Of a stretch of 64,000 nt of DNA, positions 1-64,000 are shown piece by piece. Source of the stretch: Planctomycetota bacterium (GTDB lineage: Bacteria > Planctomycetota > JAJSAM01); NCBI GenBank assembly GCA_024274785.1, contig JAJSAM010000026.1:47048-111047 (forward strand). The letters are read 5' to 3'. Positions within the stretch are counted from its first letter, which is position 1. Every line of letters begins with the position of its first letter. The notes beneath the pieces were generated by a model. The model did no database searches. It worked only from the letters and a program-made list of their open reading frames with translations, and had not been told where the DNA came from. Both the position numbers and the translations under genes were made by a program.

Positions 1-3000
1 CTTCGCCCCGATGGTGTCGAGGTTCACGACGCGCTCGACCAGCGTTCGGTCCACGGTCGTGGCGACCAGTTGGCTGCCGCGCAGCCCCCATTCCTCGGCG
101 CCGAAGAGATAGATCCGGACGGGGCGACCGAGCAGATCGCTTCGATCCGAGAGCAGGCGCGCGGCCTCGAGGAGCGCCGCCACTCCGGAGGCGTTGTCAT
201 CGGCCCCGGCATGCCCTTCGCCGAGGCCGTCGAAGTGCGCCGAGAGCAGCGGACCGGCGCCATCGACCCGGCCGCGGCGATCGGGAATGACTCCGGCCAG
301 GTTGGCCGTCTCGATCACCCTGGTGTCGAATCGCACCCGCAGCAGCACGTCGGCGGAGCCTTCGCCACCCGGCGGCAGAATGTCGGTGTTCAGGAAAACA
401 ACCGGAGTCGATCCGATCGATGCAAAGGGTGGGATCGCCCGGGCCTGGACGCCGGCGGCGGCGCGCCAGGGAGTTTTCGAGTCGGTGAGCCGGCTGGGAT
501 AGGCGACCAGGTCCCCGAGTCTCCGGTCCTTTCCCTCGAGGACCGACATGGGGATGGCCACGGCGGCGGGCCCGGAAGCCGCCGCGGTCGCGACCAGCAT
601 CATCAGCCCGTCCGCATTGGTCTCCGGCGGGAGCACCACGAGGGTCTCGCCATCAACTGCCTTACCGTACGTCACGATCTTCAGGATGCGAACGCCGTCC
701 GGCTTTTCGGGAGACCAGATCGCCGGCACCACCGCGCCCGGGAAGGATGTCTCCCACTTTGTGGCGCCGTCGGCAAGCGTCCCCTGCGACACGGTCCAGG
801 CGTCTTCGTCGGTGTGATCGCGGACGGTGAACGAGAAAGGCTCTTCGCGGACCTCGCGGACCCCGGAGGCCTTCAGGCGGTCGAGCAGGAGTTTCCTGGT
901 CCTGACATCGCCGGTCGACCCGGAGAGGCGGCCACCCAGTTCCGGGTCGGTCAGCGTGCGGAGGGTGTTCTTCACGTTTTCGAGCGATGCCGGCAGCGCA
1001 AGCGAACGCATCGTCCCCGGATGGACTTCGGTGAAATCCCCACGCGCCAGAGGCCGGCCACCGCCGTAGACGACGTATCCGTCCCAGCCGAAGTGGAAGA
1101 TCAACCGGGCCCGGGCGAGGGCGGCCTCGGAGACGCCGAGGAACACCGTCACGAACTTCGTCTGATCTTTAGGGTGCCGCGTGGAAAGCAGGAGCCAGAG
1201 GTCGTCCCCCTCGTACTTCTTCCCCTTCACCTTGATGGAGTTGCCCTCGACCTCGACCCCCGCCGCGGCGAGCACCTCGGCCACCACCGGGTTTTCCGCG
1301 GGAGTGCCGAACAGAACGCTGTGCCCCTTCGGCAAGCCGTCCGACGCCTTTCTCATCTCGCCGCCCTTGCGCCCCTTCGCCGACATGGCCAGGCCGAGGT
1401 ACGCCTGGCCCTCATCCGGGAGAACGTACGTCTTGTCCCGGCACTCGAGCGTCAGGTTCAGGCAGGGCTGGATTTCCGAAAGGGGCACGTTCCTGAACAG
1501 GTGGAACCGTTTGTCCACAGAAACCGAGAGCGGCATCGATGGGGTGACGATGGTGAAACTCGCCCGGTCGGTTTCCAGGCGGATCGACTTCACGGTTTCG
1601 CCGGAAGTGTGCTCGACGGAGACCGGCACGGCGAGTTTCCACGGCTTCCCGGTTTGCAGGATCTCGCCCTTCACCTCGAACAGACCGTCGTCGCGGCGGG
1701 TTGCCGTGAAGTCGCCCACGAAGAGCTGAGGCGCACCGGTGCGCGTCAGCCACTGGTCGAAGAACCAGGACAGGTCCTGCCCCGCGGCTTTCGAGAAGGC
1801 CGCCTGAAAGTCCTGCCACGACGCTTTCTTCCCGCCGAAGTCGGAGACGATGCCGCGAAGCGTCTTCCAGAAGACATCCGTGCCCACCTCCCGGCGAAGC
1901 ATGTGGAAGATCATCATCACCTTGCTGTAGCCGATGTCGTTGTCGAAGTCCTCGGTCTTGCCCCGGAATTCGCGGACCGGGTAGTCGTTCTCCGGCGTGA
2001 CCCGGATACCGAAGTTCGTTGTCGCCTTCTGCCGGTGGGCCGTCGCGGCCTTCACGCTCTGCCGCTCCTTCATCAGGTAGTTCGAGCAGTAGGTGGTCAG
2101 GCCCTCGCACCAGTTTCCGGTTTCGTAATCCGGGTAGACGTAGTTGCCCCAGTAGCAGTGGACGAGCTCGTGATCGACGAAGCCCGGAGGCAGGTTTCCG
2201 CCGTAACGAGGCGCCATGCGGACCATGACCTCGACGACGTTCGCGCCGAGTAGCGTGTAGCTCGGCATCCCGTAGCCGGTCGTGAAGAAGTTCTCCACGA
2301 TGTCGAACTTCGGCCAGGGATAGGGTCCGAGGATTTCGTTGTAGAACCGGATGTACTTTCCGACCTGCTCCAGCAGGAACGGGGCGTGTTTCGCATGGTC
2401 CGCGAACAGGTAGGTGGAAATCGATACGCCTTCCACCTCGCGCGTCGCGACCTCGTACTTTCCGGCCTGCAACGCCAGACCGTCCACCGGGATGTTACTC
2501 TCCCAGACGGTGATTTCGCGGCCGTCTTCGACCCTCCGGGAAACCAGGCCTCCCTGGGTCACTGCCCGGAAATCCTCCGGGACGTTGACGGTGATCTTCG
2601 AGAAGGTCTGCACCCGGTCCGTGATCGTCGGGTACCAGCCCGAGGAGGCGACGAGGAAGATCCCCTCGGTTCCGATCACCCCGCGCGTGTTGTCGCCGAC
2701 GATGAATCCGAGCGCGCCGGACTTCTTTACGGCGTCATAGATGGTCCCCTCGTAGCGGACCCGGATGCGGGGCGTCGCTTCTCCCTTCGGCAACTCCGTG
2801 GTCGCTCTGCGCCAGGGCCCGTCCACCTCACGCTGCTCGAGGGGCAGGGGCACGGACCTTGCCCCGAGAAGCTCGATCGAGGTGATCCGGATGTCCCCGG
2901 AGGTGTCGAGGGAGAGCTTCCGGGAATCGGTCACTTCGAGGGTGAGCACCGCTTCACCGAAGATCCGGTGCTTTGCCGGCTCGAAGCGGACCTCGAGTTC

Positions 3001-3087
3001 CTGGGCGACGATTTCCGGGCTCCCGGCCACGGCCGTGGATGCGAGGAGCGGAAGCAATGCGAGCGACAACGCGAACGATCTGGTCAT
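1..3087 (-). CDS. Secreted multidomain zinc metallopeptidase. N-terminal M1-aminopeptidase-like domain fused to a C-terminal PA/M28 aminopeptidase domain. The C-terminus runs off the window start.
   Basis: Hand translation of the minus strand from 3087 downward gives an MTRSFALSLALLPLLASTAVA signal peptide. An HELVHCYWGNY zinc motif (HExxH) follows, and a C-terminal HFDGLGEGHAGADDNASGVAALLEAARLL block is typical of M28 peptidases. The minus frame stays open from 3087 to position 1. The plus-strand ORF 70..2253 in the track is an Arg/Gly-rich antisense shadow. Confidence 0.7.
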   Translation of the reverse strand, partial: MTRSFALSLALLPLLASTAVAGSPEIVAQELEVRFEPAKHRIFGEAVLTLEVTDSRKLSLDTSGDIRITSIELLGARSVPLPLEQREVDGPWRRATTELPKGEATPRIRVRYEGTIYDAVKKSGALGFIVGDNTRGVIGTEGIFLVASSGWYPTITDRVQTFSKITVNVPEDFRAVTQGGLVSRRVEDGREITVWESNIPVDGLALQAGKYEVATREVEGVSISTYLFADHAKHAPFLLEQVGKYIRFYNEILGPYPWPKFDIVENFFTTGYGMPSYTLLGANVVEVMVRMAPRYGGNLPPGFVDHELVHCYWGNYVYPDYETGNWCEGLTTYCSNYLMKERQSVKAATAHRQKATTNFGIRVTPENDYPVREFRGKTEDFDNDIGYSKVMMIFHMLRREVGTDVFWKTLRGIVSDFGGKKASWQDFQAAFSKAAGQDLSWFFDQWLTRTGAPQLFVGDFTATRRDDGLFEVKGEILQTGKPWKLAVPVSVEHTSGETVKSIRLETDRASFTIVTPSMPLSVSVDKRFHLFRNVPLSEIQPCLNLTLECRDKTYVLPDEGQAYLGLAMSAKGRKGGEMRKASDGLPKGHSVLFGTPAENPVVAEVLAAAGVEVEGNSIKVKGKKYEGDDLWLLLSTRHPKDQTKFVTVFLGVSEAALARARLIFHFGWDGYVVYGGGRPLARGDFTEVHPGTMRSLALPASLENVKNTLRTLTDPELGGRLSGSTGDVRTRKLLLDRLKASGVREVREEPFSFTVRDHTDEDAWTVSQGTLADGATKWETSFPGAVVPAIWSPEKPDGVRILKIVTYGKAVDGETLVVLPPETNADGLMMLVATAAASGPAAVAIPMSVLEGKDRRLGDLVAYPSRLTDSKTPWRAAAGVQARAIPPFASIGSTPVVFLNTDILPPGGEGSADVLLRVRFDTRVIETANLAGVIPDRRGRVDGAGPLLSAHFDGLGEGHAGADDNASGVAALLEAARLLSDRSDLLGRPVRIYLFGAEEWGLRGSQLVATTVDRTLVERVVNLDTIGAK

Positions 3088-3314
3088 GAAGAGCCTCCGA
3101 ATGGACCCGGGAATTGTACAAGGGACGGGTCAGATTGCGATTTCGGGATGGTCTGGGATTATCGGGGGATTTTCTGAACCGATTCTCAACTTCGCGGCAC
3201 GTAACCCGATGAGAACGATGAGCACCAACCAACCTGTCGCCGGCCCATCGTCGTCGAGGAAGGACTGACGAATCGCTCGACCCCGGCCGGCAGCTTTCGA
3301 CCGTCGGCCCGGGA

Positions 3315-4010
3315 ATGCTATCATCCGTCATGGTCTCGAAAACCACGCTTCTCCGGTCCCTGTCCCTGCTCCTGCCTCTCCTTCTCCCGATCCCCGCCTG
3401 CTCCGATGGCGGCGGCAATGCCAACAACTTCGTCTTCTACAAGGCGCCGATCCGGATGGTGGACGGCCGTGGCTGTTCCCGGACCCTGATGGTGACCGGC
3501 GCCGGGGCCAACCTCTGCGTCGAACAGAACTCGCGGGGCGCACTCCGGGTTCTGCTGGCGGAGGTCGGCGTCGAGGAGATCCGGGCGCTCATGACCGACG
3601 TCTGGAACTCACGAAGGGTCCGGAAGAAGGCCGCCGGCGGCGATCCCGGCTCTGGTGTCTACCAGGTCTCGGCCCGCATCGACCGCGAGGAGTTCTCGTT
3701 CCGGAGGTACGTCGATGAACCGGTCTCGAAAGAGGTCGTCGCCGTGCGAAATCGCCTGGACGGGATCCTCGGAAAGCTGGCCGAGGTGGAGGATCCGGTG
3801 GCGGCGGTCGCGCCGTATCTGTCGAGCAGGATCGCGCGCATCCGCGGGTTCGCGGTGAATGTGCTGCTCTCCGCCTGGCGCAGTCCGATGGTGAGCGAGG
3901 ACGATCGAAATCGGGCCGAAGCTCTTCTTCTCACCCACCAGTCCGTGGAGAGCAACCACGAGATCAAGAAGACGCTGCACCAGGCGCTGAAGAAACCGAC
4001 GCCGCGATAA
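3315..4010 (+). CDS. Hypothetical secreted protein or putative lipoprotein.
   Basis: Good GC3 codon bias. The N-terminus is hydrophobic (LLRSLSLLLPLLLPIPACSDGGG), with a Cys after the hydrophobic stretch. An alternative in-frame ATG lies at 3330. No recognisable catalytic motif. Confidence 0.5.
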   Translation: MLSSVMVSKTTLLRSLSLLLPLLLPIPACSDGGGNANNFVFYKAPIRMVDGRGCSRTLMVTGAGANLCVEQNSRGALRVLLAEVGVEEIRALMTDVWNSRRVRKKAAGGDPGSGVYQVSARIDREEFSFRRYVDEPVSKEVVAVRNRLDGILGKLAEVEDPVAAVAPYLSSRIARIRGFAVNVLLSAWRSPMVSEDDRNRAEALLLTHQSVESNHEIKKTLHQALKKPTPR

Positions 4011-4155
4011 GTCCGATCCCTCGTCTCTGTCTGATATGTAGTGTTCTTTCCGGCCGCCGTTCGGCCGTTCGATCGGCGTCTCGTGAAATCCGTCGGCCGG
4101 CGGCGTAGGATGTGGCCTTAGTTTTCCGGATGGACTGGATCACCCCGAGGTTGAG

Positions 4156-5961
4156 ATGAGCAAGCGTGACACCAGATATGTCTGCCTGAGGATCGCTGGT
4201 GAGGGGGGCGAGGGCGTGATCAGCGCCGGTGAACTGCTCACGCAGGTCGCCGCCCGTCTCGGCATGCACGTGGCGACCTTCAAGACCTTCCCCTCGGAGA
4301 TCCGGGGGGGCATGGCGGTTTACCAGCTTCGCACCGGCCCGGACCGCGTGCTCTCCCAGGGGGACTACCTCGACATCCTGGTCGCCTTCAATCGCGAGGG
4401 CTACGATCGCAACATTGCGGATATGACCTCGGAGGGCGTGCTGGTGCACGACTTCGAACCGGGGGACAACCTTCCGGTGAAGCGGCGTGGCGGCGTGGAC
4501 TACCACGTGCCCATGGGGAAGCTCGCGAGAGAAGCCGGCTCCCACCGCGCGAAGAACATGGTGGCTCTCGGCGCGATCTGTGAGCTCTTCGGTTTTCCGG
4601 TGGAGGGGCTGACCGAAGGAGTTCGCCTGAAGTTCGGGAAGAAGAGCGAGAAGGTCGTCGAGGTCAACCTGAAGGCCATCGATCTCGGTGCGGAATATGT
4701 TCGTGAGAACCACGAGATCCGCCACGAACTGCACTTCAGTGAAGGTGACGGGCATGCGCGGGTCGTGCTCTCCGGGAACGATGCGGTTGCCTTTGGAGCG
4801 GTGGCCGCCGGCTGCCGGTTCTATGCCGGATACCCGATTACCCCGGCCACCGAGATCATGGAATACCTCGCCCGCGAGCTGCCCCGGGTAAGCGGGAGGA
4901 TGGTGCAGGCGGAAGATGAGATCGCCTCGATCGCCATGTGCATCGGAGCTTCCTTTACCGGGCAGAAGTCGATGACCGCCACCTCCGGTCCCGGTCTCGC
5001 CCTGATGAGCGAGGCCCTCGGCCTGGCGTCCATGGCGGAGGTGGGCCTGGTCCTGGTTGACGTGCAGCGCGCCGGTCCCTCCACCGGGATGCCGACCAAG
5101 GCGGAGCAGGGCGATCTGAACCTCGCCATCTACGGCGCCCATTCCACGGCGCACCGGGTGGTCATCGCGCCGGTGGACGTCGAGGACTGCTTCTATCAGA
5201 CGGTGAACGCATTCAACATCGCGGCCAAGTACCAGATTCCGGTGATCGTGTTGTCGGAACAGTCGCTCGGCTTCTCCAAGGCATCGATGCCGCGGCCGGA
5301 CTTTGAAAACCTCGATGTCTTCGAAGAGCAGTACGCCCGCATGCCGACCGATGGGGATCCCTGGCCGAAAGTGGACGAGCTCACGGTGGGTGAAGGCTAT
5401 CCCATGACCCCGGTCTTTCCCCGCTACCTCCGAAACGACACGGGCATTTCCCCGCGTTCGATTCCAGGCATGCCGGGGATGGAGTTTCGGGCGACCGGTC
5501 TGGAACACGACGAGTTCGCCCGGCCCCGCTACGACCCCCCGAACCGAAAGGCCATGCTGAACAAGCGCCAGGCCAAGTTCGAGGAAGTCCGGCGGGAGTA
5601 CGGCGAGCAGGTGGAGGTCATCGGTGATGACGAGGCCGAGGTGGCCATCACCGGGTGGGGTACCACCGCGGCGGTGATCCGGCACGCGGTGACCCGCGCC
5701 CTGAACGATGGCGCTTCGGTCAAGGCCATCTTCCCGAAGATCCTGAGTCCGATGCCGGACATGGCGATGCGCCATCACCTGCACGGTGTCAAGCGCGTGA
5801 TCTGCTGCGAACTGAACGACACCGGTCAGTACGCCAACATCATCCGCCACCGCTACGGCGCCAACGTCCATGCCGTCCTGAAGGACCGCGGCGTTCCGTT
5901 CGCGCCCGGAGAGATCACCCCCTATATCGAGATGGCCATCAAGGCCCAGGTGAGAATATGA
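4156..5961 (+). CDS. korA: 2-oxoacid:ferredoxin oxidoreductase, fused gamma-alpha subunit (KorA-like).
   Basis: A 601-aa protein carrying the conserved alpha-subunit motif AGYPITPATEI and a gamma-like N-terminal domain. The layout matches two-subunit KorAB-type OFORs. An ATGA overlap with the downstream beta subunit indicates translational coupling. Confidence 0.85.
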   Translation: MSKRDTRYVCLRIAGEGGEGVISAGELLTQVAARLGMHVATFKTFPSEIRGGMAVYQLRTGPDRVLSQGDYLDILVAFNREGYDRNIADMTSEGVLVHDFEPGDNLPVKRRGGVDYHVPMGKLAREAGSHRAKNMVALGAICELFGFPVEGLTEGVRLKFGKKSEKVVEVNLKAIDLGAEYVRENHEIRHELHFSEGDGHARVVLSGNDAVAFGAVAAGCRFYAGYPITPATEIMEYLARELPRVSGRMVQAEDEIASIAMCIGASFTGQKSMTATSGPGLALMSEALGLASMAEVGLVLVDVQRAGPSTGMPTKAEQGDLNLAIYGAHSTAHRVVIAPVDVEDCFYQTVNAFNIAAKYQIPVIVLSEQSLGFSKASMPRPDFENLDVFEEQYARMPTDGDPWPKVDELTVGEGYPMTPVFPRYLRNDTGISPRSIPGMPGMEFRATGLEHDEFARPRYDPPNRKAMLNKRQAKFEEVRREYGEQVEVIGDDEAEVAITGWGTTAAVIRHAVTRALNDGASVKAIFPKILSPMPDMAMRHHLHGVKRVICCELNDTGQYANIIRHRYGANVHAVLKDRGVPFAPGEITPYIEMAIKAQVRI

Positions 5962-6893
5962 GCACGTCGGCGGAAGCATCGGCGCCCCGGAACAATGAGC
6001 CCCGGAACAATGAACCCCGGGAGGATGAACCCCGGGAGGCCGGGCCGCCGAAGGAGAGGAAGGGGCACCGCAGCGACCTGAAGCCGGTCTGGTGTCCGGG
6101 ATGTGGTGACTACGGAGTGATCGCCGGTCTGGGCCAGGCGATTGATGTCCTCGGCTACGAGAGCCACCGCATCGTCTTCGTCTCCGGAATCTGCTGTTCC
6201 AGCCGGTTGCCTTACTTCTTCAATACCTACGGCTTCCACACCATCCACGGCCGCGCCGCATCGGTGGCGCTGGGTGTAAAGATGGGGAATCCGGACATGC
6301 GGGTGATTCTGGTGGGGGGAGATGGCGACTTTTTCTCCATCGGCACGAACCACTTCATCCACACCGCGAGGCGAAATCTCGATGTCCTTGCCATCTGCAT
6401 GGACAACAGCATTTACGGATTGACCAAGGGCCAGCTCAGTCCGACTTCCGGCACTGATTTCGTTACCGGCTCGAGCCCCTACGGCTCCGTGGAGCCCCCG
6501 CTCAATTCGCTGGCGCTCGCCATCACCGCTGGAGCGACTTTTGTCGCCCAGTCCTACTCCGCGAACATCAAGCACCTGAAGCAGACCCTGATCGAGGCGG
6601 AACGCCACCCGGGATTCAGCTTCGTGAACGTGATTTCGCCGTGTCTCACGTTCAACAAGGCGAAGTCGTTCGCCTACTACAAGAAGCGGGTCTCCGTAAC
6701 GGAGGAGGAGGCCCGGACGGATCGAGCCGAAGCCCTGTCCATCGTCATGAGTCGTGACGAGCAGTCGGTTCTGGGAACGTTTCTTCAGATTCACCAGCCG
6801 ACCTTCGACGCCGCACAGGCTTCGATGGCGAAAGCCGCCGCCGAGGATCGCGGCGTTCCGTCGATGGAAGAGCTGATCGAGTCGTTCGCGTGA
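5958..6893 (+). CDS. korB: 2-oxoacid:ferredoxin oxidoreductase beta subunit (thiamine-diphosphate binding).
   Basis: The start overlaps the korA stop. The sequence has WCPGCGDYG and GGDGD TPP-binding motifs. The N-terminus contains a short proline/asparagine/glutamate repeat (NNEPRNNEPREDEPRE). Confidence 0.85.
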   Translation: MSTSAEASAPRNNEPRNNEPREDEPREAGPPKERKGHRSDLKPVWCPGCGDYGVIAGLGQAIDVLGYESHRIVFVSGICCSSRLPYFFNTYGFHTIHGRAASVALGVKMGNPDMRVILVGGDGDFFSIGTNHFIHTARRNLDVLAICMDNSIYGLTKGQLSPTSGTDFVTGSSPYGSVEPPLNSLALAITAGATFVAQSYSANIKHLKQTLIEAERHPGFSFVNVISPCLTFNKAKSFAYYKKRVSVTEEEARTDRAEALSIVMSRDEQSVLGTFLQIHQPTFDAAQASMAKAAAEDRGVPSMEELIESFA

Positions 6894-7090
6894 TAGTCCA
6901 GGGGCCGGCACTCCGGACACCTGGATAGCCTTCGATCGCCGAGCCCGGACGCCCTCCCTGACCCTTCCGGCGAGTCGCGCTCCGACGATCGGCGCGCCCT
7001 TCGCGCCGGGCGCACCGTCCCTGTCCCGGAGTTGCATCTCGTACCGTCAGGCCCGCTTGAGGCGCGGCTTCGCCCTCGGCCCGGCTGCGC

Positions 7091-7972
7091 TCAACCGCGC
7101 CGCGCACCCTGGTGGGAAAAGCGGGCCAGGGCGGAGAGTCTGGATTTCCAGGCGTGCGGCTTTGCATCGAGCGCGGCAAGCCGGTTCACGTAGCGCGGAG
7201 CCTCACGCACCTGTTCGAGATAGTCTCCGATCACCGTGCCCTCGATGGCCGACCAGCGCAGCATGAACCGGTCCGCCAGGTCGTTCCGCGAGATGGGCTC
7301 GTTCAGGAATTGCTGGATGCCCCGTGGCCTCGGATCGGCGACCAGGCTGCCCACGAGGTCCAGGCGCAGCCCGACCACTTTCGCGTCTTTCACGCGGGCA
7401 CAGGTGCTCTCCGCCGCGAATTCCACGGCGCCGAGGAAGCGTTTGTAGAACGCCACGTGGCGGGGGTGCACGCCGAGCACCAGGTCCGTCTGGCCGGCGT
7501 AGATGCCGTAGAAGTAGATCCAGCGCATCAGGGAGAACTTCGTCTCCATGCACCGGCTCTTTCCGGTGCGGCCGTCCGCCAGCAGGCCGACCTCCATCAG
7601 GTTCCGGCCGGCTGCGCGGAGTTCGTTCATTTCCGTTGCGAATACATCGTCGAGCGGAAGTCCCTCACCGATGTCGGGATAGCCGCTGATGGTGGCGATG
7701 CCGATGTCCCCGGCGTCGTCCTCGAGCGCTTCGGCCGGGGGCTCCGTCATGACGACGAGCGTGGCCGGGCTCACCGCCTGGGGGACGAGGTGGATGCGGT
7801 GGGGGTTTTCGTCCACGAGGCCGTTTTTCAGGTAGCACTGGTGGACGGTTCGCCAGGCCAGAATGACCTCTTCCAGGCTCTTCGCCGGCCGGTAGGTGGT
7901 ACTGGATGAGTGTGTTCTGCTCTCGGATCTCCTGAGGAGTGGCCGGAGCCGGTTACCCTGCTTGACTGCCAT
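7091..7972 (-). CDS. Putative GNAT-like N-acyltransferase. It resembles FeeM-type N-acyl amino acid synthases and PEP-CTERM/exosortase-associated acyltransferases.
   Basis: An ORF of about 294 aa from ATG at 7972 (MAVKQGNRLRPLL), preceded by a GGGAGG Shine-Dalgarno. Codon bias is good. The family assignment rests only on overall size and layout and on a PEP-CTERM protein elsewhere in the window. It is not based on a hard motif. Confidence 0.4.
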   Translation of the reverse strand: MAVKQGNRLRPLLRRSESRTHSSSTTYRPAKSLEEVILAWRTVHQCYLKNGLVDENPHRIHLVPQAVSPATLVVMTEPPAEALEDDAGDIGIATISGYPDIGEGLPLDDVFATEMNELRAAGRNLMEVGLLADGRTGKSRCMETKFSLMRWIYFYGIYAGQTDLVLGVHPRHVAFYKRFLGAVEFAAESTCARVKDAKVVGLRLDLVGSLVADPRPRGIQQFLNEPISRNDLADRFMLRWSAIEGTVIGDYLEQVREAPRYVNRLAALDAKPHAWKSRLSALARFSHQGARRG

Positions 7973-8254
7973 GGTTGCCCTCCCATTGGCTGTGGTACGG
8001 AACTCTGTCAGTAAAGGTGCGACACCCGATCTGCCCTTCGAGTCGTTCCGGAGTCTGCCCACCACCTCAAAAGGAGCACGGAGAGAGGATTGGGGGATGA
8101 GGTCGCCCTGGAGTGGACAATCGAGGAGGGAACCCACATCGAATTCCGCGGGTGCGGGTGAGACTCGCTGCCGCGGATCGACATCGCAGGGGGGAAGGGC
8201 GCGTCACAACCTGGTGAACGGCCTTCCGTGTCGATCGCGGTCTTGCCTCCTCAG

Positions 8255-8296
8255 GGAACATCGAAGAGCAGGAACATCGAAGCGCAGGAACTCAAG
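8255..8296 (+). promoter_or_regulatory. Tandem 16-bp direct repeats (GGAACATCGAAG-N4, two full copies plus a degenerate third) in the long divergent intergenic region.
   Basis: GGAACATCGAAGAGCA, then GGAACATCGAAGCGCA, then GGAACTCAAG. They lie between the acyltransferase start (7972, minus) and the ThiF-like start (8836, plus). Confidence 0.35.
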
Positions 8297-8835
8297 TGGC
8301 ACATCGCGCCATCCGTGTGCCCCTCGAGGTTCGCCATCGGATGACTATACCCGATCCACCGAGGTGGGGGCCACCAGGCGCCGAAAACCCGCGGCTCCGG
8401 CGATCTTGCGGCGGGTCGGAGATCGGAACAAACCCTGACGGGCACACATTTTCGAGCGGACGCTCGATCGTGATATTCCTGCAAGTCGGGTAGGATTCCC
8501 CCTGGGTACTCCCGTGCTCGGGGTGCCTCTCGCGGTACCAGGCCAGGTTCGGAGGCGCCGTCCGCGGGGGGGCCGGATTCCCCCCGAAGAAGGTCTCAAG
8601 CAGACCGGCCGATATTCCGATAAGCCCATGCTCAGGAACTTGTTCTGTGCGCGTCGGCCTCTCACTTGATCGTCCGATTTCATCTGTGGAGGGGGTCGAA
8701 GATCGCGAGCCGGGCGGCTGGCCGGACCAGTCGGGCCAGGCGATCGACACGACCTTAAGCTTCGTGAAGCTCGATCACCCGGATACACTGCGGACTGCGA
8801 AGCGCTCTCGCCTCACCGAGGCGGGATCCTCGTCC

Positions 8836-9732
8836 ATGGTGGGGGCGACACCGCTGGAATTCGATCGAGACGAGGCATTCTCCCGGAACATCGGCTGGAT
8901 CACCCGGGAGGAGCACCGGACACTTGCCGAAAAAACCGTAGCCATTGCCGGCATGGGTGGTGTGGGCGGAGTGCACCTCACGAACCTGGTCCGCATGGGC
9001 ATCGGTTCCTTCCGCATCGCCGACTTCGATCGCTTTGAACTGGCCAACATGAATCGCCAGGCCGGCGCCTCGATGAGCAACCTCGGTCGAGAGAAGGTCG
9101 AGGTGATGAAAGAGATCGCCCTCGACCTCAACCCCGAACTGGATGTCCGGACTTTCAGCGAAGGCGTGACGCGATCCAATGTCGAGGAGTTTCTCGAAGA
9201 CGTGGATGTTTACGTCGACGGGATCGACTTCTTCGCGCTCGATGCGCGGCGACTTCTGTTCGCCGTCTGTGCGGAGAGGGGCATTCCGGCCGTGACCGCC
9301 GCTCCCCTTGGCATGGGGGCCAGCCTGATGACGTTCCTCCCGGGCAAGATGACGTTTGAACAGTACTTTCGCCTGAAGGGCAAGCCCCGGGTCGAGCAGC
9401 TCATTCGATTCCTGGTGGGCCTCACCCCCGCGCACCTGCATTCCTCCTACCTCGTGGATCCCGATGCGGTCAGTTTCGAAGAGGAGAGGGGGCCGTCGAC
9501 ACCCATGGCGGTGTCCATGTGCGCCGGCATGGCGGTGACGGAAGCCCTGAAGATCATGCTCGGACGCGGCAAGGTCCACGCCGCGCCCCACGGCCTGCAC
9601 TTCGACGCCTACCGGAACAAGTTCGTGCACACCTGGCGACCCGGTGGCAATGCCAACCCGTGGCATCGCCTCATGCTGGCGTTGGCGCTCCGGAAATTCT
9701 CGAGAGACGGCGTCGTCACTCCGGACTCCTGA
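8836..9732 (+). CDS. ThiF/MoeB/HesA-family E1-like adenylyltransferase.
   Basis: Carries the canonical ThiF-family Rossmann motif VAIAGMGGVGGVHLTNLVRMGIGSFRIADFDRFELANMNRQ. The length is about 300 aa. No rhodanese or JAB domain is fused. Confidence 0.75.
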   Translation: MVGATPLEFDRDEAFSRNIGWITREEHRTLAEKTVAIAGMGGVGGVHLTNLVRMGIGSFRIADFDRFELANMNRQAGASMSNLGREKVEVMKEIALDLNPELDVRTFSEGVTRSNVEEFLEDVDVYVDGIDFFALDARRLLFAVCAERGIPAVTAAPLGMGASLMTFLPGKMTFEQYFRLKGKPRVEQLIRFLVGLTPAHLHSSYLVDPDAVSFEEERGPSTPMAVSMCAGMAVTEALKIMLGRGKVHAAPHGLHFDAYRNKFVHTWRPGGNANPWHRLMLALALRKFSRDGVVTPDS

Positions 9733-9832
9733 TCTCCCGAAGATGGCCCGGTGGCCGGGCACGGACCAAAACGAGGATTCCCGGCGTTTTCCGGTAGATT
9801 CCCGCGTCCCCCGGAATCCCTGGAGTTTTCAC

Positions 9833-10195
9833 GTGCTACCGGAAAATCTGAGTCCGCAGGATGCCGTCGACCTCACCGATGATCTCGAGGGCCTGAAGCT
9901 CCTCGATGTCAGGAACCCGAACGAGTGGGAGGTTGCACGCTTGCCCGGGGCCGTCCTGGCCACGCCCGAGCTCATGCGGGAGATCCGGGACGAGTGGGAT
10001 CCGGACACGCCGATCCTCCTCTACTGCCACCACGGGATTCGCAGCATGATCTTTGGGCTGAGACTGCTCATGGCGGGGTTCACCCGGGTCTACAACCTGA
10101 AGGGCGGCATCGAGAAGTGGTCGCTGCTCGTCGATCCATCCGTGCCCCGATACCGGATGGACTCGGGGCTCGCGGTCCTCGTCCGTAACGACTGA
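9833..10195 (+). CDS. Single-domain rhodanese (sulfurtransferase).
   Basis: The active-site loop LLYCHHGIRS (CxxGxR) is followed by GGIEKW. A GTG start at 9833 has a GGAG motif 9 nt upstream. An alternative in-frame ATG lies at 9743. Confidence 0.7.
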   Translation: MLPENLSPQDAVDLTDDLEGLKLLDVRNPNEWEVARLPGAVLATPELMREIRDEWDPDTPILLYCHHGIRSMIFGLRLLMAGFTRVYNLKGGIEKWSLLVDPSVPRYRMDSGLAVLVRND

Positions 10196-10348
10196 GACCC
10201 GATCGAACGGGCATCAAAATCCCTCACCTCCGTGGGGGATATCGCCCGATCCGTGCTCTCGAGCCCTGTTTCTCCGCGATCCGGGGAATGGTACAGGAGT
10301 TGCCTTGGGGTTCTCCTTGAACGCCATTTTGCGTGGAGATTCCCTGTC

Positions 10349-11230
10349 ATGACCGACTTCCTTGGCACAAACTTCCCGATCCTCGAGGCGGAGGTCATCG
10401 GGGAGGATCTCACCTCCTACTGGATCGCGGCGCCCGACATCGTCCATGCCTACGGCCCCGGTCAGTTCGTCATCATCCGGCTCGATGAGGAGGGTGAGCG
10501 CATCCCGCTGACCATCGTCGACGTCGACCGGGAGCGTGGCGCCTTGCAGCTGATCGTCCAGGCGGTGGGGCGTACGACCGCCCAGATGGCGTTGCTGAAG
10601 GCCGGGGACACCATCCTCGACGTGGTGGGGCCGCTCGGCGAGGCCATCCCGATCGAGAAGAAGGACGATGCTTTCGTGATCGTGGGCGGCGGCGTCGGGA
10701 TCGCTCCGATCTATCCCAAGGCCAAGGCGTTGAAGGATGCCGGCAATCGCGTGATCACGATCATCGGCGCGCGGACGAAGGATCTCCTGATGCTGGTCGA
10801 TGCGATGGAGGCTGTCTCGGACGAGTTTCACCTCATGACCGACGACGGCAGCGCCGGGCGCAAGGGGCTTGTGACTGAGCCGCTCGACGAGGTGCTGGGG
10901 CGTGAAGGCACGGTGGCCGAGGTCATCGCGGTGGGGCCACCGATCATGATGAAGTTCTGCACGCTCACCGCCCTCGAGCATGATGCGCCGGTCCTCGTCT
11001 CCCTGAACCCGATCATGATCGATGGGACGGGAATGTGCGGAGGCTGCCGGGTCTCCCTCGGGGACGAGGTGAAGTTCGCTTGTGTCGATGGCCCCTGTTT
11101 CGACGGGGCGAAGATCGACTGGGAAGAGATGATGACCCGTCTCGGCGCCTACAAGGCCGAGGAAAAAGAAGCGATGGACCACTGGTGCCGGATCCGCGAC
11201 GGCGCGGCGGCCGAAGGGAAGAAGGCATGA
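10349..11230 (+). CDS. nfnA: NfnA / SudB-like flavoprotein electron-transfer subunit (FAD plus a C-terminal 2Fe-2S cluster).
   Basis: PyrK-like fold with the C-terminal cysteine cluster GMCGGCRVSLGDEVKFACVDGPCF. An ATGA overlap joins it to the next gene. Confidence 0.8.
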   Translation: MTDFLGTNFPILEAEVIGEDLTSYWIAAPDIVHAYGPGQFVIIRLDEEGERIPLTIVDVDRERGALQLIVQAVGRTTAQMALLKAGDTILDVVGPLGEAIPIEKKDDAFVIVGGGVGIAPIYPKAKALKDAGNRVITIIGARTKDLLMLVDAMEAVSDEFHLMTDDGSAGRKGLVTEPLDEVLGREGTVAEVIAVGPPIMMKFCTLTALEHDAPVLVSLNPIMIDGTGMCGGCRVSLGDEVKFACVDGPCFDGAKIDWEEMMTRLGAYKAEEKEAMDHWCRIRDGAAAEGKKA

Positions 11231-12765
11231 ACGACGACAAGTTGCCCGACTGCTGCGAGAACGCCGACTGCTGCGGCAATGGTGAGAAGAAAAGGCAGAA
11301 GAAAGAAGTCGAGCTGACCCCTTACGGCCGCATCCGTCGGAAGGGCAAGCGGGAGCGCGTCTCGGTTCCCATGCCGGAGCAGGAGCCGCTCGTTCGCGCG
11401 AAGAACTTCGACGAGGTGCCCCTCGGCTACATGGCCGAGATGGCGATGCAGGAGGCGCAGCGTTGCTTCCAGTGCAAGGGTGAACGCGCCAGGTGCGTAC
11501 CCAACTGTCCGGTCGGGATCAACATCCCCAAGTTCCTCGACGAGGTGGCGGAGGGCGACTTCCAGGCGGCGATCATGACCGTGATGGAGGACAACCTCCT
11601 TCCGGCCATCTGCGGCCGGGTCTGCCCGCAGGAAGAGCAGTGCCAGATGGAGTGCATCGGCGGCAAGCGGGGCGAGCCGGCGATGATCGGCCGTCTCGAG
11701 CGCTTCGTGGCCGACTGGTACGCGGTGCACGGTGAGAAGCCCGAGCCGATGACGCCGCCCGAAGGCGCGCAGAAGGTCGCCGTCGTCGGTTCCGGCCCGT
11801 CCGGCCTGACCGCCGCCGCGGACCTCGCGAAGAAGGGGTACGACGTCACCATCTTCGAGGCGTTGCACCGTCCGGGCGGCGTGCTGGTCTACGGTATTCC
11901 GGAGTTCCGGCTGCCGAAACGGATCATCGATCGCGAGGTGGAGAACATCAAGCTCCTCGGCGTGAAGATCTACCTGAACGCCATGATCGGGAAGCTGTTC
12001 ACCGTCGACACCCTGATGAACGAGAAGGGGTTCGAGGCGGTCTACCTCGGCGTGGGAGCGGGCCTGCCCTACATGATGAACGTTGCCGGAAAGAACCTGA
12101 AGGGCGTCTACACCGCGAACGAGTTCCTCTCGCGCGTGAATCTGATGAAGTCCTACGAGTTCCCGAAGTCGCCGACCCCGCTCAAGGTCGGTGAGAACGT
12201 TGCGGTGGTCGGTGGCGGAAACGTGGCCATGGACAGCGTCCGCACCGCGCTCCGCATCGGTGCTGAGAACGTGCACCTCGTCTACCGCCGCTCCGAGGCC
12301 GAGATGCCGGCCCGGAACGAGGAGATCCACCACGCGAAGGAGGAGGGCGTGCAGTTCCACCTCCTGACCAATCCGGTGGAATTGATCGGTGATGACGATG
12401 GCCACGTTCGGGCCGTCAAGTGTGTCAAGATGGAACTCGGCGAGCCCGACGACTCCGGCCGCCGCCGCCCGGTGGTGATCGAGGGCAGCGAGCACGAGCT
12501 CCTGGCGGACAACTTCGTCTTCGCCATCGGCCAGGGCCCGAACCCGATCCTCCCGGCCACCACACCGGGCCTGAAGACGGACAAGTGGGGCTGCTTCCTG
12601 GTGGACGACAGTCAGATGACCTCGATCCCCGGCGTCTTCGCCGGCGGGGACATCACCGGCGGCGCGACGGTCATCACCGCGATGGGTGACGGCCGGACCG
12701 CGGCGAACGGCATCGACCGGTATCTCACCGCCCGGCGGGAGGAGGCGGAGGCAGTGAGGCAGTGA
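11227..12765 (+). CDS. nfnB: NfnB / SudA / GltD-family NAD(P)H-dependent iron-sulfur flavoprotein (two 4Fe-4S clusters, FAD, NADPH).
   Basis: Cysteine clusters CFQCKGERARCVPNCP and CGRVCPQEEQCQMEC. Dinucleotide folds VAVVGSGPSGLTAAADLAKKG and VAVVGGGNVAMD. Confidence 0.85.
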   Translation: MNDDKLPDCCENADCCGNGEKKRQKKEVELTPYGRIRRKGKRERVSVPMPEQEPLVRAKNFDEVPLGYMAEMAMQEAQRCFQCKGERARCVPNCPVGINIPKFLDEVAEGDFQAAIMTVMEDNLLPAICGRVCPQEEQCQMECIGGKRGEPAMIGRLERFVADWYAVHGEKPEPMTPPEGAQKVAVVGSGPSGLTAAADLAKKGYDVTIFEALHRPGGVLVYGIPEFRLPKRIIDREVENIKLLGVKIYLNAMIGKLFTVDTLMNEKGFEAVYLGVGAGLPYMMNVAGKNLKGVYTANEFLSRVNLMKSYEFPKSPTPLKVGENVAVVGGGNVAMDSVRTALRIGAENVHLVYRRSEAEMPARNEEIHHAKEEGVQFHLLTNPVELIGDDDGHVRAVKCVKMELGEPDDSGRRRPVVIEGSEHELLADNFVFAIGQGPNPILPATTPGLKTDKWGCFLVDDSQMTSIPGVFAGGDITGGATVITAMGDGRTAANGIDRYLTARREEAEAVRQ

Positions 12766-12903
12766 GGGCTCGTCTGGAAATAAGTGCGACCGTTGCACCG
12801 AGAGCGCCGCTGCGCCCGACCCAGCAAGGCGCGAGGAGGGGGCACCTGACTGGTTTCAGCCGACGAGCAACGCAGCTTTGCGTGATGCAGCTGCCCTTCG
12901 AAC
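12766..12903 (-). repeat. Intergenic repeat family 1, copy A. It lacks the left terminal inverted repeat and starts immediately after the nfnB stop codon.
   Basis: The reverse complement aligns almost base-for-base with 20771..20933. The shared core is TTCGAGGGC.GCTGCATC...GTTGCTCGTCGGYTGAAACCAG..AGGT.C.CCCTCCTCG...GGTGCAACGG.CGCAC..ATTTCCAGACGAGCC. Confidence 0.8.
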
Positions 12904-13111
12904 ACACATCCCGGCAGTTGGCGCAACGCCAGCGGCAAACACTCTCCAACTCTCTCTCACTCCGGGGCGGACCCATCGGGCCGCCCGGATCGCACGTCTT
13001 GCTGCCGGTGCCAGTGTCCCGATGCCACCGGACCTCTGCCGTTCGCCCTGCTCCGAGCTGCGCCGGCCGGCCGCGCCGAACGCGCACCGGCCGCCCGGGA
13101 GCCGGCGTCGA

Positions 13112-13360
13112 TCACGCTTCATCCCCGATTTCGTCCTCGGTATTCAGGTAGGCCAGTCCGACGGAGAGGATCGCCGGCAATCGCGAGATCGTCTTCACGA
13201 TGTCGTCCATCGCCTCGGAGGTCTCCGTGTCCATGACCACGACGATGCTGCCTTTCTCGTCGGTGCCATGCACCTCCACCGCCGGGAACGCCGCGATGCC
13301 CTCGAGCGCCGCGGTGAGGTCTTCCGGTGCGCAGGTGATGATGAAGCCGCCGATCGGCAT
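13112..13360 (-). CDS. napD: NapD-like nitrate reductase maturation chaperone.
   Basis: An 82-aa protein immediately downstream of napA. It follows the E. coli NapD pattern (hydrophobic core, VxVxD, ISxLPxxLSVxLxY). Confidence 0.65.
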   Translation of the reverse strand: MPIGGFIITCAPEDLTAALEGIAAFPAVEVHGTDEKGSIVVVMDTETSEAMDDIVKTISRLPAILSVGLAYLNTEDEIGDEA

Positions 13361-13455
13361 GGAATGGCCTCTCGTGGTAGGGAAGAGGGGAGGCGGGGGC
13401 GGGAGAGATCCGCCCCCGGTGGTTCCTGGTCCGCATTTCTCATGAGAAAAGCGGG

Positions 13456-15858
13456 CTAGAGCTGGACGATGACGGGCGAAAGGCGCTTCGGCCCGGAGAC
13501 CCGCCTGATCCGGCAGGCGCAGATCTTGAACTCCGGCTGCTTGGAACCGGGGTCGAACGCATCCACGCAGACCTTGTTCACCATCCGGTCCTCGGCCATG
13601 TCATGCATGTAGGCGAAGATCATGCCCTCCATCGGACCCGACCGGATCCGCGCCGGCATGACGATCTTCCCGCGCCGGGATTCGATCTCCACCATGTCGC
13701 GGTTCCTGATGCCGTAGGCCTTGGCGTCCTTCGGGTTGATCTCGACGAACGAGTAGGGGTTCCCACGGATCAGTTCCGGGATGCGGCCGGTCATCGTGCC
13801 GGTGTGCCAGTGGTCGATGATGCGGCCGGTGGAGAAGTAGATCGGGTAATCGGCGTCCGGCTCCTCCGCCGCACCCTGGAATGGCCGGAGCCACACCCAG
13901 AGTTTCTTGTCCGGGTGAGCCGGTCCGTAGAACTGGTAGGGGAGATCGTTTTCGGAGTGCTCGTCGGCCAGGGGGTCGAAGCCCTTCACGAACTTCATCA
14001 CCGTTCCACCGGTCGCGGCGTGCTCCTTCGTGGGCGCCGGCCACTGCACGCCGTCGTGCATGGTCTTCAGAAGTTCGTAGGTCGCGCCGCGCAGATCGTT
14101 GTCCTGCCCCCTGGTCGCCTTCTGCGAGTACTCGTCCCAGATGGCCTTCGGCAGCGCGTAGTCCGGTTCCTTGCCCTCGAAATCGGCCACGCATTGACGG
14201 ATCATCGGGTCGTTCAGCAGCTTGGCGAGCCGAAGCGCCCACTCCCTGGCGATCCAAACTTCGGGCATCGCTTCACCCGGCGCGTCGATTGCCTTCGGGG
14301 TGAGTTGCGAACGGCGCTCGGTGCAGCCGTAGACCCCCGTCTTCTCGAAGTGGAAGGCCCCGGGCAGGATCAGGTTGGCGCACTCCGTGGTGCGCGTCGG
14401 GAAGATATCGGTGACCACCATGAAGAGGTCGTCGCTCCGCATTCCTTCGCGGTACGGCGTGACGTTCGGGAGGGTCTGCGCGGGGTTCGTGCAGTGGACC
14501 CAGATCGCCTTGATCTTCTTTTCGTTGACCGCCTTGAACATGGCCATGGTGTGCAGGCCGGGCTTCGACGGGAGGCGGCCCCGGGGGAAGCCCCAGATGT
14601 CCTCCATCTGGTTTCGGAGCGGCTCCTTCGCCACGAGACGGTGGCCGGGCAGGATGTGACAGAGTCCACCACCCTCGCGCACGCCGCCGCACGCATTCGG
14701 CTGGCCGGTGAGGGAGAGGCTGTCCGCGCCCTCCTTGCAGAGCTGGCCGGTGATCATGTGGAGGTTGTGGATCAGGTTGTTCGCCCACACGCCCCGGCGC
14801 CGCTGGTTGATGCCCATCGTCCAGCAACTGAGCGTGCCGTTCGACTTCGCGAACCAGCGCGCCGCCTGGCGGATGCTTTTCGCGGTGATGTTCCCGCCGC
14901 AGATCGCCGCCGCCTTCTCCGGCGTGTAGGCCTCGAGGAACTTCCGGTACGAAGAGAGATCGACCTGCTTGCTCTCCTTGCCGATCCGGAACGTGCAGTA
15001 ATTGTTGATGAACTCGTCGTCCTGCAGCCCCTCTTCGAGAATCACCTGGGCCATCGCGTTCAGCATGGCGAGGTCCGTGCCGGGACGGAACTGCATGTGT
15101 GAGTCGGCGATCCGGGAGGTGGCGGACACGCGCGGGTCGGCGTTGATGACCTTCACGAAGTCCGGGTTGTCGAGCTTCCGGCGCATCACCCGGCGGAAGA
15201 ACACCGGGTGGCACTCCGACATATTGCTGCCGATGATGAAGAAGCAGGATGCCTTCTCCACGTTGGCGTAACCGCCGATGGGCTCGTCCGCGCCCATGGA
15301 TGTCACGTATCCTCCGACCGCGCTGGCCATGCAAAGCCGCGGGTTTCCCTCGACGTTGTTCGTCTGAAGGCCGCCGCGCATGATCTTCTGGAAGAGATAG
15401 GTCTCCTCCGTCAGGGCCTGGCCGGACCCGTAGTAGGCCACCGCGTCGTTCCCGTTTGCCTTGATCGCGTCGGCGAACTCCTTCGCCGCGATGTCGAGCG
15501 CCCGATCCCAGGATATCTCCTGGAAGGGCTCACTCTTCTTCGCCCGGTAGAGCGGTCTGGTGAGCCTGTCCGGCTGGTTGCCGATCAGCTTGTGGAAGAG
15601 CATCCCCTTCATGCAGAGGTAGCCCATGCTGGTCCTGGATTTCGGGACGCCGCGGAGCGCGACCGCCTTCCCGTTCTTCACGCCGAGTTCCACGCGGCAC
15701 CCGGTGCCGCAGAGGCGGCAGGTGCCCCTGACCCATTTTTGCGCCTGGCCGGCGGCATGGGCCGTACTCGCGGGAGTCGTGGCCAGGCTCATGCCCACGT
15801 AGGATGCCGCGGTGGCCGCCGCGACCTGCTTCAGGAAGTCACGTCTCGAAACGCCCAT
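13456..15858 (-). CDS. napA: Periplasmic nitrate reductase catalytic subunit NapA (molybdopterin, Tat-exported).
   Basis: The start MGVSRRDFLK carries a Tat motif, with a GAGGAGG Shine-Dalgarno 7 nt upstream. The 4Fe-4S motif is CRLCGTGC. Long blocks match E. coli NapA (NNLIHNLHMITGQ, SLTGQPNACGG, STGRIIDHWHTGTMTGRIPEL). The 880-aa track ORF carries an unsupported upstream extension. Confidence 0.9.
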   Translation of the reverse strand: MGVSRRDFLKQVAAATAASYVGMSLATTPASTAHAAGQAQKWVRGTCRLCGTGCRVELGVKNGKAVALRGVPKSRTSMGYLCMKGMLFHKLIGNQPDRLTRPLYRAKKSEPFQEISWDRALDIAAKEFADAIKANGNDAVAYYGSGQALTEETYLFQKIMRGGLQTNNVEGNPRLCMASAVGGYVTSMGADEPIGGYANVEKASCFFIIGSNMSECHPVFFRRVMRRKLDNPDFVKVINADPRVSATSRIADSHMQFRPGTDLAMLNAMAQVILEEGLQDDEFINNYCTFRIGKESKQVDLSSYRKFLEAYTPEKAAAICGGNITAKSIRQAARWFAKSNGTLSCWTMGINQRRRGVWANNLIHNLHMITGQLCKEGADSLSLTGQPNACGGVREGGGLCHILPGHRLVAKEPLRNQMEDIWGFPRGRLPSKPGLHTMAMFKAVNEKKIKAIWVHCTNPAQTLPNVTPYREGMRSDDLFMVVTDIFPTRTTECANLILPGAFHFEKTGVYGCTERRSQLTPKAIDAPGEAMPEVWIAREWALRLAKLLNDPMIRQCVADFEGKEPDYALPKAIWDEYSQKATRGQDNDLRGATYELLKTMHDGVQWPAPTKEHAATGGTVMKFVKGFDPLADEHSENDLPYQFYGPAHPDKKLWVWLRPFQGAAEEPDADYPIYFSTGRIIDHWHTGTMTGRIPELIRGNPYSFVEINPKDAKAYGIRNRDMVEIESRRGKIVMPARIRSGPMEGMIFAYMHDMAEDRMVNKVCVDAFDPGSKQPEFKICACRIRRVSGPKRLSPVIVQL

Positions 15859-16301
15859 CACTTCGCCTCCTCTCGGTGCCCACGGAAAAGGTGGGGCGCG
15901 TGGCACTCCCAGCACTTTTTCCCCTGCTGCACGCGCGACTTCATCTGCCCCTGGTGGCAGATCGCACAGGTCGTCATCTCCGGGACTTTGCGGAAGTTCT
16001 CGTAGGTGCCGTGGCACTGGAAGCATTTCACGTTGTCGAGCCCGTGCGTGGAGTTGTACCAGTCCTCGTAGATCTGCGGAGTGGCCACCTTGTGGCACGC
16101 CGTGCAGGCGCGGTACACCGCCTCCTCCGGGATCTCCGGGTGGGGTAGAGGCTCGCTGGCGGCGGGAAGCGCCTCCTCCGGCGGGGGAGACGCCTCGGGA
16201 GCGACCGGCTCCGACGGAGAGGCGGATGGTTCGGGCATGGTGCAGGCCAGGATGCCCACGAACAGAATTGTGACCAGGGTCAGCAGGGCGGCGAACTTCA
16301 C
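15858..16301 (-). CDS. Tetraheme c-type cytochrome and probable lipoprotein, the likely electron donor to NapA.
   Basis: Four CxxCH motifs (CTACH, CFQCH, CAICH, CWECH). A GTG start is preceded by GGAAGGGAG. The N-terminal hydrophobic segment ends in ILAC, which resembles a lipobox. The stop overlaps the napA start. Confidence 0.7.
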   Translation of the reverse strand: MKFAALLTLVTILFVGILACTMPEPSASPSEPVAPEASPPPEEALPAASEPLPHPEIPEEAVYRACTACHKVATPQIYEDWYNSTHGLDNVKCFQCHGTYENFRKVPEMTTCAICHQGQMKSRVQQGKKCWECHAPHLFRGHREEAK

Positions 16302-17020
16302 GAAAATCTCCCTTCCGCGGCTGATGATGTGCTGATGCTTGGAGTGAATGTGTGCCGCTATTCTCGCCGTTGGAGCGGTGGAATTCAATTCAGGAAGGAG
16401 CCGGGAGAAGGCTGGCTATCTGGCGATGAGCGCGCGGAAAGCTCTTCGTGCCGCAGGGCTGATCCGACTGATCGCGAGGAAGGCCCGGCGACCGTCGGCG
16501 CGTTTCAGTACAGTGCTCAAACTGCCCGCGGCAGGAGGCGAATCCCGACGTTCGATCCGCTCCACGCATTCAGCGTGGAACATGGGCAGGAGGCGGCGGA
16601 TCGACTGGGCATCCACTGATTCTCCGGCGCATCGGCCGAAGGCATGGACGGCGCTCTGGAAGGCCTCGCGTGCAAGGGGGGCGGTCAATCCGTGCCGGAA
16701 TCCGGCGATCGTGACCAGCTTCCGCTGAATCTGCTCGAAGGCGATGGGCTCTGTTGAACCGGAAATGGCGACCGCTCCTTCCCGAGGCTGCGGGGTCCGC
16801 GCAGGAAGCCCGCATGGTATCGGGACTTCACTTGAGCAAGGACCATGCCGGGGAGTGGTTGCGGGGGAGTGGTCTGTCTGAAGTGATTTGTAGGTAAGGG
16901 ATTGTGTCGTCTGTTCGGTTCAGCGGGGCTGCGCACCGGGTGGACGGGCTGCATCGCCGGTTCAGAATTCTGGACGGAGAGGCTACGGGAAGCCCCCATC
17001 CTCACGGGGCACGCGGGCCC

Positions 17021-17614
17021 TCAGATGCAGATGCCCCTGGCCTTCAGGATGCCGCGGAGCTCCAGGCGGGCCGAGCGGATTCGGGAGTCGAGGGTATTCG
17101 CCTTGAGCTTCAGGCGTTTCATCAGACCGTGGCGGCCGACATCTTCCTCGATGAGCAGTTCGAAGAGTTCTCGCGCCTGAGGCTTCAATTCCTGCAGGGC
17201 TTCGACGATCCGGGTTCCGTCCTCGCGGCGGATGACCTGATCGATGACCGGCCGTGCCGTGCCGCCGCGCTCGGGTTTGAATGGCGACTCATCGATCTTT
17301 GTACTCTCTTCTGCGATTCGTTTGAGTCGATGAGTTGTCTTGATGGACTGATCAATGAACTCCAGGCACTTCTTCTTGAAGATCCCGATCAGGATGCCCA
17401 TCTGGTTCGTCTCGTTCCGGTAGCGGTGTCCGTGCTCGCAATACGCCGCAAGTGCTGTTTGGGCAATGTCTTCCGCATCACACTCTCGTATGCGGTACTT
17501 GAAGCCCGCAATGAGAATGAGGCGGCGACGCACCTCTTCGAACTTCGCTGGATTGCCGAGTTCCTCAAGCATGACCTTGTCTTCTAAGCCCTTTCCCGCC
17601 GCTTCAGCGGACAA
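17021..17614 (-). CDS. ECF-type RNA polymerase sigma factor.
   Basis: The layout is that of sigma-70 region 2 and region 4, and the length is 180-197 aa. An alternative start lies at 17572 (MLEELG). Confidence 0.7.
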   Translation of the reverse strand: MSAEAAGKGLEDKVMLEELGNPAKFEEVRRRLILIAGFKYRIRECDAEDIAQTALAAYCEHGHRYRNETNQMGILIGIFKKKCLEFIDQSIKTTHRLKRIAEESTKIDESPFKPERGGTARPVIDQVIRREDGTRIVEALQELKPQARELFELLIEEDVGRHGLMKRLKLKANTLDSRIRSARLELRGILKARGICI

Positions 17615-17741
17615 CTCGCCCCCGTGTCAGGTTGCAGGCTTGTTCCCCCTACAGAACGTTGCCCCTCGTACGTCAGACTCTCCCTTTTAATCCTCGGACC
17701 GCCCGATGTCAATCCTCGTCGTCCAGAGCTTTTTGCATCCC

Positions 17742-18287
17742 TCAGCCGTACGGGTCCGCCGCGGGCAGTTCGCCGCGGGTTCGCGAGGGGTGGTGGTACC
17801 GGCCCCGGAAGAAGAGCAGGGGCCAGAGTTCGCCCTCGAGGTCGTGGAGTTCCGTCACCTCTCCCACCACGATCCAGTGGTCGCCGCCGTCGTGCATCCG
17901 GTGGACTCGGCAAGCCATCGCGCCGATGCAGTCCGCCAGGCGTGGCGCCAGACTTTCGTCTTCCCAACGGGTGAGCGCGTACGGCTCACCCCCATCGCTT
18001 CCGAGCCCGTTGTCGCGGGTTTTCGCGAAGTGGTTGGAGACCGCTTCCTGGTGATCACCGAGGATGCTGATCGTGAATGCAACGCCTTCTTCCATGAGCT
18101 GGGCAAATCGTGACTTCTTGGAAGGACAGACGATGAGCAGGGTCGGGTCGAGCGAAAGGGAGCTGACCGCGTTGGCGGTCATCCCTCGCAACTCCCCGTC
18201 TTTTTCGGCGAGCAACACCGTCACGCCGGTGGCGAACAGGCCGATCGTCTGGCGGTAGCGCGCATGAAGCTCCTGGGAGTCGGTCAT
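17742..18287 (-). CDS. Flavin reductase-like, FMN-binding split-barrel protein.
   Basis: The start MTDSQELHARYRQ has an AAGGAG motif 6 nt upstream. The sequence matches the flavin reductase family (GLFATGVTVLL...MTANAVSSLSLDP...). Confidence 0.7.
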   Translation of the reverse strand: MTDSQELHARYRQTIGLFATGVTVLLAEKDGELRGMTANAVSSLSLDPTLLIVCPSKKSRFAQLMEEGVAFTISILGDHQEAVSNHFAKTRDNGLGSDGGEPYALTRWEDESLAPRLADCIGAMACRVHRMHDGGDHWIVVGEVTELHDLEGELWPLLFFRGRYHHPSRTRGELPAADPYG

Positions 18288-18591
18288 CTCGGTCTCCTTC
18301 CCGCCCATCGTACGGGCTCGCGTGAAAGAGCTCGCGAATCCTTCCATTGTCGATTCCGCCGGGTACATTCGCACCGACTCATCGGAGCGGAGAGTGCATG
18401 CCGAAGATCCGTGAAGACGCTCCCGAGCGTATCGACAAGGTCCGGAAGAACCGCTGAACCGGGGGATGAGAGGTGACCGTCGCGCACGAACACGCCGGGA
18501 AGAATGCGAAGCGATACCTCGAGGATCTATTCGAGTTCCTGCGGTGACCGACCGGGAGCGCCCCGCGACGCGGGCCGGGGTCCGGGCCTAC

Positions 18592-18790
18592 GGGTTTCAC
18601 TGGCCGGACCGGGATGTCCTGCTGCTGTGCGGCGGCGGCAGCATTCCCGTGGTGGCGAACATGAAGGACCTGCCCGGCCTGCCCGTGGTGCTGAATGGCT
18701 TCGGGCTCCCGGGCTGTGGGGCGCACGGTCCCGACGAAAACCTGCCGATTGTGATGTACGAGCGCCCATCGACACGTTCATCCAGTTCAT
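18592..18790 (+). pseudogene. Remnant of the C-terminal roughly 70 aa of an M20-family metallopeptidase (ArgE/DapE-like).
   Basis: The translation ...IPVVANMKDLPGLPVVLNGFGLPGCGAHGPDENLPIVMYE matches the conserved M20 C-terminal block (VxLGPG...AHxPDE). There is no room upstream for the missing roughly 300 aa. Confidence 0.4.
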
Positions 18791-18808
18791 GCGCGAGAGG
18801 GCGGGTCG

Positions 18809-20002
18809 ATGAGTGACCGCCGAAGTTCCGGAACACCGGAAGCTCCATCTGATCGGGCGAGGTTCTTCTTCGGGGGGCTGGTGGCGGCCTGGTTCATCGG
18901 CCTGTGCCTGATCCCCGATCCGCGACCGCTTGGGGCGCCGGAGTGGGCGGTGGGCCTGCTGCGCAAGGTGGCCGGGCTGTCCGAACCGATCGCGAGAGCC
19001 GGGGCCACCATCGCGCTGCGCGGGCTCGGTCTGGCGTTGATCGGCGTGTTGCTGTCGCTGACCTTCCGGCGCTTCCCCCTGAAAGTCGCCGCGCCGGTGG
19101 TACTCGTGGCGTCTCCGATCCTGGCCGTGGCCGCGCAGTGGATCAACTACGGATACTTCCCGATCCCGATGCAGCTTCAGCTTGGTCTGGCGGCCGCTGT
19201 CCCGGGAGCGCTGCTCGGGCTGAGTCTGCGCAGGAGCCGCCTGGCCCTGGCGGCGCTCGTCGTCGTTGCGATCGGTCTCTTCTCCTTTGGAACGGCGACC
19301 GGGATACCCGACGATCTCCACGAGGCTGCGCGCGCGACGGCGCGCTACGTGCTGGAGAACGCGGATGACGTCCCGAAGGGGGATGCCGGGTTCGCCCGCC
19401 TGCTTCACCTGACTTTCACCTACGCCGAGGACAACTCCCACCAGACGGGCGCCGTCTTCGCCAACCGCGCAGCCATCCTGGCTCTCGGGGTCATCCTCGG
19501 CGAGGAGTTGGTTGTTCGCGTGGCGAAGCGGCGCCTGGACTCTTCGAAGCTGGAGACGGCCAACAGCCTCGCGGGCGCCCGGAAGCTGCGGAGGAGGATC
19601 AGGCTGCGGGGCCGCGGAGACCTTTCGCAGCACTTCTGGGTCAGTGCTTCGCTGGCGGTGCTCTCCGACGACTCCCGGTCGATGACCGTGGGCATCACCA
19701 AGGAGATGATGGACGCCATTCCGGGTGGATCCGGCTTCTCCTTCTCGGACCTGGTCGCGGACCGTGCGGGGACGCTGTTTACGGTGGCCGCGACGCGGGA
19801 TGAGGAGTCGGCGCGGGCTATGCAGGCCCGGATCCGGAATGGGGTGGTAATCGATCAGTACTGCCCGAACGTGGAGGAGCTCCCGGACGGCATCCCGCGC
19901 GACGAGTTTCAGCAGGAATATGGTGGCCTGGGTGGGGTTCGGACGAAGAAGATCGTGGCCGAGATCCGGAAGCGTCTCGCCACCTGTGAAGCCCTGAAGT
20001 AG
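18809..20002 (+). CDS. Hypothetical membrane protein with an N-terminal multi-transmembrane region and a C-terminal soluble domain.
   Basis: A 397-aa protein with several hydrophobic helices in the first 170 aa and good codon bias. The minus ORF 18527..20056 is an antisense shadow. Confidence 0.6.
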   Translation: MSDRRSSGTPEAPSDRARFFFGGLVAAWFIGLCLIPDPRPLGAPEWAVGLLRKVAGLSEPIARAGATIALRGLGLALIGVLLSLTFRRFPLKVAAPVVLVASPILAVAAQWINYGYFPIPMQLQLGLAAAVPGALLGLSLRRSRLALAALVVVAIGLFSFGTATGIPDDLHEAARATARYVLENADDVPKGDAGFARLLHLTFTYAEDNSHQTGAVFANRAAILALGVILGEELVVRVAKRRLDSSKLETANSLAGARKLRRRIRLRGRGDLSQHFWVSASLAVLSDDSRSMTVGITKEMMDAIPGGSGFSFSDLVADRAGTLFTVAATRDEESARAMQARIRNGVVIDQYCPNVEELPDGIPRDEFQQEYGGLGGVRTKKIVAEIRKRLATCEALK

Positions 20003-20116
20003 CCCGCAGGCACATTCGGAACCACCCCCCGGGGGGCGGTACACCCGGGCCGCCACGCTGGGCCCGAAGCCGATCGCGATTCTGGATGCGTGGCTGGCGC
20101 GGCGGCTGTCGCGAAA

Positions 20117-20716
20117 TCACCCAACCCGCGTCGCACCGGTGCGGCGGCGGCGGATCAGCACGACGCCGATCGTCAGGCCGACGCCGAAAAGCAGCAGGGT
20201 GGATGGTTCCGGAGTCATGGAGATCAGGACCGCGCCGTCGTCGCCGGCGTTCCCGAACCAGGGCGTCCCGGACCCGGCGCTGTAGATGTAGTTTCCGCCG
20301 GAGTACGGATCGAAGGGGGATCCACCGAACAGACCGCTTCCGGTGGTCACCTGCGCGGTGATCGCGTAGACCGTGCCGGTCGTGATCGCGAGATCGGGAC
20401 TGAAACTGTACGTGCCGGCGATTGTTACTTCCAGGGGTGCGCCGGTGTAGAGCGCGGCTCCGGTGGGGAGTCCACCGGTCGTTTCGTAGACCGCTCCGGC
20501 AAAAAACAGATTGCCATCCGCGGCGACGGAGAGCAGGAATCCAAATTCGGAAAGGACGGGCCCGGCCGCGGTGAACGTCTGGCCGACCCAGTCCGAAGTC
20601 GAGACCCCCACGGCCGCGGTGCCCGGACGCGTATCGATCACGACTCCCGCCTGAGCGGTGGATGCGGCGAAAACCAGAAGCGCGAGAGAAGTCGCTGTGA
20701 CGAAACCGGTTCGCAT
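20117..20716 (-). CDS. PEP-CTERM sorting-domain secreted protein.
   Basis: The start MRTGFVTATSLALLVFAASTAQA is a signal peptide, with an AGGAGG Shine-Dalgarno. The C-terminus PEPSTLLLFGVGLTIGVVLIRRRR is the canonical PEP-CTERM exosortase signal. Confidence 0.8.
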   Translation of the reverse strand: MRTGFVTATSLALLVFAASTAQAGVVIDTRPGTAAVGVSTSDWVGQTFTAAGPVLSEFGFLLSVAADGNLFFAGAVYETTGGLPTGAALYTGAPLEVTIAGTYSFSPDLAITTGTVYAITAQVTTGSGLFGGSPFDPYSGGNYIYSAGSGTPWFGNAGDDGAVLISMTPEPSTLLLFGVGLTIGVVLIRRRRTGATRVG

Positions 20717-20770
20717 GGGGCCTCCTGTTCCGTGTGTGCCTGCTGGTGGAATTCTAGCCCGCATCTCTTG

Positions 20771-20933
20771 GGGCCCGTCTGGAAATAACTGCTGCATTCG
20801 AGGGCCGCTGCATCCCGCTACGCTTTGTTGCTCGTCGGTTGAAACCAGCAAGGTTGCGCCCTCCTCGAGCCTCGTTTCTCGGGCGCCGCGGCGCTCTCGG
20901 TGCAACGGGCGCACAAATTTTCCAGACGAGCCC
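20771..20933 (+). repeat. Intergenic repeat family 1, copy B. Full length with 15-bp terminal inverted repeats GGGCYCGTCTGGAAA.
   Basis: The left end is GGGCCCGTCTGGAAATAA and the right end TTTTCCAGACGAGCCC. The core is shared with copies A, C and D. Confidence 0.8.
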
Positions 20934-20971
20934 TGACGATTGCACGCGATCTGAGGAGCGGATCCGGTACC

Positions 20972-22897
20972 TCAACGCCCGCGATCCCCGCCCGGACCGT
21001 CCGCCGTATCCGGCCGGTAGCCTCTCGCCCCGGCCATGCGATCGAGTCTCGCGGCGATCGCCCGGTCCCCCGCGAACTCACGCATGCGGGCCAGCTCGAA
21101 CAACCCCCGCGGTGCGGCGGGATGCGTCGCACCGCGTCGGAGTCCCTTTTCCATCTGGTCGATCGCCGCATCGATGTCGTTCCGCCGAAGCTCGATCCGG
21201 ACCAGGATCAGGCGGCACGGCAGCCGGAAGGGGTCCGCGGTCAGTGCTTCGATGAGGGGCGCTCGGGCCTCCTCGTCCCGGCCGAGTTCCGTCAGGACGA
21301 AACCGAGCCCCTCCTTTGCGCCGGCGTGCATGGGCTCTTCCGCGAGGATCGCTCGAAACAGGACCTCCGCGTCTCGCGGGTGTCCGCTCTCGGCGAGGAT
21401 CAGGGCCCGGGCGGCTCGACCTTCGGTGTCCCGGGGATCGAGGCGGCGGACCTCTGCCTCGTAGTGTCTTTCCGCGCGCTGAACACGGAGCATGATCTCC
21501 CGGTCCACGAGCGGGGCGCCCTGCATTGCCGACCGGCATCGCAAGGCGTAACGGCGCTGTTCGTACGGCGTGCCGAGGTTGGTGATGACCAGCGGAACCA
21601 GGCCAAAGAGCGAGAGCGCAACCGCGCCGACGGCGGTCGCGGTGCCCCGGCGCGTCTGGAAGAGGGCGATCCCGCCGATGAGTGTCAGGGGGATACCCAT
21701 CAGGGAGAAGAGGTCCCAGTCAAGGCGGAGCGAGAAGTTCACGTTCCAGAAGTTCGGGAACAGGACGAGGAAGACCGCCGCGACGGCGACGAAGCGGACG
21801 ACCGGGTCGCGTTTTGGGAGGCCGCGGGAAAAGAGGAGCAGGAGGACGCCGGCCGGCGCGGCGAGGATGATGAGGTTCAGCACCCCCACGAAATGCTCGA
21901 GGTCGAGGATCGCGTAACGGCAGAGCACGTTGGTCGCGGTTTTCGTCAGGGGCAGAATCGGTCCGAGATCCATGCCGCCGAGGAAGGAACCGTAGCGATC
22001 CGGACCGGCGACCGGGATCGTGCCGCTCCAACTTGCGAAGAAGAGCCAGGTGTAAACTGCGACGACGGGGACGAGGAAGAAGAGGGCGGCCACGGCCACC
22101 CGTTTCAGCCGGATGGGGGAGAACCGGCCGCCGTTGGCGAGGAGTAGGAGGGACGGCAGCAGGAGTCCGGCGGATCCGTGCAGGCCGAAAGCGATTCCGA
22201 GGACCACGGCGGGAGCGATGACGGATCGATCGTCTCGGAGTGTCCGAATGCCGAGCAGGAAGTACACGGTGAGGGCGGCGGCGAGAGGGGCGTATACCTC
22301 GATGGACCCGAAGAACAACACGGCTGTGCCGCAGGTGATGAGCAGGCCGGCCAGGCCGGCGCGGGCCGCACCGTCCGGGTAGAGCTTCCTTCCGATCCCC
22401 ACCGCGGCGACCACGAAGACCATCCCGGAGAGGACCGAGACGAGGCGCACCGCTTCGGCTGGAAACAGGCTGAACAGCTCGCGGATGCCCGACTGGATGA
22501 AGCAGGTGAGGGGATTGCTGGCATAGGCTTCCCCGGTGGCTGTCCGGAGCATGGTCGCGCTCGCATCGCCCGAGAGCCGGACCGTCGGCAGGAACCAGAA
22601 GAGGCCGCCGCAGCCGAGTACCAGGATGGGCAGTCGGGCGTGGCGGGGAATGAGCCGGGTTACGCGTCCGAAGAGCGACCCGACCCGATCCGCCGCACCC
22701 GGAACCAGGAACAGGACGAGAAGGAGCGCGAAGGAACCCGAGAGCGCGAGGACTCCCGGTGCCCGCCACGCCTCGATGCCGAAGGACGCATCGAAGTCCG
22801 GTCCGCGCGGAGCGGCTGCGCCAATCGCGAAGAGCGCGGTGAGCACCACGGCGGCGATGACGAGGACGATGGCGGGACGTGAGTTCGCGCGCGGCAT
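20972..22897 (-). CDS. Polytopic membrane protein with C-terminal TPR repeats. It resembles GT39/ArnT-like glycosyltransferases or O-antigen-polymerase-like TPR proteins.
   Basis: A 641-aa protein with about 11 hydrophobic helices, followed by a TPR-like helical region (AEVLFRAILAEEP...). Two long plus-strand track ORFs inside it are shadows. Confidence 0.65.
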   Translation of the reverse strand: MPRANSRPAIVLVIAAVVLTALFAIGAAAPRGPDFDASFGIEAWRAPGVLALSGSFALLLVLFLVPGAADRVGSLFGRVTRLIPRHARLPILVLGCGGLFWFLPTVRLSGDASATMLRTATGEAYASNPLTCFIQSGIRELFSLFPAEAVRLVSVLSGMVFVVAAVGIGRKLYPDGAARAGLAGLLITCGTAVLFFGSIEVYAPLAAALTVYFLLGIRTLRDDRSVIAPAVVLGIAFGLHGSAGLLLPSLLLLANGGRFSPIRLKRVAVAALFFLVPVVAVYTWLFFASWSGTIPVAGPDRYGSFLGGMDLGPILPLTKTATNVLCRYAILDLEHFVGVLNLIILAAPAGVLLLLFSRGLPKRDPVVRFVAVAAVFLVLFPNFWNVNFSLRLDWDLFSLMGIPLTLIGGIALFQTRRGTATAVGAVALSLFGLVPLVITNLGTPYEQRRYALRCRSAMQGAPLVDREIMLRVQRAERHYEAEVRRLDPRDTEGRAARALILAESGHPRDAEVLFRAILAEEPMHAGAKEGLGFVLTELGRDEEARAPLIEALTADPFRLPCRLILVRIELRRNDIDAAIDQMEKGLRRGATHPAAPRGLFELARMREFAGDRAIAARLDRMAGARGYRPDTADGPGGDRGR

Positions 22898-23001
22898 GGG
22901 ACGCGGATTCTACCAGCAATCCGGGCTGGTCGGGCGGGGCCAATCAGAAGGCGGGGCGCCGAGAGGTCCGTCGGCCTCGAGCGAACAGGAGGGTGGCCCG
23001 G

Positions 23002-24474
23002 CTACGCGGGATCTCCGACCTTCGCGTTCAACACCGGATCGATCCCCACCCGCCGGGCCAGGTCGGAGATGAACAGGCCGTTCGGGTCGAGGCGCTTCTT
23101 GATCAGGAGGAGTTCGTTGTAGCGCGGGTAGACCCGGTGGAACTGCTCCGGGGTCAGGACCTGGTCCTTGGCGAGGTGGATCCGCCCGCCGCGCTTCACC
23201 GTGGCGTCGATGATGCGGTTCACCGCCTCCCGGCTCCGCTCTTCGTGACGCTTCTTCGGGTGGAACTCGAAGTTCAGGCTGTACCCGTTCTTCGAGAAGG
23301 AGAGCAGGCCCTCGTCGGCCTGGTGGGCGCGGAGGATCGTGGTGACCGGCGGACAGGGCGACGACTGGCAGATGGTCAGGATCTCGTCGATGGCCTCCTT
23401 CGCGCCGTGCTTCGGGAAGTTGAGCTGGACGGTGTAGCCGTGCGGTCCGCAGACGAGGTGGGCCGGCGGTACTGTGAAGCTCGCCTCGAAGTTGAAACGG
23501 AGGAACAGCTCGGAGGTGGTATTCCGGCCGGTCCAGCTCGCCAGGCGGCTCATGGTGTAGTAGAAGCGATTGAAGAGATAGAGGGCGGGGCGCTGGGCGT
23601 TCAGCATGAAGGAAAGGACCGGGCCGAACTTCTCATGCAGCGCCAGGCCGAATCTGCGGTGGTGTTCGAGGCGTCTGAACCCGGCGTCGAGGAACTCCCG
23701 GCGTTCCTCTTCGGTGTCCTCGCGATCCACCCACTGTGCGGTGTGGACGACGGATCGCCCGAGGCGCTTGCCCTTGCCGTAGGCGTCGATCCAGACCACG
23801 GCGGCGTCATGATCGTCCTTCAACTCGTCGAGCAGGGCGAGGAGCGCGTCGGTGTCGGCGGCCGGCGTGCGGAGGATCTTCACGAAGTTGGACTTGATCG
23901 GCACGAGTTGCAGCGTGGCGTCGATCACGATCCCGAGGAGTCCGATGCCGCCCATGATCGCGTTGAAGAGCTCGTGGTCGCGGTCGACCTCGACCGTTTC
24001 GCCGTCGGCCCGGAGCAGGGTCATGCGGATCACGCGCTGCGAGAAGTTGCCGTAGTGCCAGCCGTCCTTGCCGTTGACGTTGGCGCAGATGGCCCCGGCC
24101 ACGCTCGAGTGCGACTCCGTCGGGCTGCCCGGCAGGGTCAGCAGAAGGTGATGGACGTGCTCGTAGATGTCGATCAGCCGCGTGCCGGCCTCGACGGTGA
24201 TCCGCGCCCGCTCCTCGTCGAAGTCGAGGATCCGGTTCATGCCGCTCATGTCGAGGAGGGCGTGGCCGTCGTTCAGCGCCAGGTCTCCGTAGCCGCGACC
24301 GGCGCCGCGCGCGCAGATGGTCATGCCGTTGTCGCGGCACCACGCCAACGCCTCCTGGCACTGCGGGAGCGTCTTCGGGCGGGCGACGAGCGACCGCGTG
24401 GAAATGGATCCCACGAGTGAATGCAGCTCTTCCCACTGCATGAAGCTCGGGAGCGGCGAGTCTTTGGACGGCAT
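23002..24474 (-). CDS. FAD-binding PCMH-type oxidoreductase, similar to the DprE1 and alditol oxidase families.
   Basis: The start MPSKDSPLPSF has a GGAG motif upstream. The FAD-binding block is ICARGAGRGYGD. The 897-aa track ORF extends into the antisense of the neighbouring gene. Confidence 0.75.
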   Translation of the reverse strand: MPSKDSPLPSFMQWEELHSLVGSISTRSLVARPKTLPQCQEALAWCRDNGMTICARGAGRGYGDLALNDGHALLDMSGMNRILDFDEERARITVEAGTRLIDIYEHVHHLLLTLPGSPTESHSSVAGAICANVNGKDGWHYGNFSQRVIRMTLLRADGETVEVDRDHELFNAIMGGIGLLGIVIDATLQLVPIKSNFVKILRTPAADTDALLALLDELKDDHDAAVVWIDAYGKGKRLGRSVVHTAQWVDREDTEEERREFLDAGFRRLEHHRRFGLALHEKFGPVLSFMLNAQRPALYLFNRFYYTMSRLASWTGRNTTSELFLRFNFEASFTVPPAHLVCGPHGYTVQLNFPKHGAKEAIDEILTICQSSPCPPVTTILRAHQADEGLLSFSKNGYSLNFEFHPKKRHEERSREAVNRIIDATVKRGGRIHLAKDQVLTPEQFHRVYPRYNELLLIKKRLDPNGLFISDLARRVGIDPVLNAKVGDPA

Positions 24475-24609
24475 GGATATCTCCGGTTGGATCACGGTCC
24501 GGCGCATCATAACCAGATCACCGCGCCACCGGCATTTCCAACGTTCGATGAACCCGGGGGCGACACTTTTCCGTGCCGGACGCCGGGTCGGTGATACAAA
24601 GGGCGAATC

Positions 24610-25491
24610 ATGAAGACCAAATCCGCAGTTCTCGCCATCCTCGCGGCGATCCTCCTTCTGCCGGCAGTCCGTGCGGAAAACGACACTGAGAACCTCTGGG
24701 AGAAGCGGGTGGCGGCCTCGTCCGACTCCATCGTCTTCGTCCGGTTCGTCCTGAAGATCCGGATGACCCGCGGGGATGAGACACAGGACTTCGAGCGCAT
24801 GCGCGAGGTGCAGGGCATTGTGGTGAACGATCAGGGGCTCATCATGAGCTCGAATGCGCACTTCGATCCGGCTTCGACCGCCCTGCTGCCGCCGCAGTTG
24901 CGCGGAAAGGTCGAAGTGAAGGCCACGCCGACGGACCTGAAGGTGCTCTTCGGCAATGAGGAGGAGGAGTACGAGGCGCAGTTGGTCGCCCGCGACTCCG
25001 ACCTCGACCTGGCCTTCGTCCAGATTCTCGACCTGAAGGGGAAGACGGTGAAGCCGATCGACCTCACGGCCGGGGTGGAGCCGGAACTGGGACAGGAACT
25101 CTACGGTATCGCCCGAATGGGGCGTGGGTTCGATTGTGTGCCGGTTGTGGTCCGGCTCTATGTCAGCGCGAAGATCGCCAAGCCCCGCCGGATGTGGAGT
25201 GCCTCCGGCGAACTCCCCGCTCCGTCCCTGCCGGTGTTCAATCAGGACGGTGTCCCGGCCGGGATCGTCTCCCTGCAGCAGGCGTCGGCCGGTGTCGAGG
25301 GGGCGGGCAGTCGGCGCCGGCCTTTCCTGCTTCCCCTCACCGATGTCGCAAAGAGCTTCAGGCTGGCAGTCAGGCGCGCCGCGGAGGCGTTGGGTGCGGC
25401 CGGTGCCGATGACGGGGGCGATGACGGGGGCGACCGGGCGGATGAATCCGAAGAGACCGGCGAAACGCGCGACTCCGGCGAAGGCGAGTAG
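24610..25491 (+). CDS. Secreted hypothetical protein, possibly a degenerate trypsin-like fold, with an acidic Gly/Asp-rich tail.
   Basis: Signal peptide MKTKSAVLAILAAILLLPAVRA. No intact catalytic triad is recognisable. Confidence 0.55.
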   Translation: MKTKSAVLAILAAILLLPAVRAENDTENLWEKRVAASSDSIVFVRFVLKIRMTRGDETQDFERMREVQGIVVNDQGLIMSSNAHFDPASTALLPPQLRGKVEVKATPTDLKVLFGNEEEEYEAQLVARDSDLDLAFVQILDLKGKTVKPIDLTAGVEPELGQELYGIARMGRGFDCVPVVVRLYVSAKIAKPRRMWSASGELPAPSLPVFNQDGVPAGIVSLQQASAGVEGAGSRRRPFLLPLTDVAKSFRLAVRRAAEALGAAGADDGGDDGGDRADESEETGETRDSGEGE

Positions 25492-25500
25492 GCGAATCCT

Positions 25501-25878
25501 TTGCTGAACCTCGTCCTCATCGCCATCGCCGGTGGGCTCGGTGCGCTGGCCCGCTACGGATTGACCAACCTGGTGCATAGGGTGCTCGGGATGTCCCTCC
25601 CGTGGGGCACTGCGGTGGTCAATATTCTCGGGTGCCTGGTCTTCGGTCTGCTCTGGGGATTGTCCGAGAGCCGGATGGGCTTTCAGCCGGAGCACCGACT
25701 GATCGTCCTCGTCGGTTTCGTCGGCTCTTTCACCACCTTCTCCACTTTTATCTTCGAGGTGGGAATGCAGGTGCAGGAGAGCCAGTGGATCGCCGTTCTC
25801 GGCAACATGGTGGGACAGAACGTGATCGGAATCCTGGCGCTGGTGGCGGGACTCTTACTGGCGCGCCTTGCGGCGTAA
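25501..25878 (+). CDS. crcB: Fluoride ion channel CrcB (Fluc).
   Basis: Motifs GGxLGALARYG and GFVGSFTTFSTF. The length is 125 aa. Confidence 0.85.
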   Translation: MLNLVLIAIAGGLGALARYGLTNLVHRVLGMSLPWGTAVVNILGCLVFGLLWGLSESRMGFQPEHRLIVLVGFVGSFTTFSTFIFEVGMQVQESQWIAVLGNMVGQNVIGILALVAGLLLARLAA

Positions 25879-25960
25879 GACGGTGAAGGAGTGATGCCGG
25901 AACAGCCACGCGGATCTCCAGCCGGTCCGGGCTGAACCGCCACTGGTCCCGCCGCGTGGA

Positions 25961-27772
25961 TCAGTCGATCTCTTCTTCCGCGAATTGGCGGGAAATCTCG
26001 ATGTTGTAGGCGCTGAGCAGGTCGGTGTGGCGGAGCAGGCCGACCAGGCGATTGTCTTCGGCCTTCACGACCGGCACCTCACCGTACCCCGAGTGAAGAA
26101 TGGTCTGCAGCGCGCTGTGCAGATCCTGGTCGGGGAGGACGCTGACCGGGGGGCCCATGATGTCCCCGGCGAGAAGCAGGTCGTCGAGGTCCCGCTCGAA
26201 GAGCGCCGACCTGACCTGCTCGATCGAAAGGATACCCACCAGCCGGTCGCCCACCTGTCCGATCACCGGGAAGCAGATCCCCGAAGAGTGGGCGACCAGG
26301 GACCGCAGCGTGGGCAGTCTCGATGCGATGGGGATGGAGATGATCTCCCCGGCCGGGTGCATCACCTGGGAGACCTTCAATTCGCGCAGCACGTTGATGT
26401 TCAACTCGCCCTGGTGGGCGGGAGAGGCGAACTTGTTCCGCACCTGGTTCCGGAAAATGGACCATCGTGAGGTGAAGAGCACGGCGATGACCGTAACGAG
26501 CATGAGCGGGGCGATGATTCCGTAGCTCCGCGACAGTTCGAGAGTCATGAGCAGAGCGCCGAGGGGAGCGTTCGCCACCCCTGCGAAGAAAGCGCACATC
26601 CCGACGATCACCATGGCCGCGGGGTCCGGTGCGTAGCCGGGGAACAGATTGTTGGCCACCACCCCGAAGACGCCGCCCAGCATGGCCCCGATAAACAGGG
26701 TCGGTCCGAACACGCCTCCGGAGCCTCCCGAACCCATCGTCAAGCTCATGGCCACGATCTTCATGAGAAGCAGCAGGAGCATGGTCCCGACGAGCACATT
26801 GCCCTGAATGGCGTCCTGGATGAACCCCCAACCCGAGCCATATGCCCCCGGCGCGACCAGTCCCACGACGCCGACCATCAGACCGCCGATGGCGGGCAGG
26901 GCCCAGGCCGGCACATGCTTGAGCTTCTCGAACATCCCGCTGATGCCCCAGAATACCTTGACCGTGAGTGCCCCCACCGGCGCGCAGAAGACGCCGAGCA
27001 CGAGGTAGAACAGGAGTTCGTGGGGATGATTGAAAGCGAGGTCGTGCGGCAGGTTGAAGATCGGATCAAATCCGAAGATGCCCGCGAAGATCGCGTAGGC
27101 GGTGACCGAGGAGATGACGCAGGGGACCAGCGCGTCGGTTTCGATGTCTTCCCGGTAGAGGATTTCCACGGCGGTGATGGCGCCGCCCAGAGGAGCGCGG
27201 AAAATGGCTCCGAAGCCCCCCGCCGCGCCGGCGAGGAGAAGGATGCGGCGGTCCCGGGCGTTCATGTGGAACAAGCCGGCCAGCATGGAACCGAATCCGC
27301 CGCCGATCTGGGCGATGGGCCCCTCCCGGCCGGATGCTCCCCCGAAGCCCAGCGTGAACAGCGTGCCGATCGCTTTGACGAGCGGGACGCTTGGCCGCAT
27401 CCGCCCCCGCTTCTTGTGGAAGGAGTCGATCAACGCTTCCGTGCCGACACCGGCAGCCTCCGGGGCAAACCGTTGGACGATGACGCCGGAGATCAGTCCA
27501 CCGATGGCGGGCAGCAGGAAAAAGAGCCACGGCACGGGGACGAACGGCCCCGTGGCGTGGAACAGCCCCTCGCCTCCGGGGTGCGTGCGCGGGGTTCCCG
27601 CCGCCAGGTCGAAGACGAGGAAACCGGTGAGATCCAGCAGGTAGTAGAAGCCGGCCGCGCCGAATCCCGACACCGCTCCGACCAGGACTCCGTAGAGGAC
27701 CCAGCGGCCCAGGCTTCGAAAGCCCAGGGACGGCTTGAATGCTTGACGGACTTTTTGCAGCAGGGCCTTCAT
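25961..27772 (-). CDS. CLC-family anion channel or H+ antiporter with a C-terminal CBS-domain pair.
   Basis: GGASGREGP and GGVFGPTLF selectivity-filter motifs. There are about 11 helices and a C-terminal CBS pair (GILSIEQV...VGLLRHTDLL). Confidence 0.85.
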   Translation of the reverse strand: MKALLQKVRQAFKPSLGFRSLGRWVLYGVLVGAVSGFGAAGFYYLLDLTGFLVFDLAAGTPRTHPGGEGLFHATGPFVPVPWLFFLLPAIGGLISGVIVQRFAPEAAGVGTEALIDSFHKKRGRMRPSVPLVKAIGTLFTLGFGGASGREGPIAQIGGGFGSMLAGLFHMNARDRRILLLAGAAGGFGAIFRAPLGGAITAVEILYREDIETDALVPCVISSVTAYAIFAGIFGFDPIFNLPHDLAFNHPHELLFYLVLGVFCAPVGALTVKVFWGISGMFEKLKHVPAWALPAIGGLMVGVVGLVAPGAYGSGWGFIQDAIQGNVLVGTMLLLLLMKIVAMSLTMGSGGSGGVFGPTLFIGAMLGGVFGVVANNLFPGYAPDPAAMVIVGMCAFFAGVANAPLGALLMTLELSRSYGIIAPLMLVTVIAVLFTSRWSIFRNQVRNKFASPAHQGELNINVLRELKVSQVMHPAGEIISIPIASRLPTLRSLVAHSSGICFPVIGQVGDRLVGILSIEQVRSALFERDLDDLLLAGDIMGPPVSVLPDQDLHSALQTILHSGYGEVPVVKAEDNRLVGLLRHTDLLSAYNIEISRQFAEEEID

Positions 27773-27792
27773 CGGGACAGATCGGTCCTCAG

Positions 27793-27946
27793 GGGCCGCG
27801 CAAGAATAACTACGGGGTTCGAGGGCGGCTGCATCCCCTTGAGCCGCGTTGCTCGTCTGTTGAAACCAGTGAGGTTGCGCCCTCCTCGCGCCTTGCCGGG
27901 CGGGCGCATCAGCGCTCTCCGTCCTGCGAAGATATTCTTGCGCAGC
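27793..27946 (+). repeat. Intergenic repeat family 1, copy C. The core is conserved, but the terminal inverted repeats differ from copy B (GCGCAAGAATA ... TATTCTTGCGC).
   Basis: The core TTCGAGGGCGGCTGCATCCC...GTTGCTCGTCTGTTGAAACCAGTGAGGTTGCGCCCTCCTCG aligns with copies A, B and D. Confidence 0.8.
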
Positions 27947-28456
27947 CTCTTACTCCTGGTCTGGTCATGATTGTCTTCTCCAATACCGCCACCGGGAACT
28001 CCGGTGGGCCCGCTCCGCCGCGGGGCGGGACAGACCACCGCCACGATCGGCTGATCAGGGGTGGTGAGACTGGCGTACAGGCAAGCTGCCGTCACGTCAA
28101 GACGATGCCGTCATTGTCCTCTTCGGAGCAGGCGAACGAAGTTTCTCCGCAGCGCCCGGCCACGCTTCGGAAGATGGCGCCGGCATTGCCTCCCGGCGAT
28201 GGGTCCGGGAGACCTCGCATCTTCGGGTGCGCGGGGTTTCTTCCTTCGTCGGAAGGGGATGACCTTGCTCCCCCCCCCGGGACGGCGCGAGGCCGGAGAG
28301 AAACCCGGAGAGAACATGCGCAAGGCTCTTCGCATTGAGCGATCTCGGCTTACAATGGTGCCGGGTAGGGCGACTCGTGCCAGGGATGGCCTGCCGGCCA
28401 TGCGGATCCGTCGGCATGACCAGATCCGTCCTGGCAAGAGAGTGCGGGGGTCGCTC

Positions 28457-29461
28457 ATGATCAATTGCAGCAAGTGCGGTACGGCCAACTCGTCCGGCAG
28501 TTCCTTCTGCGGGGACTGCGGCGAGCCGGTACCGTCAGCCGGGGAAGCCGGAGCGCGGGGCGGGGAAAAGAGCACCCGGCCCAGTGACCGTATCGTCGTC
28601 TCTCGAGATACGCAGGGAGAGGTCTCCGTCAAGGTGGTTCGCCCCGAAGGCCGGTACCTGCGCCATGAGTGTCCCTTCTGCGGCAATTCGGTCAAGGTGC
28701 GGGAGGACGAGTCCGCCTGTCCGAAGTGTGGCGGATCGCTCCTCGGCGGCGGTGAGGAGGCCGCCGAGGACGATCCTGCGATCACGAATCCCGTGCCCCG
28801 GGGCGCCTCGACTCCCCTGGCCATCCTCTACCACCTTCTGCCGTCGGGTGAGGAGACACCCATCCCTCTCGAGAATCGCCGGAGCATCATCGGTCGGCTC
28901 CAGGGCATTCCGGAGAGCCTGATCTTCCAGCAGGATCCGTACCTCTCTCCCGTGCACGCCGAGTTCGACTACACGGAGAAGGGTTTGAGAGTCGTGGACC
29001 GGGACAGCCTGAACGGCGTTTTCGGTCAGATCCGGGGGCCCACGGTCATCGAGGACGGGCAGACGGTCCTGATGGGGGAGCAGGTCCTGCGGTTCGACGT
29101 GCTGACGGTGGGAACCCGCGGTGGGCGGTCCGGGCCGGGCGGCACGGTGCCCCTCGGGAGTGGGTTGGAGCGCCCCGGTGCCCGCCTGGTGAAGATCCTC
29201 GCCGACGGCGGAGACGGGCCGGAGTTTCACCTGGGCGGTCAGCAACGGGTCTTTGGCCGCCAGTCCGGACATTTCTCGTTTCCGGATGATCTCCTGATGA
29301 GTCAGCGGCATGCGATGGTCGAAGAGGTGGGCGGACGCTACATCGTCACCGACCTCGAGAGCAGGAACGGGACGATGGTTCGCGTGCCGGAAGCCGACCT
29401 GGGACCCGGGGCGATCGTGAGAATGGGCAGTCAGCGGTTCCGTGTCGAGTATCGGCGCTAG
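28457..29461 (+). CDS. Protein with N-terminal double zinc ribbons followed by two FHA domains.
   Basis: Zinc-ribbon motifs CSKCG...CGDCG and CPFCG...CPKCG. Two FHA cores (IGR...SPVHAEF...NGVF and FGRQSGH...SQRHAMVE...NGTMV). Confidence 0.75.
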   Translation: MINCSKCGTANSSGSSFCGDCGEPVPSAGEAGARGGEKSTRPSDRIVVSRDTQGEVSVKVVRPEGRYLRHECPFCGNSVKVREDESACPKCGGSLLGGGEEAAEDDPAITNPVPRGASTPLAILYHLLPSGEETPIPLENRRSIIGRLQGIPESLIFQQDPYLSPVHAEFDYTEKGLRVVDRDSLNGVFGQIRGPTVIEDGQTVLMGEQVLRFDVLTVGTRGGRSGPGGTVPLGSGLERPGARLVKILADGGDGPEFHLGGQQRVFGRQSGHFSFPDDLLMSQRHAMVEEVGGRYIVTDLESRNGTMVRVPEADLGPGAIVRMGSQRFRVEYRR

Positions 29462-29666
29462 CCCGCTTTTCTCACCAGTGCTCGCGCCGCGTTTTCTGGA
29501 CGGCTGAGACCGGAGACGGATGTGTCGCGTCCTGGCGGGTTGCGCCCGGGGCGTGTGTATCTGAGGAGGCAGGCGCGGATGCAGCGCAAGGAAGACCGAC
29601 GACGCGACGCCTTCCCATCTCGGAGGAGGTCTGACGCAGCGGTGCGCCACGACCGTCCCTCAGATC

Positions 29667-30374
29667 GTGGGCAATGGCGAGAAATGCGGGCTAGAAAGCC
29701 GGGAGATACTCGTGGGTGACGTTGCCAGACTCCGATTTGTCACCGGGAACACCGATGTCCTCGAGATCCCGGAAGGCCGGCCGGTCGTCGTCGGACGAGG
29801 GGAGACGGCGGACTTCCGGATTGCGAGCGACCCCTCTGTCTCGCCGAAGCATGCCCGTTTCATCCGGGAGCAGGGCACGCTCTACGTGGTGGACCTCGGC
29901 GCCGTGAACGGTGTTCTCGTGCGCGTGACCGAGCCGGTTCTCCTGGAGAACAAGGACCGCCTGCGCTTCGGCGACCATATCTTCGCATTCGAGGTCATCC
30001 CCTGGATGGATGTCGCGAAGGCCAACATCACCAAGGTGCTGAACGATCCGACGACGCAGGCAATCGGCACCAAAGGCGAGATCGCGAAGGCGCGGCTGGT
30101 GATCCAGCTCGATACCGGCCACCGCGGCAAGGAGTACTTCATCGGCGACTCGACGATCGTCATCGGCAGCGGCGACGGCACCCACAACTTCATGTCCGAC
30201 GAGACGATCAGCAAGCAGCACGCGAAGGTCACCCCGCGGCAGCAGGGCGGCTTCGTTCTCACCGATCTCGGGAGCCGGCACGGCACCTGGCGCCAGACGA
30301 GAGGTCGCGTGAAACTCAGCGAGGGCCAGGAGATTCTGATCGGCCGGCAGCGCCTGGTGGTGGAAACGGTCTGA
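29667..30374 (+). CDS. Protein with two tandem FHA domains.
   Basis: FHA cores VVGRGETADFRIASDPSVSPKHARF...NGVLV and IGSGDGTHNFMSDETISKQHAKV...HGTW. The start is uncertain. Confidence 0.7.
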   Translation: MGNGEKCGLESREILVGDVARLRFVTGNTDVLEIPEGRPVVVGRGETADFRIASDPSVSPKHARFIREQGTLYVVDLGAVNGVLVRVTEPVLLENKDRLRFGDHIFAFEVIPWMDVAKANITKVLNDPTTQAIGTKGEIAKARLVIQLDTGHRGKEYFIGDSTIVIGSGDGTHNFMSDETISKQHAKVTPRQQGGFVLTDLGSRHGTWRQTRGRVKLSEGQEILIGRQRLVVETV

Positions 30375-30404
30375 TCTCGCCGGGATCGCGGTAGGCTTCC
30401 GGGA

Positions 30405-30872
30405 ATGACCAGTCCTTATCGCCAGGAGCAGATCGAGAGCTGGGTCGACGACTTCTGCGCCTCGAGCCGTTTCCGGGATCACCCGTCTCCCGCCCGGGAG
30501 TATGCGCCGGAGGTCCTGGTCCGGTTCCTGCAAGACGCCTGCAATGCGCGCGATGTCGAGCCGGCCGCACTCGAGGAGCCGGATCTTCGGTCCGGGCTCC
30601 TCGAGGGCGTCGCGAAGATGGCGATACCCGCGCTGGTCCGCGGAGCGATCCCCGCGCTCTGCGGGGCTTTCCTCGCGGAGATGGAGGCACAGGGCCGCAT
30701 CTCCGGCGGTCGCACCATGGGCCTGTTCGTCGCAGCCCTCTCAGACGCCTTCGCGGAAGCCTCGACCCACAAGCCGAAGCCGTTCGTCTCTCCCACCTCG
30801 AAAATCGGGCGAAACGACCCGTGCCCGTGCGGAAGCGGCCGCAAGTACAAGAAGTGCTGTCAGGGCCGCTGA
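30405..30872 (+). CDS. Hypothetical protein with a C-terminal SEC-C zinc-binding motif.
   Basis: The C-terminus [19 protein letters not shown] is a SecA-type SEC-C motif. Confidence 0.6.
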
Positions 30873-30902
30873 TCGAGCGCGAATGTCGCCCCTGGGGCAG
30901 AA

Positions 30903-31739
30903 TCAGAGTGCGTTCAACTCCCGGATCTCCCTTGCCCAGATGCTGTCGTCGATCGTTTCCAGCACCATGGGGATGCCGCCGAATCGCGGGTCCTTCATGA
31001 TGAACTCGAAGCACTTCCAGCCGATGTGACCTTCTCCGAGACTGTGGTGGCGGTCCACCCGGCTGCCGAGTTCCCGCTTGGAGTCATTCAGGTGCATGCC
31101 CCGCAGGTACTGAAAGCCGACGATCCGGTCGAACTCGGAAAACGTCTTCCGGCACGCCGCCTTCGTCCTGAGGTCATAACCGGCCGCGAAGGTGTGGCAG
31201 GTGTCCAGGCAGACGCCGACGCGATCCTGGTCATCGACCCGAGAGATGATCCGGGCGAGATGTTCGAAACGATGGCCCAGGTTGCTGCCTTGCCCCGCGG
31301 TGTTCTCGATGACCGCGATGACACCCGGGACCTGCTCGTGCGCCAGGTTGATCGACTCCGCCACCAATGCGAGAGACTGCTCTTCGGAGATCTTCTTCAG
31401 GTGACTGCCGGGGTGGAAGTTCAGCAGCGAAAGGCCCAATTGTGAACAACGACGCATCTCGTCGACGAAGGCGGTCCGCGACTTCTCGAGTCCTTCCGCC
31501 TCCGGATGGCCGAGGTTGATCAGGTAGGAATCGTGGGGCAGCACCTGCGCCGGGCTGAAACCGCAGGCCTCGCAGTTACTTTTGAACGCGGCGATGCTCT
31601 CGTCGGTCAGCGGCTTCGCTGTCCACTGTCGCTGGTTCCTCGTGAACAGCGCGAACGCGGTCGCCCCGATCTCCCGGGCTTTCAGCGGAGCATTCTCCAC
31701 CCCGCCGGCGGCACTGACATGGGCACCTATGTATTTCAT
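30903..31739 (-). CDS. nfo: Endonuclease IV (AP endonuclease, deoxyribonuclease IV).
   Basis: Starts [13 protein letters not shown]. Carries conserved Nfo blocks ([30 protein letters not shown]). Confidence 0.85.
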
Positions 31740-31849
31740 CGGGACATGCTCCAGTACACGACCCCGGATCCCCAGGACTGAATGCATGGTCCCCGGTTCG
31801 CGTATGCGAGACAGGTCGCGGATCGGTATCCTGCGGGGGGAGGTCGGCC

Positions 31850-32563
31850 TTGAGCACGGAAGACGGGAGATTCATCACGACACGGTGGAGTCGCGTCCTG
31901 GCCGCGGGCCGGGGGGCTTCCGCCCTGGCGCTCGAGGAACTCTGTGCGGGGTACTGGCGTCCACTCTATGTCTACGCGCGGCGGCGAGGCGCTGGCCGGG
32001 AGGAAGCCGAGGATCTCGTCCAGGGCTTCTTCGTCGAGGTTCTGGAGAGGGGTTCGATTGGTGTGGCGGACCCCGAGCGGGGACGGTTTCGCTCCTTCCT
32101 TCTCACTGCCTTCCGCCATCACGTCGGGCGGATGCGGGAGAAGAGCGGGGCGGTCAAGCGGGGCGGCCGCGTCAGCACCATCGCGATCGACGCGGAACTG
32201 TGCGAGAGCGATCTCCGCCGAAACGGCACGACGAAGGCGACGCCCGAGCACGCGTATCACCAGGAGTGGGCGCTCACGATCCTGTCCCTGGTGATGGCCC
32301 GACTCCGCGGTTCGTACGAGGGGCGAGGCAAGGGAGCACAGTTCGACTCGTTGAAGGGCTTTCTCGACGGGAGCGCGCCGGCGGATTCCCGGGCCGCGGT
32401 CGCGCGTGATCTCGGCATGTCGGAGGGGGCGCTTCGCGTGGCATTGCATCGGCTGCGCGAGCGTTACCGGACCGCGCTCGTGCAGGAGGTGTCGGGCACG
32501 CTGCCCGAGGGAGGGAACGCGGACGATGAGATCCGGGCACTGTTTGCCGCCCTTGAAGTTTAG
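31850..32563 (+). CDS. ECF-type sigma factor of the kind usually paired with a Ser/Thr kinase.
   Basis: A TTG start is preceded by GGGGGAGG. The sequence matches region 2 ([12 protein letters not shown]) and region 4 of ECF sigma factors. Confidence 0.7.
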
Positions 32564-32604
32564 GCTGTAACGGTTGTGACGATTCTCCGGTATCCGAGAG
32601 TGCC

Positions 32605-32937
32605 ATGCACGATGAACGAACCTGCCCGAGCTGTTCCGCTCCGGTTCCGTCCGCGAGCCCGGAGGATCTCTGTCCCCGTTGCCTCCTCGCGGCCGGCCTT
32701 CGGCCGAGTTCGACTCCAGGTTTGTCGACCCGGGCGCCGGATCCCGCGGTACTCGATGCCGAGATACCGGATTACGAAGTGCTCGAACTCATCGGTCAGG
32801 GCGGGCTGGGGGCGGTCTATCGCGCGCGCCATCTCGCGAATGGCCAGCTTGTCGCGCTGAAGACGCTGCCACCCTCTCTCGATCCCGAATTCGCGGAACG
32901 CTTTCAGCGGGAGATCGAAGCACTCACCCGTCGGTAA
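32605..32937 (+). pseudogene. Truncated Ser/Thr protein kinase. Only the zinc-ribbon N-terminus and kinase subdomains I-III remain.
   Basis: Carries CPSC...CPRC, then IGQGGLGAVYRA (Gly loop), VALK and REIEAL. A stop follows. No HRD, DFG or APE motifs occur downstream in any frame. Confidence 0.5.
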
Positions 32938-32947
32938 AACCCGGCGC

Positions 32948-33391
32948 GTGCTCGAAACCTACGATGGCGGCGAGGTGTTCAGGACGCTGCGTATCGAGGT
33001 GACCGCCTGGGATACCTGGCTGAACTTCGGGCTCCGGATCCCCTGCTGGGTGATTGTCCTTTTCGGTGTCCTGATTGGCTGCTCGGCGGCGGTTGCGATC
33101 TCGGGTCGGTGGACCCCCGAATGGTGGGCTTTCCAGACCGGGTCGCTTTTCGGTCTGGCCTTTAGTCTTCTCTACCTGATCCTCGTCTGGGGGGAGCAGG
33201 AGGAGAGCATGATGCGCTTGACGAGTCACCCGGGGGTCGGCGTCTACTGCGCGGTGCTCGCATTCGGAACCATGTCGGTGGCGTCCTGGTTGCTGCGCCC
33301 GTTGTCCGGTTCCCGCGGCACAGCAAGGAAACCCTCCCGAAAGTCGGCGCGGAGGCGGGTCAAAAGGGCGGCGCGGAAGGGGAAGAGCTGA
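32948..33391 (+). CDS. Hypothetical small membrane protein with a basic C-terminal tail.
   Basis: Three hydrophobic helices and moderate codon bias. It may occupy the position of the lost kinase C-terminal region. Confidence 0.4.
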   Translation: MLETYDGGEVFRTLRIEVTAWDTWLNFGLRIPCWVIVLFGVLIGCSAAVAISGRWTPEWWAFQTGSLFGLAFSLLYLILVWGEQEESMMRLTSHPGVGVYCAVLAFGTMSVASWLLRPLSGSRGTARKPSRKSARRRVKRAARKGKS

Positions 33392-33407
33392 CGGGCAGAG
33401 GCGGCGG

Positions 33408-33923
33408 TCAGCGCGTGGCCGCGGCCATCTCTTCGATCATGCTGTTGACCGGCAGGCCGTCGATCCGGTAGCCGCCGTCTTCCGTCAGCAGGTCGTAGGA
33501 ACGCTCCACACCACGATGCCGGGTCGATCGAACGACGATCCGTCCGGCAATCGCATCGCCGGGGTGGAGGTCGGCGGCGCGGATGCCGTCGATCCGGTGC
33601 AGGTTGCTCAGCGTCACCCGCTCGCCGGTGGCGAACTCGACCATCAGGTATTCCGAGGTAGCCGGGTCCTCGACGTACTCGTGCTTCTGAAGGATCCGCA
33701 CCGGTTCGCCGGAGAGTCCGATCACCAGATCTCCGGCGCGAAGGGTCTCCAGGGGGAGGGACCCCGAAGGAGTATCCACCAGGGCGCCCTCGGGGATACA
33801 GCCGAACTTGAGTTTCACCGAGGCTGCCTGGATCCCGAGGTTGAGCAGACCGCAGCCGGAGAGCAGAACGGTGGCGGCCACCAGGCCAAGCAGCGCCAGA
33901 TGCCGTGAAGTTCTGTTCTCCAT
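33408..33923 (-). CDS. Hint-domain (Hedgehog/intein-like) lipoprotein.
   Basis: The start MENRTSRHLALLGLVAATVLLSGC is a lipobox, with an AGGAGG Shine-Dalgarno. The Hint N-terminal block is CIPEGALVDTPSGSLPLETLRAGDLVIG. The C-terminal block is YDLLTEDGGYRIDGLPVNS. Confidence 0.65.
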   Translation of the reverse strand: MENRTSRHLALLGLVAATVLLSGCGLLNLGIQAASVKLKFGCIPEGALVDTPSGSLPLETLRAGDLVIGLSGEPVRILQKHEYVEDPATSEYLMVEFATGERVTLSNLHRIDGIRAADLHPGDAIAGRIVVRSTRHRGVERSYDLLTEDGGYRIDGLPVNSMIEEMAAATR

Positions 33924-34028
33924 GGTGCCCTCCTGGCGCGGAAAAGCGCCGAGTCGAACCGACAATCTTACCTGCTTGTACCTGTTCTCATCGGCAATCC
34001 CGGGGTGAAAGAGCGGTATCCGCCGCCG

Positions 34029-35245
34029 AAAAGGATACGGAGGCAGACACCTTTCACCAACCTACGTTGAATCGTACTCAAGCAATCTGAGCGGAATTCC
34101 GTGCCCGTTGCTCCCTTTGTGCGACTTCCTTCCTGGAGGTCACCATGTCCAGACGAAGCCGCGAGGACGGACCGGATACTTTGCACCATGTCTACAACCG
34201 GGGCATTGCCCGGCGAACGGTATTCGAGAACAGGGACGACGTGCGCTACTTCCTTTCGCGACTGGCGCGGGTCCACCGCAAGGGCCTGCTGGAAATCCAC
34301 GGGTTCAGCTTCCTCACCACTCACTACCACCTGATCGTCCGAAGCCCCGTCGGCAAGCTCCCTCGGGCGATGCAGGAAACCAGCAACGCGTTCGTTCGTT
34401 GGTTCAATCGCAAGCGAAGGAGGGACGGAGCGCTCTTTCGCGGCAGGTTCGGCTCGCGACGCGTCCAGTCTCAGGCCTACCTCACCCGCCTCGTACCCTA
34501 TGTGGACCAGAACAGCACCGGTGCCAGGCTGGCAAGCCATGCCGGACTCTACCCGTACGGAAGTGCGCGGCTGTTCCAGCAGGGGCAGAGTCCGAAGTGG
34601 CATACGCGGGAGCTGATCGAGAGGCTCGCCTGCCAGATGTCCGGTTTCCGGGAATTCAGCCCATCGGTGTACCGCACCTGCTTTGGAGCCGAGCTGACTC
34701 CGGCCGAAGCCGAGTGGCTCAAGCTACGCATCCGTTGCCCGCGCGATGGCCCGGATCCGCTGGATGACCTGGTCGGGGCTGCGCCCGAGCGCGTACGGGA
34801 GTGGATGGTTCGCAAGGCGAGCCTGGCGGACGGCACCAGACCTGGTCTCCCTCTGCTGGCACCTTCAATCGCGATGGAAGTCCTGCGGGAAGGGCAACTG
34901 CGGGAACCGGATCTGCAGTTTCGGCTTCGGAGGTATTGGCGTCCCGCCTGGCTCCTATTGGCGGCCGGCTTCCTTCGAGACGAGTGCGGCTTGACCATCG
35001 CAGCTGCGGCCAGGTTCTTGAACCGACCGGCTTCCAGTGTCTCGGTCTTGGCAAATGCACACCGGGAACTGCTCATCGCCGACCCGACCTATGCTGCGCT
35101 CGCAGCGGAGTTCCTGGCGGAGGCGCTCTGGCGCCTGCACGGCTCGGCGACGGCCGGGATTCGCGCGGACGGATCCGAACGCAGGTGAGATTGCTCCGGG
35201 GCGGATGAACGTAGGTTGGTGAAAGGTGTCTGCCTCCGTATTTCC
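34029..35245 (+). mobile_element. REP-associated tyrosine transposase (RAYT / IS200-like) unit bounded by 36-bp perfect inverted repeats.
   Basis: The left repeat at 34032..34070 is ATACGGAGGCAGACACCTTTCACCAACCTACGTT. The right repeat at 35207..35243 is its reverse complement. The left flank also folds as CGGTATCC-N11-GGATACGG. Confidence 0.7.
34145..35188 (+). CDS. HUH-superfamily tyrosine transposase of the RAYT / IS200 TnpA-like type.
   Basis: The N-terminus carries HVYNRG. The HUH motif is TTHYHLIV. The C-terminal region after the catalytic domain is extended, giving 347 aa. Confidence 0.75.
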   Translation: MSRRSREDGPDTLHHVYNRGIARRTVFENRDDVRYFLSRLARVHRKGLLEIHGFSFLTTHYHLIVRSPVGKLPRAMQETSNAFVRWFNRKRRRDGALFRGRFGSRRVQSQAYLTRLVPYVDQNSTGARLASHAGLYPYGSARLFQQGQSPKWHTRELIERLACQMSGFREFSPSVYRTCFGAELTPAEAEWLKLRIRCPRDGPDPLDDLVGAAPERVREWMVRKASLADGTRPGLPLLAPSIAMEVLREGQLREPDLQFRLRRYWRPAWLLLAAGFLRDECGLTIAAAARFLNRPASSVSVLANAHRELLIADPTYAALAAEFLAEALWRLHGSATAGIRADGSERR

Positions 35246-35282
35246 CGAGTACACTCCGAACTCACCGTCACAGCGCGACCCA

Positions 35283-35390
35283 GCCGCAATGGAGGGGCGA
35301 CCTCCGGGCGACCGTGCTGGCGGTCCGGGAGCGTCACGCAGAATCTGCGAGCGCCGCGAAGATTCTGAACGTCAGTACTGCAGGGAGACG
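35283..35390 (+). repeat. Intergenic repeat family 2, copy 1, immediately upstream of the OmpW-like gene.
   Basis: About 90% identical to 59399..59502 (GCCGCAATGGAGGGNCGACCTCCGGGCGAC.GTGCTGG.GGTCCGGGAGCG.CACGC.GAATCTGCG.GCGCCGCGAAG.TT..GAACGTCAGTACT). Confidence 0.75.
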
Positions 35391-35393
35391 ATC

Positions 35394-35930
35394 ATGAAGC
35401 GATTGGCCATCCTCGCCGTGGTGTTCGGTCTTGCCGCCTGCTCCGTCACGCCGAGCGAGTTTTCACGTTCCGGTCTCTATGCCGGGGCTTCCGTGATCGG
35501 TGCCGCTTCGGACTTCGACAACATTTCTGTCGTGGACGATCTCGACAAGGTCGACTACACCGCGGGCATCGGCCTCCGCGGCGGATACCGGTTCCTGGAT
35601 CGTTTTGCCATCGAAGCCGCTTACGAGGGGGGGATGGACTGGCGGAAGCACGACGTCAGGATGCAGACCATCGCCCTCCAGGGGAAGGTCTACCCGCTCA
35701 CCGGCGCGGTCCAGCCGTATGGTCTGATCGGCGGTGGCTACGCTTCGGGGAAGGTCTCGGGTACCAACCTGGATGACCGTGCCGCATTCTGGCGCCTCGG
35801 TGCCGGCCTCGAGGTCTACATCCTTCCGTTCCTGCCGCTGTTCTTCGAACTGGACTATACGTTGCCGACCGGCGACCTCTCCGATCTGCCGTACGCCACC
35901 GGCCATCTCGGAGCGCTGTTCCGCTTCTGA
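35394..35930 (+). CDS. Small outer-membrane beta-barrel protein (OmpW/OmpA-like), probable lipoprotein.
   Basis: The start MKRLAILAVVFGLAACS has a GGGAG Shine-Dalgarno. The sequence shows alternating hydrophobic beta-strand patterning and a C-terminal aromatic residue (LFRF). Confidence 0.65.
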   Translation: MKRLAILAVVFGLAACSVTPSEFSRSGLYAGASVIGAASDFDNISVVDDLDKVDYTAGIGLRGGYRFLDRFAIEAAYEGGMDWRKHDVRMQTIALQGKVYPLTGAVQPYGLIGGGYASGKVSGTNLDDRAAFWRLGAGLEVYILPFLPLFFELDYTLPTGDLSDLPYATGHLGALFRF

Positions 35931-36033
35931 GAGCGGCATCCCGCGCCAGGTTCATGATGCCGGATCCTGCGAATTGAATCCGGCACGATGACGGGGTCCG
36001 CGTCCGCAGGCAGCGAACCCCGACTGACCCCTT

Positions 36034-37608
36034 TCAGTCCAGCGTGTACGTCGTCGGGCGCAGGATCTTGCCCTCGGCGAGTTGCTCGCGCTCCCATTTC
36101 ACGAAGTCCGACCGGACGCCCATCACGTGGGAAAAGCGCTGGGAGTAGTGGACGATGTCCTTCTCCATCAGATCGTCGGAGAGTTCGCGGTCCTTTTTCT
36201 TCAGCTCCGGGAGCCTGGCGCGGAACTCCTCGCGGTCCATCGCCTCGAGCTTCTCGACCAGGTCGGCGTAGATCTCCCGGCTCTTCCAGTCGGAGCGGGC
36301 GTTCACGTACCAGTGGCAGAAGACCGCCAGCTTCTCCAGGTAGAGATTGTGGGCATCGTCGAACCGCAGGCAGCTCGCGTCGAAATAGTTGCCCATCGAC
36401 TCGGCCTTCTCGAAATCGATGAGCCCCATGTCCTTGCTGATCGTGTAGCCGGCAGTGCCCGGAAAGGGGTAGAAGAGCGCCCAGCGGAAGCGGCCCATCT
36501 TGATCGTGGCGCAGATGTCGAGCGTTTCCTCGACCTCCTCGCGGGTTTCGGTGGGCAGGCCGATCATGACGAAGGCCGAGGTGTGCAGGTCGTAGCGCTG
36601 CGCGGACTCGAAGCTATCAACGATCTTGTCGTTTTTCATGAACCGCCAGAGCACTTCCTTGCGGACCCGGTCGCTCCCCGACTCGAGGCCGAACTTGGCG
36701 ATCAGGCAGCCTGAATCCTTCAGGGCGAAGGCGATCTCGTCGTCGAAGACCTGCACGTGAGCGTTCACCACGTAGGGGAGGGTCAGGCCCGCGGCCTTCC
36801 AGGCGGCGCAGAACTCGAGGACGAACGCCTTGTCGAGGGTGAAGAGGTCGTCGTCGAAGATCACAGTCTTCAGCAGATCCGGGTAGCGCTCCCTTATCGA
36901 GACGATCTCCTTGAGGATCCGGTCGATGTCGTAGCGGCGCAGGTACTCCTTCCGGCTCTTGCTCCCGCCCTCGTCCTGGTAGAGGTCCACGATCTCCTTG
37001 TTGAAGCAGTACGTGCACTTGAAGGGGCATCCGCGGCTCGTCAGCACCGAGATCCATCCGTTCTTCACGGTGAGGATCTTCTCGATGTCGAAGAGGTCGT
37101 AGTCCTTTTCGGGCATGGCCTTGAGATCGGGGTAGGCGCCGACCGCATTGTGGAAGGTCAGTTCCTCGCTGGTCTTCCTGGTACCGGGAACCGTGGTCAG
37201 GTCGCCGCCGTTTTCCAGCCGCGTCACATACTCGAGAAACGAGTAGTCCGCCTCGCCGACGAACATGAGATCCCACCACGGATCCGCCGCCACCTCGTCC
37301 GGGACCATCGTGCAGTGGACGCCGCCCACCACGATCGGGACCTCGACTCCATGCTCCCGCAGGCCCCGGGCGATCTCGGACGACCAGCCGTACTGCTGCG
37401 TCATCGCCGAGAATCCGATCACGCCGGGCTCATACTCCTCGACCATGGCCCGCACGTCCTCGAGCGTGGGAATCGGCGCCAGCCCCTCGTTCACGTGGAT
37501 CAGGGAAGTCTCGTGGCCCTCGGCCTTCAGAATCCCGCTCATGGCCGCGAGCCCGTGATTGAAGCCCACCGGACAGTCGATGGATGGATAGATGAAGAGA
37601 ACCTTCAC
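36034..37608 (-). CDS. B12-binding radical SAM enzyme (class B cobalamin-dependent rSAM).
   Basis: A GTG start is preceded by GGAGG. The N-terminus is a B12-binding Rossmann domain (VKVLFIYPS...VVGGVH). The radical SAM cluster motif is RGCPFKCTYC. Confidence 0.8.
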   Translation of the reverse strand: MKVLFIYPSIDCPVGFNHGLAAMSGILKAEGHETSLIHVNEGLAPIPTLEDVRAMVEEYEPGVIGFSAMTQQYGWSSEIARGLREHGVEVPIVVGGVHCTMVPDEVAADPWWDLMFVGEADYSFLEYVTRLENGGDLTTVPGTRKTSEELTFHNAVGAYPDLKAMPEKDYDLFDIEKILTVKNGWISVLTSRGCPFKCTYCFNKEIVDLYQDEGGSKSRKEYLRRYDIDRILKEIVSIRERYPDLLKTVIFDDDLFTLDKAFVLEFCAAWKAAGLTLPYVVNAHVQVFDDEIAFALKDSGCLIAKFGLESGSDRVRKEVLWRFMKNDKIVDSFESAQRYDLHTSAFVMIGLPTETREEVEETLDICATIKMGRFRWALFYPFPGTAGYTISKDMGLIDFEKAESMGNYFDASCLRFDDAHNLYLEKLAVFCHWYVNARSDWKSREIYADLVEKLEAMDREEFRARLPELKKKDRELSDDLMEKDIVHYSQRFSHVMGVRSDFVKWEREQLAEGKILRPTTYTLD

Positions 37609-37854
37609 GGAAGCCTCCGGGGTGGTGACCTGGGGGCCCATTCTTGCCCCGAAACGGCCCGGTTTCGAGGGTATTCCTGGCATAATTCGGACACTTATGT
37701 CAAGATTAGCTTCGATACCGAGAGAGCCTGGCCCGCAGCGGGCCGAAAAAGTTGGTTGCCGGAAGTGGCCCCCACTAGGATGTTCGCTTCACCCCCGGCG
37801 ACCGGATCTCCCTGCTTGCAGTCCGGTCCCTAACCACCAATGAGGACGGCTCTT

Positions 37855-38238
37855 ATGGGTGCAGAGCTAAACGACTATCTACCTGTCCTCCTCACGATTC
37901 TCATCGCGGGAGGCCTTGCCGGCGCGTTCATCGTCCTTTCGGCGGTGATCGGCAAGAGGGCGAGGAATGCCAGTCCCCGTCGCGACACCCCCTACGAGTG
38001 CGGCATGCCCATCATCACCGATGCGCATTCCCGCTTCTCGGTGAAGTTCTACCTCGTGGCGATGCTGTTCATCCTGTTCGACATCGAGGTGGTCTTCCTT
38101 TACCCCTGGGCGGTGGTCTTCGACGACCTGCCGGCGACCCTGATCTTCACGGAGATGGCCGTATTCATCGTCATCCTGCTCGCGGGATGGCTCTTCATGG
38201 TGAAGAAAGGAGTCCTCCGATGGGAGAAGGCGGAGTGA
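37855..38238 (+). CDS. nuoA: NADH-quinone oxidoreductase subunit A.
   Basis: LNDYLPVLL...YECG...FLYPW motifs. An alternative ATG lies at 37840. Confidence 0.85.
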
Positions 38239-38759
38239 CGAAGACGACGATCAAGGACGTGAGCGTTTCCGGGCCGGCCCAGGAGGGCGGGTTCATCATG
38301 ACGACCGTGGATGCGGTGATCAACTGGGGCCGCAAGAACTCCATCTGGCCGTTGCCGATGGGGCTCTCCTGCTGCGCCATCGAGTTCATGGCCACCGCAT
38401 CCTCCCGGTTCGACATGGCGCGGTTCGGCGCTGAAGTCGCGCGCTTTTCCCCCCGCCAGGCCGACCTCATGCTGGTGGCCGGAACGATGACCTACAAGAT
38501 GTCCGGCGCGGTGAAGCTGCTCTGGGAGCAGATGGCCGAGCCGAAGTGGTGTATCTCGATGGGCGCCTGTGCCAGCACCGGCGGCATGTTCCGGTCGTAC
38601 CCGGTGGTGCAGGGGATCGACCAGATCCTGCCCGTGGACTTCTACATCCCCGGCTGCCCGCCTCGGCCGGAGATGGTGCTGAATACCCTGATGCAGTTGC
38701 AGAAGAAGATCTCGAGGGAGCAGCCCCACCTGGACTCGCTGCCCCTGTTTTCGAAGTAG
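38220..38759 (+). CDS. nuoB: NADH-quinone oxidoreductase subunit B.
   Basis: Motifs GLSCCAIE and GACASTGG, then CPPRPE. The start has an AAAGGAG Shine-Dalgarno. Confidence 0.9.
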
Positions 38760-38814
38760 ACCGGTTGACCGGGCGGGAAGGGCGAGTCGGGACGAACCTG
38801 GTGACGAGGAATCG

Positions 38815-39348
38815 ATGGCTGAGGAAAAAGTGAACAAGGGAGTCGCCCTGGTGATGGAGAAGTTCGCGGATGCGGTGGTTTCGCAGCGCGAGTTTCACGG
38901 CCAGGAGTGGGTGACCGTCAAGGCCTCCGCGGTGCATGACATCGCGAAAGCCCTGCGCGACGAGGCCGGATTCGATTTGCTCGAGGATCTGACCGCTGCC
39001 GACTACCTGGACCGGCCCGAGGTCGAGGGGCGTTTCCGGGTCGTCTACCACTTCCTGGCGGTCTCCCGGGCGGAGCTTCTCCGCCTGAAGGCACTGGTGC
39101 CCGACGATACCGTCGAGGTACCGACGCTCTCGGACCTCTACCCCGGAGCCGACTGGATGGAGCGGGAGGTCTACGACATGTTCGGCATCCGCTTCACGGA
39201 TCACCCGGATCTCCGGCGCATGCTGATGCCGGAGGACTGGGAGGGCCACCCCTGCCGGCGCGACTACGATGTCAGGGGGCCGATCCCGATCGAGGATCCG
39301 ATGCGCGAGGGTGACTTCGAGCGAAAGGTCGCCGCGGACCCGTCCTAG
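38815..39348 (+). CDS. nuoC: NADH-quinone oxidoreductase subunit C (30 kDa), encoded separately from D.
   Basis: The sequence block EREVYDMFGIRFTDHPDLRRM is typical of the NuoC family. Confidence 0.85.
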   Translation: MAEEKVNKGVALVMEKFADAVVSQREFHGQEWVTVKASAVHDIAKALRDEAGFDLLEDLTAADYLDRPEVEGRFRVVYHFLAVSRAELLRLKALVPDDTVEVPTLSDLYPGADWMEREVYDMFGIRFTDHPDLRRMLMPEDWEGHPCRRDYDVRGPIPIEDPMREGDFERKVAADPS

Positions 39349-39370
39349 GGACGCGAGCGAGGAGCAGGAA

Positions 39371-40618
39371 ATGGCGGAAGAGAAGACGATCGAAGCTGCG
39401 ATCCCGGAGGCCGACGAGGACGTCCTGGCTTTCGAGCAACAGGTCGATATCGAAGACCACATGGTCCTCAATATGGGCCCGTCGCACCCCTCCACGCACG
39501 GTGTCCTCCTGATCATCCTCACCCTCGCCGGTGAGGAGGTCATCAAGGCCGAGCCCGACCTCGGATACCTGCACCGTGGGATGGAGAAGATCGCCGAGGG
39601 GCATGGCTACCACAAGTTCATCCCCTATACCGACCGGTGGGACTACCTCGCCCCGATCGCGAACAACATGACCTACGTCACCGCCATCGAGCGGCTGATG
39701 GGCGTGCAGGCCCCCGAGCGGGCCGAGGCGCTCCGGGTCATCTGCTGGGAGATCGGGCGGATCCAGAGCCACCTGCTCGGTCTCGGCGCGTTCGCCATGG
39801 ACATCGGGGCACTGACGATCTTTCTGTGGACCTTCCGCGAGCGGGAGCTTCTCTACGACCTGATCGAGCGGCTCTGCGGCGCGCGGTTCACGACGAGTTA
39901 CGCCCGCATCGGCGGGGTGGACCGTGATCCGCCGGCGGACTGGCTTCGGGACCTCAAGGCCTTCTGCACGGAGTTCCCGGATCGCATCGACGAGTACGAA
40001 CTGCTCCTCACCCGGAACCGCATCTGGGTGGATCGGAACCAGGGCGTCGGGGTGATCAGCAGGGAGGATGCGCTGGCCTACGGACTCACCGGGCCGATCC
40101 TTCGCGGCAGCGGCGTCGAGTACGACCTCCGCAAGGAAGAGCCGTATGCCGGTTACGAAAAGTACGAGTTCGACGTTCCGATCGGCAAGCACGGCGACTG
40201 CTATGATCGCTACCTCTGTCGCGTCGAGGAGATGCGGCAGTCGGCGAAGATCATCCTGCAGGCCATCGAGGGACTGCCCGAGGGGCCGGTCATCCTCGAC
40301 GACTACAAGTCCTCCATCCCCGAGAAACAGGGCGTTCTGACGGGCATGGAGCAGCTCATTCACCAGTTCATCGTCATCACCGAGGGGCCGAAGGCCGCGA
40401 AGGGTGGCGAGTACTATTTCCGGGCGGAGAACCCCAAGGGAACGCTGGGCATCTACGCCGTCGGGGACGGGACGAACCATCCTCAGCGGCTGCGGATCCG
40501 GGGGCCCTCCTTCATGAACCTGTCGATCCTTCCGAAGCTCCTGCCGGGGCATATGCTCGCCGACGTGGTGGCTATTCTCGGCTCGTTCGACTTCGTGATG
40601 GGTGAGGCCGACCGGTAG
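39371..40618 (+). CDS. nuoD: NADH-quinone oxidoreductase subunit D (49 kDa).
   Basis: NMGPSHPSTHGVL, GYLHRGMEK and a C-terminal RIRGPSF block. Confidence 0.9.
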   Translation: MAEEKTIEAAIPEADEDVLAFEQQVDIEDHMVLNMGPSHPSTHGVLLIILTLAGEEVIKAEPDLGYLHRGMEKIAEGHGYHKFIPYTDRWDYLAPIANNMTYVTAIERLMGVQAPERAEALRVICWEIGRIQSHLLGLGAFAMDIGALTIFLWTFRERELLYDLIERLCGARFTTSYARIGGVDRDPPADWLRDLKAFCTEFPDRIDEYELLLTRNRIWVDRNQGVGVISREDALAYGLTGPILRGSGVEYDLRKEEPYAGYEKYEFDVPIGKHGDCYDRYLCRVEEMRQSAKIILQAIEGLPEGPVILDDYKSSIPEKQGVLTGMEQLIHQFIVITEGPKAAKGGEYYFRAENPKGTLGIYAVGDGTNHPQRLRIRGPSFMNLSILPKLLPGHMLADVVAILGSFDFVMGEADR

Positions 40619-40651
40619 CGGATCAAGACTTTCTCATTGAGGGCGATTGAG

Positions 40652-41146
40652 ATGGCAGAGGGAAACGGGGTTTTCCCGCCGGATAATCTGAAAGCCGAAT
40701 TCGACGGGATCGTGGCGCGATACCCGAAGAAGACCGCGGCGCTCATCCCGATCCTGATGAGGCTCCAGGAGGAGTTTCAGCACATCACGACCGAGGACAT
40801 GGACGGCCTGGCGGCGTATCTCGATACGACGCCCGCCCACGTGCTCGGGGTGGTGACCTTCTACACGATGTTCTCCCAGAAGAAGCGGGGGAAGCATCAC
40901 ATCTACCTCTGCAAGACGCTCTCCTGCCACATCCGGGGTGCGGAGGAGTTGCTCTCCCTCTTCGAAGAGAAGCTCGGAGTGAAGGCTCACTCCGGCGACG
41001 CCTCCGGGGACGGCGAGTTCTCCATCGACACCGGAGAGTGCCTGGGGCTCTGCGAGCAGGCGCCGTGCGTGCTGGTGGATGACCAGGCGATCGGGAACAT
41101 CACCCCGGAGATGGTGGATCAGATCATCGAGGAGCTTCGAGGATGA
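40652..41146 (+). CDS. nuoE: NADH-quinone oxidoreductase subunit E (24 kDa, 2Fe-2S).
   Basis: CKTLSCHIRG...GECLGLCEQAP cysteine pattern. Confidence 0.85.
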   Translation: MAEGNGVFPPDNLKAEFDGIVARYPKKTAALIPILMRLQEEFQHITTEDMDGLAAYLDTTPAHVLGVVTFYTMFSQKKRGKHHIYLCKTLSCHIRGAEELLSLFEEKLGVKAHSGDASGDGEFSIDTGECLGLCEQAPCVLVDDQAIGNITPEMVDQIIEELRG

Positions 41147-42426
41147 GCCTCAAGCCGACGAATATCCTCCTGAGGGGCATGGAGAAAGAGAGCTCCGCCA
41201 CCATCGAGAACTACATCTCCGAGGATGGCTACAAAGCGCTCGAGAAGGCTCTGAAGGAGATGAAGCCGGAGGAGATCGTCGCGGAGGTGGCCAAAGCCCG
41301 GATCCGGGGGCGCGGAGGGGCGGGATTCGAAGCCGGCCGCAAGTGGGGCTTTCTGCCGAAGGGCGTCGACAAGCCGGTCTACCTGGCCTGCAACGCCGAC
41401 GAATCCGAGCCGGGCACCTTCAAGGACCGGCACATCATGGAGCACTGCCCCCACCGCCTGCTCGAGGGCTGCCTGCTCGCCTGCTACGCCATCGGCAGCA
41501 AGACCGGTTACATCTACGTCCGCGGCGAGTTCCCGGGGGCGCAGCAGTCGCTGTGGCGCGCCATCGACGAGGCCCATGAGAAGGGCTACATGGGCGAGAA
41601 GATCCTCGGCACCGACTTCTCCTGCGAGATCTACGTCCACACCGGCGCCGGCGCCTACGTCTGCGGTGAAGAGACCGGCATGCTGAGTTCCATCGAGGGC
41701 GGTCGCGGCCACCCCCGGCTCAAGCCGCCGTTCCCGGCCGTCGAGGGGCTGTTCCGCTGCCCGACGATCGTGAACAACGTGGAGACGCTCAGTAACGTCC
41801 CGTTCGTCATTCACGAGGGGGCCGACGCGTTCCTGGCGCTCGGGACCGACGATACGCCCGGCCCGAAGCTGTTTTGCGTTTCCGGCCACGTCGAGAAGCC
41901 CGGCTGCTACGAGTTCGAAGCCGGCGCGAACCTGAAGGAACTGCTCGAGCACTGCGGCGGCGTCTGGAAAGGCCGGAAGCTGAAGGGCATCATCCCCGGC
42001 GGGGCCTCGGCCCACATTCTGAAGCCCGACGAGATCGATGTCTCGATGGACTTCGGGAGCATGGCCCGGGCGGGTTCCATTCTCGGATCCGCCGGGATGA
42101 TCGTTTTGGACGAGACGACCTGCATCGTCGAACTGCTCCGGAACGCTCTGGAGTTCTTCGCCCACGAGTCCTGCGGCCAGTGCACACCCTGCCGCGAGGG
42201 CACCGGCTGGGCGAAGAAGATCGTCACGCGTATCGAAGCGGGCGAAGGGACGATGGAGGACATCGACAAGCTCTGGGAGGTGGCGGATAACTTCGAGGGT
42301 ATGGGTGGAAAGACCATCTGCGCCCTCGCCGATGCCGCGGCCTGGCCCACGAAGTCATACGTCGAGAAGTTCCGTGACGAGTTTGAGGAGCACGTGCGGC
42401 TCGGTCGCTGCCCCATGAAGGGGTGA
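41143..42426 (+). CDS. nuoF: NADH-quinone oxidoreductase subunit F (51 kDa, FMN and NADH binding, 4Fe-4S).
   Basis: GRGGAGF and ESEPGTFKDR motifs. The 4Fe-4S motif is CGQCTPCREG. The start forms an ATGA overlap with nuoE. Confidence 0.9.
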   Translation: MSLKPTNILLRGMEKESSATIENYISEDGYKALEKALKEMKPEEIVAEVAKARIRGRGGAGFEAGRKWGFLPKGVDKPVYLACNADESEPGTFKDRHIMEHCPHRLLEGCLLACYAIGSKTGYIYVRGEFPGAQQSLWRAIDEAHEKGYMGEKILGTDFSCEIYVHTGAGAYVCGEETGMLSSIEGGRGHPRLKPPFPAVEGLFRCPTIVNNVETLSNVPFVIHEGADAFLALGTDDTPGPKLFCVSGHVEKPGCYEFEAGANLKELLEHCGGVWKGRKLKGIIPGGASAHILKPDEIDVSMDFGSMARAGSILGSAGMIVLDETTCIVELLRNALEFFAHESCGQCTPCREGTGWAKKIVTRIEAGEGTMEDIDKLWEVADNFEGMGGKTICALADAAAWPTKSYVEKFRDEFEEHVRLGRCPMKG

Positions 42427-42448
42427 GTGCCGATCGCGGAGTGAACAT

Positions 42449-44017
42449 ATGCCGACGCTGACGATTGACGGCAGGGAAATCACCGTCGACCCGGGTACGA
42501 CTGTCATCCAGGCGGCCGAGGAGCTCGGGATCTACATCCCGCGCTACTGCTGGCACCCCGGTTTGAAGATCGCCGGGAACTGCCGGATCTGCCAGGTCGA
42601 GGTGGTGAACCCGAAGCTCAAGTTCCCGTGCACGATCGCCTGCAACCTGATGTGCGGCGACGGTATGGTGATCGAGACGGACTCCGACGAGGCGAAGAAG
42701 GCCCGCGCCGATGTCATGGAGTTTCTGCTGATCAACCATCCGCTCGACTGCCCGATCTGCGACCAGGCCGGGGAGTGCACCCTGCAGGAGTTCTCGTACG
42801 AATACGGCCACGACAAGAGCCGGTTCACCGAAGAGAAGGTGCACAAGTCAAAGCGCGTCCAGTTCTCCGACCAGGTGAGCTTCGACGGCGAGCGCTGCAT
42901 CCTCTGCACCCGCTGCGTCCGGTTCTGCCGGGATGTCGTCGGGAACGAGGAACTCTGCCTCGTCGAGCGCGGCGATCATGAGGAGATCGCCGTGGCGAAC
43001 GGCGGGGGGCTGACGAACCCCTACTCGATGAACGTCATCGACCTCTGCCCGGTGGGAGCGCTGACCTCTTCCGACTTCCGGTTCAAGAGCCGGGTGTGGT
43101 TCCTCGAGGAGACCCCCTCGGCCTGCACCTCGTGCGCCCGCAACTGCGCGGTGGATATCGGCACCCGCTGGGACAAGGTCATGCGGCTCAAGCCCCGCGA
43201 GAACGAGCACGTCAACAAGTGGTGGATGTGCGACGAGGGGCGGCTCAACTACCATTACGTCAACGCCGCCGACCGCCTGGGCTACGCCTACGTGCAGCAG
43301 GGCGGAAAACTCGTCCGCACGAGCGTCGACGATGCTGTGGCGATGGCCCACGAACTCATCGGCAAACTGCCCGCGGAGAAGCTCTACGGCCTCATCTCCG
43401 CGAGGCTCACCAACGAGGAGATCTTCCTCGCCAAGCGCTACCTCGATCAGGTCGCCGGCGCTGCCGGGGTCGGGTTCCTTCCGAGGATCGGCGAGGGCGA
43501 CGACTTCCTCATCAGTGCCGACCGGAACCCCAACGCCCGGGGGGCGGGCCTTATCGGCGTGAGCGCCGCGAAGGGGCTCGCCGCGGACATCAAGGCCGGC
43601 AAGGTCAAGGGGCTGGTGATCTTCGGCGACAGCTTCGATCACGACGAGGAACTGATGGGGGCGCTCGCCGACCTCGACTTTTTGGTGGTGATGGACTACC
43701 GCCTGTCGGAGACCGCGAAGCAGGCCGACGTGATCCTGCCGGGCGTGACGTTCGCGGAGAAGGAAGGCTCGATCACCAACATCGACGGCTGGGTCAGCAA
43801 GTTGAATCCGGCCTTGCCGCCACCCGCCGAAGCGCGCCGGAACCTCGACCTGCTGGCCGGGCTCCTCGGCAGGGCGGGCCAGGACGTACCCGATACCGCC
43901 GAGGGCGTTTTCCGGCTGCTGGCCGAGACCGTTTCGGCGTTCACTGATATCTCGTACGGGGAGATCTTCGCAGCTTCCCGTCAGGTGGCCACGGATGCCG
44001 TGGTCAAGGCCGACTGA
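42449..44017 (+). CDS. nuoG: NADH-quinone oxidoreductase subunit G. This is a short 522-aa form with only the iron-sulfur domains and a reduced molybdopterin-like region.
   Basis: N-terminal 2Fe-2S ferredoxin domain (CWHPGLKIAGNCRIC). CPICDQAGEC and CILCTRCVRFC motifs. Confidence 0.85.
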   Translation: MPTLTIDGREITVDPGTTVIQAAEELGIYIPRYCWHPGLKIAGNCRICQVEVVNPKLKFPCTIACNLMCGDGMVIETDSDEAKKARADVMEFLLINHPLDCPICDQAGECTLQEFSYEYGHDKSRFTEEKVHKSKRVQFSDQVSFDGERCILCTRCVRFCRDVVGNEELCLVERGDHEEIAVANGGGLTNPYSMNVIDLCPVGALTSSDFRFKSRVWFLEETPSACTSCARNCAVDIGTRWDKVMRLKPRENEHVNKWWMCDEGRLNYHYVNAADRLGYAYVQQGGKLVRTSVDDAVAMAHELIGKLPAEKLYGLISARLTNEEIFLAKRYLDQVAGAAGVGFLPRIGEGDDFLISADRNPNARGAGLIGVSAAKGLAADIKAGKVKGLVIFGDSFDHDEELMGALADLDFLVVMDYRLSETAKQADVILPGVTFAEKEGSITNIDGWVSKLNPALPPPAEARRNLDLLAGLLGRAGQDVPDTAEGVFRLLAETVSAFTDISYGEIFAASRQVATDAVVKAD

Positions 44018-44038
44018 AGTCTAAAGGGACACTGACTT

Positions 44039-45088
44039 ATGGACTTCTGGATCGACGACATAGGCTGGCCCTTCATCAAGATCTTCATCATCGCCAATGT
44101 GGCGCTGATGATGGTCGCGCTCCTCGTCTGGGCGGAACGGCGCGTCGCCGCGCTGATCCAGGACCGGCTCGGTCCGAACCGGGTCGGCCCCCTGGGGTTG
44201 CTCCAGCCGGTGGCCGACGTGATCAAGCTCTTCCTGAAGGAAGACCTGACGCCGGGGCACGTGAACAGGCCCTTCTTCATCATTGCCCCCGCGCTGACCA
44301 TGATGCCCGCTATCATCAGCCTGGCGGTGATCCCGTTCGGCGCGAGCCTGATCATCGCCGACCTCGACATCGGGATCCTGTTCATCTTCGCGATCAGCTC
44401 GCTCGCGGTCTACGGCATCACGATCGGCGGCTGGGCCAGCAACTCGAAGTACTCGCTGCTTGGTGGGATCCGTTCCACGGCGCAGATGATCTCCTACGAG
44501 ATCTGCCTCGGTCTTTCCGTGATCGGCGTGTTCATGCTGTCGAAGAGTCTTCGGCTGCAGGACGTCGTCCTGATGCAGGGTGACGGGATCTGGCTCTTCG
44601 GTGAGCACTACACCGGGATCATGGGCAAGATCCTCGACTGGAATATCTTCAAGCAGCCGATCGGCTTCATCCTGTTCATGATCGCCGGTTTTGCCGAGAC
44701 CAACCGTACGCCGTTCGACCTCGCGGAAGCCGAACAGGAGCTGGCGGCGGGGTTCCACACCGAGTTCTCGTCCATGAAGTTCGCGTTGTACTTCCTCGGC
44801 GAGTACGCGGCGATGATCTCGATCGGCGCCATCACCGTGACCCTCTACCTGGGTGGCTGGACGTTCTTCGGCCTGGAGAACCTCGGCGGTTCGTTCTCCT
44901 GGCTCACCCAGATCCTGATCTTTGCCGTGAAGCTCCTGGCGCTGCAGTTCTTCTTCATCTGGGTGCGCTGGACGATCCCGAGGTTTCGATACGATCAGCT
45001 CATGCGGCTCGGCTGGCAGGTTCTCCTGCCGATCGGGCTCGCGAACATCCTGCTGACGGGCGTTCTCAAGCTGATCTTCAAGGTGTGA
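44039..45088 (+). CDS. nuoH: NADH-quinone oxidoreductase subunit H.
   Basis: ADRKVAALIQDRLGPNRVGPLGLLQP is the typical NuoH/ND1 N-terminus. About 8 helices. Confidence 0.9.
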   Translation: MDFWIDDIGWPFIKIFIIANVALMMVALLVWAERRVAALIQDRLGPNRVGPLGLLQPVADVIKLFLKEDLTPGHVNRPFFIIAPALTMMPAIISLAVIPFGASLIIADLDIGILFIFAISSLAVYGITIGGWASNSKYSLLGGIRSTAQMISYEICLGLSVIGVFMLSKSLRLQDVVLMQGDGIWLFGEHYTGIMGKILDWNIFKQPIGFILFMIAGFAETNRTPFDLAEAEQELAAGFHTEFSSMKFALYFLGEYAAMISIGAITVTLYLGGWTFFGLENLGGSFSWLTQILIFAVKLLALQFFFIWVRWTIPRFRYDQLMRLGWQVLLPIGLANILLTGVLKLIFKV

Positions 45089-45089
45089 T

Positions 45090-45629
45090 ATGGCTTACAA
45101 GCTCGTAGAAAGGCCGGACCTGACGCTCGCCGAGAGACTCTACCTCCCGGCGGTGATGAAGGGCTTGTCGCTGACGCTCAAGTACTTTTTCAAGCGGAAG
45201 AAGTTCACCCGGGAGTACCCCGAAGAGCCGACCACGGTTCCCGAGGGTTACCGCGGGCTGCCGGCCCTGGTTACGGACGACGAGGGGCGGACGAAGTGCG
45301 TGGCATGCTCGATGTGCGAATGGGTCTGCCCCCCGGAGGCCATTCGGATCATCCCCGGTTCCCTCGAGGAGGGCAACCCGGTGGAGAAGGGGCCGAAGGA
45401 GTTCACCCTCGACACTCTGAGGTGCATCTTCTGCGGACTCTGTGAGGAAGCCTGCCCCGAAGAGGCGATCTTCCTCACCGATCAGTACGAGTTCTGCGGG
45501 GAGTCGCGCGAGGAGATGATCTTTACGATGGACAAACTCCTCGAGATCGGTGGTACCCGGATCAAGGGTGTGAAGAAGTGGAAGAAGGAGTCGGATGCCG
45601 GCTTCCACAACAAAGGTCCGATCAGATAG
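45090..45629 (+). CDS. nuoI: NADH-quinone oxidoreductase subunit I (two 4Fe-4S clusters).
   Basis: CVACSMCEWVCP and CIFCGLCEEACP motifs. Confidence 0.9.
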   Translation: MAYKLVERPDLTLAERLYLPAVMKGLSLTLKYFFKRKKFTREYPEEPTTVPEGYRGLPALVTDDEGRTKCVACSMCEWVCPPEAIRIIPGSLEEGNPVEKGPKEFTLDTLRCIFCGLCEEACPEEAIFLTDQYEFCGESREEMIFTMDKLLEIGGTRIKGVKKWKKESDAGFHNKGPIR

Positions 45630-45715
45630 ACGCGGTGCTCCCGGTGCGGAACCGGGCTCCGCGGGAACATCAGTGGCAGTAAGGGCAAGGACCGGCCGCC
45701 TATTGCGGCCAACCA

Positions 45716-46300
45716 GTGCATGAACCAGACATGGTGGGCGGGCTCATGGAACCCATCTTTCACGATCTGCTGGCGGCGGGTGGAGGTCACGCGGTGGCCT
45801 TCTACGCTTGCTCTGCAGTGACGATCGCAGCGGCCATTCTGATGGTCATGAAGAAGAACCCCGTGGCGAGCGTGATGTGGCTCGTCCTGTCCTTCATCGG
45901 ACTCGCGGGAATCTACGTGACGCTGCAGAGCTACTTCATCGCCGTGATTCAGGTGCTGGTGTACGCGGGCGCGATCATGGTGCTCTTCCTCTTTGTGATC
46001 ATGCTGCTGAACCTGCGGCGTGAGGATATTGCGAAGATGGAATTGCCGAAGGTCCCGTTTGCGGGAGTGATTGCCGCGATCCTCTTCTTCGTTTCGGTGT
46101 TCCTCGTCATCAAGGCGAGCACACCCGCATTCGAGAAGCCGGTCGACGCGCTCCTCGGGGAACCGGCCCTGGCCGGCGACTCGGTGAGGGCTATCGGCAT
46201 TCCACTGTTTTCGCAGTGGCTGCTGCCGTTTGAGATCACGAGCGTTCTACTCCTGGCCGCCATCGTCGGCGCGGTGGCCCTGACGAAGAAGAAGCTCTAG
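45716..46300 (+). CDS. nuoJ: NADH-quinone oxidoreductase subunit J.
   Basis: The hydrophobic helices and length match NuoJ. The start is uncertain, with an alternative ATG at 45743. Confidence 0.8.
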   Translation: MHEPDMVGGLMEPIFHDLLAAGGGHAVAFYACSAVTIAAAILMVMKKNPVASVMWLVLSFIGLAGIYVTLQSYFIAVIQVLVYAGAIMVLFLFVIMLLNLRREDIAKMELPKVPFAGVIAAILFFVSVFLVIKASTPAFEKPVDALLGEPALAGDSVRAIGIPLFSQWLLPFEITSVLLLAAIVGAVALTKKKL

Positions 46301-46306
46301 GGGGCC

Positions 46307-46615
46307 ATGATGGAAATCCACATAGCTCACTACCTGATCGTGGCCGGGATCCTGTTTTCGATCGGCCTCGTGGGTGTGGTGGTTCGGCGGAACGCCATCG
46401 TCGTGCTCATGTGCCTCGAGTTGATGCTGAACGCGGCGAACCTGGTGTTCGTGGCGTTCGCCAGGATGCACGGAAACATGCAGGGCCGGATTTTCGTGTT
46501 CTTCGCCATCACGGTGGCGGCGGCGGAGGCGGCGGTGATGCTTGCGATCATCATCGCGGTCTACCGACAACGCGAGACCGTGAATACTGACGACATGGAC
46601 ATCATGCAGGGATAG
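46307..46615 (+). CDS. nuoK: NADH-quinone oxidoreductase subunit K.
   Basis: A 102-aa protein with three helices. The sequence LMCLELMLNAANL is the NuoK signature. Confidence 0.85.
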   Translation: MMEIHIAHYLIVAGILFSIGLVGVVVRRNAIVVLMCLELMLNAANLVFVAFARMHGNMQGRIFVFFAITVAAAEAAVMLAIIIAVYRQRETVNTDDMDIMQG

Positions 46616-46621
46616 ACCGCA

Positions 46622-48628
46622 ATGGATGACAATACGGTCGCGACCCTCGCCTATGTGATCCTGTTCGCCCCCGTTGTGGCGGCGATCCTGATCACACTGT
46701 TCACCCGCAAGTCGAAGGGAATCTCGGCGTTCCTCTCGGTCGGTTCGGTGGTTACCGGCGGCATTCTCTCGGTGATCCTCCTTTTCGACCAACTCGCCAA
46801 GGGGCCCGGCACTCCTCCGGTCATCTCCCAGTTTGAATGGGCGGCGGCCAGGGACAGTGCCATCGGGGACATCGTCCTCAACATCGGCGTGCAGGTGGAC
46901 TTCATCTCCATTCTCATGTCGACGATCGTCGGCGTGGTCGGCTCGTGCATCTTCGTGTACGCGCTCGGTTACATGAAGGGGGATGAGGGGTGGTCGAGGT
47001 TCTTCGCGAAGTTCGCCTTTTTCGCCTTCTCAATGCTCGGCATCACGTACGCCACGAACTTCGTCCAGATCTTCATCTTCTGGGAGTTGGTCGGGGTCTC
47101 GTCCTACCTCCTGATCGGCTATTTCTACCAGAAGCCATCGGCGACGGATGCGGGCAAGAAGGCGTTCATGACGAACCGCATCGGCGACTTCGGCATGACA
47201 CTCGGCATCCTGCTGCTCTTCTTCGCGGTGCGGGATGTCTTCGGCGCGGTCGACGGGTTCTCGTTCGTGGAACTTCAGCGGATCTTCACCGACGAGGCCA
47301 GCCGGACGCTGCTCTTTGACGCGATGGGGTGGAAGGCCGGACTCGGCGCCTTCCTGATCTTCGTCGGTGCGATGGGCAAGTCGGCCCAGTTCCCGCTGCA
47401 CGTCTGGCTGCCGGATGCCATGGAAGGTCCGACGCCGGTCTCGGCTCTCATGCACGCCGCCACCATGGTGGCCGCGGGCGTGTACATGATCGTTCGTTGC
47501 TACTGGCTGTTCGCCTGGGCCGAGAGCGCCATGATCGCCATCGCCTGGATCGGCGGTATCACCGCGCTGATGGCCGCGACGATCGCGGTGGTGCAGAACG
47601 ATATCAAGAAGATCCTCGCCTACTCCACCCTCTCGCAGCTCGGCTATATGGTCATGGCCTGCGGGATGTGGGGCGCGGGTGCGGGGATGTTCCACCTCGC
47701 GACGCACGCCTTCTTCAAGGCCCTGCTCTTCATGGGCGCCGGCTCCGTGATCCACGCCTGTCACACCAACGACATCTGGGAGATGGGCGGGCTCGCGAAG
47801 AAGATGAAGCATACGACGTGGACATTCATCGCGGGCACGCTGGCCCTCGCCGGCATCTTCCCGCTGGCGGGTTTCTGGTCGAAGGACGAGATCCTCTCCG
47901 CCTCCCATCACATCGCGCCGCTCTACTGGATCGGCGTCGGCGTGGCCTTCCTCACCGCCTTCTACATGGGCCGCTGCGTGTTCACCGCGTTCTTCGGCAA
48001 GTACCGGGGAGACGGTCATCCGCATGAGTCCCCGGCAGTGATGTGGGTGCCGCTCGCGATCCTCGCGATCTTCGCCATCTTCGGCGGGTGGGTGGGGGCG
48101 CCCGCGGACCTGAACCCCTTCGGTGAGCACGGGCTCCAGAGCTACCTGCTCGTGGCCTACACCACGGTCGCGGAAGGTGCGCACCAGCAGGTGATCAACT
48201 GGCCGACGGGACAGGGTCACATGGCGAAATCGCTCCACATGAATGTGGCGGTGATCGGCACGCTGGTGGCGGTGGCAGGCCTGTTTGTTTCCTACCTCTT
48301 CTACGGGAGCAGGAAGTTCTCGGCGGAGAAGGCGAAGAAGATGTTCGGTCCGATCTACACCCTCGTTTCGAACAAGTACTACATCGACGAGTTCTACCTG
48401 TTCCTCGTCAAGAAGGTGCAGCAGGGCTTTGCCAACCTGTGCAGCATCGTGGAGCAGCACATCATCATCGGGATCTTCGTCAATGGGCTCGCGGGCGGCG
48501 CTCGCGAGGCGGGCGACAAGTTCCGGAAGATGCAGACCGGCCGGGTCAACACTTACGTCACGATGATCCTCGGCGGGCTGACGCTGCTGGTGTTCCTCTT
48601 CGTGGTTGGCAAAGAGTTCTGGGGGTAG
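46622..48628 (+). CDS. nuoL: NADH-quinone oxidoreductase subunit L.
   Basis: A 668-aa antiporter-like subunit with the long C-terminal helical extension typical of NuoL. Confidence 0.9.
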   Translation: MDDNTVATLAYVILFAPVVAAILITLFTRKSKGISAFLSVGSVVTGGILSVILLFDQLAKGPGTPPVISQFEWAAARDSAIGDIVLNIGVQVDFISILMSTIVGVVGSCIFVYALGYMKGDEGWSRFFAKFAFFAFSMLGITYATNFVQIFIFWELVGVSSYLLIGYFYQKPSATDAGKKAFMTNRIGDFGMTLGILLLFFAVRDVFGAVDGFSFVELQRIFTDEASRTLLFDAMGWKAGLGAFLIFVGAMGKSAQFPLHVWLPDAMEGPTPVSALMHAATMVAAGVYMIVRCYWLFAWAESAMIAIAWIGGITALMAATIAVVQNDIKKILAYSTLSQLGYMVMACGMWGAGAGMFHLATHAFFKALLFMGAGSVIHACHTNDIWEMGGLAKKMKHTTWTFIAGTLALAGIFPLAGFWSKDEILSASHHIAPLYWIGVGVAFLTAFYMGRCVFTAFFGKYRGDGHPHESPAVMWVPLAILAIFAIFGGWVGAPADLNPFGEHGLQSYLLVAYTTVAEGAHQQVINWPTGQGHMAKSLHMNVAVIGTLVAVAGLFVSYLFYGSRKFSAEKAKKMFGPIYTLVSNKYYIDEFYLFLVKKVQQGFANLCSIVEQHIIIGIFVNGLAGGAREAGDKFRKMQTGRVNTYVTMILGGLTLLVFLFVVGKEFWG

Positions 48629-48637
48629 GAGAGAGCG

Positions 48638-50269
48638 ATGCACCTATCACTCGCAACCCTGATCATTCTGGTGCCGGCGCTCACGACCCTGCTCCTGTTC
48701 TTCGTTCCGGCGAAGAAGGTGCAGGTCGTCCGCTGGCTTGCGGCCGGCGGCGCATTCTGCACGGTCATCATCTCCATCACCATGATGGCGACCTACGACA
48801 AGGCCGTCGGCGGTTGGCAGTTCACGCAGGTCGTCACCTGGGTCGAAGACCTGGGTATCTCGTGGAACGTGGGTGCCGACGGCATCTCCGTCGCGATGCT
48901 GCTCCTGACGTCCCTCGTGATCATGGCCGGCACGCTGGTCTCCTTCAAGGTTACCGACCGTCCGAAGGAGTTCTACATCCTGCTCATGGCCCTGGTAACG
49001 GGCGTGTTCGGGGTGTTCGCCGGCCGCGACATGTTCTTCTTCTACTTCTCGTATGAGCTGGCCGTCATCCCCATGTATCTCCTGATCGGGGTCTGGGGTT
49101 CGACGAACAAGGAATACGCCACGATGAAGCTCACGCTGTTCCTGACAGCGGGAGCGGTCGTGGCCCTGATCGGCCTGCTGCTGCTGTACTGGCACACGAA
49201 GGAGTTCTTCGACGCGAATCCGGCGCTCCTCGAGGCGTTCCGGAACGCGCATCCGGACTTCAGCGATGCGACGTCCAGTTCCTTCAACCTGCTGCAGGTG
49301 CAGTACGCCGCGAAGCACGCCATGGAGATGGGGGGGCCGGCGAGCCGGGAGTTCTTCTCGCTCGGCTTCCAGCTCTGGGTGTTCCCACTGATCCTGCTCG
49401 GCTTCGGCGCCATCGCCCCGATGTGGCCGCTGCACACCTGGTCGCCTGGCGGTCACGCCGCCGCGCCGTCCGCGGCCTCCATGCTGCACGCCGGCGTGTT
49501 GATGAAGCTCGGTTCCTACGGCATCATCCGCATCGGCCTGACCTGTCTGCCGGAAGGCGCCGCGAAGATCCTGCCCATCGTCGCCGCGCTCTGCATGATG
49601 AACATCATCTACGGCGGCATGGTGGCCATGGCCCAGAAGGACCTGAAGTTCGTGATCGGCTATTCGTCGTCGAGCCACATGGGCTATGTGCTGCTCGGGA
49701 TCGCCTCGATGAATGTCATCGGGCTGAACGGTGCGGTGTTCCTCATGTTCGCCCACGGCATCATGACCGCCCTCGCTTTCGGTCTCATCGGGTGGTTCTA
49801 CGACCAGACGCACACCCGAATGCTTCCGGACCTCGGAGGTCTGGCGAAACAGATACCGTTTATCGGGGTCTGCTTCACCATCATGGCGCTGGCCTCGGCC
49901 GGCCTGCCGGGCTTCGCCAACTTCGCCTCCGAGTTCATGGTGTTGATCGGCTCCTGGCAGGAAGCCGTGCGCGGGAACAGCTGGTTCTTCCTCTACACCA
50001 TCCTGGCGGTGTGGGGCATCGTGATCAGCGCCACCTATCTCCTGCGCGCGGCGCGCTGGGCCTTCTTCGGCCCGCTGAACCCGTGCTGGGAGGGGAAAAT
50101 CAAGGACGCCGACACCTGGTTCTGGCGCGCGCCCTTCATCATGCTGATCGCCGCGCTGGTGCTCTTCGGTTGCTACCCGAAGCTGCTGATCGACGTGATC
50201 GCCACCGGTACCGGACCGATCGTCGATATCATCGAAAACGCTCGTCAAGCCGTCGCGGGGATCAAGTGA
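48638..50269 (+). CDS. nuoM: NADH-quinone oxidoreductase subunit M.
   Basis: A 543-aa antiporter-like subunit. WPLHTWSPGGHAAAPSAASMLHAGVLMKLGSYG is the NuoM signature. Confidence 0.9.
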   Translation: MHLSLATLIILVPALTTLLLFFVPAKKVQVVRWLAAGGAFCTVIISITMMATYDKAVGGWQFTQVVTWVEDLGISWNVGADGISVAMLLLTSLVIMAGTLVSFKVTDRPKEFYILLMALVTGVFGVFAGRDMFFFYFSYELAVIPMYLLIGVWGSTNKEYATMKLTLFLTAGAVVALIGLLLLYWHTKEFFDANPALLEAFRNAHPDFSDATSSSFNLLQVQYAAKHAMEMGGPASREFFSLGFQLWVFPLILLGFGAIAPMWPLHTWSPGGHAAAPSAASMLHAGVLMKLGSYGIIRIGLTCLPEGAAKILPIVAALCMMNIIYGGMVAMAQKDLKFVIGYSSSSHMGYVLLGIASMNVIGLNGAVFLMFAHGIMTALAFGLIGWFYDQTHTRMLPDLGGLAKQIPFIGVCFTIMALASAGLPGFANFASEFMVLIGSWQEAVRGNSWFFLYTILAVWGIVISATYLLRAARWAFFGPLNPCWEGKIKDADTWFWRAPFIMLIAALVLFGCYPKLLIDVIATGTGPIVDIIENARQAVAGIK

Positions 50270-51816
50270 TGGATGCCATGAACCTCCACTTGATGCTCCC
50301 GGAGATCTACCTGGTCCTCCTGGGGCTCGTCATTCTGATCGCGGACCTCTACCTGGCCCCGGAGAAGCGCTTCAACCTGGGTTGGTGGACGGCCGGCGGC
50401 CTTTCTGTGCTGGCGGTCTGGCTCTTCGCCACGCCGACTCCGGAGACCGTCGAGTTCGCCGGATTCGGCCTGTACCGGGCCGATGGTTTCGCGCTCTTCA
50501 TGAAGAAGGTGTTCGCGCTGACCGGCATCCTGGTCGCGGTGATGAGCACCGGATACCTGAAGCGCTACGGCCGCGGTCCGGGTGAGTTCTTCAGCCTCGT
50601 GATCTTCGCGCTCACCGGAATGTTCATGGTCGCCAGCGTCAACGACTTCATGTCCCTCTTCGTGTCACTCGAACTCGTCACTCTCTGTCTGTTCATCCTG
50701 GCCGCCTACCGCCGCCACGACAAGTTGAGCGGTGAAGCCGGCATCAAGTACATCATCGTCGGGGCGATGGCCGCGGGCCTGATGCTCTTCGGTATGGCTT
50801 TCATCTACGGCGCCACCGGAGAGGTGCGCTTCACGTACATGGGGGCGGACGGCCAGTTGGTCCTGCTCTCCCAGACCGTGGCGAACCTCGAGAGCGGCTG
50901 GCAGATGACCGCGCTCTTCGGCTTCACGGTGTTGCTGGTGGGGCTCGGTTTCAAGGTCGCCGCGGTGCCGTTCCACGTCTGGGTACCGGATGTCTACCAG
51001 GGCGCTCCGACCCCGGTTACCGCCTTTCTTTCGGTGGGCAGCAAGGCCGCGGGCTTCATCCTGATCATCCGGGTGATCACTCTGGTCGTCCCAACGATTG
51101 CGCCGGGCGCCGATCTCGCGCTGGTCGATCAGCTGGTGAAACTTTTCGCCCTGATTGCCGGCCTGACGCTCTTCTACGGAAACCTCGCGGCTATCCCGCA
51201 GAAGAACCTGAAGCGCCTGATGGGTTTCTCTTCGATCGGCCACGCCGGTTACCTGTTGCTCGGCATCGTTGCGGTTCTCGCCATGAAGGCGGCCGGCGAG
51301 GAGACGATGAACGGCGTCTCGGCCATCGCCTTCTACCTGTTCGCCTATGTGTTCACGAACATGGCGATGTTCATCGGCATGGTGATCTTCACCCAGGGCT
51401 CCGAGGACAGTCACGCGATCGACGACTACGCGGGTCTCGGCAAGCGGGCGCCTCTGTTGGCGCTCTGCATGACCATCGCACTGCTGTCCCTGGCCGGAGT
51501 TCCGCCGCTGGCGGGTTTCTTCGGGAAGTTCTACCTGATCTCATCGATCGTCGAGGCGGCGCGGCTTGATGGTTACGGCTGGTTGCTGGTGCTCGCCGCC
51601 GCCGGCGCGGTGAACGTCGTGATCTCCATGTACTACTATCTCTGCGTCGTGAAGCGGATGTACATGCTGGAGCCGACGAGCGACGAGCCGATCCACCTGC
51701 CGCCACCGGCCAAGATCGCCATGGTGGCCTGCATCGTGCTGGTGGTGGTGATCGGCATCTTCCAGGGCCCGTTCGTACAGATGGCAACGGGTGTGCTGGC
51801 GACGCTGGGGTTCTGA
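50269..51816 (+). CDS. nuoN: NADH-quinone oxidoreductase subunit N.
   Basis: The start overlaps the nuoM stop (ATGA-type). The block VAAVPFHVWVPDVYQGAPTPVTAFLSVGSKAAGF is typical of NuoN. Confidence 0.9.
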   Translation: MDAMNLHLMLPEIYLVLLGLVILIADLYLAPEKRFNLGWWTAGGLSVLAVWLFATPTPETVEFAGFGLYRADGFALFMKKVFALTGILVAVMSTGYLKRYGRGPGEFFSLVIFALTGMFMVASVNDFMSLFVSLELVTLCLFILAAYRRHDKLSGEAGIKYIIVGAMAAGLMLFGMAFIYGATGEVRFTYMGADGQLVLLSQTVANLESGWQMTALFGFTVLLVGLGFKVAAVPFHVWVPDVYQGAPTPVTAFLSVGSKAAGFILIIRVITLVVPTIAPGADLALVDQLVKLFALIAGLTLFYGNLAAIPQKNLKRLMGFSSIGHAGYLLLGIVAVLAMKAAGEETMNGVSAIAFYLFAYVFTNMAMFIGMVIFTQGSEDSHAIDDYAGLGKRAPLLALCMTIALLSLAGVPPLAGFFGKFYLISSIVEAARLDGYGWLLVLAAAGAVNVVISMYYYLCVVKRMYMLEPTSDEPIHLPPPAKIAMVACIVLVVVIGIFQGPFVQMATGVLATLGF

Positions 51817-51819
51817 CCC

Positions 51820-51880
51820 GCAACTCTCACCGGTGCGGACGATTCGAGGGTGGTCGCGGGGCATGTACCGGTGAGGGAAG
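51820..51880 (+). terminator. Possible stem-loop just after nuoN (CTCACCGGT ... ACCGGTGAG).
   Basis: A 9-bp perfect inverted repeat separated by about 33 nt. No U-tract follows, so it is not a canonical intrinsic terminator. Confidence 0.2.
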
Positions 51881-51984
51881 CGGGCGAGAGGTATCCATGC
51901 GTCTCCGGTTTGCCCCCCTGGAGGATTCCGACACTCGACCTGAGTTGGCTTGATACTCCCGGTGCGGGCTAGAATGCTCCGGCC

Positions 51985-52290
51985 ATGGCAGAGCTACGAA
52001 TCAGACGGGACAGTTGCATTCGCGTTCCCGAGGAGATCTACGACGCCCTCGGCATGTTCCCCGGCACGAAGATCCGGGTGAATCTCGTGGGAAAGCAGAT
52101 CATCATCGAGAAGGTGGAGATGGCTGACGACCCCTTCGCCGCCGCCGCGGAAGGCCCGGACACCTCGGCGATCGAGAAGATCCAGCAGCAACAGAAGGAC
52201 GCGGCCCGGAGAGCGCGGGATCTCTTCGAGGAGATGATGGAGAATCCCCCGGAGATCAAGCCGGAGGACAACCCGGACCTCTGGCGCTGA
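51985..52290 (+). CDS. AbrB/MazE/SpoVT-family DNA-binding protein (antitoxin-like) with an acidic C-terminal tail.
   Basis: The N-terminal 45 aa (AELRIRRDSCIRVPEEIYDALGMFPGTKIRVNLVGKQIIIEKVE) fit the swapped-hairpin fold. No adjacent toxin gene is present. Confidence 0.55.
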   Translation: MAELRIRRDSCIRVPEEIYDALGMFPGTKIRVNLVGKQIIIEKVEMADDPFAAAAEGPDTSAIEKIQQQQKDAARRARDLFEEMMENPPEIKPEDNPDLWR

Positions 52291-52369
52291 TCGGAGTCGT
52301 CGGAAAGATCCTCCAGCGTTTTCCTGTTCCACTCGCCACGGCTCCGGCGTGGTCCGGGCTCGCGGCCCC

Positions 52370-52936
52370 TTACGAGTGGCGCTCTTCCTCGAATGGATCG
52401 GCGCTGCTCGAGTAGCCTCGCATCTCCCAGAATCCGGGGCGGTCCTCGGCGATGAACTCGATGGAGCGGACCCACTTGGCGCTCTTCCACGAGTACTTTT
52501 TCGGCAGCACCAGGCGGACCGGGAAGCCGTGCTCCGGGGTGAGGGGTTCGCCGGCGAGGCTGTCCGCCAGCATGGCATCTGGGTCGCGGAGGTCATCGAG
52601 CGCCACGTTCGTCGTGTAGCCGCCGTCGCACTGGATGAAGACGAACCGGGCCGTGGGCATCGGGTGGACGCGGCCCAGGATGTGGGTCATCGAATCCCCA
52701 CCCCACTCGAGGTCGTATCTCGACCAGGTGGTGACGCAATGGAAGTCGGACTTCCGGGTCACCCGCGGAAGCAGCCGGAAGGCGCGATAGTCGAACTCAC
52801 AGGGAGACTCGACGAGTCCTCCGACCCGGAGGTCCCAGGTTTCGGCAGAGAAATGCGGGATGGAGCCCACGTGCAGGACGGGGAGATCCTTCGTCAGGTA
52901 TTGTCCCGGGGGGAGTCGGTCCTTCTGCTCAGGCAT
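52370..52936 (-). CDS. Small cytoplasmic molybdopterin-dependent oxidoreductase of the sulfite-oxidase / YedY-like fold.
   Basis: The start is MPEQKDRLPPGQY. It matches the Mo-binding domain of the sulfite oxidase family (HFSAETWDLRVGGLVESP...CVTTWS). No Tat or signal peptide is present. The track ORF extends 65 aa upstream without support. Confidence 0.65.
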   Translation of the reverse strand: MPEQKDRLPPGQYLTKDLPVLHVGSIPHFSAETWDLRVGGLVESPCEFDYRAFRLLPRVTRKSDFHCVTTWSRYDLEWGGDSMTHILGRVHPMPTARFVFIQCDGGYTTNVALDDLRDPDAMLADSLAGEPLTPEHGFPVRLVLPKKYSWKSAKWVRSIEFIAEDRPGFWEMRGYSSSADPFEEERHS

Positions 52937-53096
52937 GACGGGATTGTATGGAGGAAGTCCCTCGCACCTAGCAAAAGGTTCCCGAATGATCGTTTGACCG
53001 GTCGAGGATTCGATTCTCGTTTGGCAGCCCGGCCATCCGGCCCTACAATCCCTCCATGGGCGAGCAAACACCTCCCACTGACAGCGGGGCAAAGGC

Positions 53097-53672
53097 GTGA
53101 AAAAGGACGAGCGGCTCGGGCAGATCCTCAAGCACGCGGCGCAGGTCTTCTACGACAAAGGGTATGACCGCGCCTCGATCCGGGATATCGCAAGACAGGC
53201 CGATATGAGCCTGGCGGGGCTCTATTACTACTTCCGGTCGAAGGAAGAGCTGCTCTTCCTGATCCAGAAGCACGTCTTCACGGAGTTGCTGGATGCGGTC
53301 CGCGGTGAACTCGAGTCGACGACCGATCCGGTCGGGCAACTCGAGATCTTCATCCGCAACCACCTCCGGTACTTCATCGGCAACCTGGTGGAGATGAAGG
53401 TGCTCAGTCACGAGTTCGAGTGTCTGAAGGGCGACTACCACGACAGCATCGCCGGATTGCGCCGCGACTACTACGAGGTGGCCGAGGGCATCGTCGCGAA
53501 GATCACGGAGGCGGGAGGCGGTACGGAGGTCAAGCCCCGGGTCGCCGTGCTCGGGATGTTCGGGATGATGAACTGGCTCTACACCTGGTATCGCCCGGAA
53601 CTCGATGGCACCGCGGACGACCTCGCTGCCCAGATGAGCGTTTTGTACCAGAAGGGCCTGGCGGCGGGCTGA
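53097..53672 (+). CDS. TetR-family transcriptional regulator.
   Basis: The N-terminal helix-turn-helix (ASIRDIARQADMSLAGLYYYFRSKEEL) is a TetR signature. The start codon is GTG. Confidence 0.8.
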   Translation: MKKDERLGQILKHAAQVFYDKGYDRASIRDIARQADMSLAGLYYYFRSKEELLFLIQKHVFTELLDAVRGELESTTDPVGQLEIFIRNHLRYFIGNLVEMKVLSHEFECLKGDYHDSIAGLRRDYYEVAEGIVAKITEAGGGTEVKPRVAVLGMFGMMNWLYTWYRPELDGTADDLAAQMSVLYQKGLAAG

Positions 53673-53679
53673 GTCACCG

Positions 53680-54552
53680 ATGGGGAAGGTGGTCATTCTC
53701 GACGGAGAGGTGCTCTCCGCGGCCGATGCCCGGATCTCCGTGTTCGACCACGGTTTTCTGTTCGGGGACTCCGTGTACGACGTGGTCCGGACTCGTCAGG
53801 GGGTGCCGTTCCTCCTTCAGCCGCACCTGGCGCGGCTGAAGCGCAGTGCCGTCGAGATCGGCCTCGAGATCCCGGCCACCGACCTCGAACTGACGGAGCA
53901 GGTGGACCGGGCTATCGCCGCGGCCGGTAACGAAGAGAGCTACGTCCGGATCGTCGTGACCCGTGGCGTCGGAGACCTCGAACTCTTCCCCGGCACGTGT
54001 GGCCGACCGACCCTGATCCTGATCGCCCTGCCGCTGCGGCTGCCCGCCCCTCACGTATACGAGCGGGGCATCCGCCTGGCCGTCGTCGACCGCCGCCGGA
54101 ACGACCCCCGGGCGCTCAATCCGGATGCCAAGACCGGGAACTACCTGAACAACGTCCTGGCCATGTCCGAGGCCCGGAAAAGGGGTGCCGACGATGCGGT
54201 GATGCTGAACACCGGCGGTTTCCTGACCGAATTGACCACCGCGAACCTGTTCTTCGTCAGGGACTCCGTGGTCCACACTCCGGCGCTCGACTCCGGCATC
54301 CTGAACGGCATCACGAGATCCCTGGTGATGCGCATGCTCGGGGAGGAGGGGGTGGATTGCCGGGAGGGACGCTACACCCGGGCGGACCTCCTGGCCGCAG
54401 AGGAGGTCTTCCTCACCTCGACGACGCGCGATGCGGTTCCGGTGCGGCAGGTGGACGATCAGGTGATCGGGGAAGGGGCGGCGGGTCCGGTGGCGCGGTT
54501 GCTCTTTGCCCGCTTCGGGGCCCTCACACCACCGACATTCGTCGGGCCGTGA
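53680..54552 (+). CDS. Class IV (fold-type IV) PLP-dependent aminotransferase, of the branched-chain / D-amino acid aminotransferase / ADC lyase family.
   Basis: FGDSVYDVVRT, the catalytic-Lys region, and TGNYL...EAFLT are typical blocks of the family. Confidence 0.8.
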   Translation: MGKVVILDGEVLSAADARISVFDHGFLFGDSVYDVVRTRQGVPFLLQPHLARLKRSAVEIGLEIPATDLELTEQVDRAIAAAGNEESYVRIVVTRGVGDLELFPGTCGRPTLILIALPLRLPAPHVYERGIRLAVVDRRRNDPRALNPDAKTGNYLNNVLAMSEARKRGADDAVMLNTGGFLTELTTANLFFVRDSVVHTPALDSGILNGITRSLVMRMLGEEGVDCREGRYTRADLLAAEEVFLTSTTRDAVPVRQVDDQVIGEGAAGPVARLLFARFGALTPPTFVGP

Positions 54553-56215
54553 TCAGCGAGTAGATCAGCAACGGCAGCGCGATCACACCCATCAGCACCA
54601 GGGAAAGGGATGCCACGTTCGCTTCGTAGGCGATGTGGACCCAGGTGTAGATCTTCATCATGGCGGTGCGGTTGCCGGACTGAATCAGGACGATCGTATC
54701 GAGTTCCCGCAGCGAGAAGATGAAGCCGAGCACGAACCCGGCCGCGATGCCCTTCCAGGCCAGCGGAGAAACCACCGCCACCATCCGGCGCAGCCACGAC
54801 GCTCCGGCGACCGCGGCCGCATCCTCGTAGCGGGGATCGGATCGCTTGATGCTGGTCATGATCGCCGCCAGCGCGAAGGGCAGGTACTTGCCGGCCAGCA
54901 TCACCACGACGATGCCCCAGGTGTCGTAGATCGGGTTGTGCCGATCGATTTCGAGCCAGGTCTGATTCCAGGTGCGGATCAGGCCGGAGCCGAAGAGGAT
55001 TGGCCCGAAGGCCAGCGGCAGGAACGCCAGAACGAAGAACAGCGACTCCCGGCGGGGACCCTTGCGCACCGCGTAATGCCCGATGACGAGGGCGAGCGCC
55101 ACCATGAGGAGTGCGGCGAGGCCGGAGTACTTCAGGCTGTTCAGGAGGTCCATCAGGCCGCCGTCGGTGCTGGGGGCGAGTGCCCGTTTCATGTTGCCGA
55201 TGAAGTCACCCTCGTGGCCGATGGCCATGTTTCGGCCGATCGCGCCCACCACGGTCTGGTAGACCGGGATGCCAACGCTCACCGCCAGGGCCGAGAGGAG
55301 GAAGATGAACCCACCCGTCCGCAGCAGGAGCTTCGTGGCCAGCCGGGCACCCTCCTCCACGTCGCGGGGACGGCGATGGCCGCTCGTGATGCTCGCATAC
55401 CGGCCCTTGCGCAGGAGACGGGCGATCAGCAGCAGAAGCCCGATGGACAATACGGCTACCGGGGCGCAGAGCGCGGCGGCTTCGCGCCGGCCGGCCTGCT
55501 GTACGTAGTTCGTCGAGAACGCGGAGAACGCCTCGAAGGTGTAGGCGTTCACGCGATCCTTCACGGGGAAAATGGTGGAGAGGTAGTCCACCACCGCGAA
55601 GTCGGAAATGGAGAACAGGAAGACGAAGAGCGCCCCGGCCAAGATGCCCGGCGCGGCGAGCGGCAGGGTCACGCGCAGAAATGCCCGCACCGGTCCCCCG
55701 TGCACCCGGGCCGCTTCCTCCAGACCCGCGCCGAGTTCCAGGAATCCCTTGCGGGCGAAGAGCACCACGAAGGGGAAGTAGGAAAGGCCGAACAGGAAGG
55801 CCGAGCCCTTGATGCCGCCGAGGCTCCGCTCCAGGCCGCCGCCGCCGGCGCTGGAATCGCTCTGCGACGTCAGGAACTGGGTCCACCCCATGGCCATCAG
55901 GAGAGGCGGCAGGACGAGCGGCAGGATGTAGACTGCCGAGAAGATCGATCGGCCCGGAATCCGGACCCGCGTGCAGAAGAAGGCATAGGGCAATCCGATC
56001 AGGAGCGCCAGCAACGTCGCCAGGGTGGCGAGCCCGATCGAAGTCCCGAGCACCTTCATGCGGTAGCTCGGCGCAAAGGCCGAAATGTAGTGCGCGAGTG
56101 TGAGCCCACCATCCTCGGACAGGAACGAGTCCCCGACCACGATGAGCACCGGGACCACGCACAGGATGGCGAGAACGAGAATTGCGCCGACGAGGATAGC
56201 CCGCATCCTGTTCAC
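54524..56215 (-). CDS. ABC transporter permease with duplicated transmembrane domains (iron(III) / thiamine FbpB/ThiP-like).
   Basis: A 563-aa protein with two repeats of the binding-protein-dependent permease domain. It overlaps the aminotransferase 3' end by 29 bp (convergent). The plus ORF 54506..56239 is a shadow. Confidence 0.8.
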   Translation of the reverse strand: MNRMRAILVGAILVLAILCVVPVLIVVGDSFLSEDGGLTLAHYISAFAPSYRMKVLGTSIGLATLATLLALLIGLPYAFFCTRVRIPGRSIFSAVYILPLVLPPLLMAMGWTQFLTSQSDSSAGGGGLERSLGGIKGSAFLFGLSYFPFVVLFARKGFLELGAGLEEAARVHGGPVRAFLRVTLPLAAPGILAGALFVFLFSISDFAVVDYLSTIFPVKDRVNAYTFEAFSAFSTNYVQQAGRREAAALCAPVAVLSIGLLLLIARLLRKGRYASITSGHRRPRDVEEGARLATKLLLRTGGFIFLLSALAVSVGIPVYQTVVGAIGRNMAIGHEGDFIGNMKRALAPSTDGGLMDLLNSLKYSGLAALLMVALALVIGHYAVRKGPRRESLFFVLAFLPLAFGPILFGSGLIRTWNQTWLEIDRHNPIYDTWGIVVVMLAGKYLPFALAAIMTSIKRSDPRYEDAAAVAGASWLRRMVAVVSPLAWKGIAAGFVLGFIFSLRELDTIVLIQSGNRTAMMKIYTWVHIAYEANVASLSLVLMGVIALPLLIYSLITARRMSVV

Positions 56216-56322
56216 CTCTTCACGTCGCGCGCCGTATAGTTGGTGGTCGCCGGAGCGGAAGTGACACTCCGGCAGGAGGACGGATAACCTCCAACCGGAA
56301 GTCTATCAGAGGACAGAGCCCC

Positions 56323-57189
56323 ATGCGGAACAAAGCCCTGCCATTCGCACTCGCCGTGATGACCGTGTTCGCCGCCTCCTGCGATTCGGGGGCGGAAAAG
56401 GCCGCTTTCGACAAGTACGAGGCGGCGGTGAGCGACGTCCTCGAGGAGGAGGCCGAACTCCGGAAGCGTTACGAGGAGGAGTTCGCGAACATGCAGGCCT
56501 ACAACAGCCAGGATGCCTTCGACCTGCTCGTGCGGCAGAAGATGATCCCGTTCTACGAGGAGATGAAGAAGACGGTCGGAGCGGTCTCCCCGGAAGGGGA
56601 TGAGTTGAAGAGGATTCACGGTCTGCTCATCCGGTACGCCGGACTTTGCAGCGAGATGGTGAAGCTCGACACGAAGAGTGTCACCATCAGCGAGATGGAG
56701 AAGCCCGCCCTCGATCGCCTGAACAGGGCCATGAGTGAACGGGAAAAGGCCACGCGCGGCTTCAACGACGCGCTCTCGTCCCTCCCCGAACTCATGCAGA
56801 AGCTGGCCGCGATGTTCACCACGGAGCAGCAGGCCGCGCTGACGGTGGTGCAGAGCCTGCAACTCGTCCGGAAGGGGGAGGTCTCCCCGGCGGATTTCCT
56901 GAAGTACCTGGACGATCAGATCGACCCATTCTACGAGAAACTCGTGACCGCTCTCGCCGAACTCCAGGTTTCACCCGCCGAGCAGGCCGCCATGTTGAAG
57001 GCCAAAGCCTACGTGGGCACGACGATGGCCCTCTTCATCGCCGCCCGCGAGATCGCGTCGGTTCGCCCGAAGATGCTCGAGGAACTGGCGCCGCTTCGGG
57101 AACGGCTGGCCGAATTGCAGGTCGAGACGACCGGGCTGCTCGACGACTACCGGAAAGAGGCCCGCGCCTACCGCGACAGCCTGCGCTGA
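56323..57189 (+). CDS. All-alpha hypothetical lipoprotein.
   Basis: Signal peptide with lipobox MRNKALPFALAVMTVFAASC. A coiled-coil-like Glu/Lys/Ala-rich body. Confidence 0.6.
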   Translation: MRNKALPFALAVMTVFAASCDSGAEKAAFDKYEAAVSDVLEEEAELRKRYEEEFANMQAYNSQDAFDLLVRQKMIPFYEEMKKTVGAVSPEGDELKRIHGLLIRYAGLCSEMVKLDTKSVTISEMEKPALDRLNRAMSEREKATRGFNDALSSLPELMQKLAAMFTTEQQAALTVVQSLQLVRKGEVSPADFLKYLDDQIDPFYEKLVTALAELQVSPAEQAAMLKAKAYVGTTMALFIAAREIASVRPKMLEELAPLRERLAELQVETTGLLDDYRKEARAYRDSLR

Positions 57190-57674
57190 CCCGACCCGCA
57201 GCGCGTGGGGCTCCGGGCCAGTGACCTGGTTTGGACCGGCGGGAACACCCCGCTCGCCCGGTACGGCCCGAAGCCCCACGGGCTGCGCATCCTCTACCAA
57301 CGGGAAACCCGACGCAGGGTTCGATCTCCCGCGCGGGCTGGCCGCTTCGAGGTGTGATCTACCCCATCATGGTTCTTGATGAAGGGGGGAGCCCTGCATG
57401 GATGACGTTCGCGATACCAACGTGAAGGTCGATGGCGCGCCGGTGTGGGAACAGTCCGACCCTGCTCCGCCGCGATGGTCCAGGCGCGCTCGCCCCCGGC
57501 ATTGCGCGTCCTCCGGAGGGTGCCGCTCCGGGTCTGGCCCGTTCGTGGTTGGATCCCCGGCTGTGGAGAACGGCCATCGCGATGTCGCGTTCGTCCAACG
57601 TATCCTGAATTGCCGGTAACATCAGCACCAATGCGACGTTCAATAAGGGTGACTGGGACCCGGAGGACCGTGTC

Positions 57675-58916
57675 ATGCCCTTGAAGACCATGTTGATTTT
57701 CGCCATCCTGGCCGGGGTCGTGCTGCCCGCCGCCGCGCAGGATGTCGTGCTTTTGAAGAATGGCGACCGGCTTGCCGGAAAGGTCACCGACGGGATGCTC
57801 GAGGTCCGCCTCGATACGCCCGCCGGCGAGGTGGCCCTGCCCTGGAGCGAGATCGAGAAGATCGACCGCGCGAAGTACGTCCGCGAGCTCTACCGCGACC
57901 GCGCGGGCGAGGTCGATCGCCAGGATGTCCAGTCCCACTACCTCCTGGCCCTCTGGTGCCGTCGCCAGGGACTCGGCGAGGAGATGCGGAAGGAACTGGA
58001 ACTGATCCTCGCCATCGATCCCGGCCACCGGGCCGCCCGCTCCGCCCTGGGCTTTGAGAAGGTGGACGAGAAGTGGGTGGCCGGAGACCAGATCAAGAAG
58101 GCCAAGGGCTTCGTCAAGAAGGGCAACCGCTGGATTCTCGAGGAAGAGGCCGCCTTCGAAGAGATGGTGAAGGAGCGCAACCGGCAGCTCTCCGCCGAGG
58201 AGTTGAAGGCCTCCGATCTGATCATCAAGGCCGCCGACGAGAACGTACGCGCCCGCAAGTACGCCGTAAAGGCGCTCTCCGCCATGTCTTTCAACGAACT
58301 GCGCGTTCCGCTGTACCGCGCGCTTGGCGACAAGCGCGAGGAGGTCCGGGCCGCGGCCGTGGCCGAACTCGGCAAACTCGGCGAGTTCGAGGCGGTGCGC
58401 CCGATGATCCGTACCGCGGTCCTCGATACGTCCGGGATGGTGCGCGGCGAAGCGGTTCTGGCGCTGCGGGAACTGGGTGGACCCGGCACCGTGGTTCCGT
58501 TCATCCGCGCCCTCTCCTCCCCGAATCCCCAGATCCGGATGAATGCCGCGCAGGCGATCGGCGACCTCGGGGACATCCGCGGCGTCGAGTACCTGATCAC
58601 GCAACTCGGCCAGAACTGGGGCCCCACCGGCAGAAACAACATCTCGGTGATGAACCAGGTCTCCTACATCCGCGACTTCGACGTGGAAATCGCCCAGGCT
58701 GCGCAGATCGGCGACCCGATCGTGGGTGTGCTCCGCGAAGGCGTGATCCTCGACGTGATGGTCGTCGGCGTGAGCCGCAAGATGACGACGGTGGAGCGCC
58801 GCTTCATCCGCAAGGCTCTGGTGAAGCTGACCGGTGAGGACCTCGGCGACGGGGAACCGGCCTGGTCGAAGTGGTGGGGGAAGAACAAGGATCGCTTGCT
58901 GGCTGATGCGGATTGA
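57675..58916 (+). CDS. Secreted HEAT/PBS-lyase-repeat protein.
   Basis: The start has a GGAGG Shine-Dalgarno. It has a signal peptide and tandem HEAT-like repeats (EVRAAAVAELGKLGEFEAV...VRGEAVLALRELGGPGTV...IRMNAAQAIGDLGD). Confidence 0.7.
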   Translation: MPLKTMLIFAILAGVVLPAAAQDVVLLKNGDRLAGKVTDGMLEVRLDTPAGEVALPWSEIEKIDRAKYVRELYRDRAGEVDRQDVQSHYLLALWCRRQGLGEEMRKELELILAIDPGHRAARSALGFEKVDEKWVAGDQIKKAKGFVKKGNRWILEEEAAFEEMVKERNRQLSAEELKASDLIIKAADENVRARKYAVKALSAMSFNELRVPLYRALGDKREEVRAAAVAELGKLGEFEAVRPMIRTAVLDTSGMVRGEAVLALRELGGPGTVVPFIRALSSPNPQIRMNAAQAIGDLGDIRGVEYLITQLGQNWGPTGRNNISVMNQVSYIRDFDVEIAQAAQIGDPIVGVLREGVILDVMVVGVSRKMTTVERRFIRKALVKLTGEDLGDGEPAWSKWWGKNKDRLLADAD

Positions 58917-58992
58917 AGCAGGCCTCCCGGGTCTTGCCTGTATTCCTCACCATGCGAACGGCCTGAGGGGCGGTCGCGGCTCATCGCCGGAA

Positions 58993-59043
58993 GGTGCCCC
59001 GGACTTCCTGGTGCCCCGGATTTCTTGGCGCCCCGGGCCTTCA
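58993..59043 (+). promoter_or_regulatory. Three tandem 17-bp direct repeats (GGYGCCCCGGRYYTYCT) upstream of the small basic protein gene.
   Basis: GGTGCCCCGGACTTCCT, then GGTGCCCCGGATTTCTT, then GGCGCCCCGGGCCTTCA. They lie about 40 bp upstream of the 59084 start. Confidence 0.4.
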
Positions 59044-59083
59044 TCACTAAGATCGGCGCTTTCGTCGACTGGAGGGCGGAGAA

Positions 59084-59290
59084 ATGTCCGTACACAAGAG
59101 TCTGAAGGTCCGCGGGATGCTGGTTCGCGCGCGCAACGTCATGACCCGCGCCGAACGCATCGCGATGATGGAACAGAACCGCACCTGGAATGAAGGTGAC
59201 GCGGTCTACGGCCTGCCGAAGACCAAGGTTCCGAAGATCAAGAGGGGCGGCAAGAAGAAGAAGAAGGAAGAAGAGAAGGAAGAAGAGTAA
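59084..59290 (+). CDS. Small (68 aa) lysine-rich basic protein of unknown function.
   Basis: A GGAGGG Shine-Dalgarno 7 nt upstream and strong GC3 bias. The C-terminus is KRGGKKKKKEEEKEEE. Confidence 0.55.
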   Translation: MSVHKSLKVRGMLVRARNVMTRAERIAMMEQNRTWNEGDAVYGLPKTKVPKIKRGGKKKKKEEEKEEE

Positions 59291-59347
59291 GGGCCCGTCT
59301 GGAGTTAACTGCCGCATTCGAGGGCCGCTGCATCCCGTCGTCCGTCA
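59291..59347 (+). repeat. Intergenic repeat family 1, copy D. It is a 5' fragment only (left terminal inverted repeat plus the first core block).
   Basis: GGGCCCGTCTGGAGTTAACTGCCGCATTCGAGGGCCGCTGCATCCCG matches the first 57 bp of copy B. It then diverges into unrelated sequence. Confidence 0.7.
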
Positions 59348-59398
59348 TTCCCCCTGCCCCGACTCGCTGCAATCTGAATCTCCGCGCACTGCTGCCCG

Positions 59399-59502
59399 GC
59401 CGCAATGGAGGGTCGACCTCCGGGCGACTGTGCTGGTGGTCCGGGAGCGCCACGCCGAATCTGCGTGCGCCGCGAAGGTTTCGAACGTCAGTACTACAAG
59501 AT
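59399..59502 (+). repeat. Intergenic repeat family 2, copy 2.
   Basis: About 90% identical to 35283..35390. Substitutions are spread across codon positions. It lies between convergent genes. Confidence 0.75.
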
Positions 59503-60393
59503 GCGGTTTCGCACCATCGTGACCGCGAGCCGCAGCGCACAGAGCATCGAACTCTCATCCGCGACACCACGCCCGGCGATGTCGATGGCGGTGCCGTGAT
59601 CGGGTGAGGTGCGCACCACCGGCAGCCCGATGGTGATGTTCACGCCCCGGCCGAACGACAGCGCCTTGAACGGCCCGAGTACCTGGTCGTGGTACATGCC
59701 GACGATCGCATCGAATTCGGCGCGCGCGCGAGGGGCGAACGCGACATCCGCCGGGTGCGGCCCGGATATTCTCGGGCCGCGTCCGGCGATACCCCGAATG
59801 GCGGGGGCGATCATGTCGATCTCCTCGGTGCCGAAATGTCCTCCCTCCCCGGCGTGTGGATTGAGTCCGAGGACACCCACGTGCGGATCACGGATGCCGA
59901 AATCCCGGCTCAGGCTCTCGAGAGTCGTCAGGATGCGGTCCGAAATCAGCTCGAAGGACAACTTCTCGGCAACTTCGGCCAGCGCGAGGTGAGTCGTGAC
60001 CGGAACGACCCGGAGATCGTCCGCGGCGAGCATCATCGCGTGGTCCGGCGTCTCGAATCGCTCCGCGAAGAACTCGGTCTGGCCCGGGAAACGGAAACCG
60101 GCGGCCCGGAGCAGCGCCTTGTGGACCGGTGCGGTCACGATGGCGTCGGCCTGGCCGGCGAGAGCCAGTTCCGCGGCGCGTTCGAGCGCGGCAAGAGCGG
60201 TATTCGCCCCTTCGACCTCCTCGATCTCGACTGGCGGTGGGACGTTGAGATCCGCCGCGGTCCGGGACAGTTCTTCCGGGTCCCCGATGACCAGGAGCGA
60301 GACGTCCTCCGGCGCCCGATACTTCGCCAGGGCTTTCAAGAGGACTTCCGGTCCGATGCCGGTCGTCTCTCCCTGCGTGATCAGAACCTTCAT
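59494..60393 (-). CDS. pdxA: 4-hydroxythreonine-4-phosphate dehydrogenase.
   Basis: MKVLITQGETTGIGPEV and TAPVHK motifs. The metal-site pattern is HxGxEGxxG. A GGAGGA Shine-Dalgarno lies upstream. Confidence 0.85.
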   Translation of the reverse strand: MKVLITQGETTGIGPEVLLKALAKYRAPEDVSLLVIGDPEELSRTAADLNVPPPVEIEEVEGANTALAALERAAELALAGQADAIVTAPVHKALLRAAGFRFPGQTEFFAERFETPDHAMMLAADDLRVVPVTTHLALAEVAEKLSFELISDRILTTLESLSRDFGIRDPHVGVLGLNPHAGEGGHFGTEEIDMIAPAIRGIAGRGPRISGPHPADVAFAPRARAEFDAIVGMYHDQVLGPFKALSFGRGVNITIGLPVVRTSPDHGTAIDIAGRGVADESSMLCALRLAVTMVRNRIL

Positions 60394-60788
60394 CTGCCGA
60401 TCCTCCGTACCGCCACATCCAGGGGGAGCAGGCCGAGCGCCACGAGCAACAAGGGAAGGTGCACCGGCTTTTCACCAGGCCGCCGACGGTCCTTCGGAGC
60501 TTCCGGAAGCCCCGATCCGTCCTCGCTCGAGGCCAGGACCAGAGTGCTGATGGTCTCCTCGTCGACGCCGGTCGTGAGATCCTCCCGGGACCGGCCGGCG
60601 ACCGCGACCGCTCCCGCCATCTTCCCATCCGCGGCGGTCAACGTCACTCGGATGAAGGACCCCGCGGGGGACGGTGGCAAGTCCGCTTCATACAACCCCG
60701 GCCCCGTACGGGCAAAGGAAAGCGGCGCCTCCTGACCGTCGATCATCGCACGGCCGTCCCGAGGCGGCTCGGGAGTGCGCGCCACCAC
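60390..60788 (-). CDS. Small hypothetical protein with a C-terminal transmembrane helix. It is translationally coupled between the BatA-like gene and pdxA.
   Basis: A GTG start lies 9 nt after the upstream stop. Its TGA stop overlaps the pdxA ATG (ATGA), and its 3' end contains the pdxA Shine-Dalgarno. Codon bias is moderately good. Confidence 0.4.
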   Translation of the reverse strand: MVARTPEPPRDGRAMIDGQEAPLSFARTGPGLYEADLPPSPAGSFIRVTLTAADGKMAGAVAVAGRSREDLTTGVDEETISTLVLASSEDGSGLPEAPKDRRRPGEKPVHLPLLLVALGLLPLDVAVRRIGR

Positions 60789-60797
60789 TCGCCGTCC

Positions 60798-62927
60798 TTA
60801 GATGATCACCGTGGTGCCAGACTCACCCTCCTCGTCTTCCGCCCCGGCGAGCTGCCGGCTGAGCTGTGCGAGGAAGCGCGGGTAGTCTTCCCAATTCTGC
60901 CAGGCGATCAGTTCCCCGGCGAAGTGCGCCACCCGGCCTTCACCGAAGCGCCAGACCGTGAGTGCCGGTGAGCCGTCCCCGGTGACCAGGGCGGTCTGCG
61001 CCGGAAAGCGGGGCTCCACCGGCTCGATCTCCGGGAGTTCGGGAAAGGTCAGGCCTTCGAGAAAGGGCAGAGGGGCGGCGGCGGTCACCGATACCGGCTC
61101 GGATAAATTCGGCTGGTCGGGGGCGTCGGGTTCGGCTTCGGGCGGTTCGCCGGTACCCGCGGTCACATCCGGAGAGGGTTCGGTTTCCGGGGGCCGCTCG
61201 GCTTCGATGACGCGCTGCGTATCGAGGGTCACCACCCGGGGCAGTTCGCGCGGATCGTTGGCGGGGTAGAAGCGGCCCCGGCCCCAGCGAGCGAGGGAGC
61301 CGAGGAGTCGCGGCTCGTAGTCGTTCCCGACTCCCACCGTGGAGATGGTGATGCGGTCCCTGACCATCCGGGTGATCAGCTTCCGGAAGCCCGCGAGCAG
61401 GTCCTGGCCGTCGGAGACCAGGATCACGTGCTTGATGCCTGACTTCTCCTCCCGGATGCCGGCGTAGGCTTCCTTCAGGGCGACGAAGATCTCCGTTCCA
61501 CCTCTCGGCTGAAGCCTTCCGAGCGCACGCCGGAGCCCCAGCAGGTCTCCCGCCGCGGTGGGGCGGCGGATCCACTGGACCTCGTCATCGAACGCCAGAA
61601 TGCCGATGCGATCTTCCTTGGGCAGGGTCTGGGCCGCGGCCAGGCAGGCGGCTTTGGCCACCGCCATCTTTCCGCCCCGCATCGAGCCGGAGCGGTCGAT
61701 GACCAGCAGCAGCGTGATGGTCAGCGCGTCCTTGTCGACCTCGGCCGGGCTCGCGCCCTCTTCGGGAGGCTTCTCCTCGGGAGGCCTCTCTTCCGGAGGC
61801 GGCGGGGTGATTTCAGGGGGAGCGGGCATTGCGGCGGCGGGAAGCAGGTCGGTGACGGGGGCGTTCTCGTAGCGGGACAGTCCGCGGGGCGCGCCGGTGG
61901 CCACGAGCAATCCGCCGCCCTCACTCACATAGGAGAGAAGTTTTCCTCCCGAGGGGGGCAGTGCGAAGCCCGCCAGGATGATCACCACTCGTGCCTCGGC
62001 AAGGCTCGGCACGACCGGCCCGGCAGAATCGACCGCCGCGACCGAAAGCCCCTGCGCGGCGAGCGCCCGGGGTACCGGCCCGTCCTCCGGGGACCCGAGG
62101 ACGAGCACCTTGAGCGGCCCTTCGACCGTAACCATTTCGGCCGCGGCCGCAGAGCCTCCCGGGCCCCGGACGACGGCAGTGATCTCATGGGGGCCGGCGG
62201 CCATGGTCACGCCGCCGAGTTTCGCGATGCCGTCGTTGAATTCCGCGTGTCCGGCGGGCTCTTCGTCGATGCTGATGCTGACTTCCCGGGCCCCCGGGGC
62301 GGAAACCCTGATCGAAACCGGGGCGCCTTCCCGGATGGGGCGGGGGACGGAGATGGTCGGGACACCGGGAACTGTGGCGGGTTGCTCACCGCGCTCGGCA
62401 TCGATGGGGCGGACGCCGATCGCGCGGCCTGATGCGGCGAGGTCCGAGAAAAGCCCGGCCGCGTCGGCGTCGAGGTGTCCGTCGGTGGTCAGGATCACGC
62501 GGTCCGCGGCGTTTGAGGCCGCCGTCAGGAGAGCACTGCGAGCGTCGGTGGAGTCTTCGTCGCCGAAAGGCAGGACCGCGGTCAGCCCTTCCTCCCGGAG
62601 GACGGAGACGAATCCGTCTACTTCCGCCCGGCCTTCCCGGGAAACGGATCCCGACACATCCGCGAGCACGATCGTCCCCCGCGCTTCCCGGGTCTCGAAG
62701 GCCCGGAACGGCCCGGCCGCCGCCACGATCAGCAGCACGATGATCGCCGAGCGCAATACCGTCGCGGTCACCCGCCGCAGCGCCGACCCGGTCCGCTTTC
62801 GCCCGAGCACGGCCGCAACGAGAATCAGCAGCAGCGCCGCGGGAACGGCGTAGAGATACTCAGGACGTGCAAACGAGACATCACCCATGCGCGGAGGAAT
62901 TGTACGCGAGGACGGGTGCCAGCCCAC
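60798..62927 (-). CDS. BatA/BatB-like aerotolerance-family protein: an N-terminal double-transmembrane domain and a von Willebrand factor A domain with an MIDAS motif.
   Basis: The N-terminus is PEYLYAVPAALLLILVAAVLGRKR (BatA-type). The vWA MIDAS motif is DRSGSM. There is a Pro/Glu-rich linker. An alternative ATG start lies at 62888. Confidence 0.7.
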   Translation of the reverse strand: MGWHPSSRTIPPRMGDVSFARPEYLYAVPAALLLILVAAVLGRKRTGSALRRVTATVLRSAIIVLLIVAAAGPFRAFETREARGTIVLADVSGSVSREGRAEVDGFVSVLREEGLTAVLPFGDEDSTDARSALLTAASNAADRVILTTDGHLDADAAGLFSDLAASGRAIGVRPIDAERGEQPATVPGVPTISVPRPIREGAPVSIRVSAPGAREVSISIDEEPAGHAEFNDGIAKLGGVTMAAGPHEITAVVRGPGGSAAAAEMVTVEGPLKVLVLGSPEDGPVPRALAAQGLSVAAVDSAGPVVPSLAEARVVIILAGFALPPSGGKLLSYVSEGGGLLVATGAPRGLSRYENAPVTDLLPAAAMPAPPEITPPPPEERPPEEKPPEEGASPAEVDKDALTITLLLVIDRSGSMRGGKMAVAKAACLAAAQTLPKEDRIGILAFDDEVQWIRRPTAAGDLLGLRRALGRLQPRGGTEIFVALKEAYAGIREEKSGIKHVILVSDGQDLLAGFRKLITRMVRDRITISTVGVGNDYEPRLLGSLARWGRGRFYPANDPRELPRVVTLDTQRVIEAERPPETEPSPDVTAGTGEPPEAEPDAPDQPNLSEPVSVTAAAPLPFLEGLTFPELPEIEPVEPRFPAQTALVTGDGSPALTVWRFGEGRVAHFAGELIAWQNWEDYPRFLAQLSRQLAGAEDEEGESGTTVII

Positions 62928-63073
62928 GATTGCCGCCCGCGTCCGCTTTCAGGACCATCGCGGCGCCCCGGTAAACGGTACGGTGGGTGTGGTCGAGATG
63001 GCGCTCGACCCTCCGATGCGGGACTGGCGGGCCACCCCGCGCGCTTGACTTCGACATGGGGCGGGACTGGCCG

Positions 63074-64000
63074 TCACTTGATCAGCATCGGCTCCAGCCA
63101 GTTCGCGAAGTCGCGCACGAAGTCATCCACGTAGTGGACCTTCAGGGTCAGACGCTTTGCCCCGGCGATATTGATCGGAGGGATCCGCGGGGGTTCCTGG
63201 CCGGTTTTCAGGCGCCGGATCACGTCGCTGATGAAACGGGATTTGCCGTCCACGAGCACCTCGAAGCGGACGTCGCCCTCCTTCAGGGCGGTGTCGTCGA
63301 GGGCGATGCGGGCGGTGAACAGGCGATGGCCACCCGTGAGTTTCCAGGTCATCGCCGTGCCGGAGATCACGCCGAGCCCCTTCAAAAAGCCCTCCCCGCC
63401 GGAGAGCAGCGGAGTGTCGAGGAACGAGCGGTCGGTGCGAGGACGATCCCAGGCGTAGGACTCCCCGATCCAGGGGACGATCTTCACCTCTTCGGGCGTG
63501 AAGTCGGAGAGATAGGTGAAGCGCCCGCCGGTCAGGTACAGCGCTAGGACATCGGCCAGCGGAAGCTTGATCCTCGTTCCCCGGATCGTCGTGCCGGAGA
63601 CGGTCTTGCCGTCGGACGTCACGTCCGAAAGGGTGAGGCGGCTTCCGTCAGAGATGCGAATCACCGCAAGACGTCCCTCCGGGGCCTTGGGAGTGGGGGC
63701 GTCGGCGATCCGGATCAGGAGGAGGTTCTCGAAGGGGATCGGGTGGCTGTCGCCGATCTGGCCCTGGACCACGACGTTGGTCCGGGTGAGCTTGAGTAGC
63801 GTTCCCTTCACGTGGTCGAGGTGCCGGTAGTAGAAGATATCCCATTCATTCTCGTCATCTCTCGTGGCGGGGAGTTCGACCGCTTCCCGCCAGGCGGAGA
63901 CGAAGCGGATCTCCGCCACGTCGTCGATCCCGAAGCGGACCGGCCCGACGAACCGGGAGTGGATCGCGATCTCCTCCGCTTCGCTCACCCCGAGCCGCCC
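63074..64000 (-). CDS. NPCBM/NEW2-like carbohydrate-binding-module protein. The N-terminus lies beyond the window end.
   Basis: The C-terminal block FLKGLGVISGTAMTWKLTGGHRLFTARIALDDT...VRFEVLVDGK matches the NPCBM-associated domain pattern. The frame stays open to position 64000. Confidence 0.5.
   Translation of the reverse strand, partial: GRLGVSEAEEIAIHSRFVGPVRFGIDDVAEIRFVSAWREAVELPATRDDENEWDIFYYRHLDHVKGTLLKLTRTNVVVQGQIGDSHPIPFENLLLIRIADAPTPKAPEGRLAVIRISDGSRLTLSDVTSDGKTVSGTTIRGTRIKLPLADVLALYLTGGRFTYLSDFTPEEVKIVPWIGESYAWDRPRTDRSFLDTPLLSGGEGFLKGLGVISGTAMTWKLTGGHRLFTARIALDDTALKEGDVRFEVLVDGKSRFISDVIRRLKTGQEPPRIPPINIAGAKRLTLKVHYVDDFVRDFANWLEPMLIK

Follow-up and report, generated by a model that had tools for sequence, protein, structure and literature searches.

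The locus analysed here is likely to encode a two-gene N-acyl amino acid/oxazolone pathway, composed of a FeeM-like synthase and a divergently transcribed ThiF-like cyclase, in which the neighbouring rhodanese is not a partner. The pair is a variant of the known acyl-oxazolone system whose usual linked flavin oxidase (FDO) is missing. The window, which is the whole stretch of DNA analysed, represents 64 kb of a 254-kb contig, and the features of interest are listed in Table 1. The coordinates and the gene identities of the original prediction (acyltransferase, ThiF, rhodanese and NfnAB-like genes) were all confirmed. The window also carries genes of the anaerobe type, including a 2-oxoacid:ferredoxin oxidoreductase, NapA/NapD and a B12-radical SAM enzyme in addition to NfnAB, and the host, placed in Planctomycetota by its NuoD hits, is likely an anaerobic or microaerobic planctomycete.

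Table 1. Features of the locus, in positions of the window
Feature	Position	Strand	Size	Description
FeeM-like N-acyl amino acid synthase	7091-7972	-	293 aa from ATG	Candidate N-acyltransferase of the OxzA/TyzA type
Divergent spacer	7973-8835		863 bp	Non-coding; presumably contains both promoters
Direct repeat	8255-8291		16 nt, 2.3 copies	Inside the spacer
ThiF-family ATP-dependent adenylating enzyme	8836-9732	+	298 aa	Stand-alone; predicted member of the OxzB/TyzB/TrzS cyclase cluster
Single-domain rhodanese	9833-10195	+		PF00581; loop CHHGIR
NfnA-like gene	10349-11230			Downstream of the rhodanese
NfnB-like gene	11227-12765			Downstream of the rhodanese

In the pathway we propose, the synthase would, as its family suggests, move a fatty acyl chain from acyl-CoA or acyl-ACP onto the amino group of an amino acid to generate an N-acyl amino acid; in the characterised N-acyl amino acid systems, the acceptor is an aromatic amino acid. 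The ThiF-like enzyme, by homology with OxzB, TyzB and TrzS, would then use ATP to adenylate the free alpha-carboxylate, and the attack of the amide oxygen on the acyl-adenylate would close a 2-alkyl-5(4H)-oxazolone (azlactone) ring with the release of AMP. Neither a ubiquitin-like carrier nor sulfur would be involved in this step. In the known systems, an FDO of the nitroreductase superfamily desaturates the side chain, which results in a stable unsaturated oxazolone or in an N-acyl dehydro-amino acid. In the present case, either an unlinked FDO would finish the pathway or the clade would end at the saturated oxazolone.

The assignment of the acyltransferase relies on its match to the Pfam FeeM model PF21926, which is covered over its full 158 positions with a score of 98 bits (cutoff 27, 6e-28). 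In the 989-aa fusion model PRK14852 the protein matches the N-terminal part (positions 34-200), and FeeM (2g0b, E = 2e-4) is its sole significant match in a search of PDB sequences. The original prediction had directed attention to the PEP-CTERM/exosortase-associated family TIGR03694, a proposal that we abandon in favour of FeeM: this model (cutoff 111.95 bits) gives no match to the window acyltransferase at E <= 0.01. Another class of acyltransferase, encoded upstream of many proteobacterial ThiF genes, matches it at 217 bits. Homologues of the FeeM-like protein are encoded near the ThiF gene in the relatives L084 (83% identity) and L083 (42%), and a homologue search returned three proteins only, because the family diverges quickly.

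The ThiF-family enzyme scores 161.6 bits against Pfam PF00899 and 423.6 bits against NCBIfam PRK08223 (cutoff 266), a value on a par with the 427 bits that the ThiF part of a ThiF-FDO fusion from Nitrosospira obtains. It matches the ThiF parts of PRK14851 and PRK14852 at 300 and 261 bits, respectively, and is matched by the Rv1355c (TrzS) family model at 1.8e-21; all three PRK models still bear the NCBIfam name "hypothetical protein". Its identity to ThiF domains fused with or adjoining a nitroreductase-type FDO is 56-66%. On these sequence grounds the enzyme is placed in the OxzB/TyzB/TrzS cyclase cluster, the link to the characterised enzymes being made through NCBIfam models and domain architecture. 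The adenylation site is intact, with AGMGGVGG, N73-R74-Q75, D128 and D131 invariant in an alignment of 22 sequences and D128 aligned with D127 of E. coli ThiF. Across the wider family, 103 positions show a conservation of at least 95%; the window's clade retains 96 of them, and it differs at two otherwise nearly invariant positions, where Y11 is replaced by R and C226 by V or A; these changes may reflect an altered chemistry. The AlphaFold2 model (pLDDT 85) adopts the ThiF/MoeB fold, and Foldseek and PDB sequence searches return generic ThiF/MoeB/PaaA/MccB/TcdA matches only, the best PDB sequence being TcdA (1.6e-14). The start of the gene lies near 8836: a 361-aa database call beginning at 8647, which would add an N-terminal extension, was rejected as over-extended because relatives show in-frame stops 19-26 codons upstream.

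The association of the two genes extends well beyond this genome. The ThiF family comprises 417 representatives at 50% identity scoring below 1e-30, and the best 150 of these cluster representatives include 81 of ThiF+FDO size. Among 86 loci whose ThiF domains are 56-88% identical to that of the window, an N-acyltransferase is found within 6 kb of ThiF in 61, and an FDO is linked to ThiF in 62 (fused in 28, nearby in 34). Natural fusions join the same activities in FeeM-ThiF-nitroreductase (P0380), methyltransferase-ThiF-FeeM (P0313), GNAT-ThiF (P0256) and ThiF-nitroreductase (P0245, 60% identical to the window ThiF) proteins, and several of the fusion architectures of the family, including oxidase-free architectures with a methyltransferase, are undescribed in published work. 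The idea that the three genes form one module is therefore supported for the acyltransferase and ThiF, which are linked in these 61 loci and in fusions of the PRK14852 type, and unsupported for the rhodanese, which accompanies ThiF in a single locus.

ThiF-type small-molecule cyclases have been recognised only in 2020-2025. In Pseudoalteromonas rubra and other Proteobacteria, OxzA/OxzB are responsible for the ATP-dependent synthesis of tyrazolones (de Rond et al., bioRxiv 10.1101/2020.06.11.147165). There too the N-acyltransferase gene adjoins a ThiF-type domain, and the window ThiF is 56-66% identical to proteobacterial domains so arranged; however, OxzB is a ThiF-nitroreductase di-domain protein whereas the window ThiF is stand-alone, the OxzA/OxzB genes are co-directional whereas those of the window are divergent, and the window acyltransferase is of the FeeM type, unlike the TIGR03694-type acyltransferases whose genes precede many of the proteobacterial fusions. 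In M. tuberculosis, TyzA/TyzB/TyzC are Rv2336/Rv2338c/Rv2337c and TrzA/TrzS are Rv1356c/Rv1355c (PMC10404671, PMC12856293). The ThiF homologue TyzB cyclises N-acyl-Tyr (PMC10404671); like the window ThiF, it is stand-alone (~318 aa) and encoded divergently from the acyltransferase. Cyclisation is the first step of TrzS; its saturated, cyclised intermediate builds up in the absence of O2 or with the FDO variant R540A, and the D217A substitution abolishes cyclisation (PMC12856293). The window ThiF has in common with TyzB and TrzS the conserved adenylation Asp and, as a prediction, the use of ATP to cyclise an N-acyl amino acid, but the FDO partner of TyzB is encoded by tyzC in the same operon as tyzB, and TrzS contains its FDO as a fused domain. 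The stieleriacine/N-acyl dehydrotyrosine clusters of the planctomycete genus Stieleria combine N-acyl amino acid synthase(s), a ThiF-family protein and a nitroreductase (PMC12479983); they resemble the window pair in their phylum and in the first two components, and differ in carrying the nitroreductase and a methyltransferase, neither of which is near the window pair. TcdA, the tRNA ct6A dehydratase, performs a carrier-free cyclodehydration of an N-acylated amino acid moiety that resembles the proposed reaction, and it shares with ThiF/MoeB and the window ThiF a Rossmann-type adenylation core; unlike these enzymes, the window ThiF has no 4-Cys zinc site, carrier protein or tRNA context, and it can be aligned to ThiF/TcdA only in its N-terminal half (residues ~23-169). 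The Planctomycetota host and the position of TcdA, a carrier-independent cyclodehydratase, as nearest solved relative were both counted in favour of an oxazolone pathway.

The FDO is the component that would be expected from these systems and that is missing. A tblastn search for it against the entire 64-kb window gave a best E of 6.5, and Pfam and NCBIfam scans of about 45 window ORFs revealed no Nitroreductase/Acg-family match. It is also absent from the examined flanks of all six members of the window's Planctomycetota ThiF clade; in L083 these flanks extend 8 kb to either side, and in the window they amount to 8.8 kb upstream and 54 kb downstream. The pathway may yield a saturated oxazolone; alternatively, the gene for the oxidase may lie at another site. 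The absence from the 64 kb was counted against the oxazolone pathway, together with the replacement of Y11 and C226 and with a close relative (L086) whose ThiF has no adjoining synthase. Three unannotated genes located between ThiF and FeeM in L083 were considered as an additional clade partner replacing the FDO and were discarded, having no homologues in the window or in the other loci.

That the pathway ends in this clade with the saturated N-acyl 5(4H)-oxazolone, the azlactone being either the end product or an activated N-acyl-aminoacyl donor, is possible, though we consider it rather unlikely. It would agree with the absence of the FDO from all six members and with their specific changes at Y11 and C226, with the existence of FDO-less fusions (methyltransferase-ThiF-FeeM and GNAT-ThiF), and with the requirement of FDO desaturation for O2 while the window holds anaerobe-type genes; moreover, the ThiF step of TrzS alone gives a saturated cyclised product (PMC12856293). 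On the other hand, an unlinked FDO is possible, since it lies several genes away in Stieleria maiorica (PMC12479983), the examined 64 kb are a part of the contig, short contigs account for four of the six loci of the clade, and any biological function of a saturated azlactone is speculative because such azlactones hydrolyse readily. Doubtful in a higher degree is the more specific proposal that the oxidase-free pathway delivers the saturated azlactone as an activated N-acyl-aminoacyl donor which, here, the rhodanese persulfide might intercept to form an N-acyl amino thioacid; the part assigned to the rhodanese carries a marginal probability at most. If true, the reaction of the azlactone with the persulfide would amount to the ThiF-dependent formation of a thiocarboxylate with no carrier protein. 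A coherent clade without the O2-dependent oxidase could in any case reveal what the ThiF step does alone.

It is improbable that ThiF acts on another substrate, such as the C-terminus of a peptide or protein in the manner of MccB or PaaA, and that its adjacency to the FeeM-like gene is an inherited synteny without function. The locus of L086 could be read in this sense, as could the divergent arrangement of the pair, separated by 863 bp and forming no operon, and the fold matches of the ThiF model to PaaA and MccB, which equal those to ThiF in quality. However, the 298-aa enzyme consists of the core fold only and is devoid of the N-terminal peptide-clamp extension of MccB/PaaA, its relatives are strongly linked and fused to N-acyltransferases across the family, and no conserved small ORF resembling a precursor peptide was found in the 86 loci.

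The two-gene pathway leaves the rhodanese outside the module, where local synteny indicates that it is probably an unconserved neighbour between ThiF and the NfnAB-like genes. It scores 66 bits against PF00581 and below every NCBIfam cutoff, and it shows similarity (1e-11 to 1e-13) to the rhodanese domains found in MoeZ/MoeB fusions. Its loop is intact, and it follows ThiF on the same strand after 100 nt with no terminator predicted between them; the two genes could be co-transcribed in this genome. [quoted passage not shown] The original prediction, according to which the E1-like ThiF and the rhodanese would thiocarboxylate a ubiquitin-like carrier of the ThiS, MoaD, CysO or QbsE type encoded elsewhere, is very improbable and is largely refuted by synteny: a rhodanese ORF occurs near ThiF in one of the 86 loci, which is the window itself, and in none of 80 distant loci. 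The co-localisation of the three genes in relatives, set beforehand as a test, fails for the rhodanese, since in the close relative L085 ThiF runs to NfnA with no rhodanese between, and in L088 the rhodanese is displaced to 1.9 kb from ThiF, with two opposite-strand genes between. Within 4 kb of ThiF, the 86 loci contain 14 GG-ended ORFs of 50-130 aa, no two of which are alike, and no conserved GG-ended small ORF. The ThiF scores are also far below the equivalog cutoffs of TIGR02356 (97.9 against 275 bits), PRK08762 MoeB (86.9 against 449) and MoeZ (58.7 against 647), and its only two cysteines, C145 and C229, form no CxxC pair, whereas E. coli ThiF and MoeB build a four-cysteine zinc site from two such pairs.

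The spacer was correctly described as an unusually long intergenic region of poor coding potential: its codon-phase GC signal is absent, with max-min values of 0.05-0.20 as against 0.33-0.50 in the flanking genes. In agreement with the earlier remark that no small GG-terminated carrier ORF was evident, the sole such ORF of the region is a TTG-started one of 41 aa (7975-8100), one of five in the window; it is unconserved, and a hidden small gene in the spacer was rejected on this basis and on that of the codon-phase GC. The two regulatory roles suggested for the spacer found no counterpart in the data. As regards a structured leader or riboswitch, an Rfam scan of positions 6500-10500 at E <= 1 gave as its sole match a sub-threshold IMPDH-RNA inside the ThiF gene (21 bits; gathering cutoff 95), and the leader folds are no more stable than those of shuffled sequences (z = +0.43 and -0.92). 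As regards an array of regulator binding sites, the 12-mer of the repeat occurs twice in the window, two matches were also obtained in 12 of 100 shuffles, and L084, the relative at 88% identity, has no such repeat; the repeat is thus a weak feature. A scan for sigma-70 promoters detected no site in the spacer. Its conservation with L084 is restricted to the last ~135 nt (8703-8835), which precede the ThiF gene and are 72% identical.

The acyltransferase-ThiF module of this locus is real and the ThiF-rhodanese sulfur pair is not: judged from its sequence, the locus is a variant of the known acyl-oxazolone / N-acyl amino acid pathway that lacks a linked oxidase. ORF and profile searches bear out the gene set of the original prediction, including the NfnAB-like genes downstream. 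Family membership of both proteins, their conserved linkage and fusion, and the intact adenylation residues of ThiF are established by sequence comparison: D128 aligns with D127 of ThiF, and the glycine loop and NRQ motif are invariant. The AF2 model (pLDDT 85) has a generic ThiF/MoeB fold.

Features of the locus and of the rest of the window
Feature	Position	Strand	Evidence or remark
2-oxoacid:ferredoxin oxidoreductase pair			upstream of the FeeM-like/ThiF region
FeeM-like acyltransferase	7091-7972	-	Pfam PF21926, 98 bits
FeeM-ThiF spacer	7973-8835		863 bp
GG-terminated ORF	7975-8100		41 aa, TTG start
Tandem repeat	8255-8291		2.3 copies of a 16-bp unit
Conserved spacer segment	8703-8835		last ~135 nt
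ThiF-family protein	8836-9732	+	PF00899, 161.6 bits; NCBIfam PRK08223, 423.6 bits (cutoff 266)
Single-domain rhodanese	9833-10195	+	PF00581, 66 bits; loop CHHGIR
NfnA-like and NfnB-like genes	10349-12765		downstream of rhodanese; profile match
NapD and NapA-like molybdopterin oxidoreductase	13112-16098	-	
PEP-CTERM-motif protein	20117-20914	-	
PMT_2/TPR glycosyltransferase-like membrane protein	20972-22897	-	
Two neighbouring FHA-domain proteins	28061-30374	+	one with double zinc ribbons
Small SEC-C-motif protein	30405-30872		after the FHA-domain pair
347-aa ORF	34145-35188	+	N-terminal part matches REP-associated tyrosine transposase model, 8e-11, sub-cutoff
B12-binding radical SAM enzyme	36034-37683	-	
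Complex I (nuo) operon	37998 to about 51900	+	
High-GC1 ORFs	50665-51864	-	odd composition

Two NCBIfam models bear on ThiF and its partner: in PRK14852, a 989-aa "hypothetical protein" model, positions 34-200 match the FeeM-like protein and 312-588 match ThiF, and the N-terminal 295 positions of PRK14851 (679 aa) match ThiF, so that natural FeeM-ThiF fusions exist. A scan of species-representative genomes yielded 80 loci, mostly from Gamma- and Betaproteobacteria with one Planctomycetota MAG, whose ThiF domains are 56-66% identical to that of the window; the ORFs neighbouring ThiF were clustered, and HMMs built from the clusters were run on 86 loci. An N-acyltransferase of the FeeM-like or the TIGR03694 class lies within 6 kb of ThiF in 61 of the 86. 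A protein of some 350 aa bearing the nitroreductase signature APSGDNTQPWRF is fused to ThiF or encoded after it, and NCBIfam places this protein both with the Acg-family FMN oxidoreductases and with the C-terminal region of the Rv1355c family; this flavin oxidase (FDO) is present in 62 of the 86 loci (fused in 28, separate in 34). Searched exhaustively, 1.84 billion representatives yielded 417 ThiF relatives below 1e-30, and among the best 150 of these, 81 have the size of a ThiF+FDO protein and 36 are stand-alone. Pfam scans of selected cluster representatives reveal the orders ThiF-nitroreductase (P0245, 60% identical to the window ThiF), nitroreductase-ThiF (P0264) and FeeM-ThiF-nitroreductase (P0380) and, without a nitroreductase domain, methyltransferase-ThiF-FeeM (P0313, 949 aa), methyltransferase-ThiF (P0278, 517 aa) and GNAT-ThiF (P0256, 515 aa). 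We found no description of the last three in the oxazolone literature. In Thioalkalivibrio denitrificans (L081), a methyltransferase follows ThiF and no FDO was found within 8 kb.

The N-acyltransferase, ThiF and FDO architecture of the related loci is that of the published acyl-oxazolone pathway. [quoted passage not shown] In M. tuberculosis, Tyr/Phe are N-acylated by TyzA, cyclisation falls to the stand-alone ThiF homologue TyzB and desaturation to the FDO TyzC (PMC10404671). With TrzS (Rv1355c) cyclisation comes first: the saturated cyclised intermediate builds up when O2 is lacking or the FDO carries R540A, and cyclisation is lost with D217A (PMC12856293). Besides N-acyl amino acid synthases, the stieleriacine clusters of Planctomycetota encode a ThiF protein, a methyltransferase and a nitroreductase (PMC12479983). 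By analogy with the characterised homologues, the FeeM-like synthase of the window would make an N-acyl amino acid whose carboxylate would be adenylated by ThiF, and the amide oxygen would then close the 5(4H)-oxazolone ring; as the last step, either an unlinked FDO would desaturate the product or the clade would end at the saturated azlactone.

The original prediction had made ThiF and the rhodanese a sulfur-transfer pair for a ubiquitin-like carrier, and had joined the acyltransferase to them as a possible three-gene module. Linkage and fusions uphold the acyltransferase-ThiF pair, but the rhodanese drops out. Against the sulfur pair stand an unconserved rhodanese, the lack of a conserved GG-terminated ORF near the ThiF family, scores of the window ThiF far under the ThiF, MoeB and MoeZ cutoffs, and its cysteine content. 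A tblastn search detected no rhodanese in the 80 distant loci, and the sole match near ThiF among the ORFs of the 86 loci is the window's own. Even among the close relatives, whose ThiF is 72-88% identical, ThiF of L085 is followed after 198 nt by NfnA with no rhodanese between, in L088 two opposite-strand genes, for a thioredoxin-like protein and an ECF sigma factor, separate ThiF from a 72%-identical rhodanese, and L086 has the same insertion and no detectable rhodanese. The rhodanese, displaced or not found in these three, is thus a variable neighbour within the ThiF-to-NfnAB interval. The insertion lies directly 3' of ThiF (1589-3330 in L088, 3146-4873 in L086), where the window has the rhodanese, and its thioredoxin-like protein is of about 395 aa. 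E. coli ThiF and MoeB carry a four-cysteine zinc site, which is impossible in the window ThiF because it has two cysteines only. Its alignment to solved ThiF-family proteins covers the N-terminal half, and the best solved match is TcdA, a carrier-independent cyclodehydratase.

The 64 kb of the window yielded no FDO. Neighbour-joining of the ThiF domains groups the window with L083, L084, L085, L086 and L088, and none of the six has an FDO in its available flanks; this clade is nested within a family that usually has the FDO fused to ThiF or next to it. Of 103 positions with at least 95% conservation in the rest of the family, the clade retains 96. Among its substitutions are Y11 to R (V in L083) and C226 to V/A, at about 8866-8868 and 9511-9513 of the window, both residues being at least 95% conserved over the 80 other ThiF domains; these changes may reflect a lost contact with the oxidase or an altered substrate. 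Flanks are informative for five of the clade loci, L088 having too short an upstream sequence; in four of the five (the window, L083, L084 and L085, not L086) a FeeM-like gene lies within 2 kb of ThiF. Oxidase-free fusions such as methyltransferase-ThiF-FeeM indicate that versions without FDO recur. The ferredoxin oxidoreductase, NfnAB-like, NapA/NapD and B12-radical SAM genes of the window suggest a low-oxygen metabolism, in which an FDO that depends on O2 would presumably serve little purpose. The copy number of the synthase differs among close relatives: the window has one, L084 carries two FeeM-like paralogues in tandem (5202-7200), with 83% and 49% identity to the one in the window, and in L086 the stretch from the ferredoxin-oxidoreductase beta subunit to ThiF (1272-1646) holds no synthase gene.

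The predicted start of ThiF is near 8836, where L084 shares the ATG of the window. In-frame stops lie 19-26 codons 5' of the conserved N-terminus in relatives, so that the database call P0001 (361 aa, GTG at 8647) is over-extended, by about 63 codons (8647-8835). The spacer is poorly coding, as had been proposed: it lacks the codon-phase GC signal present in the flanking genes. The region has a single small GG-terminated ORF, out of five such ORFs across the window. The 16-bp tandem repeat exists but is not found in the 88%-identical relative; its 12-mer occurs twice in the whole window, a count equalled in 12 of 100 shuffles. The suggested riboswitch or structured leader fails, an Rfam scan of the region giving nothing meaningful and the leader folding no better than shuffles. 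Conservation of the spacer is limited to its last segment (72% against L084, partial against L088), which probably represents the promoter or 5' UTR of ThiF; a scan for sigma-70-like sites gave none there.

In Proteobacteria (L081, L083 and many of the 80 distant loci), the acyltransferase-ThiF(-FDO) genes lie within PEP-CTERM/exosortase-type exopolysaccharide loci with TIGR03694 acyltransferases, a TPR protein of about 930 aa, a sigma-54 response regulator, Wzz, PEP-CTERM proteins, MMPL, and ABC permease and ATPase genes. Exosortase is not mentioned in the oxazolone papers searched. The PEP-CTERM-motif protein of the window, encoded beside the glycosyltransferase-like membrane protein some 10 kb away from ThiF, implies that the organism has exosortase-type substrates; the window yielded no exosortase gene. 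Elsewhere in the window, the 347-aa ORF may be a RAYT that has diverged or been domesticated, and the high-GC1 ORFs resemble antisense artefacts, probably arising from the final nuo gene. The window is from Planctomycetota, the phylum of all named relatives of NuoD.

Follow-up and report, generated by a model that had tools for sequence, protein, structure and literature searches.

Palindromic intergenic repeats in a Planctomycetota genome are probably a new family of non-autonomous MITEs with modular arms

A family of intergenic repeats in a Planctomycetota bacterium (GenBank assembly GCA_024274785.1, contig JAJSAM010000026.1) most probably consists of non-autonomous MITEs, geneless elements of 158-163 bp whose transposase is encoded elsewhere and acts in trans. 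We put the probability of this reading at about 0.87. The family is new, and a text search of the literature gave no mention of its end and core sequences. It is ordinary in kind; what is unusual is its modular arms. There is no evidence that the repeats are structured RNA genes. In brief, MITEs are under 500 bp long, with terminal inverted repeats of 4-30 bp; direct repeats are seen in young copies, and the elements give rise to stem-loop transcripts (PMC10969869).

The window, that is the whole stretch of 64,000 nucleotides that was analysed, contains the core sequence GTTGCTCGTCNGNTGAAACCAG three times, against 0.00 occurrences expected from shuffles. A profile search (nhmmer, with a profile built from 38 family members) gave exactly four matches in the window, corresponding to three copies and one 50-nt fragment. 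The first-pass annotation had placed the four loci broadly correctly, apart from copy C, which is slightly longer than described, and fragment D, which ends near position 59340. The features are as follows.

12766-12903, minus strand: copy A, core and right arm of a subfamily-1 element (nhmmer match 12767-12902, profile positions 27-157, E=1e-30)
20771-20933, plus strand: copy B, full-length subfamily-1 element of 163 bp (nhmmer match 20771-20932)
27789-27791: left target triplet of copy C, TCA on the plus strand and TGA on the strand of the CLC gene
27792-27949, plus strand: copy C, full-length subfamily-2 element of 158 bp (nhmmer match 27793-27945)
27950-27952: right target triplet of copy C, TTA on the plus strand and TAA on the strand of the CLC gene
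59291-59340, plus strand: fragment D, left 50 nt only (profile positions 1-50, E=6e-7)

All four are intergenic according to gene calls by third-position GC (GC3), as had been claimed. Copy A has the subfamily-1 right arm (GGGCTCGTCTGGAAATAAG on the plus strand) and no recognisable left arm, the best match to the subfamily-1 end being 12/22; its left arm may be decayed or hybrid. It directly follows the TGA stop codon (12763-12765) of the gene at 11035-12765, which encodes an NfnB/GltD-like Fer4_20/Pyr_redox_2 protein. In relatives, a DHODB_Fe-S_bind (NfnA-like) gene lies next to it on the upstream side. The abutment on the nfnB stop codon described earlier is thus present, and fragment D, which comprises the left end and the start of the core of a subfamily-1 element, likewise adjoins a stop codon, the TAA (59288-59290) of a 68-aa ORF at 59084-59290. 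Copy B lies between the stop codon of a TPR/PMT_2 gene (20972-22897, minus strand) and a small minus-strand gene, and copy C is found 19 nt upstream of the start codon of a CLC channel gene (25961-27772, minus strand). We found no exact-protein record for the CLC protein of the window, and its orthologs came via a homolog search. The spacing of 7-8 kb between the first three copies is real (8005 and 7021 bp); it consists of two intervals only, and nothing points to any meaning in it.

Terminal inverted repeats of 19-24 bp are present in nearly all full copies, including B and C and excluding copy A. The ends of copy B (GGGCCCGTCTGGAAATAAC ... TTTTCCAGACGAGCCC) and of copy C (GGGGCCGCGCAAGAATAAC ... 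ATATTCTTGCGCAGCCTC) had been quoted correctly and are self-complementary. That the ends differ among copies and still remain complementary holds more widely than was proposed, since at least three arm-defined subfamilies surround one core of about 110 nt. Elements of subfamily 1 start with GGGCTCGTCTGGGAATAAC, those of subfamily 2 with GGGCCCGCGCAAGAATAAC and those of subfamily 3 with GTGTCC[CGGGGCC/TGAGTCA]-AGTTC, and the three end types can be written as GGGCYCGTCTGGRAATAAC, GGGNCCGCGCAAGAATAAC and GTGTCC...AGTTC. Different matched ends mark separate subfamilies. The window holds both subfamily 1 and subfamily 2, and contigs elsewhere also carry different subfamilies together. Between subfamilies, the arms are 33-53% identical and the core 86-92% identical (columns of the search pattern left out), while core identity within subfamilies is 88-92%. 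The core is thus no more diverged between subfamilies than within them, and therefore the arms were replaced as blocks. The view of the first-pass annotation, in which the termini of each copy changed in a compensatory way, does not hold for the arms as stepwise substitution. One hybrid element (L045) combines a subfamily-1 left end with a subfamily-3 right end.

The flanks of 33 non-redundant full copies of subfamilies 1 and 2 were compared for target duplications. Identical 3-mers flank 17 of the 33 copies, where 4.6 are expected by permutation; none of 10,000 permutations reached 17, the maximum being 14. Identical flanking 4-mers occur in no copy. On either side, T-N-A makes up 22 of the 33 flanks, and triplets of other kinds (CAA, TTT and AAA) are duplicated as well, which shows that the triplets are true direct repeats lying outside the inverted repeat. 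The consensus target is C|TNA|G with the central 3 bp duplicated; in the 16 perfect cases C is found at -1 in 12, T in 14, A in 15 and G at +1 in 12, with any base in the middle of the triplet. Each end type forms a consistent subfamily with fresh duplications, except that in seven copies of subfamily 3 none was clean under models of 2-, 3- or 4-bp duplication. The two full copies in the window have decayed duplications, neither of them perfect. Copy B is flanked by TTG and TGA, its target duplication being decayed, and the TCA and TTA triplets around copy C differ by one substitution.

The insertion site of copy C is empty in a relative. The syntenic locus L068, with about 82% nucleotide identity, aligns to window positions 28098-27949 and 27791-20989, the two segments being joined by a single TGA. 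It reads CCAGGAG-TGA-GGATCG, where the window has ...GGAGTAA[element]TGAGGACCG. On the strand of the CLC gene, the window thus has TAA-[copy C]-TGA and L068 one uninterrupted TGA. The same site is uninterrupted in a locus encoding an 85% amino-acid ortholog (L064). L068 also lacks a 2.2-kb stretch containing copy B. At the site of copy A, the contig of a close relative (L074) stops in an octamer repeat, 24 nt past the stop codon, and the locus of an 80% ortholog (L075) is not syntenic downstream. Two retrieved loci, L032 and L058, have copies nested inside other copies. Together, the 3-bp duplications, the empty site and the nested copies show transposition. The argument that a simple MITE would not behave in this way is contradicted by the duplications, by the empty site of copy C and by the consistency of the subfamilies; target-site duplications, which the first-pass annotation itself had listed as speaking against its reading, were found in the family.

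The proposed search beyond the window was productive, with sixty further copies recovered from metagenomes and MAGs. Searching with the core pattern returned 7 loci in genomes and 55 in metagenomes, 4 of them being chance matches. Full copies are about 157-163 bp, and a few longer ones hold internal insertions. They come from several uncultured lineages of hydrothermal and other sediments, and the host MAGs are labelled Myxococcota, Gemmatimonadales and Gammaproteobacteria. We found no synteny between the retrieved loci and the window outside the element. Many retrieved contigs end within a copy; 160-bp hairpins break assemblies. The elements occur in both orientations relative to neighbouring genes. 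Targeting of stop codons by the element was considered and rejected, since only about 5-8 of 86 element ends abut the stop codon of a convergent gene; such abutment is therefore an occasional consequence of the TNA target. In a plasmid collection, distant blastn searches with the consensus sequences of subfamilies 1 and 2 gave chance-level matches only (E≥0.4), and the best of these, in Cupriavidus, lies in ordinary sequence. A search of viral contigs gave no subfamily-1 end, subfamily-2 end or core. The degenerate subfamily-3 end has four matches there, of which three lack an inverted partner within 4 kb and appear to be due to chance. The fourth belongs to a 202-bp element with subfamily-3b ends and an unrelated core (contig L069), from which it follows that the ends are a mobilisation module.

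With regard to the mechanism, amplification would need one transposase recognising both ends; every successful founder copy would have symmetric ends, and its descendants would inherit both. Arms may have been exchanged when two insertion sequences landed at mirror-image sites of a palindromic element and their inward-facing ends were captured, or by recombination, as hybrid elements exist. The mobilising enzymes are probably DDE transposases, most likely of the IS5 family (IS1031 group), with an IS630/Tc4-like enzyme as the alternative. We infer an IS5/IS1031-like or Tc4-like enzyme from the duplication of TNA, which the two kinds have in common. The IS1031 group typically has a 3-nt target (PMC2516522), and Tc4 uses a CTNAG target with duplication of TNA (bioRxiv 10.1101/2023.11.06.565293). 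No autonomous element carrying any of the three kinds of end turned up in the window and about 0.45 Mb of retrieved loci, in the viral contigs or in the plasmids. The only long-range pair of ends, at positions 727 and 2786 of L003, results from a group II intron that interrupts a copy, and does not represent an insertion sequence. A tblastn search with the E. coli IS5 transposase against the approximately 0.45 Mb of retrieved DNA gave no IS5-like transposase.

The whole element forms a long hairpin with a consensus of 43 pairs. Paired cells make up 95.2%, as opposed to 36-46% when the partners are slid, and 18 of the 43 pairs have changed on both sides, including pairs in internal helices 3-5. 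The covariation anticipated by the first-pass annotation is thus present, and the long stem is kept further than was described, into the internal helices and among variants within subfamilies. Examples of compensatory changes in the internal helices are pairs 38/124, 47/116 and 53/109; the last is A-T in most copies, A·C in copy C and L007 and G-C in L002. At end positions 4-6, GGGGCC, GGGTCC and GGGCCT each occur at both ends within subfamilies. Symmetric variants thus arise within subfamilies as well as in internal helices. Recognition of the ends by a transposase leaves both the compensatory changes in the internal helices and the symmetric variants at positions 4-6 unexplained. If something beyond transposase binding keeps the arms complementary, it might be a step of transposition that depends on the hairpin, selection acting on a stem-loop, or templated arm-to-arm homogenisation. 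We tentatively consider it possible that the core is a passenger which has swapped its complete arm pair at least three times in register at both ends, exploiting several transposases within the same genomes, and that the arms are also kept complementary beyond the needs of transposase binding.

A refinement of the MITE reading is that the hairpin itself is required or selected, so that the arms co-vary since complementarity matters and not only transposase binding. At the DNA level this could involve a single-stranded or snap-back intermediate or recognition of a cruciform, and at the RNA level readthrough transcripts whose stem-loop affects mRNA stability or termination. Besides the high proportion of paired cells and the changes on both sides of 18 pairs, this idea is favoured by the two-step path visible at pair 53/109 and by the unpaired columns, whose variability within subfamilies exceeds that of paired columns 1.5-1.9 times. 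In subfamily 2, moreover, the two ends of a copy agree better with each other (332) than shuffled partners do (317.8±3.0), and none of 5000 shuffles reached 332. With copy C just ahead of a start codon and copies A and D directly behind stop codons, some copies are almost certainly transcribed. On the other hand, most of the both-sided changes separate subfamilies, hence represent few independent events, and relatedness of the sequences can be enough to beat shuffle controls, with no structure involved. The two strands show no asymmetry, promoter and terminator scans gave no promoter-like site or terminator-like T-run inside the copies, and few ends lie at convergent stop codons. The same pattern would arise free of selection from gene conversion, either between a palindrome's two arms or between oppositely aligned copies. 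We regard a required or selected hairpin as unlikely. For the MITE reading as such, the long hairpin would be a property of palindromic DNA, which may also be kept by arm-to-arm homogenisation or mild selection, and a DNA transposon that is palindromic and has its arms replaced or homogenised explains the covariation equally well.

It is very unlikely that the repeats are structured non-coding RNA genes or cis-regulatory RNA hairpins whose terminal stem is kept by compensatory mutation, with no transposon involved. The stem is strongly conserved and covarying, and individual copies give better folds than shuffled sequences do (z = -3.3 and -4.2), but the reverse strand folds equally well (z = -3.25). 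The family means are likewise equal, with a mean minimum free energy of -87.5 kcal/mol on the plus strand and -89.6 kcal/mol on the minus strand, the plus strand being better in 14/38 copies. Rfam gave no match, either for the whole window at gathering thresholds or for copies B and C at E≤1. The evidence for transposition, the occurrence in both orientations relative to neighbouring genes and the block replacement of arms beside a conserved core, which is unlike gradual compensation, also argue against the structured RNA suggested earlier, as does the lack of internal promoter-like and terminator-like sites in the scans.

The suggestion of a REP/BIME-like element fares no better. REP stems vary while remaining paired, much as observed here, and such elements are spread by a REP-associated tyrosine (HUH) transposase, a distant relative of which is encoded in the window at 34145-35188. 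This ORF matches NCBIfam NF047646 with E=8e-11 and a score of 42 bits, which falls short of the curated threshold of 80. A 65-nt inverted repeat encloses the ORF, which has no Pfam or PDB match. These flanking repeats are matched by the element neither with the profile nor with blastn. HUH enzymes of the IS200/IS605-RAYT type are not known to leave target duplications, whereas the elements have 3-bp ones, and 160 bp with terminal repeats of 19-24 bp is the wrong size for a palindrome of 20-40 nt with a GTAG head. We consider this origin extremely improbable. Integron attC sites, whose ends are RYYYAAC/GTTRRRY, were rejected on account of the mixed orientation, the distances of 7-8 kb, the dissimilar ends and the target duplications.

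Among known systems, the family resembles the type II MITEs Correia (Neisseria), ERIC/IRU (enterobacteria) and QMITE2 (Coxiella), which are long imperfect palindromes. Like these, it consists of noncoding elements of about 100-200 bp with terminal inverted repeats and a short duplication at an AT-containing site, dispersed between genes and forming one long stem-loop, with subtypes defined by end variants; Correia elements have alternative end types. There is, however, no sequence similarity to them (the Rfam and plasmid searches were empty), and the present family is G+C-rich where those are AT-rich, duplicates 3 bp (TNA in C|TNA|G) where those duplicate TA, and has at least three dissimilar arm pairs on one core. 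The 3-bp duplication of T-N-A type is shared with the IS1031 group of the IS5 family, related to the eukaryotic PIF/Harbinger elements; in ISfinder and Repbase the target is given as TNA/TWA. The ends resemble the E. coli IS5 end (GGAAGGTGCGAATAAG) in starting with GG(G) and containing GAATAA, a weak similarity in which only GG...TG.GAATAA is shared and which is not significant. The searched DNA yielded neither a transposase gene nor a full-length insertion sequence bearing these ends, and the membership of the partner transposase in the IS5/IS1031 group is our inference. Bacterial members of IS630 duplicate TA. The nematode elements Tc4 and Tc5 (Tc1/mariner-IS630) share the interrupted palindrome CTNAG, of which only TNA is duplicated (bioRxiv 10.1101/2023.11.06.565293), but they are eukaryotic and have very long inverted repeats, and no related transposase was seen here. 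With REP/BIME elements and RAYT the family has in common the intergenic location, the hairpins with stems that vary and stay paired, and a RAYT-like gene in the window; it differs in being far longer and in having true terminal inverted repeats with 3-bp duplications, and the elements are unrelated to the inverted repeat flanking the RAYT-like ORF.

For annotation, these findings mean that such 160-bp hairpins are mobile DNA and not RNA genes. Insertions fall beside start and stop codons, in the window in the leader of the chloride-channel gene and at two stop codons. Less ordinary is the combination of one core with several arm pairs that are matched internally and mutually dissimilar, together with signs of homogenisation between arms. 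If true, this would provide a clean natural system for studying how non-autonomous elements switch transposase 'hosts', and whether the complementarity of the hairpin matters for DDE transposition.

The repeat described in the first-pass annotation is present at all four places, and a four-way alignment yields a common core. Three occurrences of the 22-mer GTTGCTCGTCNGNTGAAACCAG were counted in the window, where shuffles predict 0.00, and a profile HMM built from 38 family members gives exactly four matches in the 64 kb:

12767-12902, minus strand: copy A, profile HMM match
20771-20932, plus strand: copy B, profile HMM match; exact ends 20771-20933 (163 bp)
27793-27945, plus strand: copy C, profile HMM match; exact ends 27792-27949 (158 bp)
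59291-59340, plus strand: fragment D, profile HMM match to the first 50 positions only

That annotation quotes the terminal sequences correctly, and the two members of each pair are complementary to each other. In copy A the core and the right arm are recognisable and the left arm is not. As also claimed, all four copies lie between genes, judged from third-position GC (GC3) gene calls and Pfam. A gene for an NfnB/GltD-like protein (Fer4_20/Pyr_redox_2) ends in a TGA that copy A follows with zero spacer; in relatives this gene has an NfnA-like upstream neighbor. Fragment D likewise directly adjoins the TAA that ends a 68-aa ORF. Copy C is 19 nt from the ATG of a CLC chloride-channel gene, on its upstream side, and copy B is flanked by two minus-strand genes. 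The nfnB-like gene ends (12750-12765) in two tandem copies of the octamer GGCAGTGA, with the stop codon inside. In a 92%-identical relative (L074, 2457-2492) the octamer is AGCAGTAA, present three times after TTCAGTAA, and the contig stops at this point.

The core pattern was used for one scan of species-representative genomes and one metagenome scan. The genome scan gave seven loci, one a chance match in coding sequence; four are in a Myxococcota MAG (Dive96_bin1.27), one in a Gemmatimonadales MAG and one in a Guaymas Basin Gammaproteobacteria MAG. From metagenomes came 55 loci, of which three are chance matches; three assemblies supply most of the 55. Many contigs start or stop within an element copy (e.g. 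L006, L016, L018, L025, L029, L036, L037, L052, L057 and L059), indicating that the element breaks short-read assemblies.

The copies fall into subfamilies with different terminal arms. Subfamily 1, with copies A, B and D, has ends of the type GGGCTCGTCTGGGAATAAC...GTTATTCCCAGACGAGCCC; subfamily 2, with copy C, has GGGCCCGCGCAAGAATAAC...GTTATTCTTGCGCGGGCCC; and subfamily 3 begins GTGTCCCGGGGCCCAAGTTC..., with the variants 3b (GTGTCCTGAGTCAGAAGTTC) and 3c. Within every subfamily the two ends are reverse complements of each other. The difference between the ends of copies B and C, previously read as compensatory, is therefore real but separates two subfamilies, each internally consistent. Two variants, L013 2548-2757 and L045 1900-2180, carry an extra insert of approximately 60-85 nt (GCCGATCGCAGGATCCACTGGACCC...) after GAGGGCC. 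Contig L013 holds a subfamily-1 and a subfamily-3 copy with approximately 370 nt between them.

The first-pass annotation held that the element is not a simple MITE, and named target-site duplications as evidence to the contrary; such duplications are present, and by this criterion that reading fails. In subfamilies 1 and 2, 33 non-redundant full copies were compared, and 17 of them have identical 3-mers in the left and right flanks, against a mean of 4.6 and a maximum of 14 when partners were permuted (10,000 trials). The match never reaches a fourth base. The triplets are direct repeats (TCA/TCA, TGA/TGA, TTA/TTA, CAA/CAA, TTT/TTT, AAA/AAA) rather than an extension of the inverted repeat, and 16 perfect cases reconstruct the target as C|T-N-A|G.

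An empty site is available for copy C. A CLC-protein homolog search led to contig L068 from a close relative, which shares approximately 82% nucleotide identity and 6.8 kb of conserved gene order with the window and reads ...CCAGGAG-TGA-GGATCG... uninterrupted, where the window has, on the CLC strand, ...CCAGGAGTAA-[copy C]-TGAGGACCG... An 85%-identical ortholog, L064, is likewise uninterrupted, and the window minus the element and one triplet aligns with it across the junction. Elsewhere, copies are nested within copies (L032, L058), and L045 is a hybrid with the left end of subfamily 1 and the right end of subfamily 3. In the Gemmatimonadales MAG (L003, 727-2804) a group II intron interrupts the hairpin of a subfamily-2 MITE copy; this insert of approximately 1.9 kb starts with GTGCG, ends with CTAC and contains the gene for a 577-aa YADD-motif reverse transcriptase. 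The element has the features by which prokaryotic MITEs are defined in the literature (PMC10969869).

A separate difference from L068 was seen at 18797-20989, a 2.2-kb stretch replaced there by 150 nt (6914-7064) through insertion or deletion. It contains a 397-aa membrane-protein gene (18809-20002, no Pfam match), a small minus-strand gene and copy B.

We infer that the element is mobilised by a DDE transposase. Neither a full-length element with these ends nor an IS5-like transposase was found in the collections searched. The leading candidate, with a probability of about one half, is an IS5/IS1031-like enzyme. Members of the IS1031 group (IS5 family) characteristically have a 3-nt target (PMC2516522); the ends of E. 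coli IS5 and of the element have only GG...TG.GAATAA in common. The alternative is a Tc4/IS630-like enzyme, as a CTNAG target with TNA duplication is the pattern of Tc4 in the Tc1/IS630 superfamily (bioRxiv 10.1101/2023.11.06.565293). The enzymes of subfamilies 1 and 2 are probably related, since the two agree in length, duplication and end positions 1-3, 6-7 and 13-19. A different enzyme is probable for subfamily 3, where no clean TNA duplication is seen.

Folded together with RNAalifold, 38 full copies give one long hairpin of 43 pairs. Standard pairs fill 95.2% of its cells, versus 36-46% with the partner slid by 1-3 columns, and both-sided changes occur at 18 pairs versus 6-11 when slid, also in internal helices well inside the terminal repeats. 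The paired-arm pattern is thus real, but not as stepwise compensatory mutation under selection on a stem, which would not give the contrast between core and arms. Between subfamily consensus sequences the arms are 33-53% identical. The cores are 86-92% identical between subfamilies (computed without the 22 columns fixed by the search pattern) and 88-92% within them, a conservation partly built in because all scan copies were ascertained through the core apex. In "bystander" copies found via ends or profile (the second copies in L004 and L013, and L032) the apex is diverged or replaced. Core divergence is no greater between subfamilies than within, and the arms are essentially different sequences, which argues that the pattern is mainly block replacement of both arms. 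A 202-bp element at L069 1130-1331 (IMG/VR contig IMGVR_UViG_3300040943_000159) supports such modularity: it has subfamily-3b-like ends, the left exact and the right with three mismatches, on an unrelated core. We speculate that symmetric arm replacement could plausibly arise if two insertion sequences inserted at mirror-image positions in the palindromic element and their inward-facing ends were then used together.

Some complementarity is not explained by transposase binding. In subfamily 2, matched positions between the two ends of each copy number 332, against 317.8±3.0 with shuffled partners, and none of 5000 shuffles reaches the observed value. Symmetric variants occur at end positions 4-6 (GGGGCC, GGGTCC and GGGCTC in subfamily 2, GGGCCT in subfamily 1), and perfect duplications flank several copies carrying them. 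Internal pairs also switch, at 38/124 (C-G to T-A), 47/116 and 53/109 (A-T to C-G or G-C), the last with an apparent A·C intermediate in copy C and L007. Within subfamilies, unpaired columns are 1.5-1.9 times as variable as paired ones. Three explanations fit: a few symmetric founders from which the copies descend, gene conversion between palindrome arms or between oppositely oriented aligned copies, or a real requirement for complementarity.

An RNA gene finds no support from Rfam, strand comparison, site scans or orientation. Folding of single copies does exceed shuffles, on both strands, and the mean energies for 38 copies are alike (-87.5 and -89.6 kcal/mol), so the structure belongs to palindromic DNA and not to one transcript. 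The element has no Rfam match even at E≤1, the window copies contain no promoter-like or terminator-like sites, and the element lies in either orientation relative to neighboring genes. Of 86 element ends, only approximately 5-8 abut a convergent stop codon. Each of the four TNA triplets reads as a stop on one or other strand, and the two stop-abutting copies in the window are therefore a by-product of target preference.

The REP reading fails, as the inverted repeat around the window's RAYT-like gene is unrelated to the element and HUH enzymes are not known to make target duplications. This gene (34145-35188, plus strand) is a 347-aa ORF, approximately twice the usual length, and matches NCBIfam NF047646 at E=8e-11 and 42 bits (curated cut-off 80), with no Pfam match at E≤10 and no PDB match at E≤1. 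It is a distant relative of the REP-associated tyrosine (HUH) transposases. The inverted repeat, 65 nt and 80% complementary, brackets it with arms at 34035-34099 and 35177-35241. A 104-nt direct repeat with internal hairpins (35279-35382 and 59395-59498, 89% identity) may be the REP/BIME-type unit of this genome; no copies were found among the retrieved loci. Its first copy sits immediately 3' of that inverted repeat, with an outer-membrane beta-barrel gene shortly downstream; its second is downstream of pdxA, approximately 55 nt past fragment D on the 3' side.

Overall, the first-pass observation holds, whereas the mechanism proposed with it does not. The element is a real, previously unlisted MITE family of uncultured bacteria, ordinary in kind, and its unusual features are limited to modular arms on a common core and hints of arm homogenisation.

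Follow-up and report, generated by a model that had tools for sequence, protein, structure and literature searches.

Decayed napG and napH sequences beside a planctomycete napM-napA-napD locus indicate descent from a napMADGH operon

Two routes of electron delivery to NapA have been proposed in the literature for operons that encode the cytochrome NapM: from NapC or NapGH through NapM to NapA, or from NapGH to NapA directly. The napCMADGH operon of Desulfovibrio desulfuricans ATCC 27774 was reportedly described by Marietou et al. in 2005, and the structure of its monomeric NapA is available as 2NAP. We know of no organism in which NapM has been demonstrated biochemically to pass electrons to NapA. 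Operons of the napMADGH type are exemplified by those of Thermosulfurimonas dismutans (TDIS_0603-0599), Deferribacter autotrophicus and Caldithrix abyssi (PMC5276818, PMC6896113, PMC5317091), with NapM being described in the phyla Deferribacterales and Calditrichota (PMC6896113, PMC5317091), and a 2026 review considers the role of this cytochrome not clear (PMC13223375).

Gene content of the nap locus

The genome analyzed here is represented by a single 64-kb stretch of DNA (hereinafter, the window), to which all statements on the absence of napB, napC and napGH refer, so that a second napGH, a napC/nrfH or another complete nap operon may be encoded elsewhere; NuoF encoded in the window is 74-76% identical to proteins from Planctomycetota MAGs. 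The minus strand carries, in this order, the genes for a cytochrome, NapA and NapD (Table 1). The initial annotation had recognized napA, napD and the preceding cytochrome with four CxxCH motifs, and these assignments and positions are confirmed, including the 1-nt overlap: napA starts at the A of the TGA stop codon of napM (TGATG), with 15858 as the shared base, and the start of napD lies 95 nt past napA. A scan of the ORFs for CxxCH motifs and for 2x[4Fe-4S] signatures detected no intact napB, napC, napG or napH within the window: napM is the sole ORF with any CxxCH motif, and the sole 2x[4Fe-4S] ORF belongs to the nuo operon. The absence of these genes beside napMAD that had been noted earlier thus extends to the entire window, with napG and napH present only as remnants.

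Table 1. Features of the nap locus and adjacent DNA (positions within the window)
Feature	Coordinates	Strand	Basis or detail
napM, 147-aa lipobox tetrahaem cytochrome c	15858..16301	-	GTG start at 16301, stop at 15858
napA, nitrate reductase catalytic subunit, 800 aa	13456..15858	-	Pfam; match to structurally solved relative
napD, NapA-specific Tat chaperone, 82 aa	13112..13360	-	Pfam NapD
napG remnant, start codon and first 19 codons	13066..13122	-	alignment with NapG of L033 and L032
napH remnant, last ~62 codons	12887..13072	-	tblastn
intergenic repeat copy, ~140 nt	12770..12905		abuts and overlaps the napH remnant at its 3' end
psi-sig2, decayed sigma-like paralogue	16416..16916	-	tblastn match to sigma-like gene 2 of L061
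intact divergent ECF-type sigma gene, 183-aa form	17021..17575	-	conserved homologues

The order flavin reductase-napM-napA-napD is shared with the closest relatives, the metagenome contigs L032 and L033 (JGI 3300033151 and GCA_029935835.1), at 87% identity for NapA, 73-75% for NapD and 73% for NapM. These contigs differ from the window in that they keep intact napG (193 aa), napH (260 aa) and an M20 peptidase gene and lack a 1.4-kb sigma-gene insertion. Among the approximately 28 distinct homologous loci that are informative, that is, have enough sequence downstream of napD, all show the arrangement napM-napA-napD-napG-napH, the window being the sole exception. A scan of metagenomes with a single protein yielded no match, and a profile scan retrieved Thermodesulfobacteriota-type loci that were already known and nothing else.

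NapA is the top NCBIfam family for the 800-aa protein, followed by Fdh-alpha at 476 bits. The NapA equivalog models score under their cut-offs (NF010055, 647 vs 904 bits; TIGR01706, 598 vs 931), probably because they were calibrated on the larger NapA of heterodimeric enzymes. The protein matches Pfam Molybdop_Fe4S4, Molybdopterin and Molydop_binding, and its best solved relative is NapA of D. desulfuricans (2NAP/2JIO; 759 bits over residues 38-786). It begins with a Tat signal, MGVSRRDFLKQVAAATAASYVGMSLATTPASTAHA (motif SRRDFLK), and, in the alignment with 2JIO/2NAP, retains the [4Fe-4S] motif CRLCGTGC...LC and the Mo-ligand Cys in NPRLCMASAVGG, which we take to be the counterpart of Cys140 of the D. 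desulfuricans enzyme. By sequence, NapA is an enzyme with Mo-bisPGD and [4Fe-4S] cofactors that is exported via Tat and belongs to the small, 'monomeric' type known from Desulfovibrio, with nitrate reductase activity being predicted. NapD matches Pfam PF03927 at 73.3 bits (cut-off 28; E 1.7e-20) and shares 74% identity with its L033 counterpart.

The tetrahaem cytochrome NapM

The napM gene is preceded by the RBS GGAAGGGAG, 6 nt 5' of the GTG start. The N-terminus of the protein, MKFAALLTLVTILFVGILAC, matches the PROSITE-type lipobox rule (pattern [LVI][ASTVI][GAS]C, judged by eye): the positively charged N-region (K2) is followed by a hydrophobic core (residues 3-18) and by G-I-L-A-C, which ends in Cys20. 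A 33-residue Pro/Glu/Ala/Ser linker (residues 21-53) separates this segment from the haem domain (94 residues, 54-147), which contains the motifs C66/C69/H70, C93/C96/H97, C112/C115/H116 and C130/C133/H134, along with four additional histidines, H54, H86, H137 and H142, that are invariant across the family alignment. The lipobox Cys is kept in 18 of the 22 aligned NapM family members. NapM is very probably a lipoprotein, in agreement with the lipidation proposed for the cytochrome in the initial annotation.

The same proposal held that the cytochrome is neither NapB nor NapC/NrfH, which is borne out by profile comparison and haem count. An identity as NapB is ruled out by the presence of four rather than two haem motifs and by the lack of any NapB match in Pfam or NCBIfam; an identity as a quinol dehydrogenase of the NapC/NrfH type is ruled out by the lack of a profile match (none to Pfam Cytochrom_NNT, PF03264, at E <= 0.01; a score of 18 bits for the NrfH model TIGR03153, the cut-off of which is 134) and by an N-terminus that ends in the lipobox Cys instead of a membrane helix. 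Matches to the c3/c7 cytochromes are weak throughout: the class III cytochrome c3 model PF02085 is hit at 23.5 bits (cut-off 22.9) over part of the model only, and the Pfam c7 and c3_2 models score under their cut-offs. The AlphaFold2 model, built from a 22-sequence alignment, is too poor for fold comparison (pLDDT 60, pTM 0.26).

In a profile search, the family of this cytochrome includes proteins of Deferribacterales and Calditrichota. The protein thus appears to be a member of the known NapM family and not a new electron carrier, given its place in the operon and the occurrence of family members in phyla with literature-named NapM. Rather than an unconventional carrier, it is best seen as the NapM already described from napCMADGH and napMADGH operons, a family in which the lipobox is typical.

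Remnants of napG and napH and the upstream DNA

The 346 bp beyond napD carry what is left of the two missing genes. The napG remnant, MKRDRRRLPGGRCAFGAAG, the start codon of which overlaps the end of napD, is a degraded Tat signal, matched in the NapG proteins of L033 and L032 by MKPDRRSFLGGLAALGLAG, and lacks all four Fe-S cluster domains. The napH remnant corresponds to residues ~192-253 of 260 (tblastn E 4.8e-12, 52% identity) and is read in a different frame from the napG remnant; the deleted segment, the ends of which are joined at about 13066-13072, extends from napG codon ~20 to napH codon ~191. Of the eight Fe-S cysteines, all of which are kept in functional NapH sequences (n=9), the napH remnant has lost four to substitutions. 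Substitutions unique to the window outnumber those unique to the relative by 19 to 1 (chi2 16.2), and the nucleotide identity is 62%, a drift about equal to that of synonymous sites. This extent of drift, the asymmetry of the substitutions and the loss of half of the Cys ligands jointly indicate that the deletion is old. The scar demonstrates descent of the locus from napMADGH, so that the 'minimal' layout is not a design of its own but the product of a deletion, the trace of which is visible after napD. Additional copies of the repeat that lies next to the napH remnant are found at 20775-20925 and 27796-27922, with a partial copy at 59291-59337; repeat-mediated deletion is ruled out given that the copy closest to the junction is ~170 nt away from it.

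On the other side of the operon, the closest relative lacks a 1.4-kb block (16319-17740) to which the ECF-type sigma gene belongs; in L032, only 151 bp separate the flavin reductase gene from napM. The segment 16389-17020, which had been interpreted as low-coding, possibly regulatory DNA, instead contains the decayed sigma-like pseudogene psi-sig2 (32% identity to its L061 counterpart, tblastn E 2.5e-12), which shows internal gaps, no region 4, no proper start and low GC3. The intact ECF-type sigma gene matches NCBIfam ECF models under cut-off and has homologues that are 67-87% identical; in relatives, it is located in an exosortase/EPS locus, not beside nap, leaving a function as an adjacent nap regulator unsupported. 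The search for FNR-type sites upstream of napM that had been recommended found none, with no FNR/CRP-type palindrome near nap; likewise, no Rfam family, including the Moco riboswitch, was detected at the gathering score or at E <= 1, and no sigma-70-like promoter was found in a scan that does not cover planctomycete promoters. The only terminator-like site is within the sigma gene. The ancestral leader and promoter of napM are gone; since the RBS alone was kept, transcription now probably depends on sequences within the inserted sigma-gene block or 5' of it. Three decay events fall within about 6 kb, namely, the loss of napGH, the decay of psi-sig2 and the truncation of an M20 peptidase gene, indicating that the region is eroding.

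Selection on napMAD, electron supply and comparison with known systems

The explanation that we favor, with a probability of roughly 0.6, is that a napMADGH-type operon of uncultured Planctomycetota underwent an old internal deletion of napG and most of napH, with napMAD being kept functional. The napMAD genes evolve under purifying selection, at a protein rate about the same as in the relative that keeps napGH: the frames of napM, napA and napD are all open, all cofactor ligands of NapA are intact, and the dN/dS values are 0.24 for napM (vs L032), 0.14 for napA and 0.32 for napD. Changes unique to the window and to the relative number 7 and 5 in NapM, and 7 and 6 in NapD. Given that the three frames remain open, with dN/dS in the range of 0.14 to 0.32, despite the old deletion, selection persisted long after the loss of napGH.

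The persistence of selection is the point on which the strongest competing explanation falters, namely, that the operon is dying, napMAD having become non-functional when the loss of napGH cut the electron supply, with the disabling mutations yet to come. We consider such a scenario unlikely. The slight excess of window-specific changes in NapA (42 vs 28 relative-unique changes over 800 aa; chi2 2.8, not significant) fits it, and this 1.5-fold, non-significant excess may reflect a recent loss of NapA function in a lineage that is sampled once, from a MAG contig; however, a neutrally evolving 2.4-kb napA would carry stop codons, its frame remaining open in 0 of 500 simulated sequences (500 per rate) at rates of at least 0.1 substitutions per site. 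Similarly, the three neighboring decay or deletion events, the replacement of the native napM upstream region up to the RBS with no promoter-like site found, and the lack of any other NapM locus without napGH, which suggests that NapGH is normally required, are compatible with a dying operon, but have to be set against the age of the deletion evident from the napH remnant and against the intact coding sequences and cofactor ligands.

At synonymous sites, napMAD has diverged by 0.56-0.75, compared to 1.1-1.2 for the flanking genes, a roughly twofold difference that could point to a separate history of the block.

A collapsed or chimeric contig, that is, an assembly or binning artefact concealing an intact napMADGH in the real genome, is very improbable. 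The contig is indeed metagenome-assembled, it is the only one of its lineage in the protein collection, and the junction is known from the assembly alone; yet a collapse would join intact, conserved fragments, whereas both remnants are heavily mutated, with amino-acid identities of 58% and 51% compared to 73-87% for the intact nap genes next to them, Fe-S cysteines have disappeared, and the junction does not coincide with the repeat element. Least credible of all is an original, self-contained Nap system of minimal size, with a lipoprotein cytochrome of a new kind and a functional coupling to the neighboring NfnAB and complex I genes, which would account for the absence of intact napB, napC, napG and napH from the window and for a cytochrome that is neither NapB nor NapC/NrfH, but is contradicted by the NapM affiliation of this cytochrome, in a family where the lipobox is common, by the napG and napH remnants, by the convergent orientation of nfnAB (identified by its Pfam domains), the product of which is a cytoplasmic, non-quinone NAD(P)H/ferredoxin enzyme, by the distance of more than 20 kb between nuo and nap, and by a different gene downstream of napH in the closest relatives.

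Orientation, distance and enzyme class thus speak against the link of NfnAB/complex I to nap, and with it against the quinol supply from this source that the initial annotation envisaged; the other part of that idea, an alternative route feeding NapA without NapC or NapGH, survives as an inference. In the reading that we favor, NapM would be lipid-anchored at the periplasmic face, with its four haems probably bis-His ligated via the four extra invariant histidines, and would dock on NapA near the [4Fe-4S] cluster, acting as the direct electron donor in place of NapB. With the NapGH module, dedicated to quinol oxidation, gone and no NapC in the window, NapM would have to be reduced in trans, presumably by another quinol:cytochrome c oxidoreductase or by a network of periplasmic cytochromes, the genes for which would lie beyond the window. 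More tentatively, the locus could be viewed as a natural napGH knockout in which NapM-NapA-NapD has long been under selection, with NapM, rather than NapGH, as the indispensable donor to the small monomeric-type NapA; NapM, tethered by the lipid anchor and the long flexible linker, could in this case be supplied by a quinol:cytochrome c oxidoreductase that is not part of Nap, or by the general periplasmic cytochrome pool.

The locus bears on the electron route to Desulfovibrio-type NapA and on the role of NapM. The retention of intact, constrained napMAD long after the loss of NapGH is comparative evidence for NapM being the essential partner and for NapGH being replaceable; in the more tentative reading, the locus would represent a plug-in Nap module without a dedicated quinol dehydrogenase. 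The value of this case is limited in that it involves one fragment of an uncultured genome, with the in-trans donor presumably encoded outside it. With regard to annotation, a seemingly minimal operon may be a deletion derivative, betrayed by short scars past the last gene.

The only solved sequence that resembles the NapM haem domain is the N-terminal haem module of the HAO-like octahaem protein kustc1061 (PDB 4N4J; E 3e-6 to 5e-6 over ~73 residues), a remote likeness to part of a 500-aa catalytic protein, NapM being without the catalytic haem P460. The NapAB/NapC systems of Proteobacteria (napEDABC, napFDAGHBC) share the catalytic chemistry, Tat export and the NapD chaperone with the window, which, however, lacks the dihaem NapB and the membrane tetrahaem NapC. 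In napCMADGH of D. desulfuricans, a tetrahaem cytochrome gene located directly 5' of napA replaces NapB, as it does in the window, although napC, napG and napH are missing from the latter, and the likeness of the NapM proteins is drawn from operon position. The napMADGH operons of Thermodesulfobacteriota, Deferribacterota and Calditrichota differ from the window in that the latter has only remnants of napG and napH, a planctomycete host and an unrelated sigma-gene block upstream; shared by all are the absence of NapB and NapC, the small NapA, the small tetrahaem NapM and the napM-napA-napD gene order.

NapM and its partners

The 147-aa product of the gene that overlaps napA by one nucleotide, as described in the initial annotation, carries four CxxCH motifs; no other CxxCH-bearing ORF is present in the 64-kb window. 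Its N-terminus (MKFAALLTLVTILFVGILAC) satisfies the lipobox rule with Cys20 and is followed by a 33-residue linker whose residues are nearly all Pro, Glu, Ala or Ser (11 P, 6 E, 6 A, 5 S) and by a C-terminal 94-residue haem domain. A search of 5.8 billion proteins recovered 22 relatives, in the alignment of which the four haem motifs and H54, H86, H137 and H142 are invariant, and the lipobox Cys is kept in 18 of the 22 sequences, in agreement with the lipoprotein character predicted initially. The four additional histidines would suffice, in number, for every haem to be bis-His ligated. The distinction of this protein from both NapC/NrfH and NapB also holds: profile libraries yielded only marginal c3/c7 matches and no NapC/NrfH (Cytochrom_NNT) or NapB match, and among solved structures the family shows no similarity to NapB or NapC/NrfH. 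The only solved-structure matches to the haem domain (15858-16140) are remote but significant ones, to the N-terminal haem modules of hydrazine dehydrogenase and of HAO-like octahaem proteins from anammox bacteria (4N4J, E 3e-6 to 5e-6; also 6H5L and 6HIF).

Searching 1.84 billion cluster representatives with the NapM profile produced 107 clusters at E <= 1e-10, with named members from Deferribacterales and Calditrichota. NapM, a tetrahaem cytochrome of NapB-less napMADGH and napCMADGH operons, has been described in Deferribacterales, Calditrichota and Thermodesulfobacteriota (PMC5317091, PMC5276818, PMC6896113, PMC5701242). Judging by gene context and by relatives in the phyla for which NapM was described, rather than by the D. 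desulfuricans founder sequence, the window cytochrome is NapM. Given these relatives, this context and the lipobox conservation, the cytochrome and its predicted lipidation are family traits, not peculiarities of the locus, and the view of it as an unconventional carrier has to be abandoned.

The assignment of NapA was clear from the outset and remains so: all three molybdopterin-oxidoreductase domains, a Tat motif (SRRDFLK), the [4Fe-4S] cysteines and the Mo-ligand Cys in NPRLCMASAVGG are present. The top NCBIfam families are two NapA equivalogs, both under the cut-off (647 vs 904 and 598 vs 931 bits). The monomeric NapA of D. desulfuricans (2NAP/2JIO) is by far the best solved relative (759 bits, residues 38-786), with heterodimeric NapAs scoring 438-496 bits; by this match and the conserved ligands, it is a small, Desulfovibrio-type NapA.

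Features of the nap locus and its surroundings (window coordinates)
Feature	Position	Strand	Remarks
2-oxoacid:ferredoxin oxidoreductase subunit gene	4156-5961	plus	
nfnAB	10232-12765		convergent to nap
~140-nt repeat family	12770-12905, 20775-20925, 27796-27922, partial 59291-59337	both	
napH remnant	13072-12887	minus	residues ~192-253, frame other than that of napG remnant, tblastn E 4.8e-12
napG remnant	13122-13066	minus	start codon + 19 codons, MKRDRRRLPGGRCAFGAAG vs MKPDRRSFLGGLAALGLAG in relatives
napD	13360-13112	minus	Pfam NapD, E 1.7e-20
napA	starts 15858	minus	start on last base of napM stop (TGATG), 800 residues
napM	16301-15858	minus	GTG start, 147 codons, GGAAGGGAG ahead of start
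Inserted block	16319-17740	minus	1.4 kb, between flavin reductase gene and napM, absent from closest relative
Decayed second sigma-like gene	16416-16916	minus	internal gaps, region 4 and proper start missing, low GC3
ECF-type sigma gene	17021-17575	minus	intact, divergent
Truncated M20 peptidase gene	18398-18816	plus	residues ~1-39 and ~364-450 of 465 detectable, vs L032
65-nt inverted repeat	34035-34099, 35177-35241		80% complementary, enclosing ~1.1 kb
Second repeat pair	35279-35382, 59395-59498		89% identical
nuo (complex I) operon	37840-51800	plus	long
Sulfite-oxidase/YedY-type molybdoenzyme gene	52370-53131	minus	Oxidored_molyb

Loss of napGH and constraint on napMAD

In the relatives, the NapM homologue is always encoded directly 5' of an ~800-aa napA, followed by napD, napG (poly-ferredoxin) and napH (Fer4_5 membrane protein). 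A tblastn survey of genomes and metagenomes yielded 33 NapM loci, ~28 of them distinct among those informative, and the order napM-napA-napD-napG-napH was found in 30 of the 30 with sequence downstream of napA. The closest relatives, metagenome contigs L032 and L033 (identity of 87% for NapA, 73-75% for NapD, 73% for NapM), share the layout flavin reductase-napM-napA-napD-napG (193 aa)-napH (260 aa), the L032 contig breaking off inside napH; nap gene order is also identical in L058, a further lineage. Among the Thermodesulfobacteriota loci (L001-L030), several carry an Alginate_exp-type outer-membrane porin gene directly 5' of napM, most have a gene pair for an NrfH-like and an ~450-aa multihaem protein within a few kb, and many have a napA-napD gap of 750-1000 bp, probably containing an extra gene.

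Searching the window with NapG and NapH of L032/L033 revealed two remnants within 346 bp 3' of napD. Thus, the claim that only NapD follows is valid for intact napG and napH, not for their remains. The start codon of the napG remnant overlaps the napD end as in the relatives, and survival of the napG start and the napH end implies that the ~1.1 kb between napG codon ~20 and napH codon ~191 is missing. The ~140-nt repeat copy at the 3' end of the napH remnant lies ~170 nt from the junction and is therefore not an obvious mediator of the deletion. Four of the eight Fe-S cysteines are replaced in the napH remnant, compared to none in nine functional NapH proteins, some from another phylum; at 48-51% identity, it is no closer to NapH of the close relative than are the NapH proteins of the other phylum (45-53%). 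Polarized by an outgroup, 19 substitutions fall to the window alone and 1 to the relative alone (chi2 16.2). By sequence comparison, then, the napH remnant is decaying and the "minimal" napMAD layout is a deletion product of napMADGH.

The napH remnant has diverged at 38% of its nucleotides, close to the synonymous level of the genes around it, which places the deletion early on the window branch. The dN/dS values between the window and the relative are 0.14 for napA, 0.24 for napM and 0.32 for napD, and the window lineage is not significantly accelerated in relative-rate tests (unique changes, window vs relative: 42 vs 28 over 800 NapA residues, chi2 2.8; NapM, 7 vs 5; NapD, 7 vs 6). Per site, NapA changed about six times slower on the window branch than the napH remnant (0.053 vs 0.31). 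Simulated neutral drift of 0.1 substitutions per site gave napA a mean of 6.9 premature stops, and at >= 0.1 none of 500 runs kept the frame open. This single pairwise comparison suggests that napMAD was under purifying selection long after the loss of napGH from the operon. Less probably, napMAD is part of a dying operon and no longer functional; the clearly eroding neighbourhood, with the truncated M20 peptidase gene as a third decay event, speaks for this reading, and the low dN/dS and the still open napM, napA and napD frames speak against it. Function of napMAD may also have been lost recently, or a napGH copy may reside elsewhere in the genome.

Relative to the L032/L033 lineage, napM, napA and napD (13112-16301) have a synonymous divergence of 0.56-0.75, compared with 1.1-1.2 for two flanking genes (flavin reductase and 395-aa membrane protein, 17742-20002) and for the napG/napH remnants; blastn homology begins exactly at the napM RBS and stops near the napD stop. 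The lower napMAD values could reflect stronger codon bias of nap or more recent recombinational replacement of the block.

Upstream block and surroundings

Homology with the relative ends 17 nt 5' of the napM start, the RBS GCGGAAGGGAG being all that is common to both, and the relative's 151-bp napM leader is replaced by the 1.4-kb block, which holds both the intact ECF-type sigma gene and the decayed sigma-like one. The low-coding upstream DNA, previously taken as potentially regulatory, contains the decayed sigma-like gene. The sigma-gene pair of relatives (L061, L062) belongs to an exosortase/exopolysaccharide locus, beside NusG-like, exosortase EpsH/EpsI and glycosyltransferase genes. Scans of the nap surroundings for Rfam elements, sigma-70-like promoter sites and FNR-type palindromes, the last having been proposed for inspection, were negative.

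The M20 peptidase gene, which adjoins the flavin reductase gene, has lost ~325 internal codons (the C-terminal piece is 72% identical) and thereby forms, less than 6 kb from the nap scar, a second pseudogene of the deletion type. The ~140-nt repeats are GC-rich, intergenic and always located at gene ends, with 69% mean column identity among four aligned copies, REP- or MITE-like in character. The 65-nt inverted repeat adjoins a Hint-domain ORF (33408-33965) and a gene for an outer-membrane beta-barrel (35226-35930), and this segment could represent a small mobile element. The source organism is in all likelihood an uncultured planctomycete: its NuoF shares 74-76% identity with Planctomycetota MAG proteins and 87% with one other relative.

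Electron supply and comparison with known operons

Under the proposed route, NapD would escort apo-NapA to Tat export, and NapM would leave the cytoplasm through Sec, receive its lipid at Cys20 and stay attached to a membrane by the ~33-residue flexible tether; electrons would pass from its four closely packed bis-His haems to the [4Fe-4S] cluster of NapA and on to Mo-bisPGD, the site of nitrate reduction to nitrite. In the absence of both NapGH and NapC, NapM would have to obtain electrons from a donor whose genes lie outside the window; candidates range from a NapC/NrfH/CymA-type protein, ACIII or a bc-type complex to a periplasmic cytochrome network that hydrogenase or formate dehydrogenase supplies. 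This possibility has also been considered for Caldithrix, which lacks NapC (PMC5317091). By motif, the 64-kb window contains no second c-type cytochrome and no NrfD-, Rieske- or ACIII-like gene, and beyond nap it holds neither a nitrite reductase gene nor any other for nitrate or nitrite respiration; the YedY-type, 2-oxoacid:ferredoxin oxidoreductase and nuo genes have no haem c motif. The suggested supply of quinol by NfnAB/complex I is unsupported: nfnAB is convergent and encodes, as is established for the family, a cytoplasmic NAD(P)H/ferredoxin transhydrogenase that is not quinone-linked, a different gene follows napH in L033, and the nuo operon starts >20 kb from nap.

A full-text literature search found napMADGH and napCMADGH, and no napMAD-only operon. 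All three proteins can be placed in known families, and operons of the parent type have been described. The new element is a napGH-less derivative that seems to be maintained, seen in a single metagenomic genome fragment; it opens no new kind of system, and the comparative support that it lends to an essential role of NapM as partner of monomeric-type NapA is modest.
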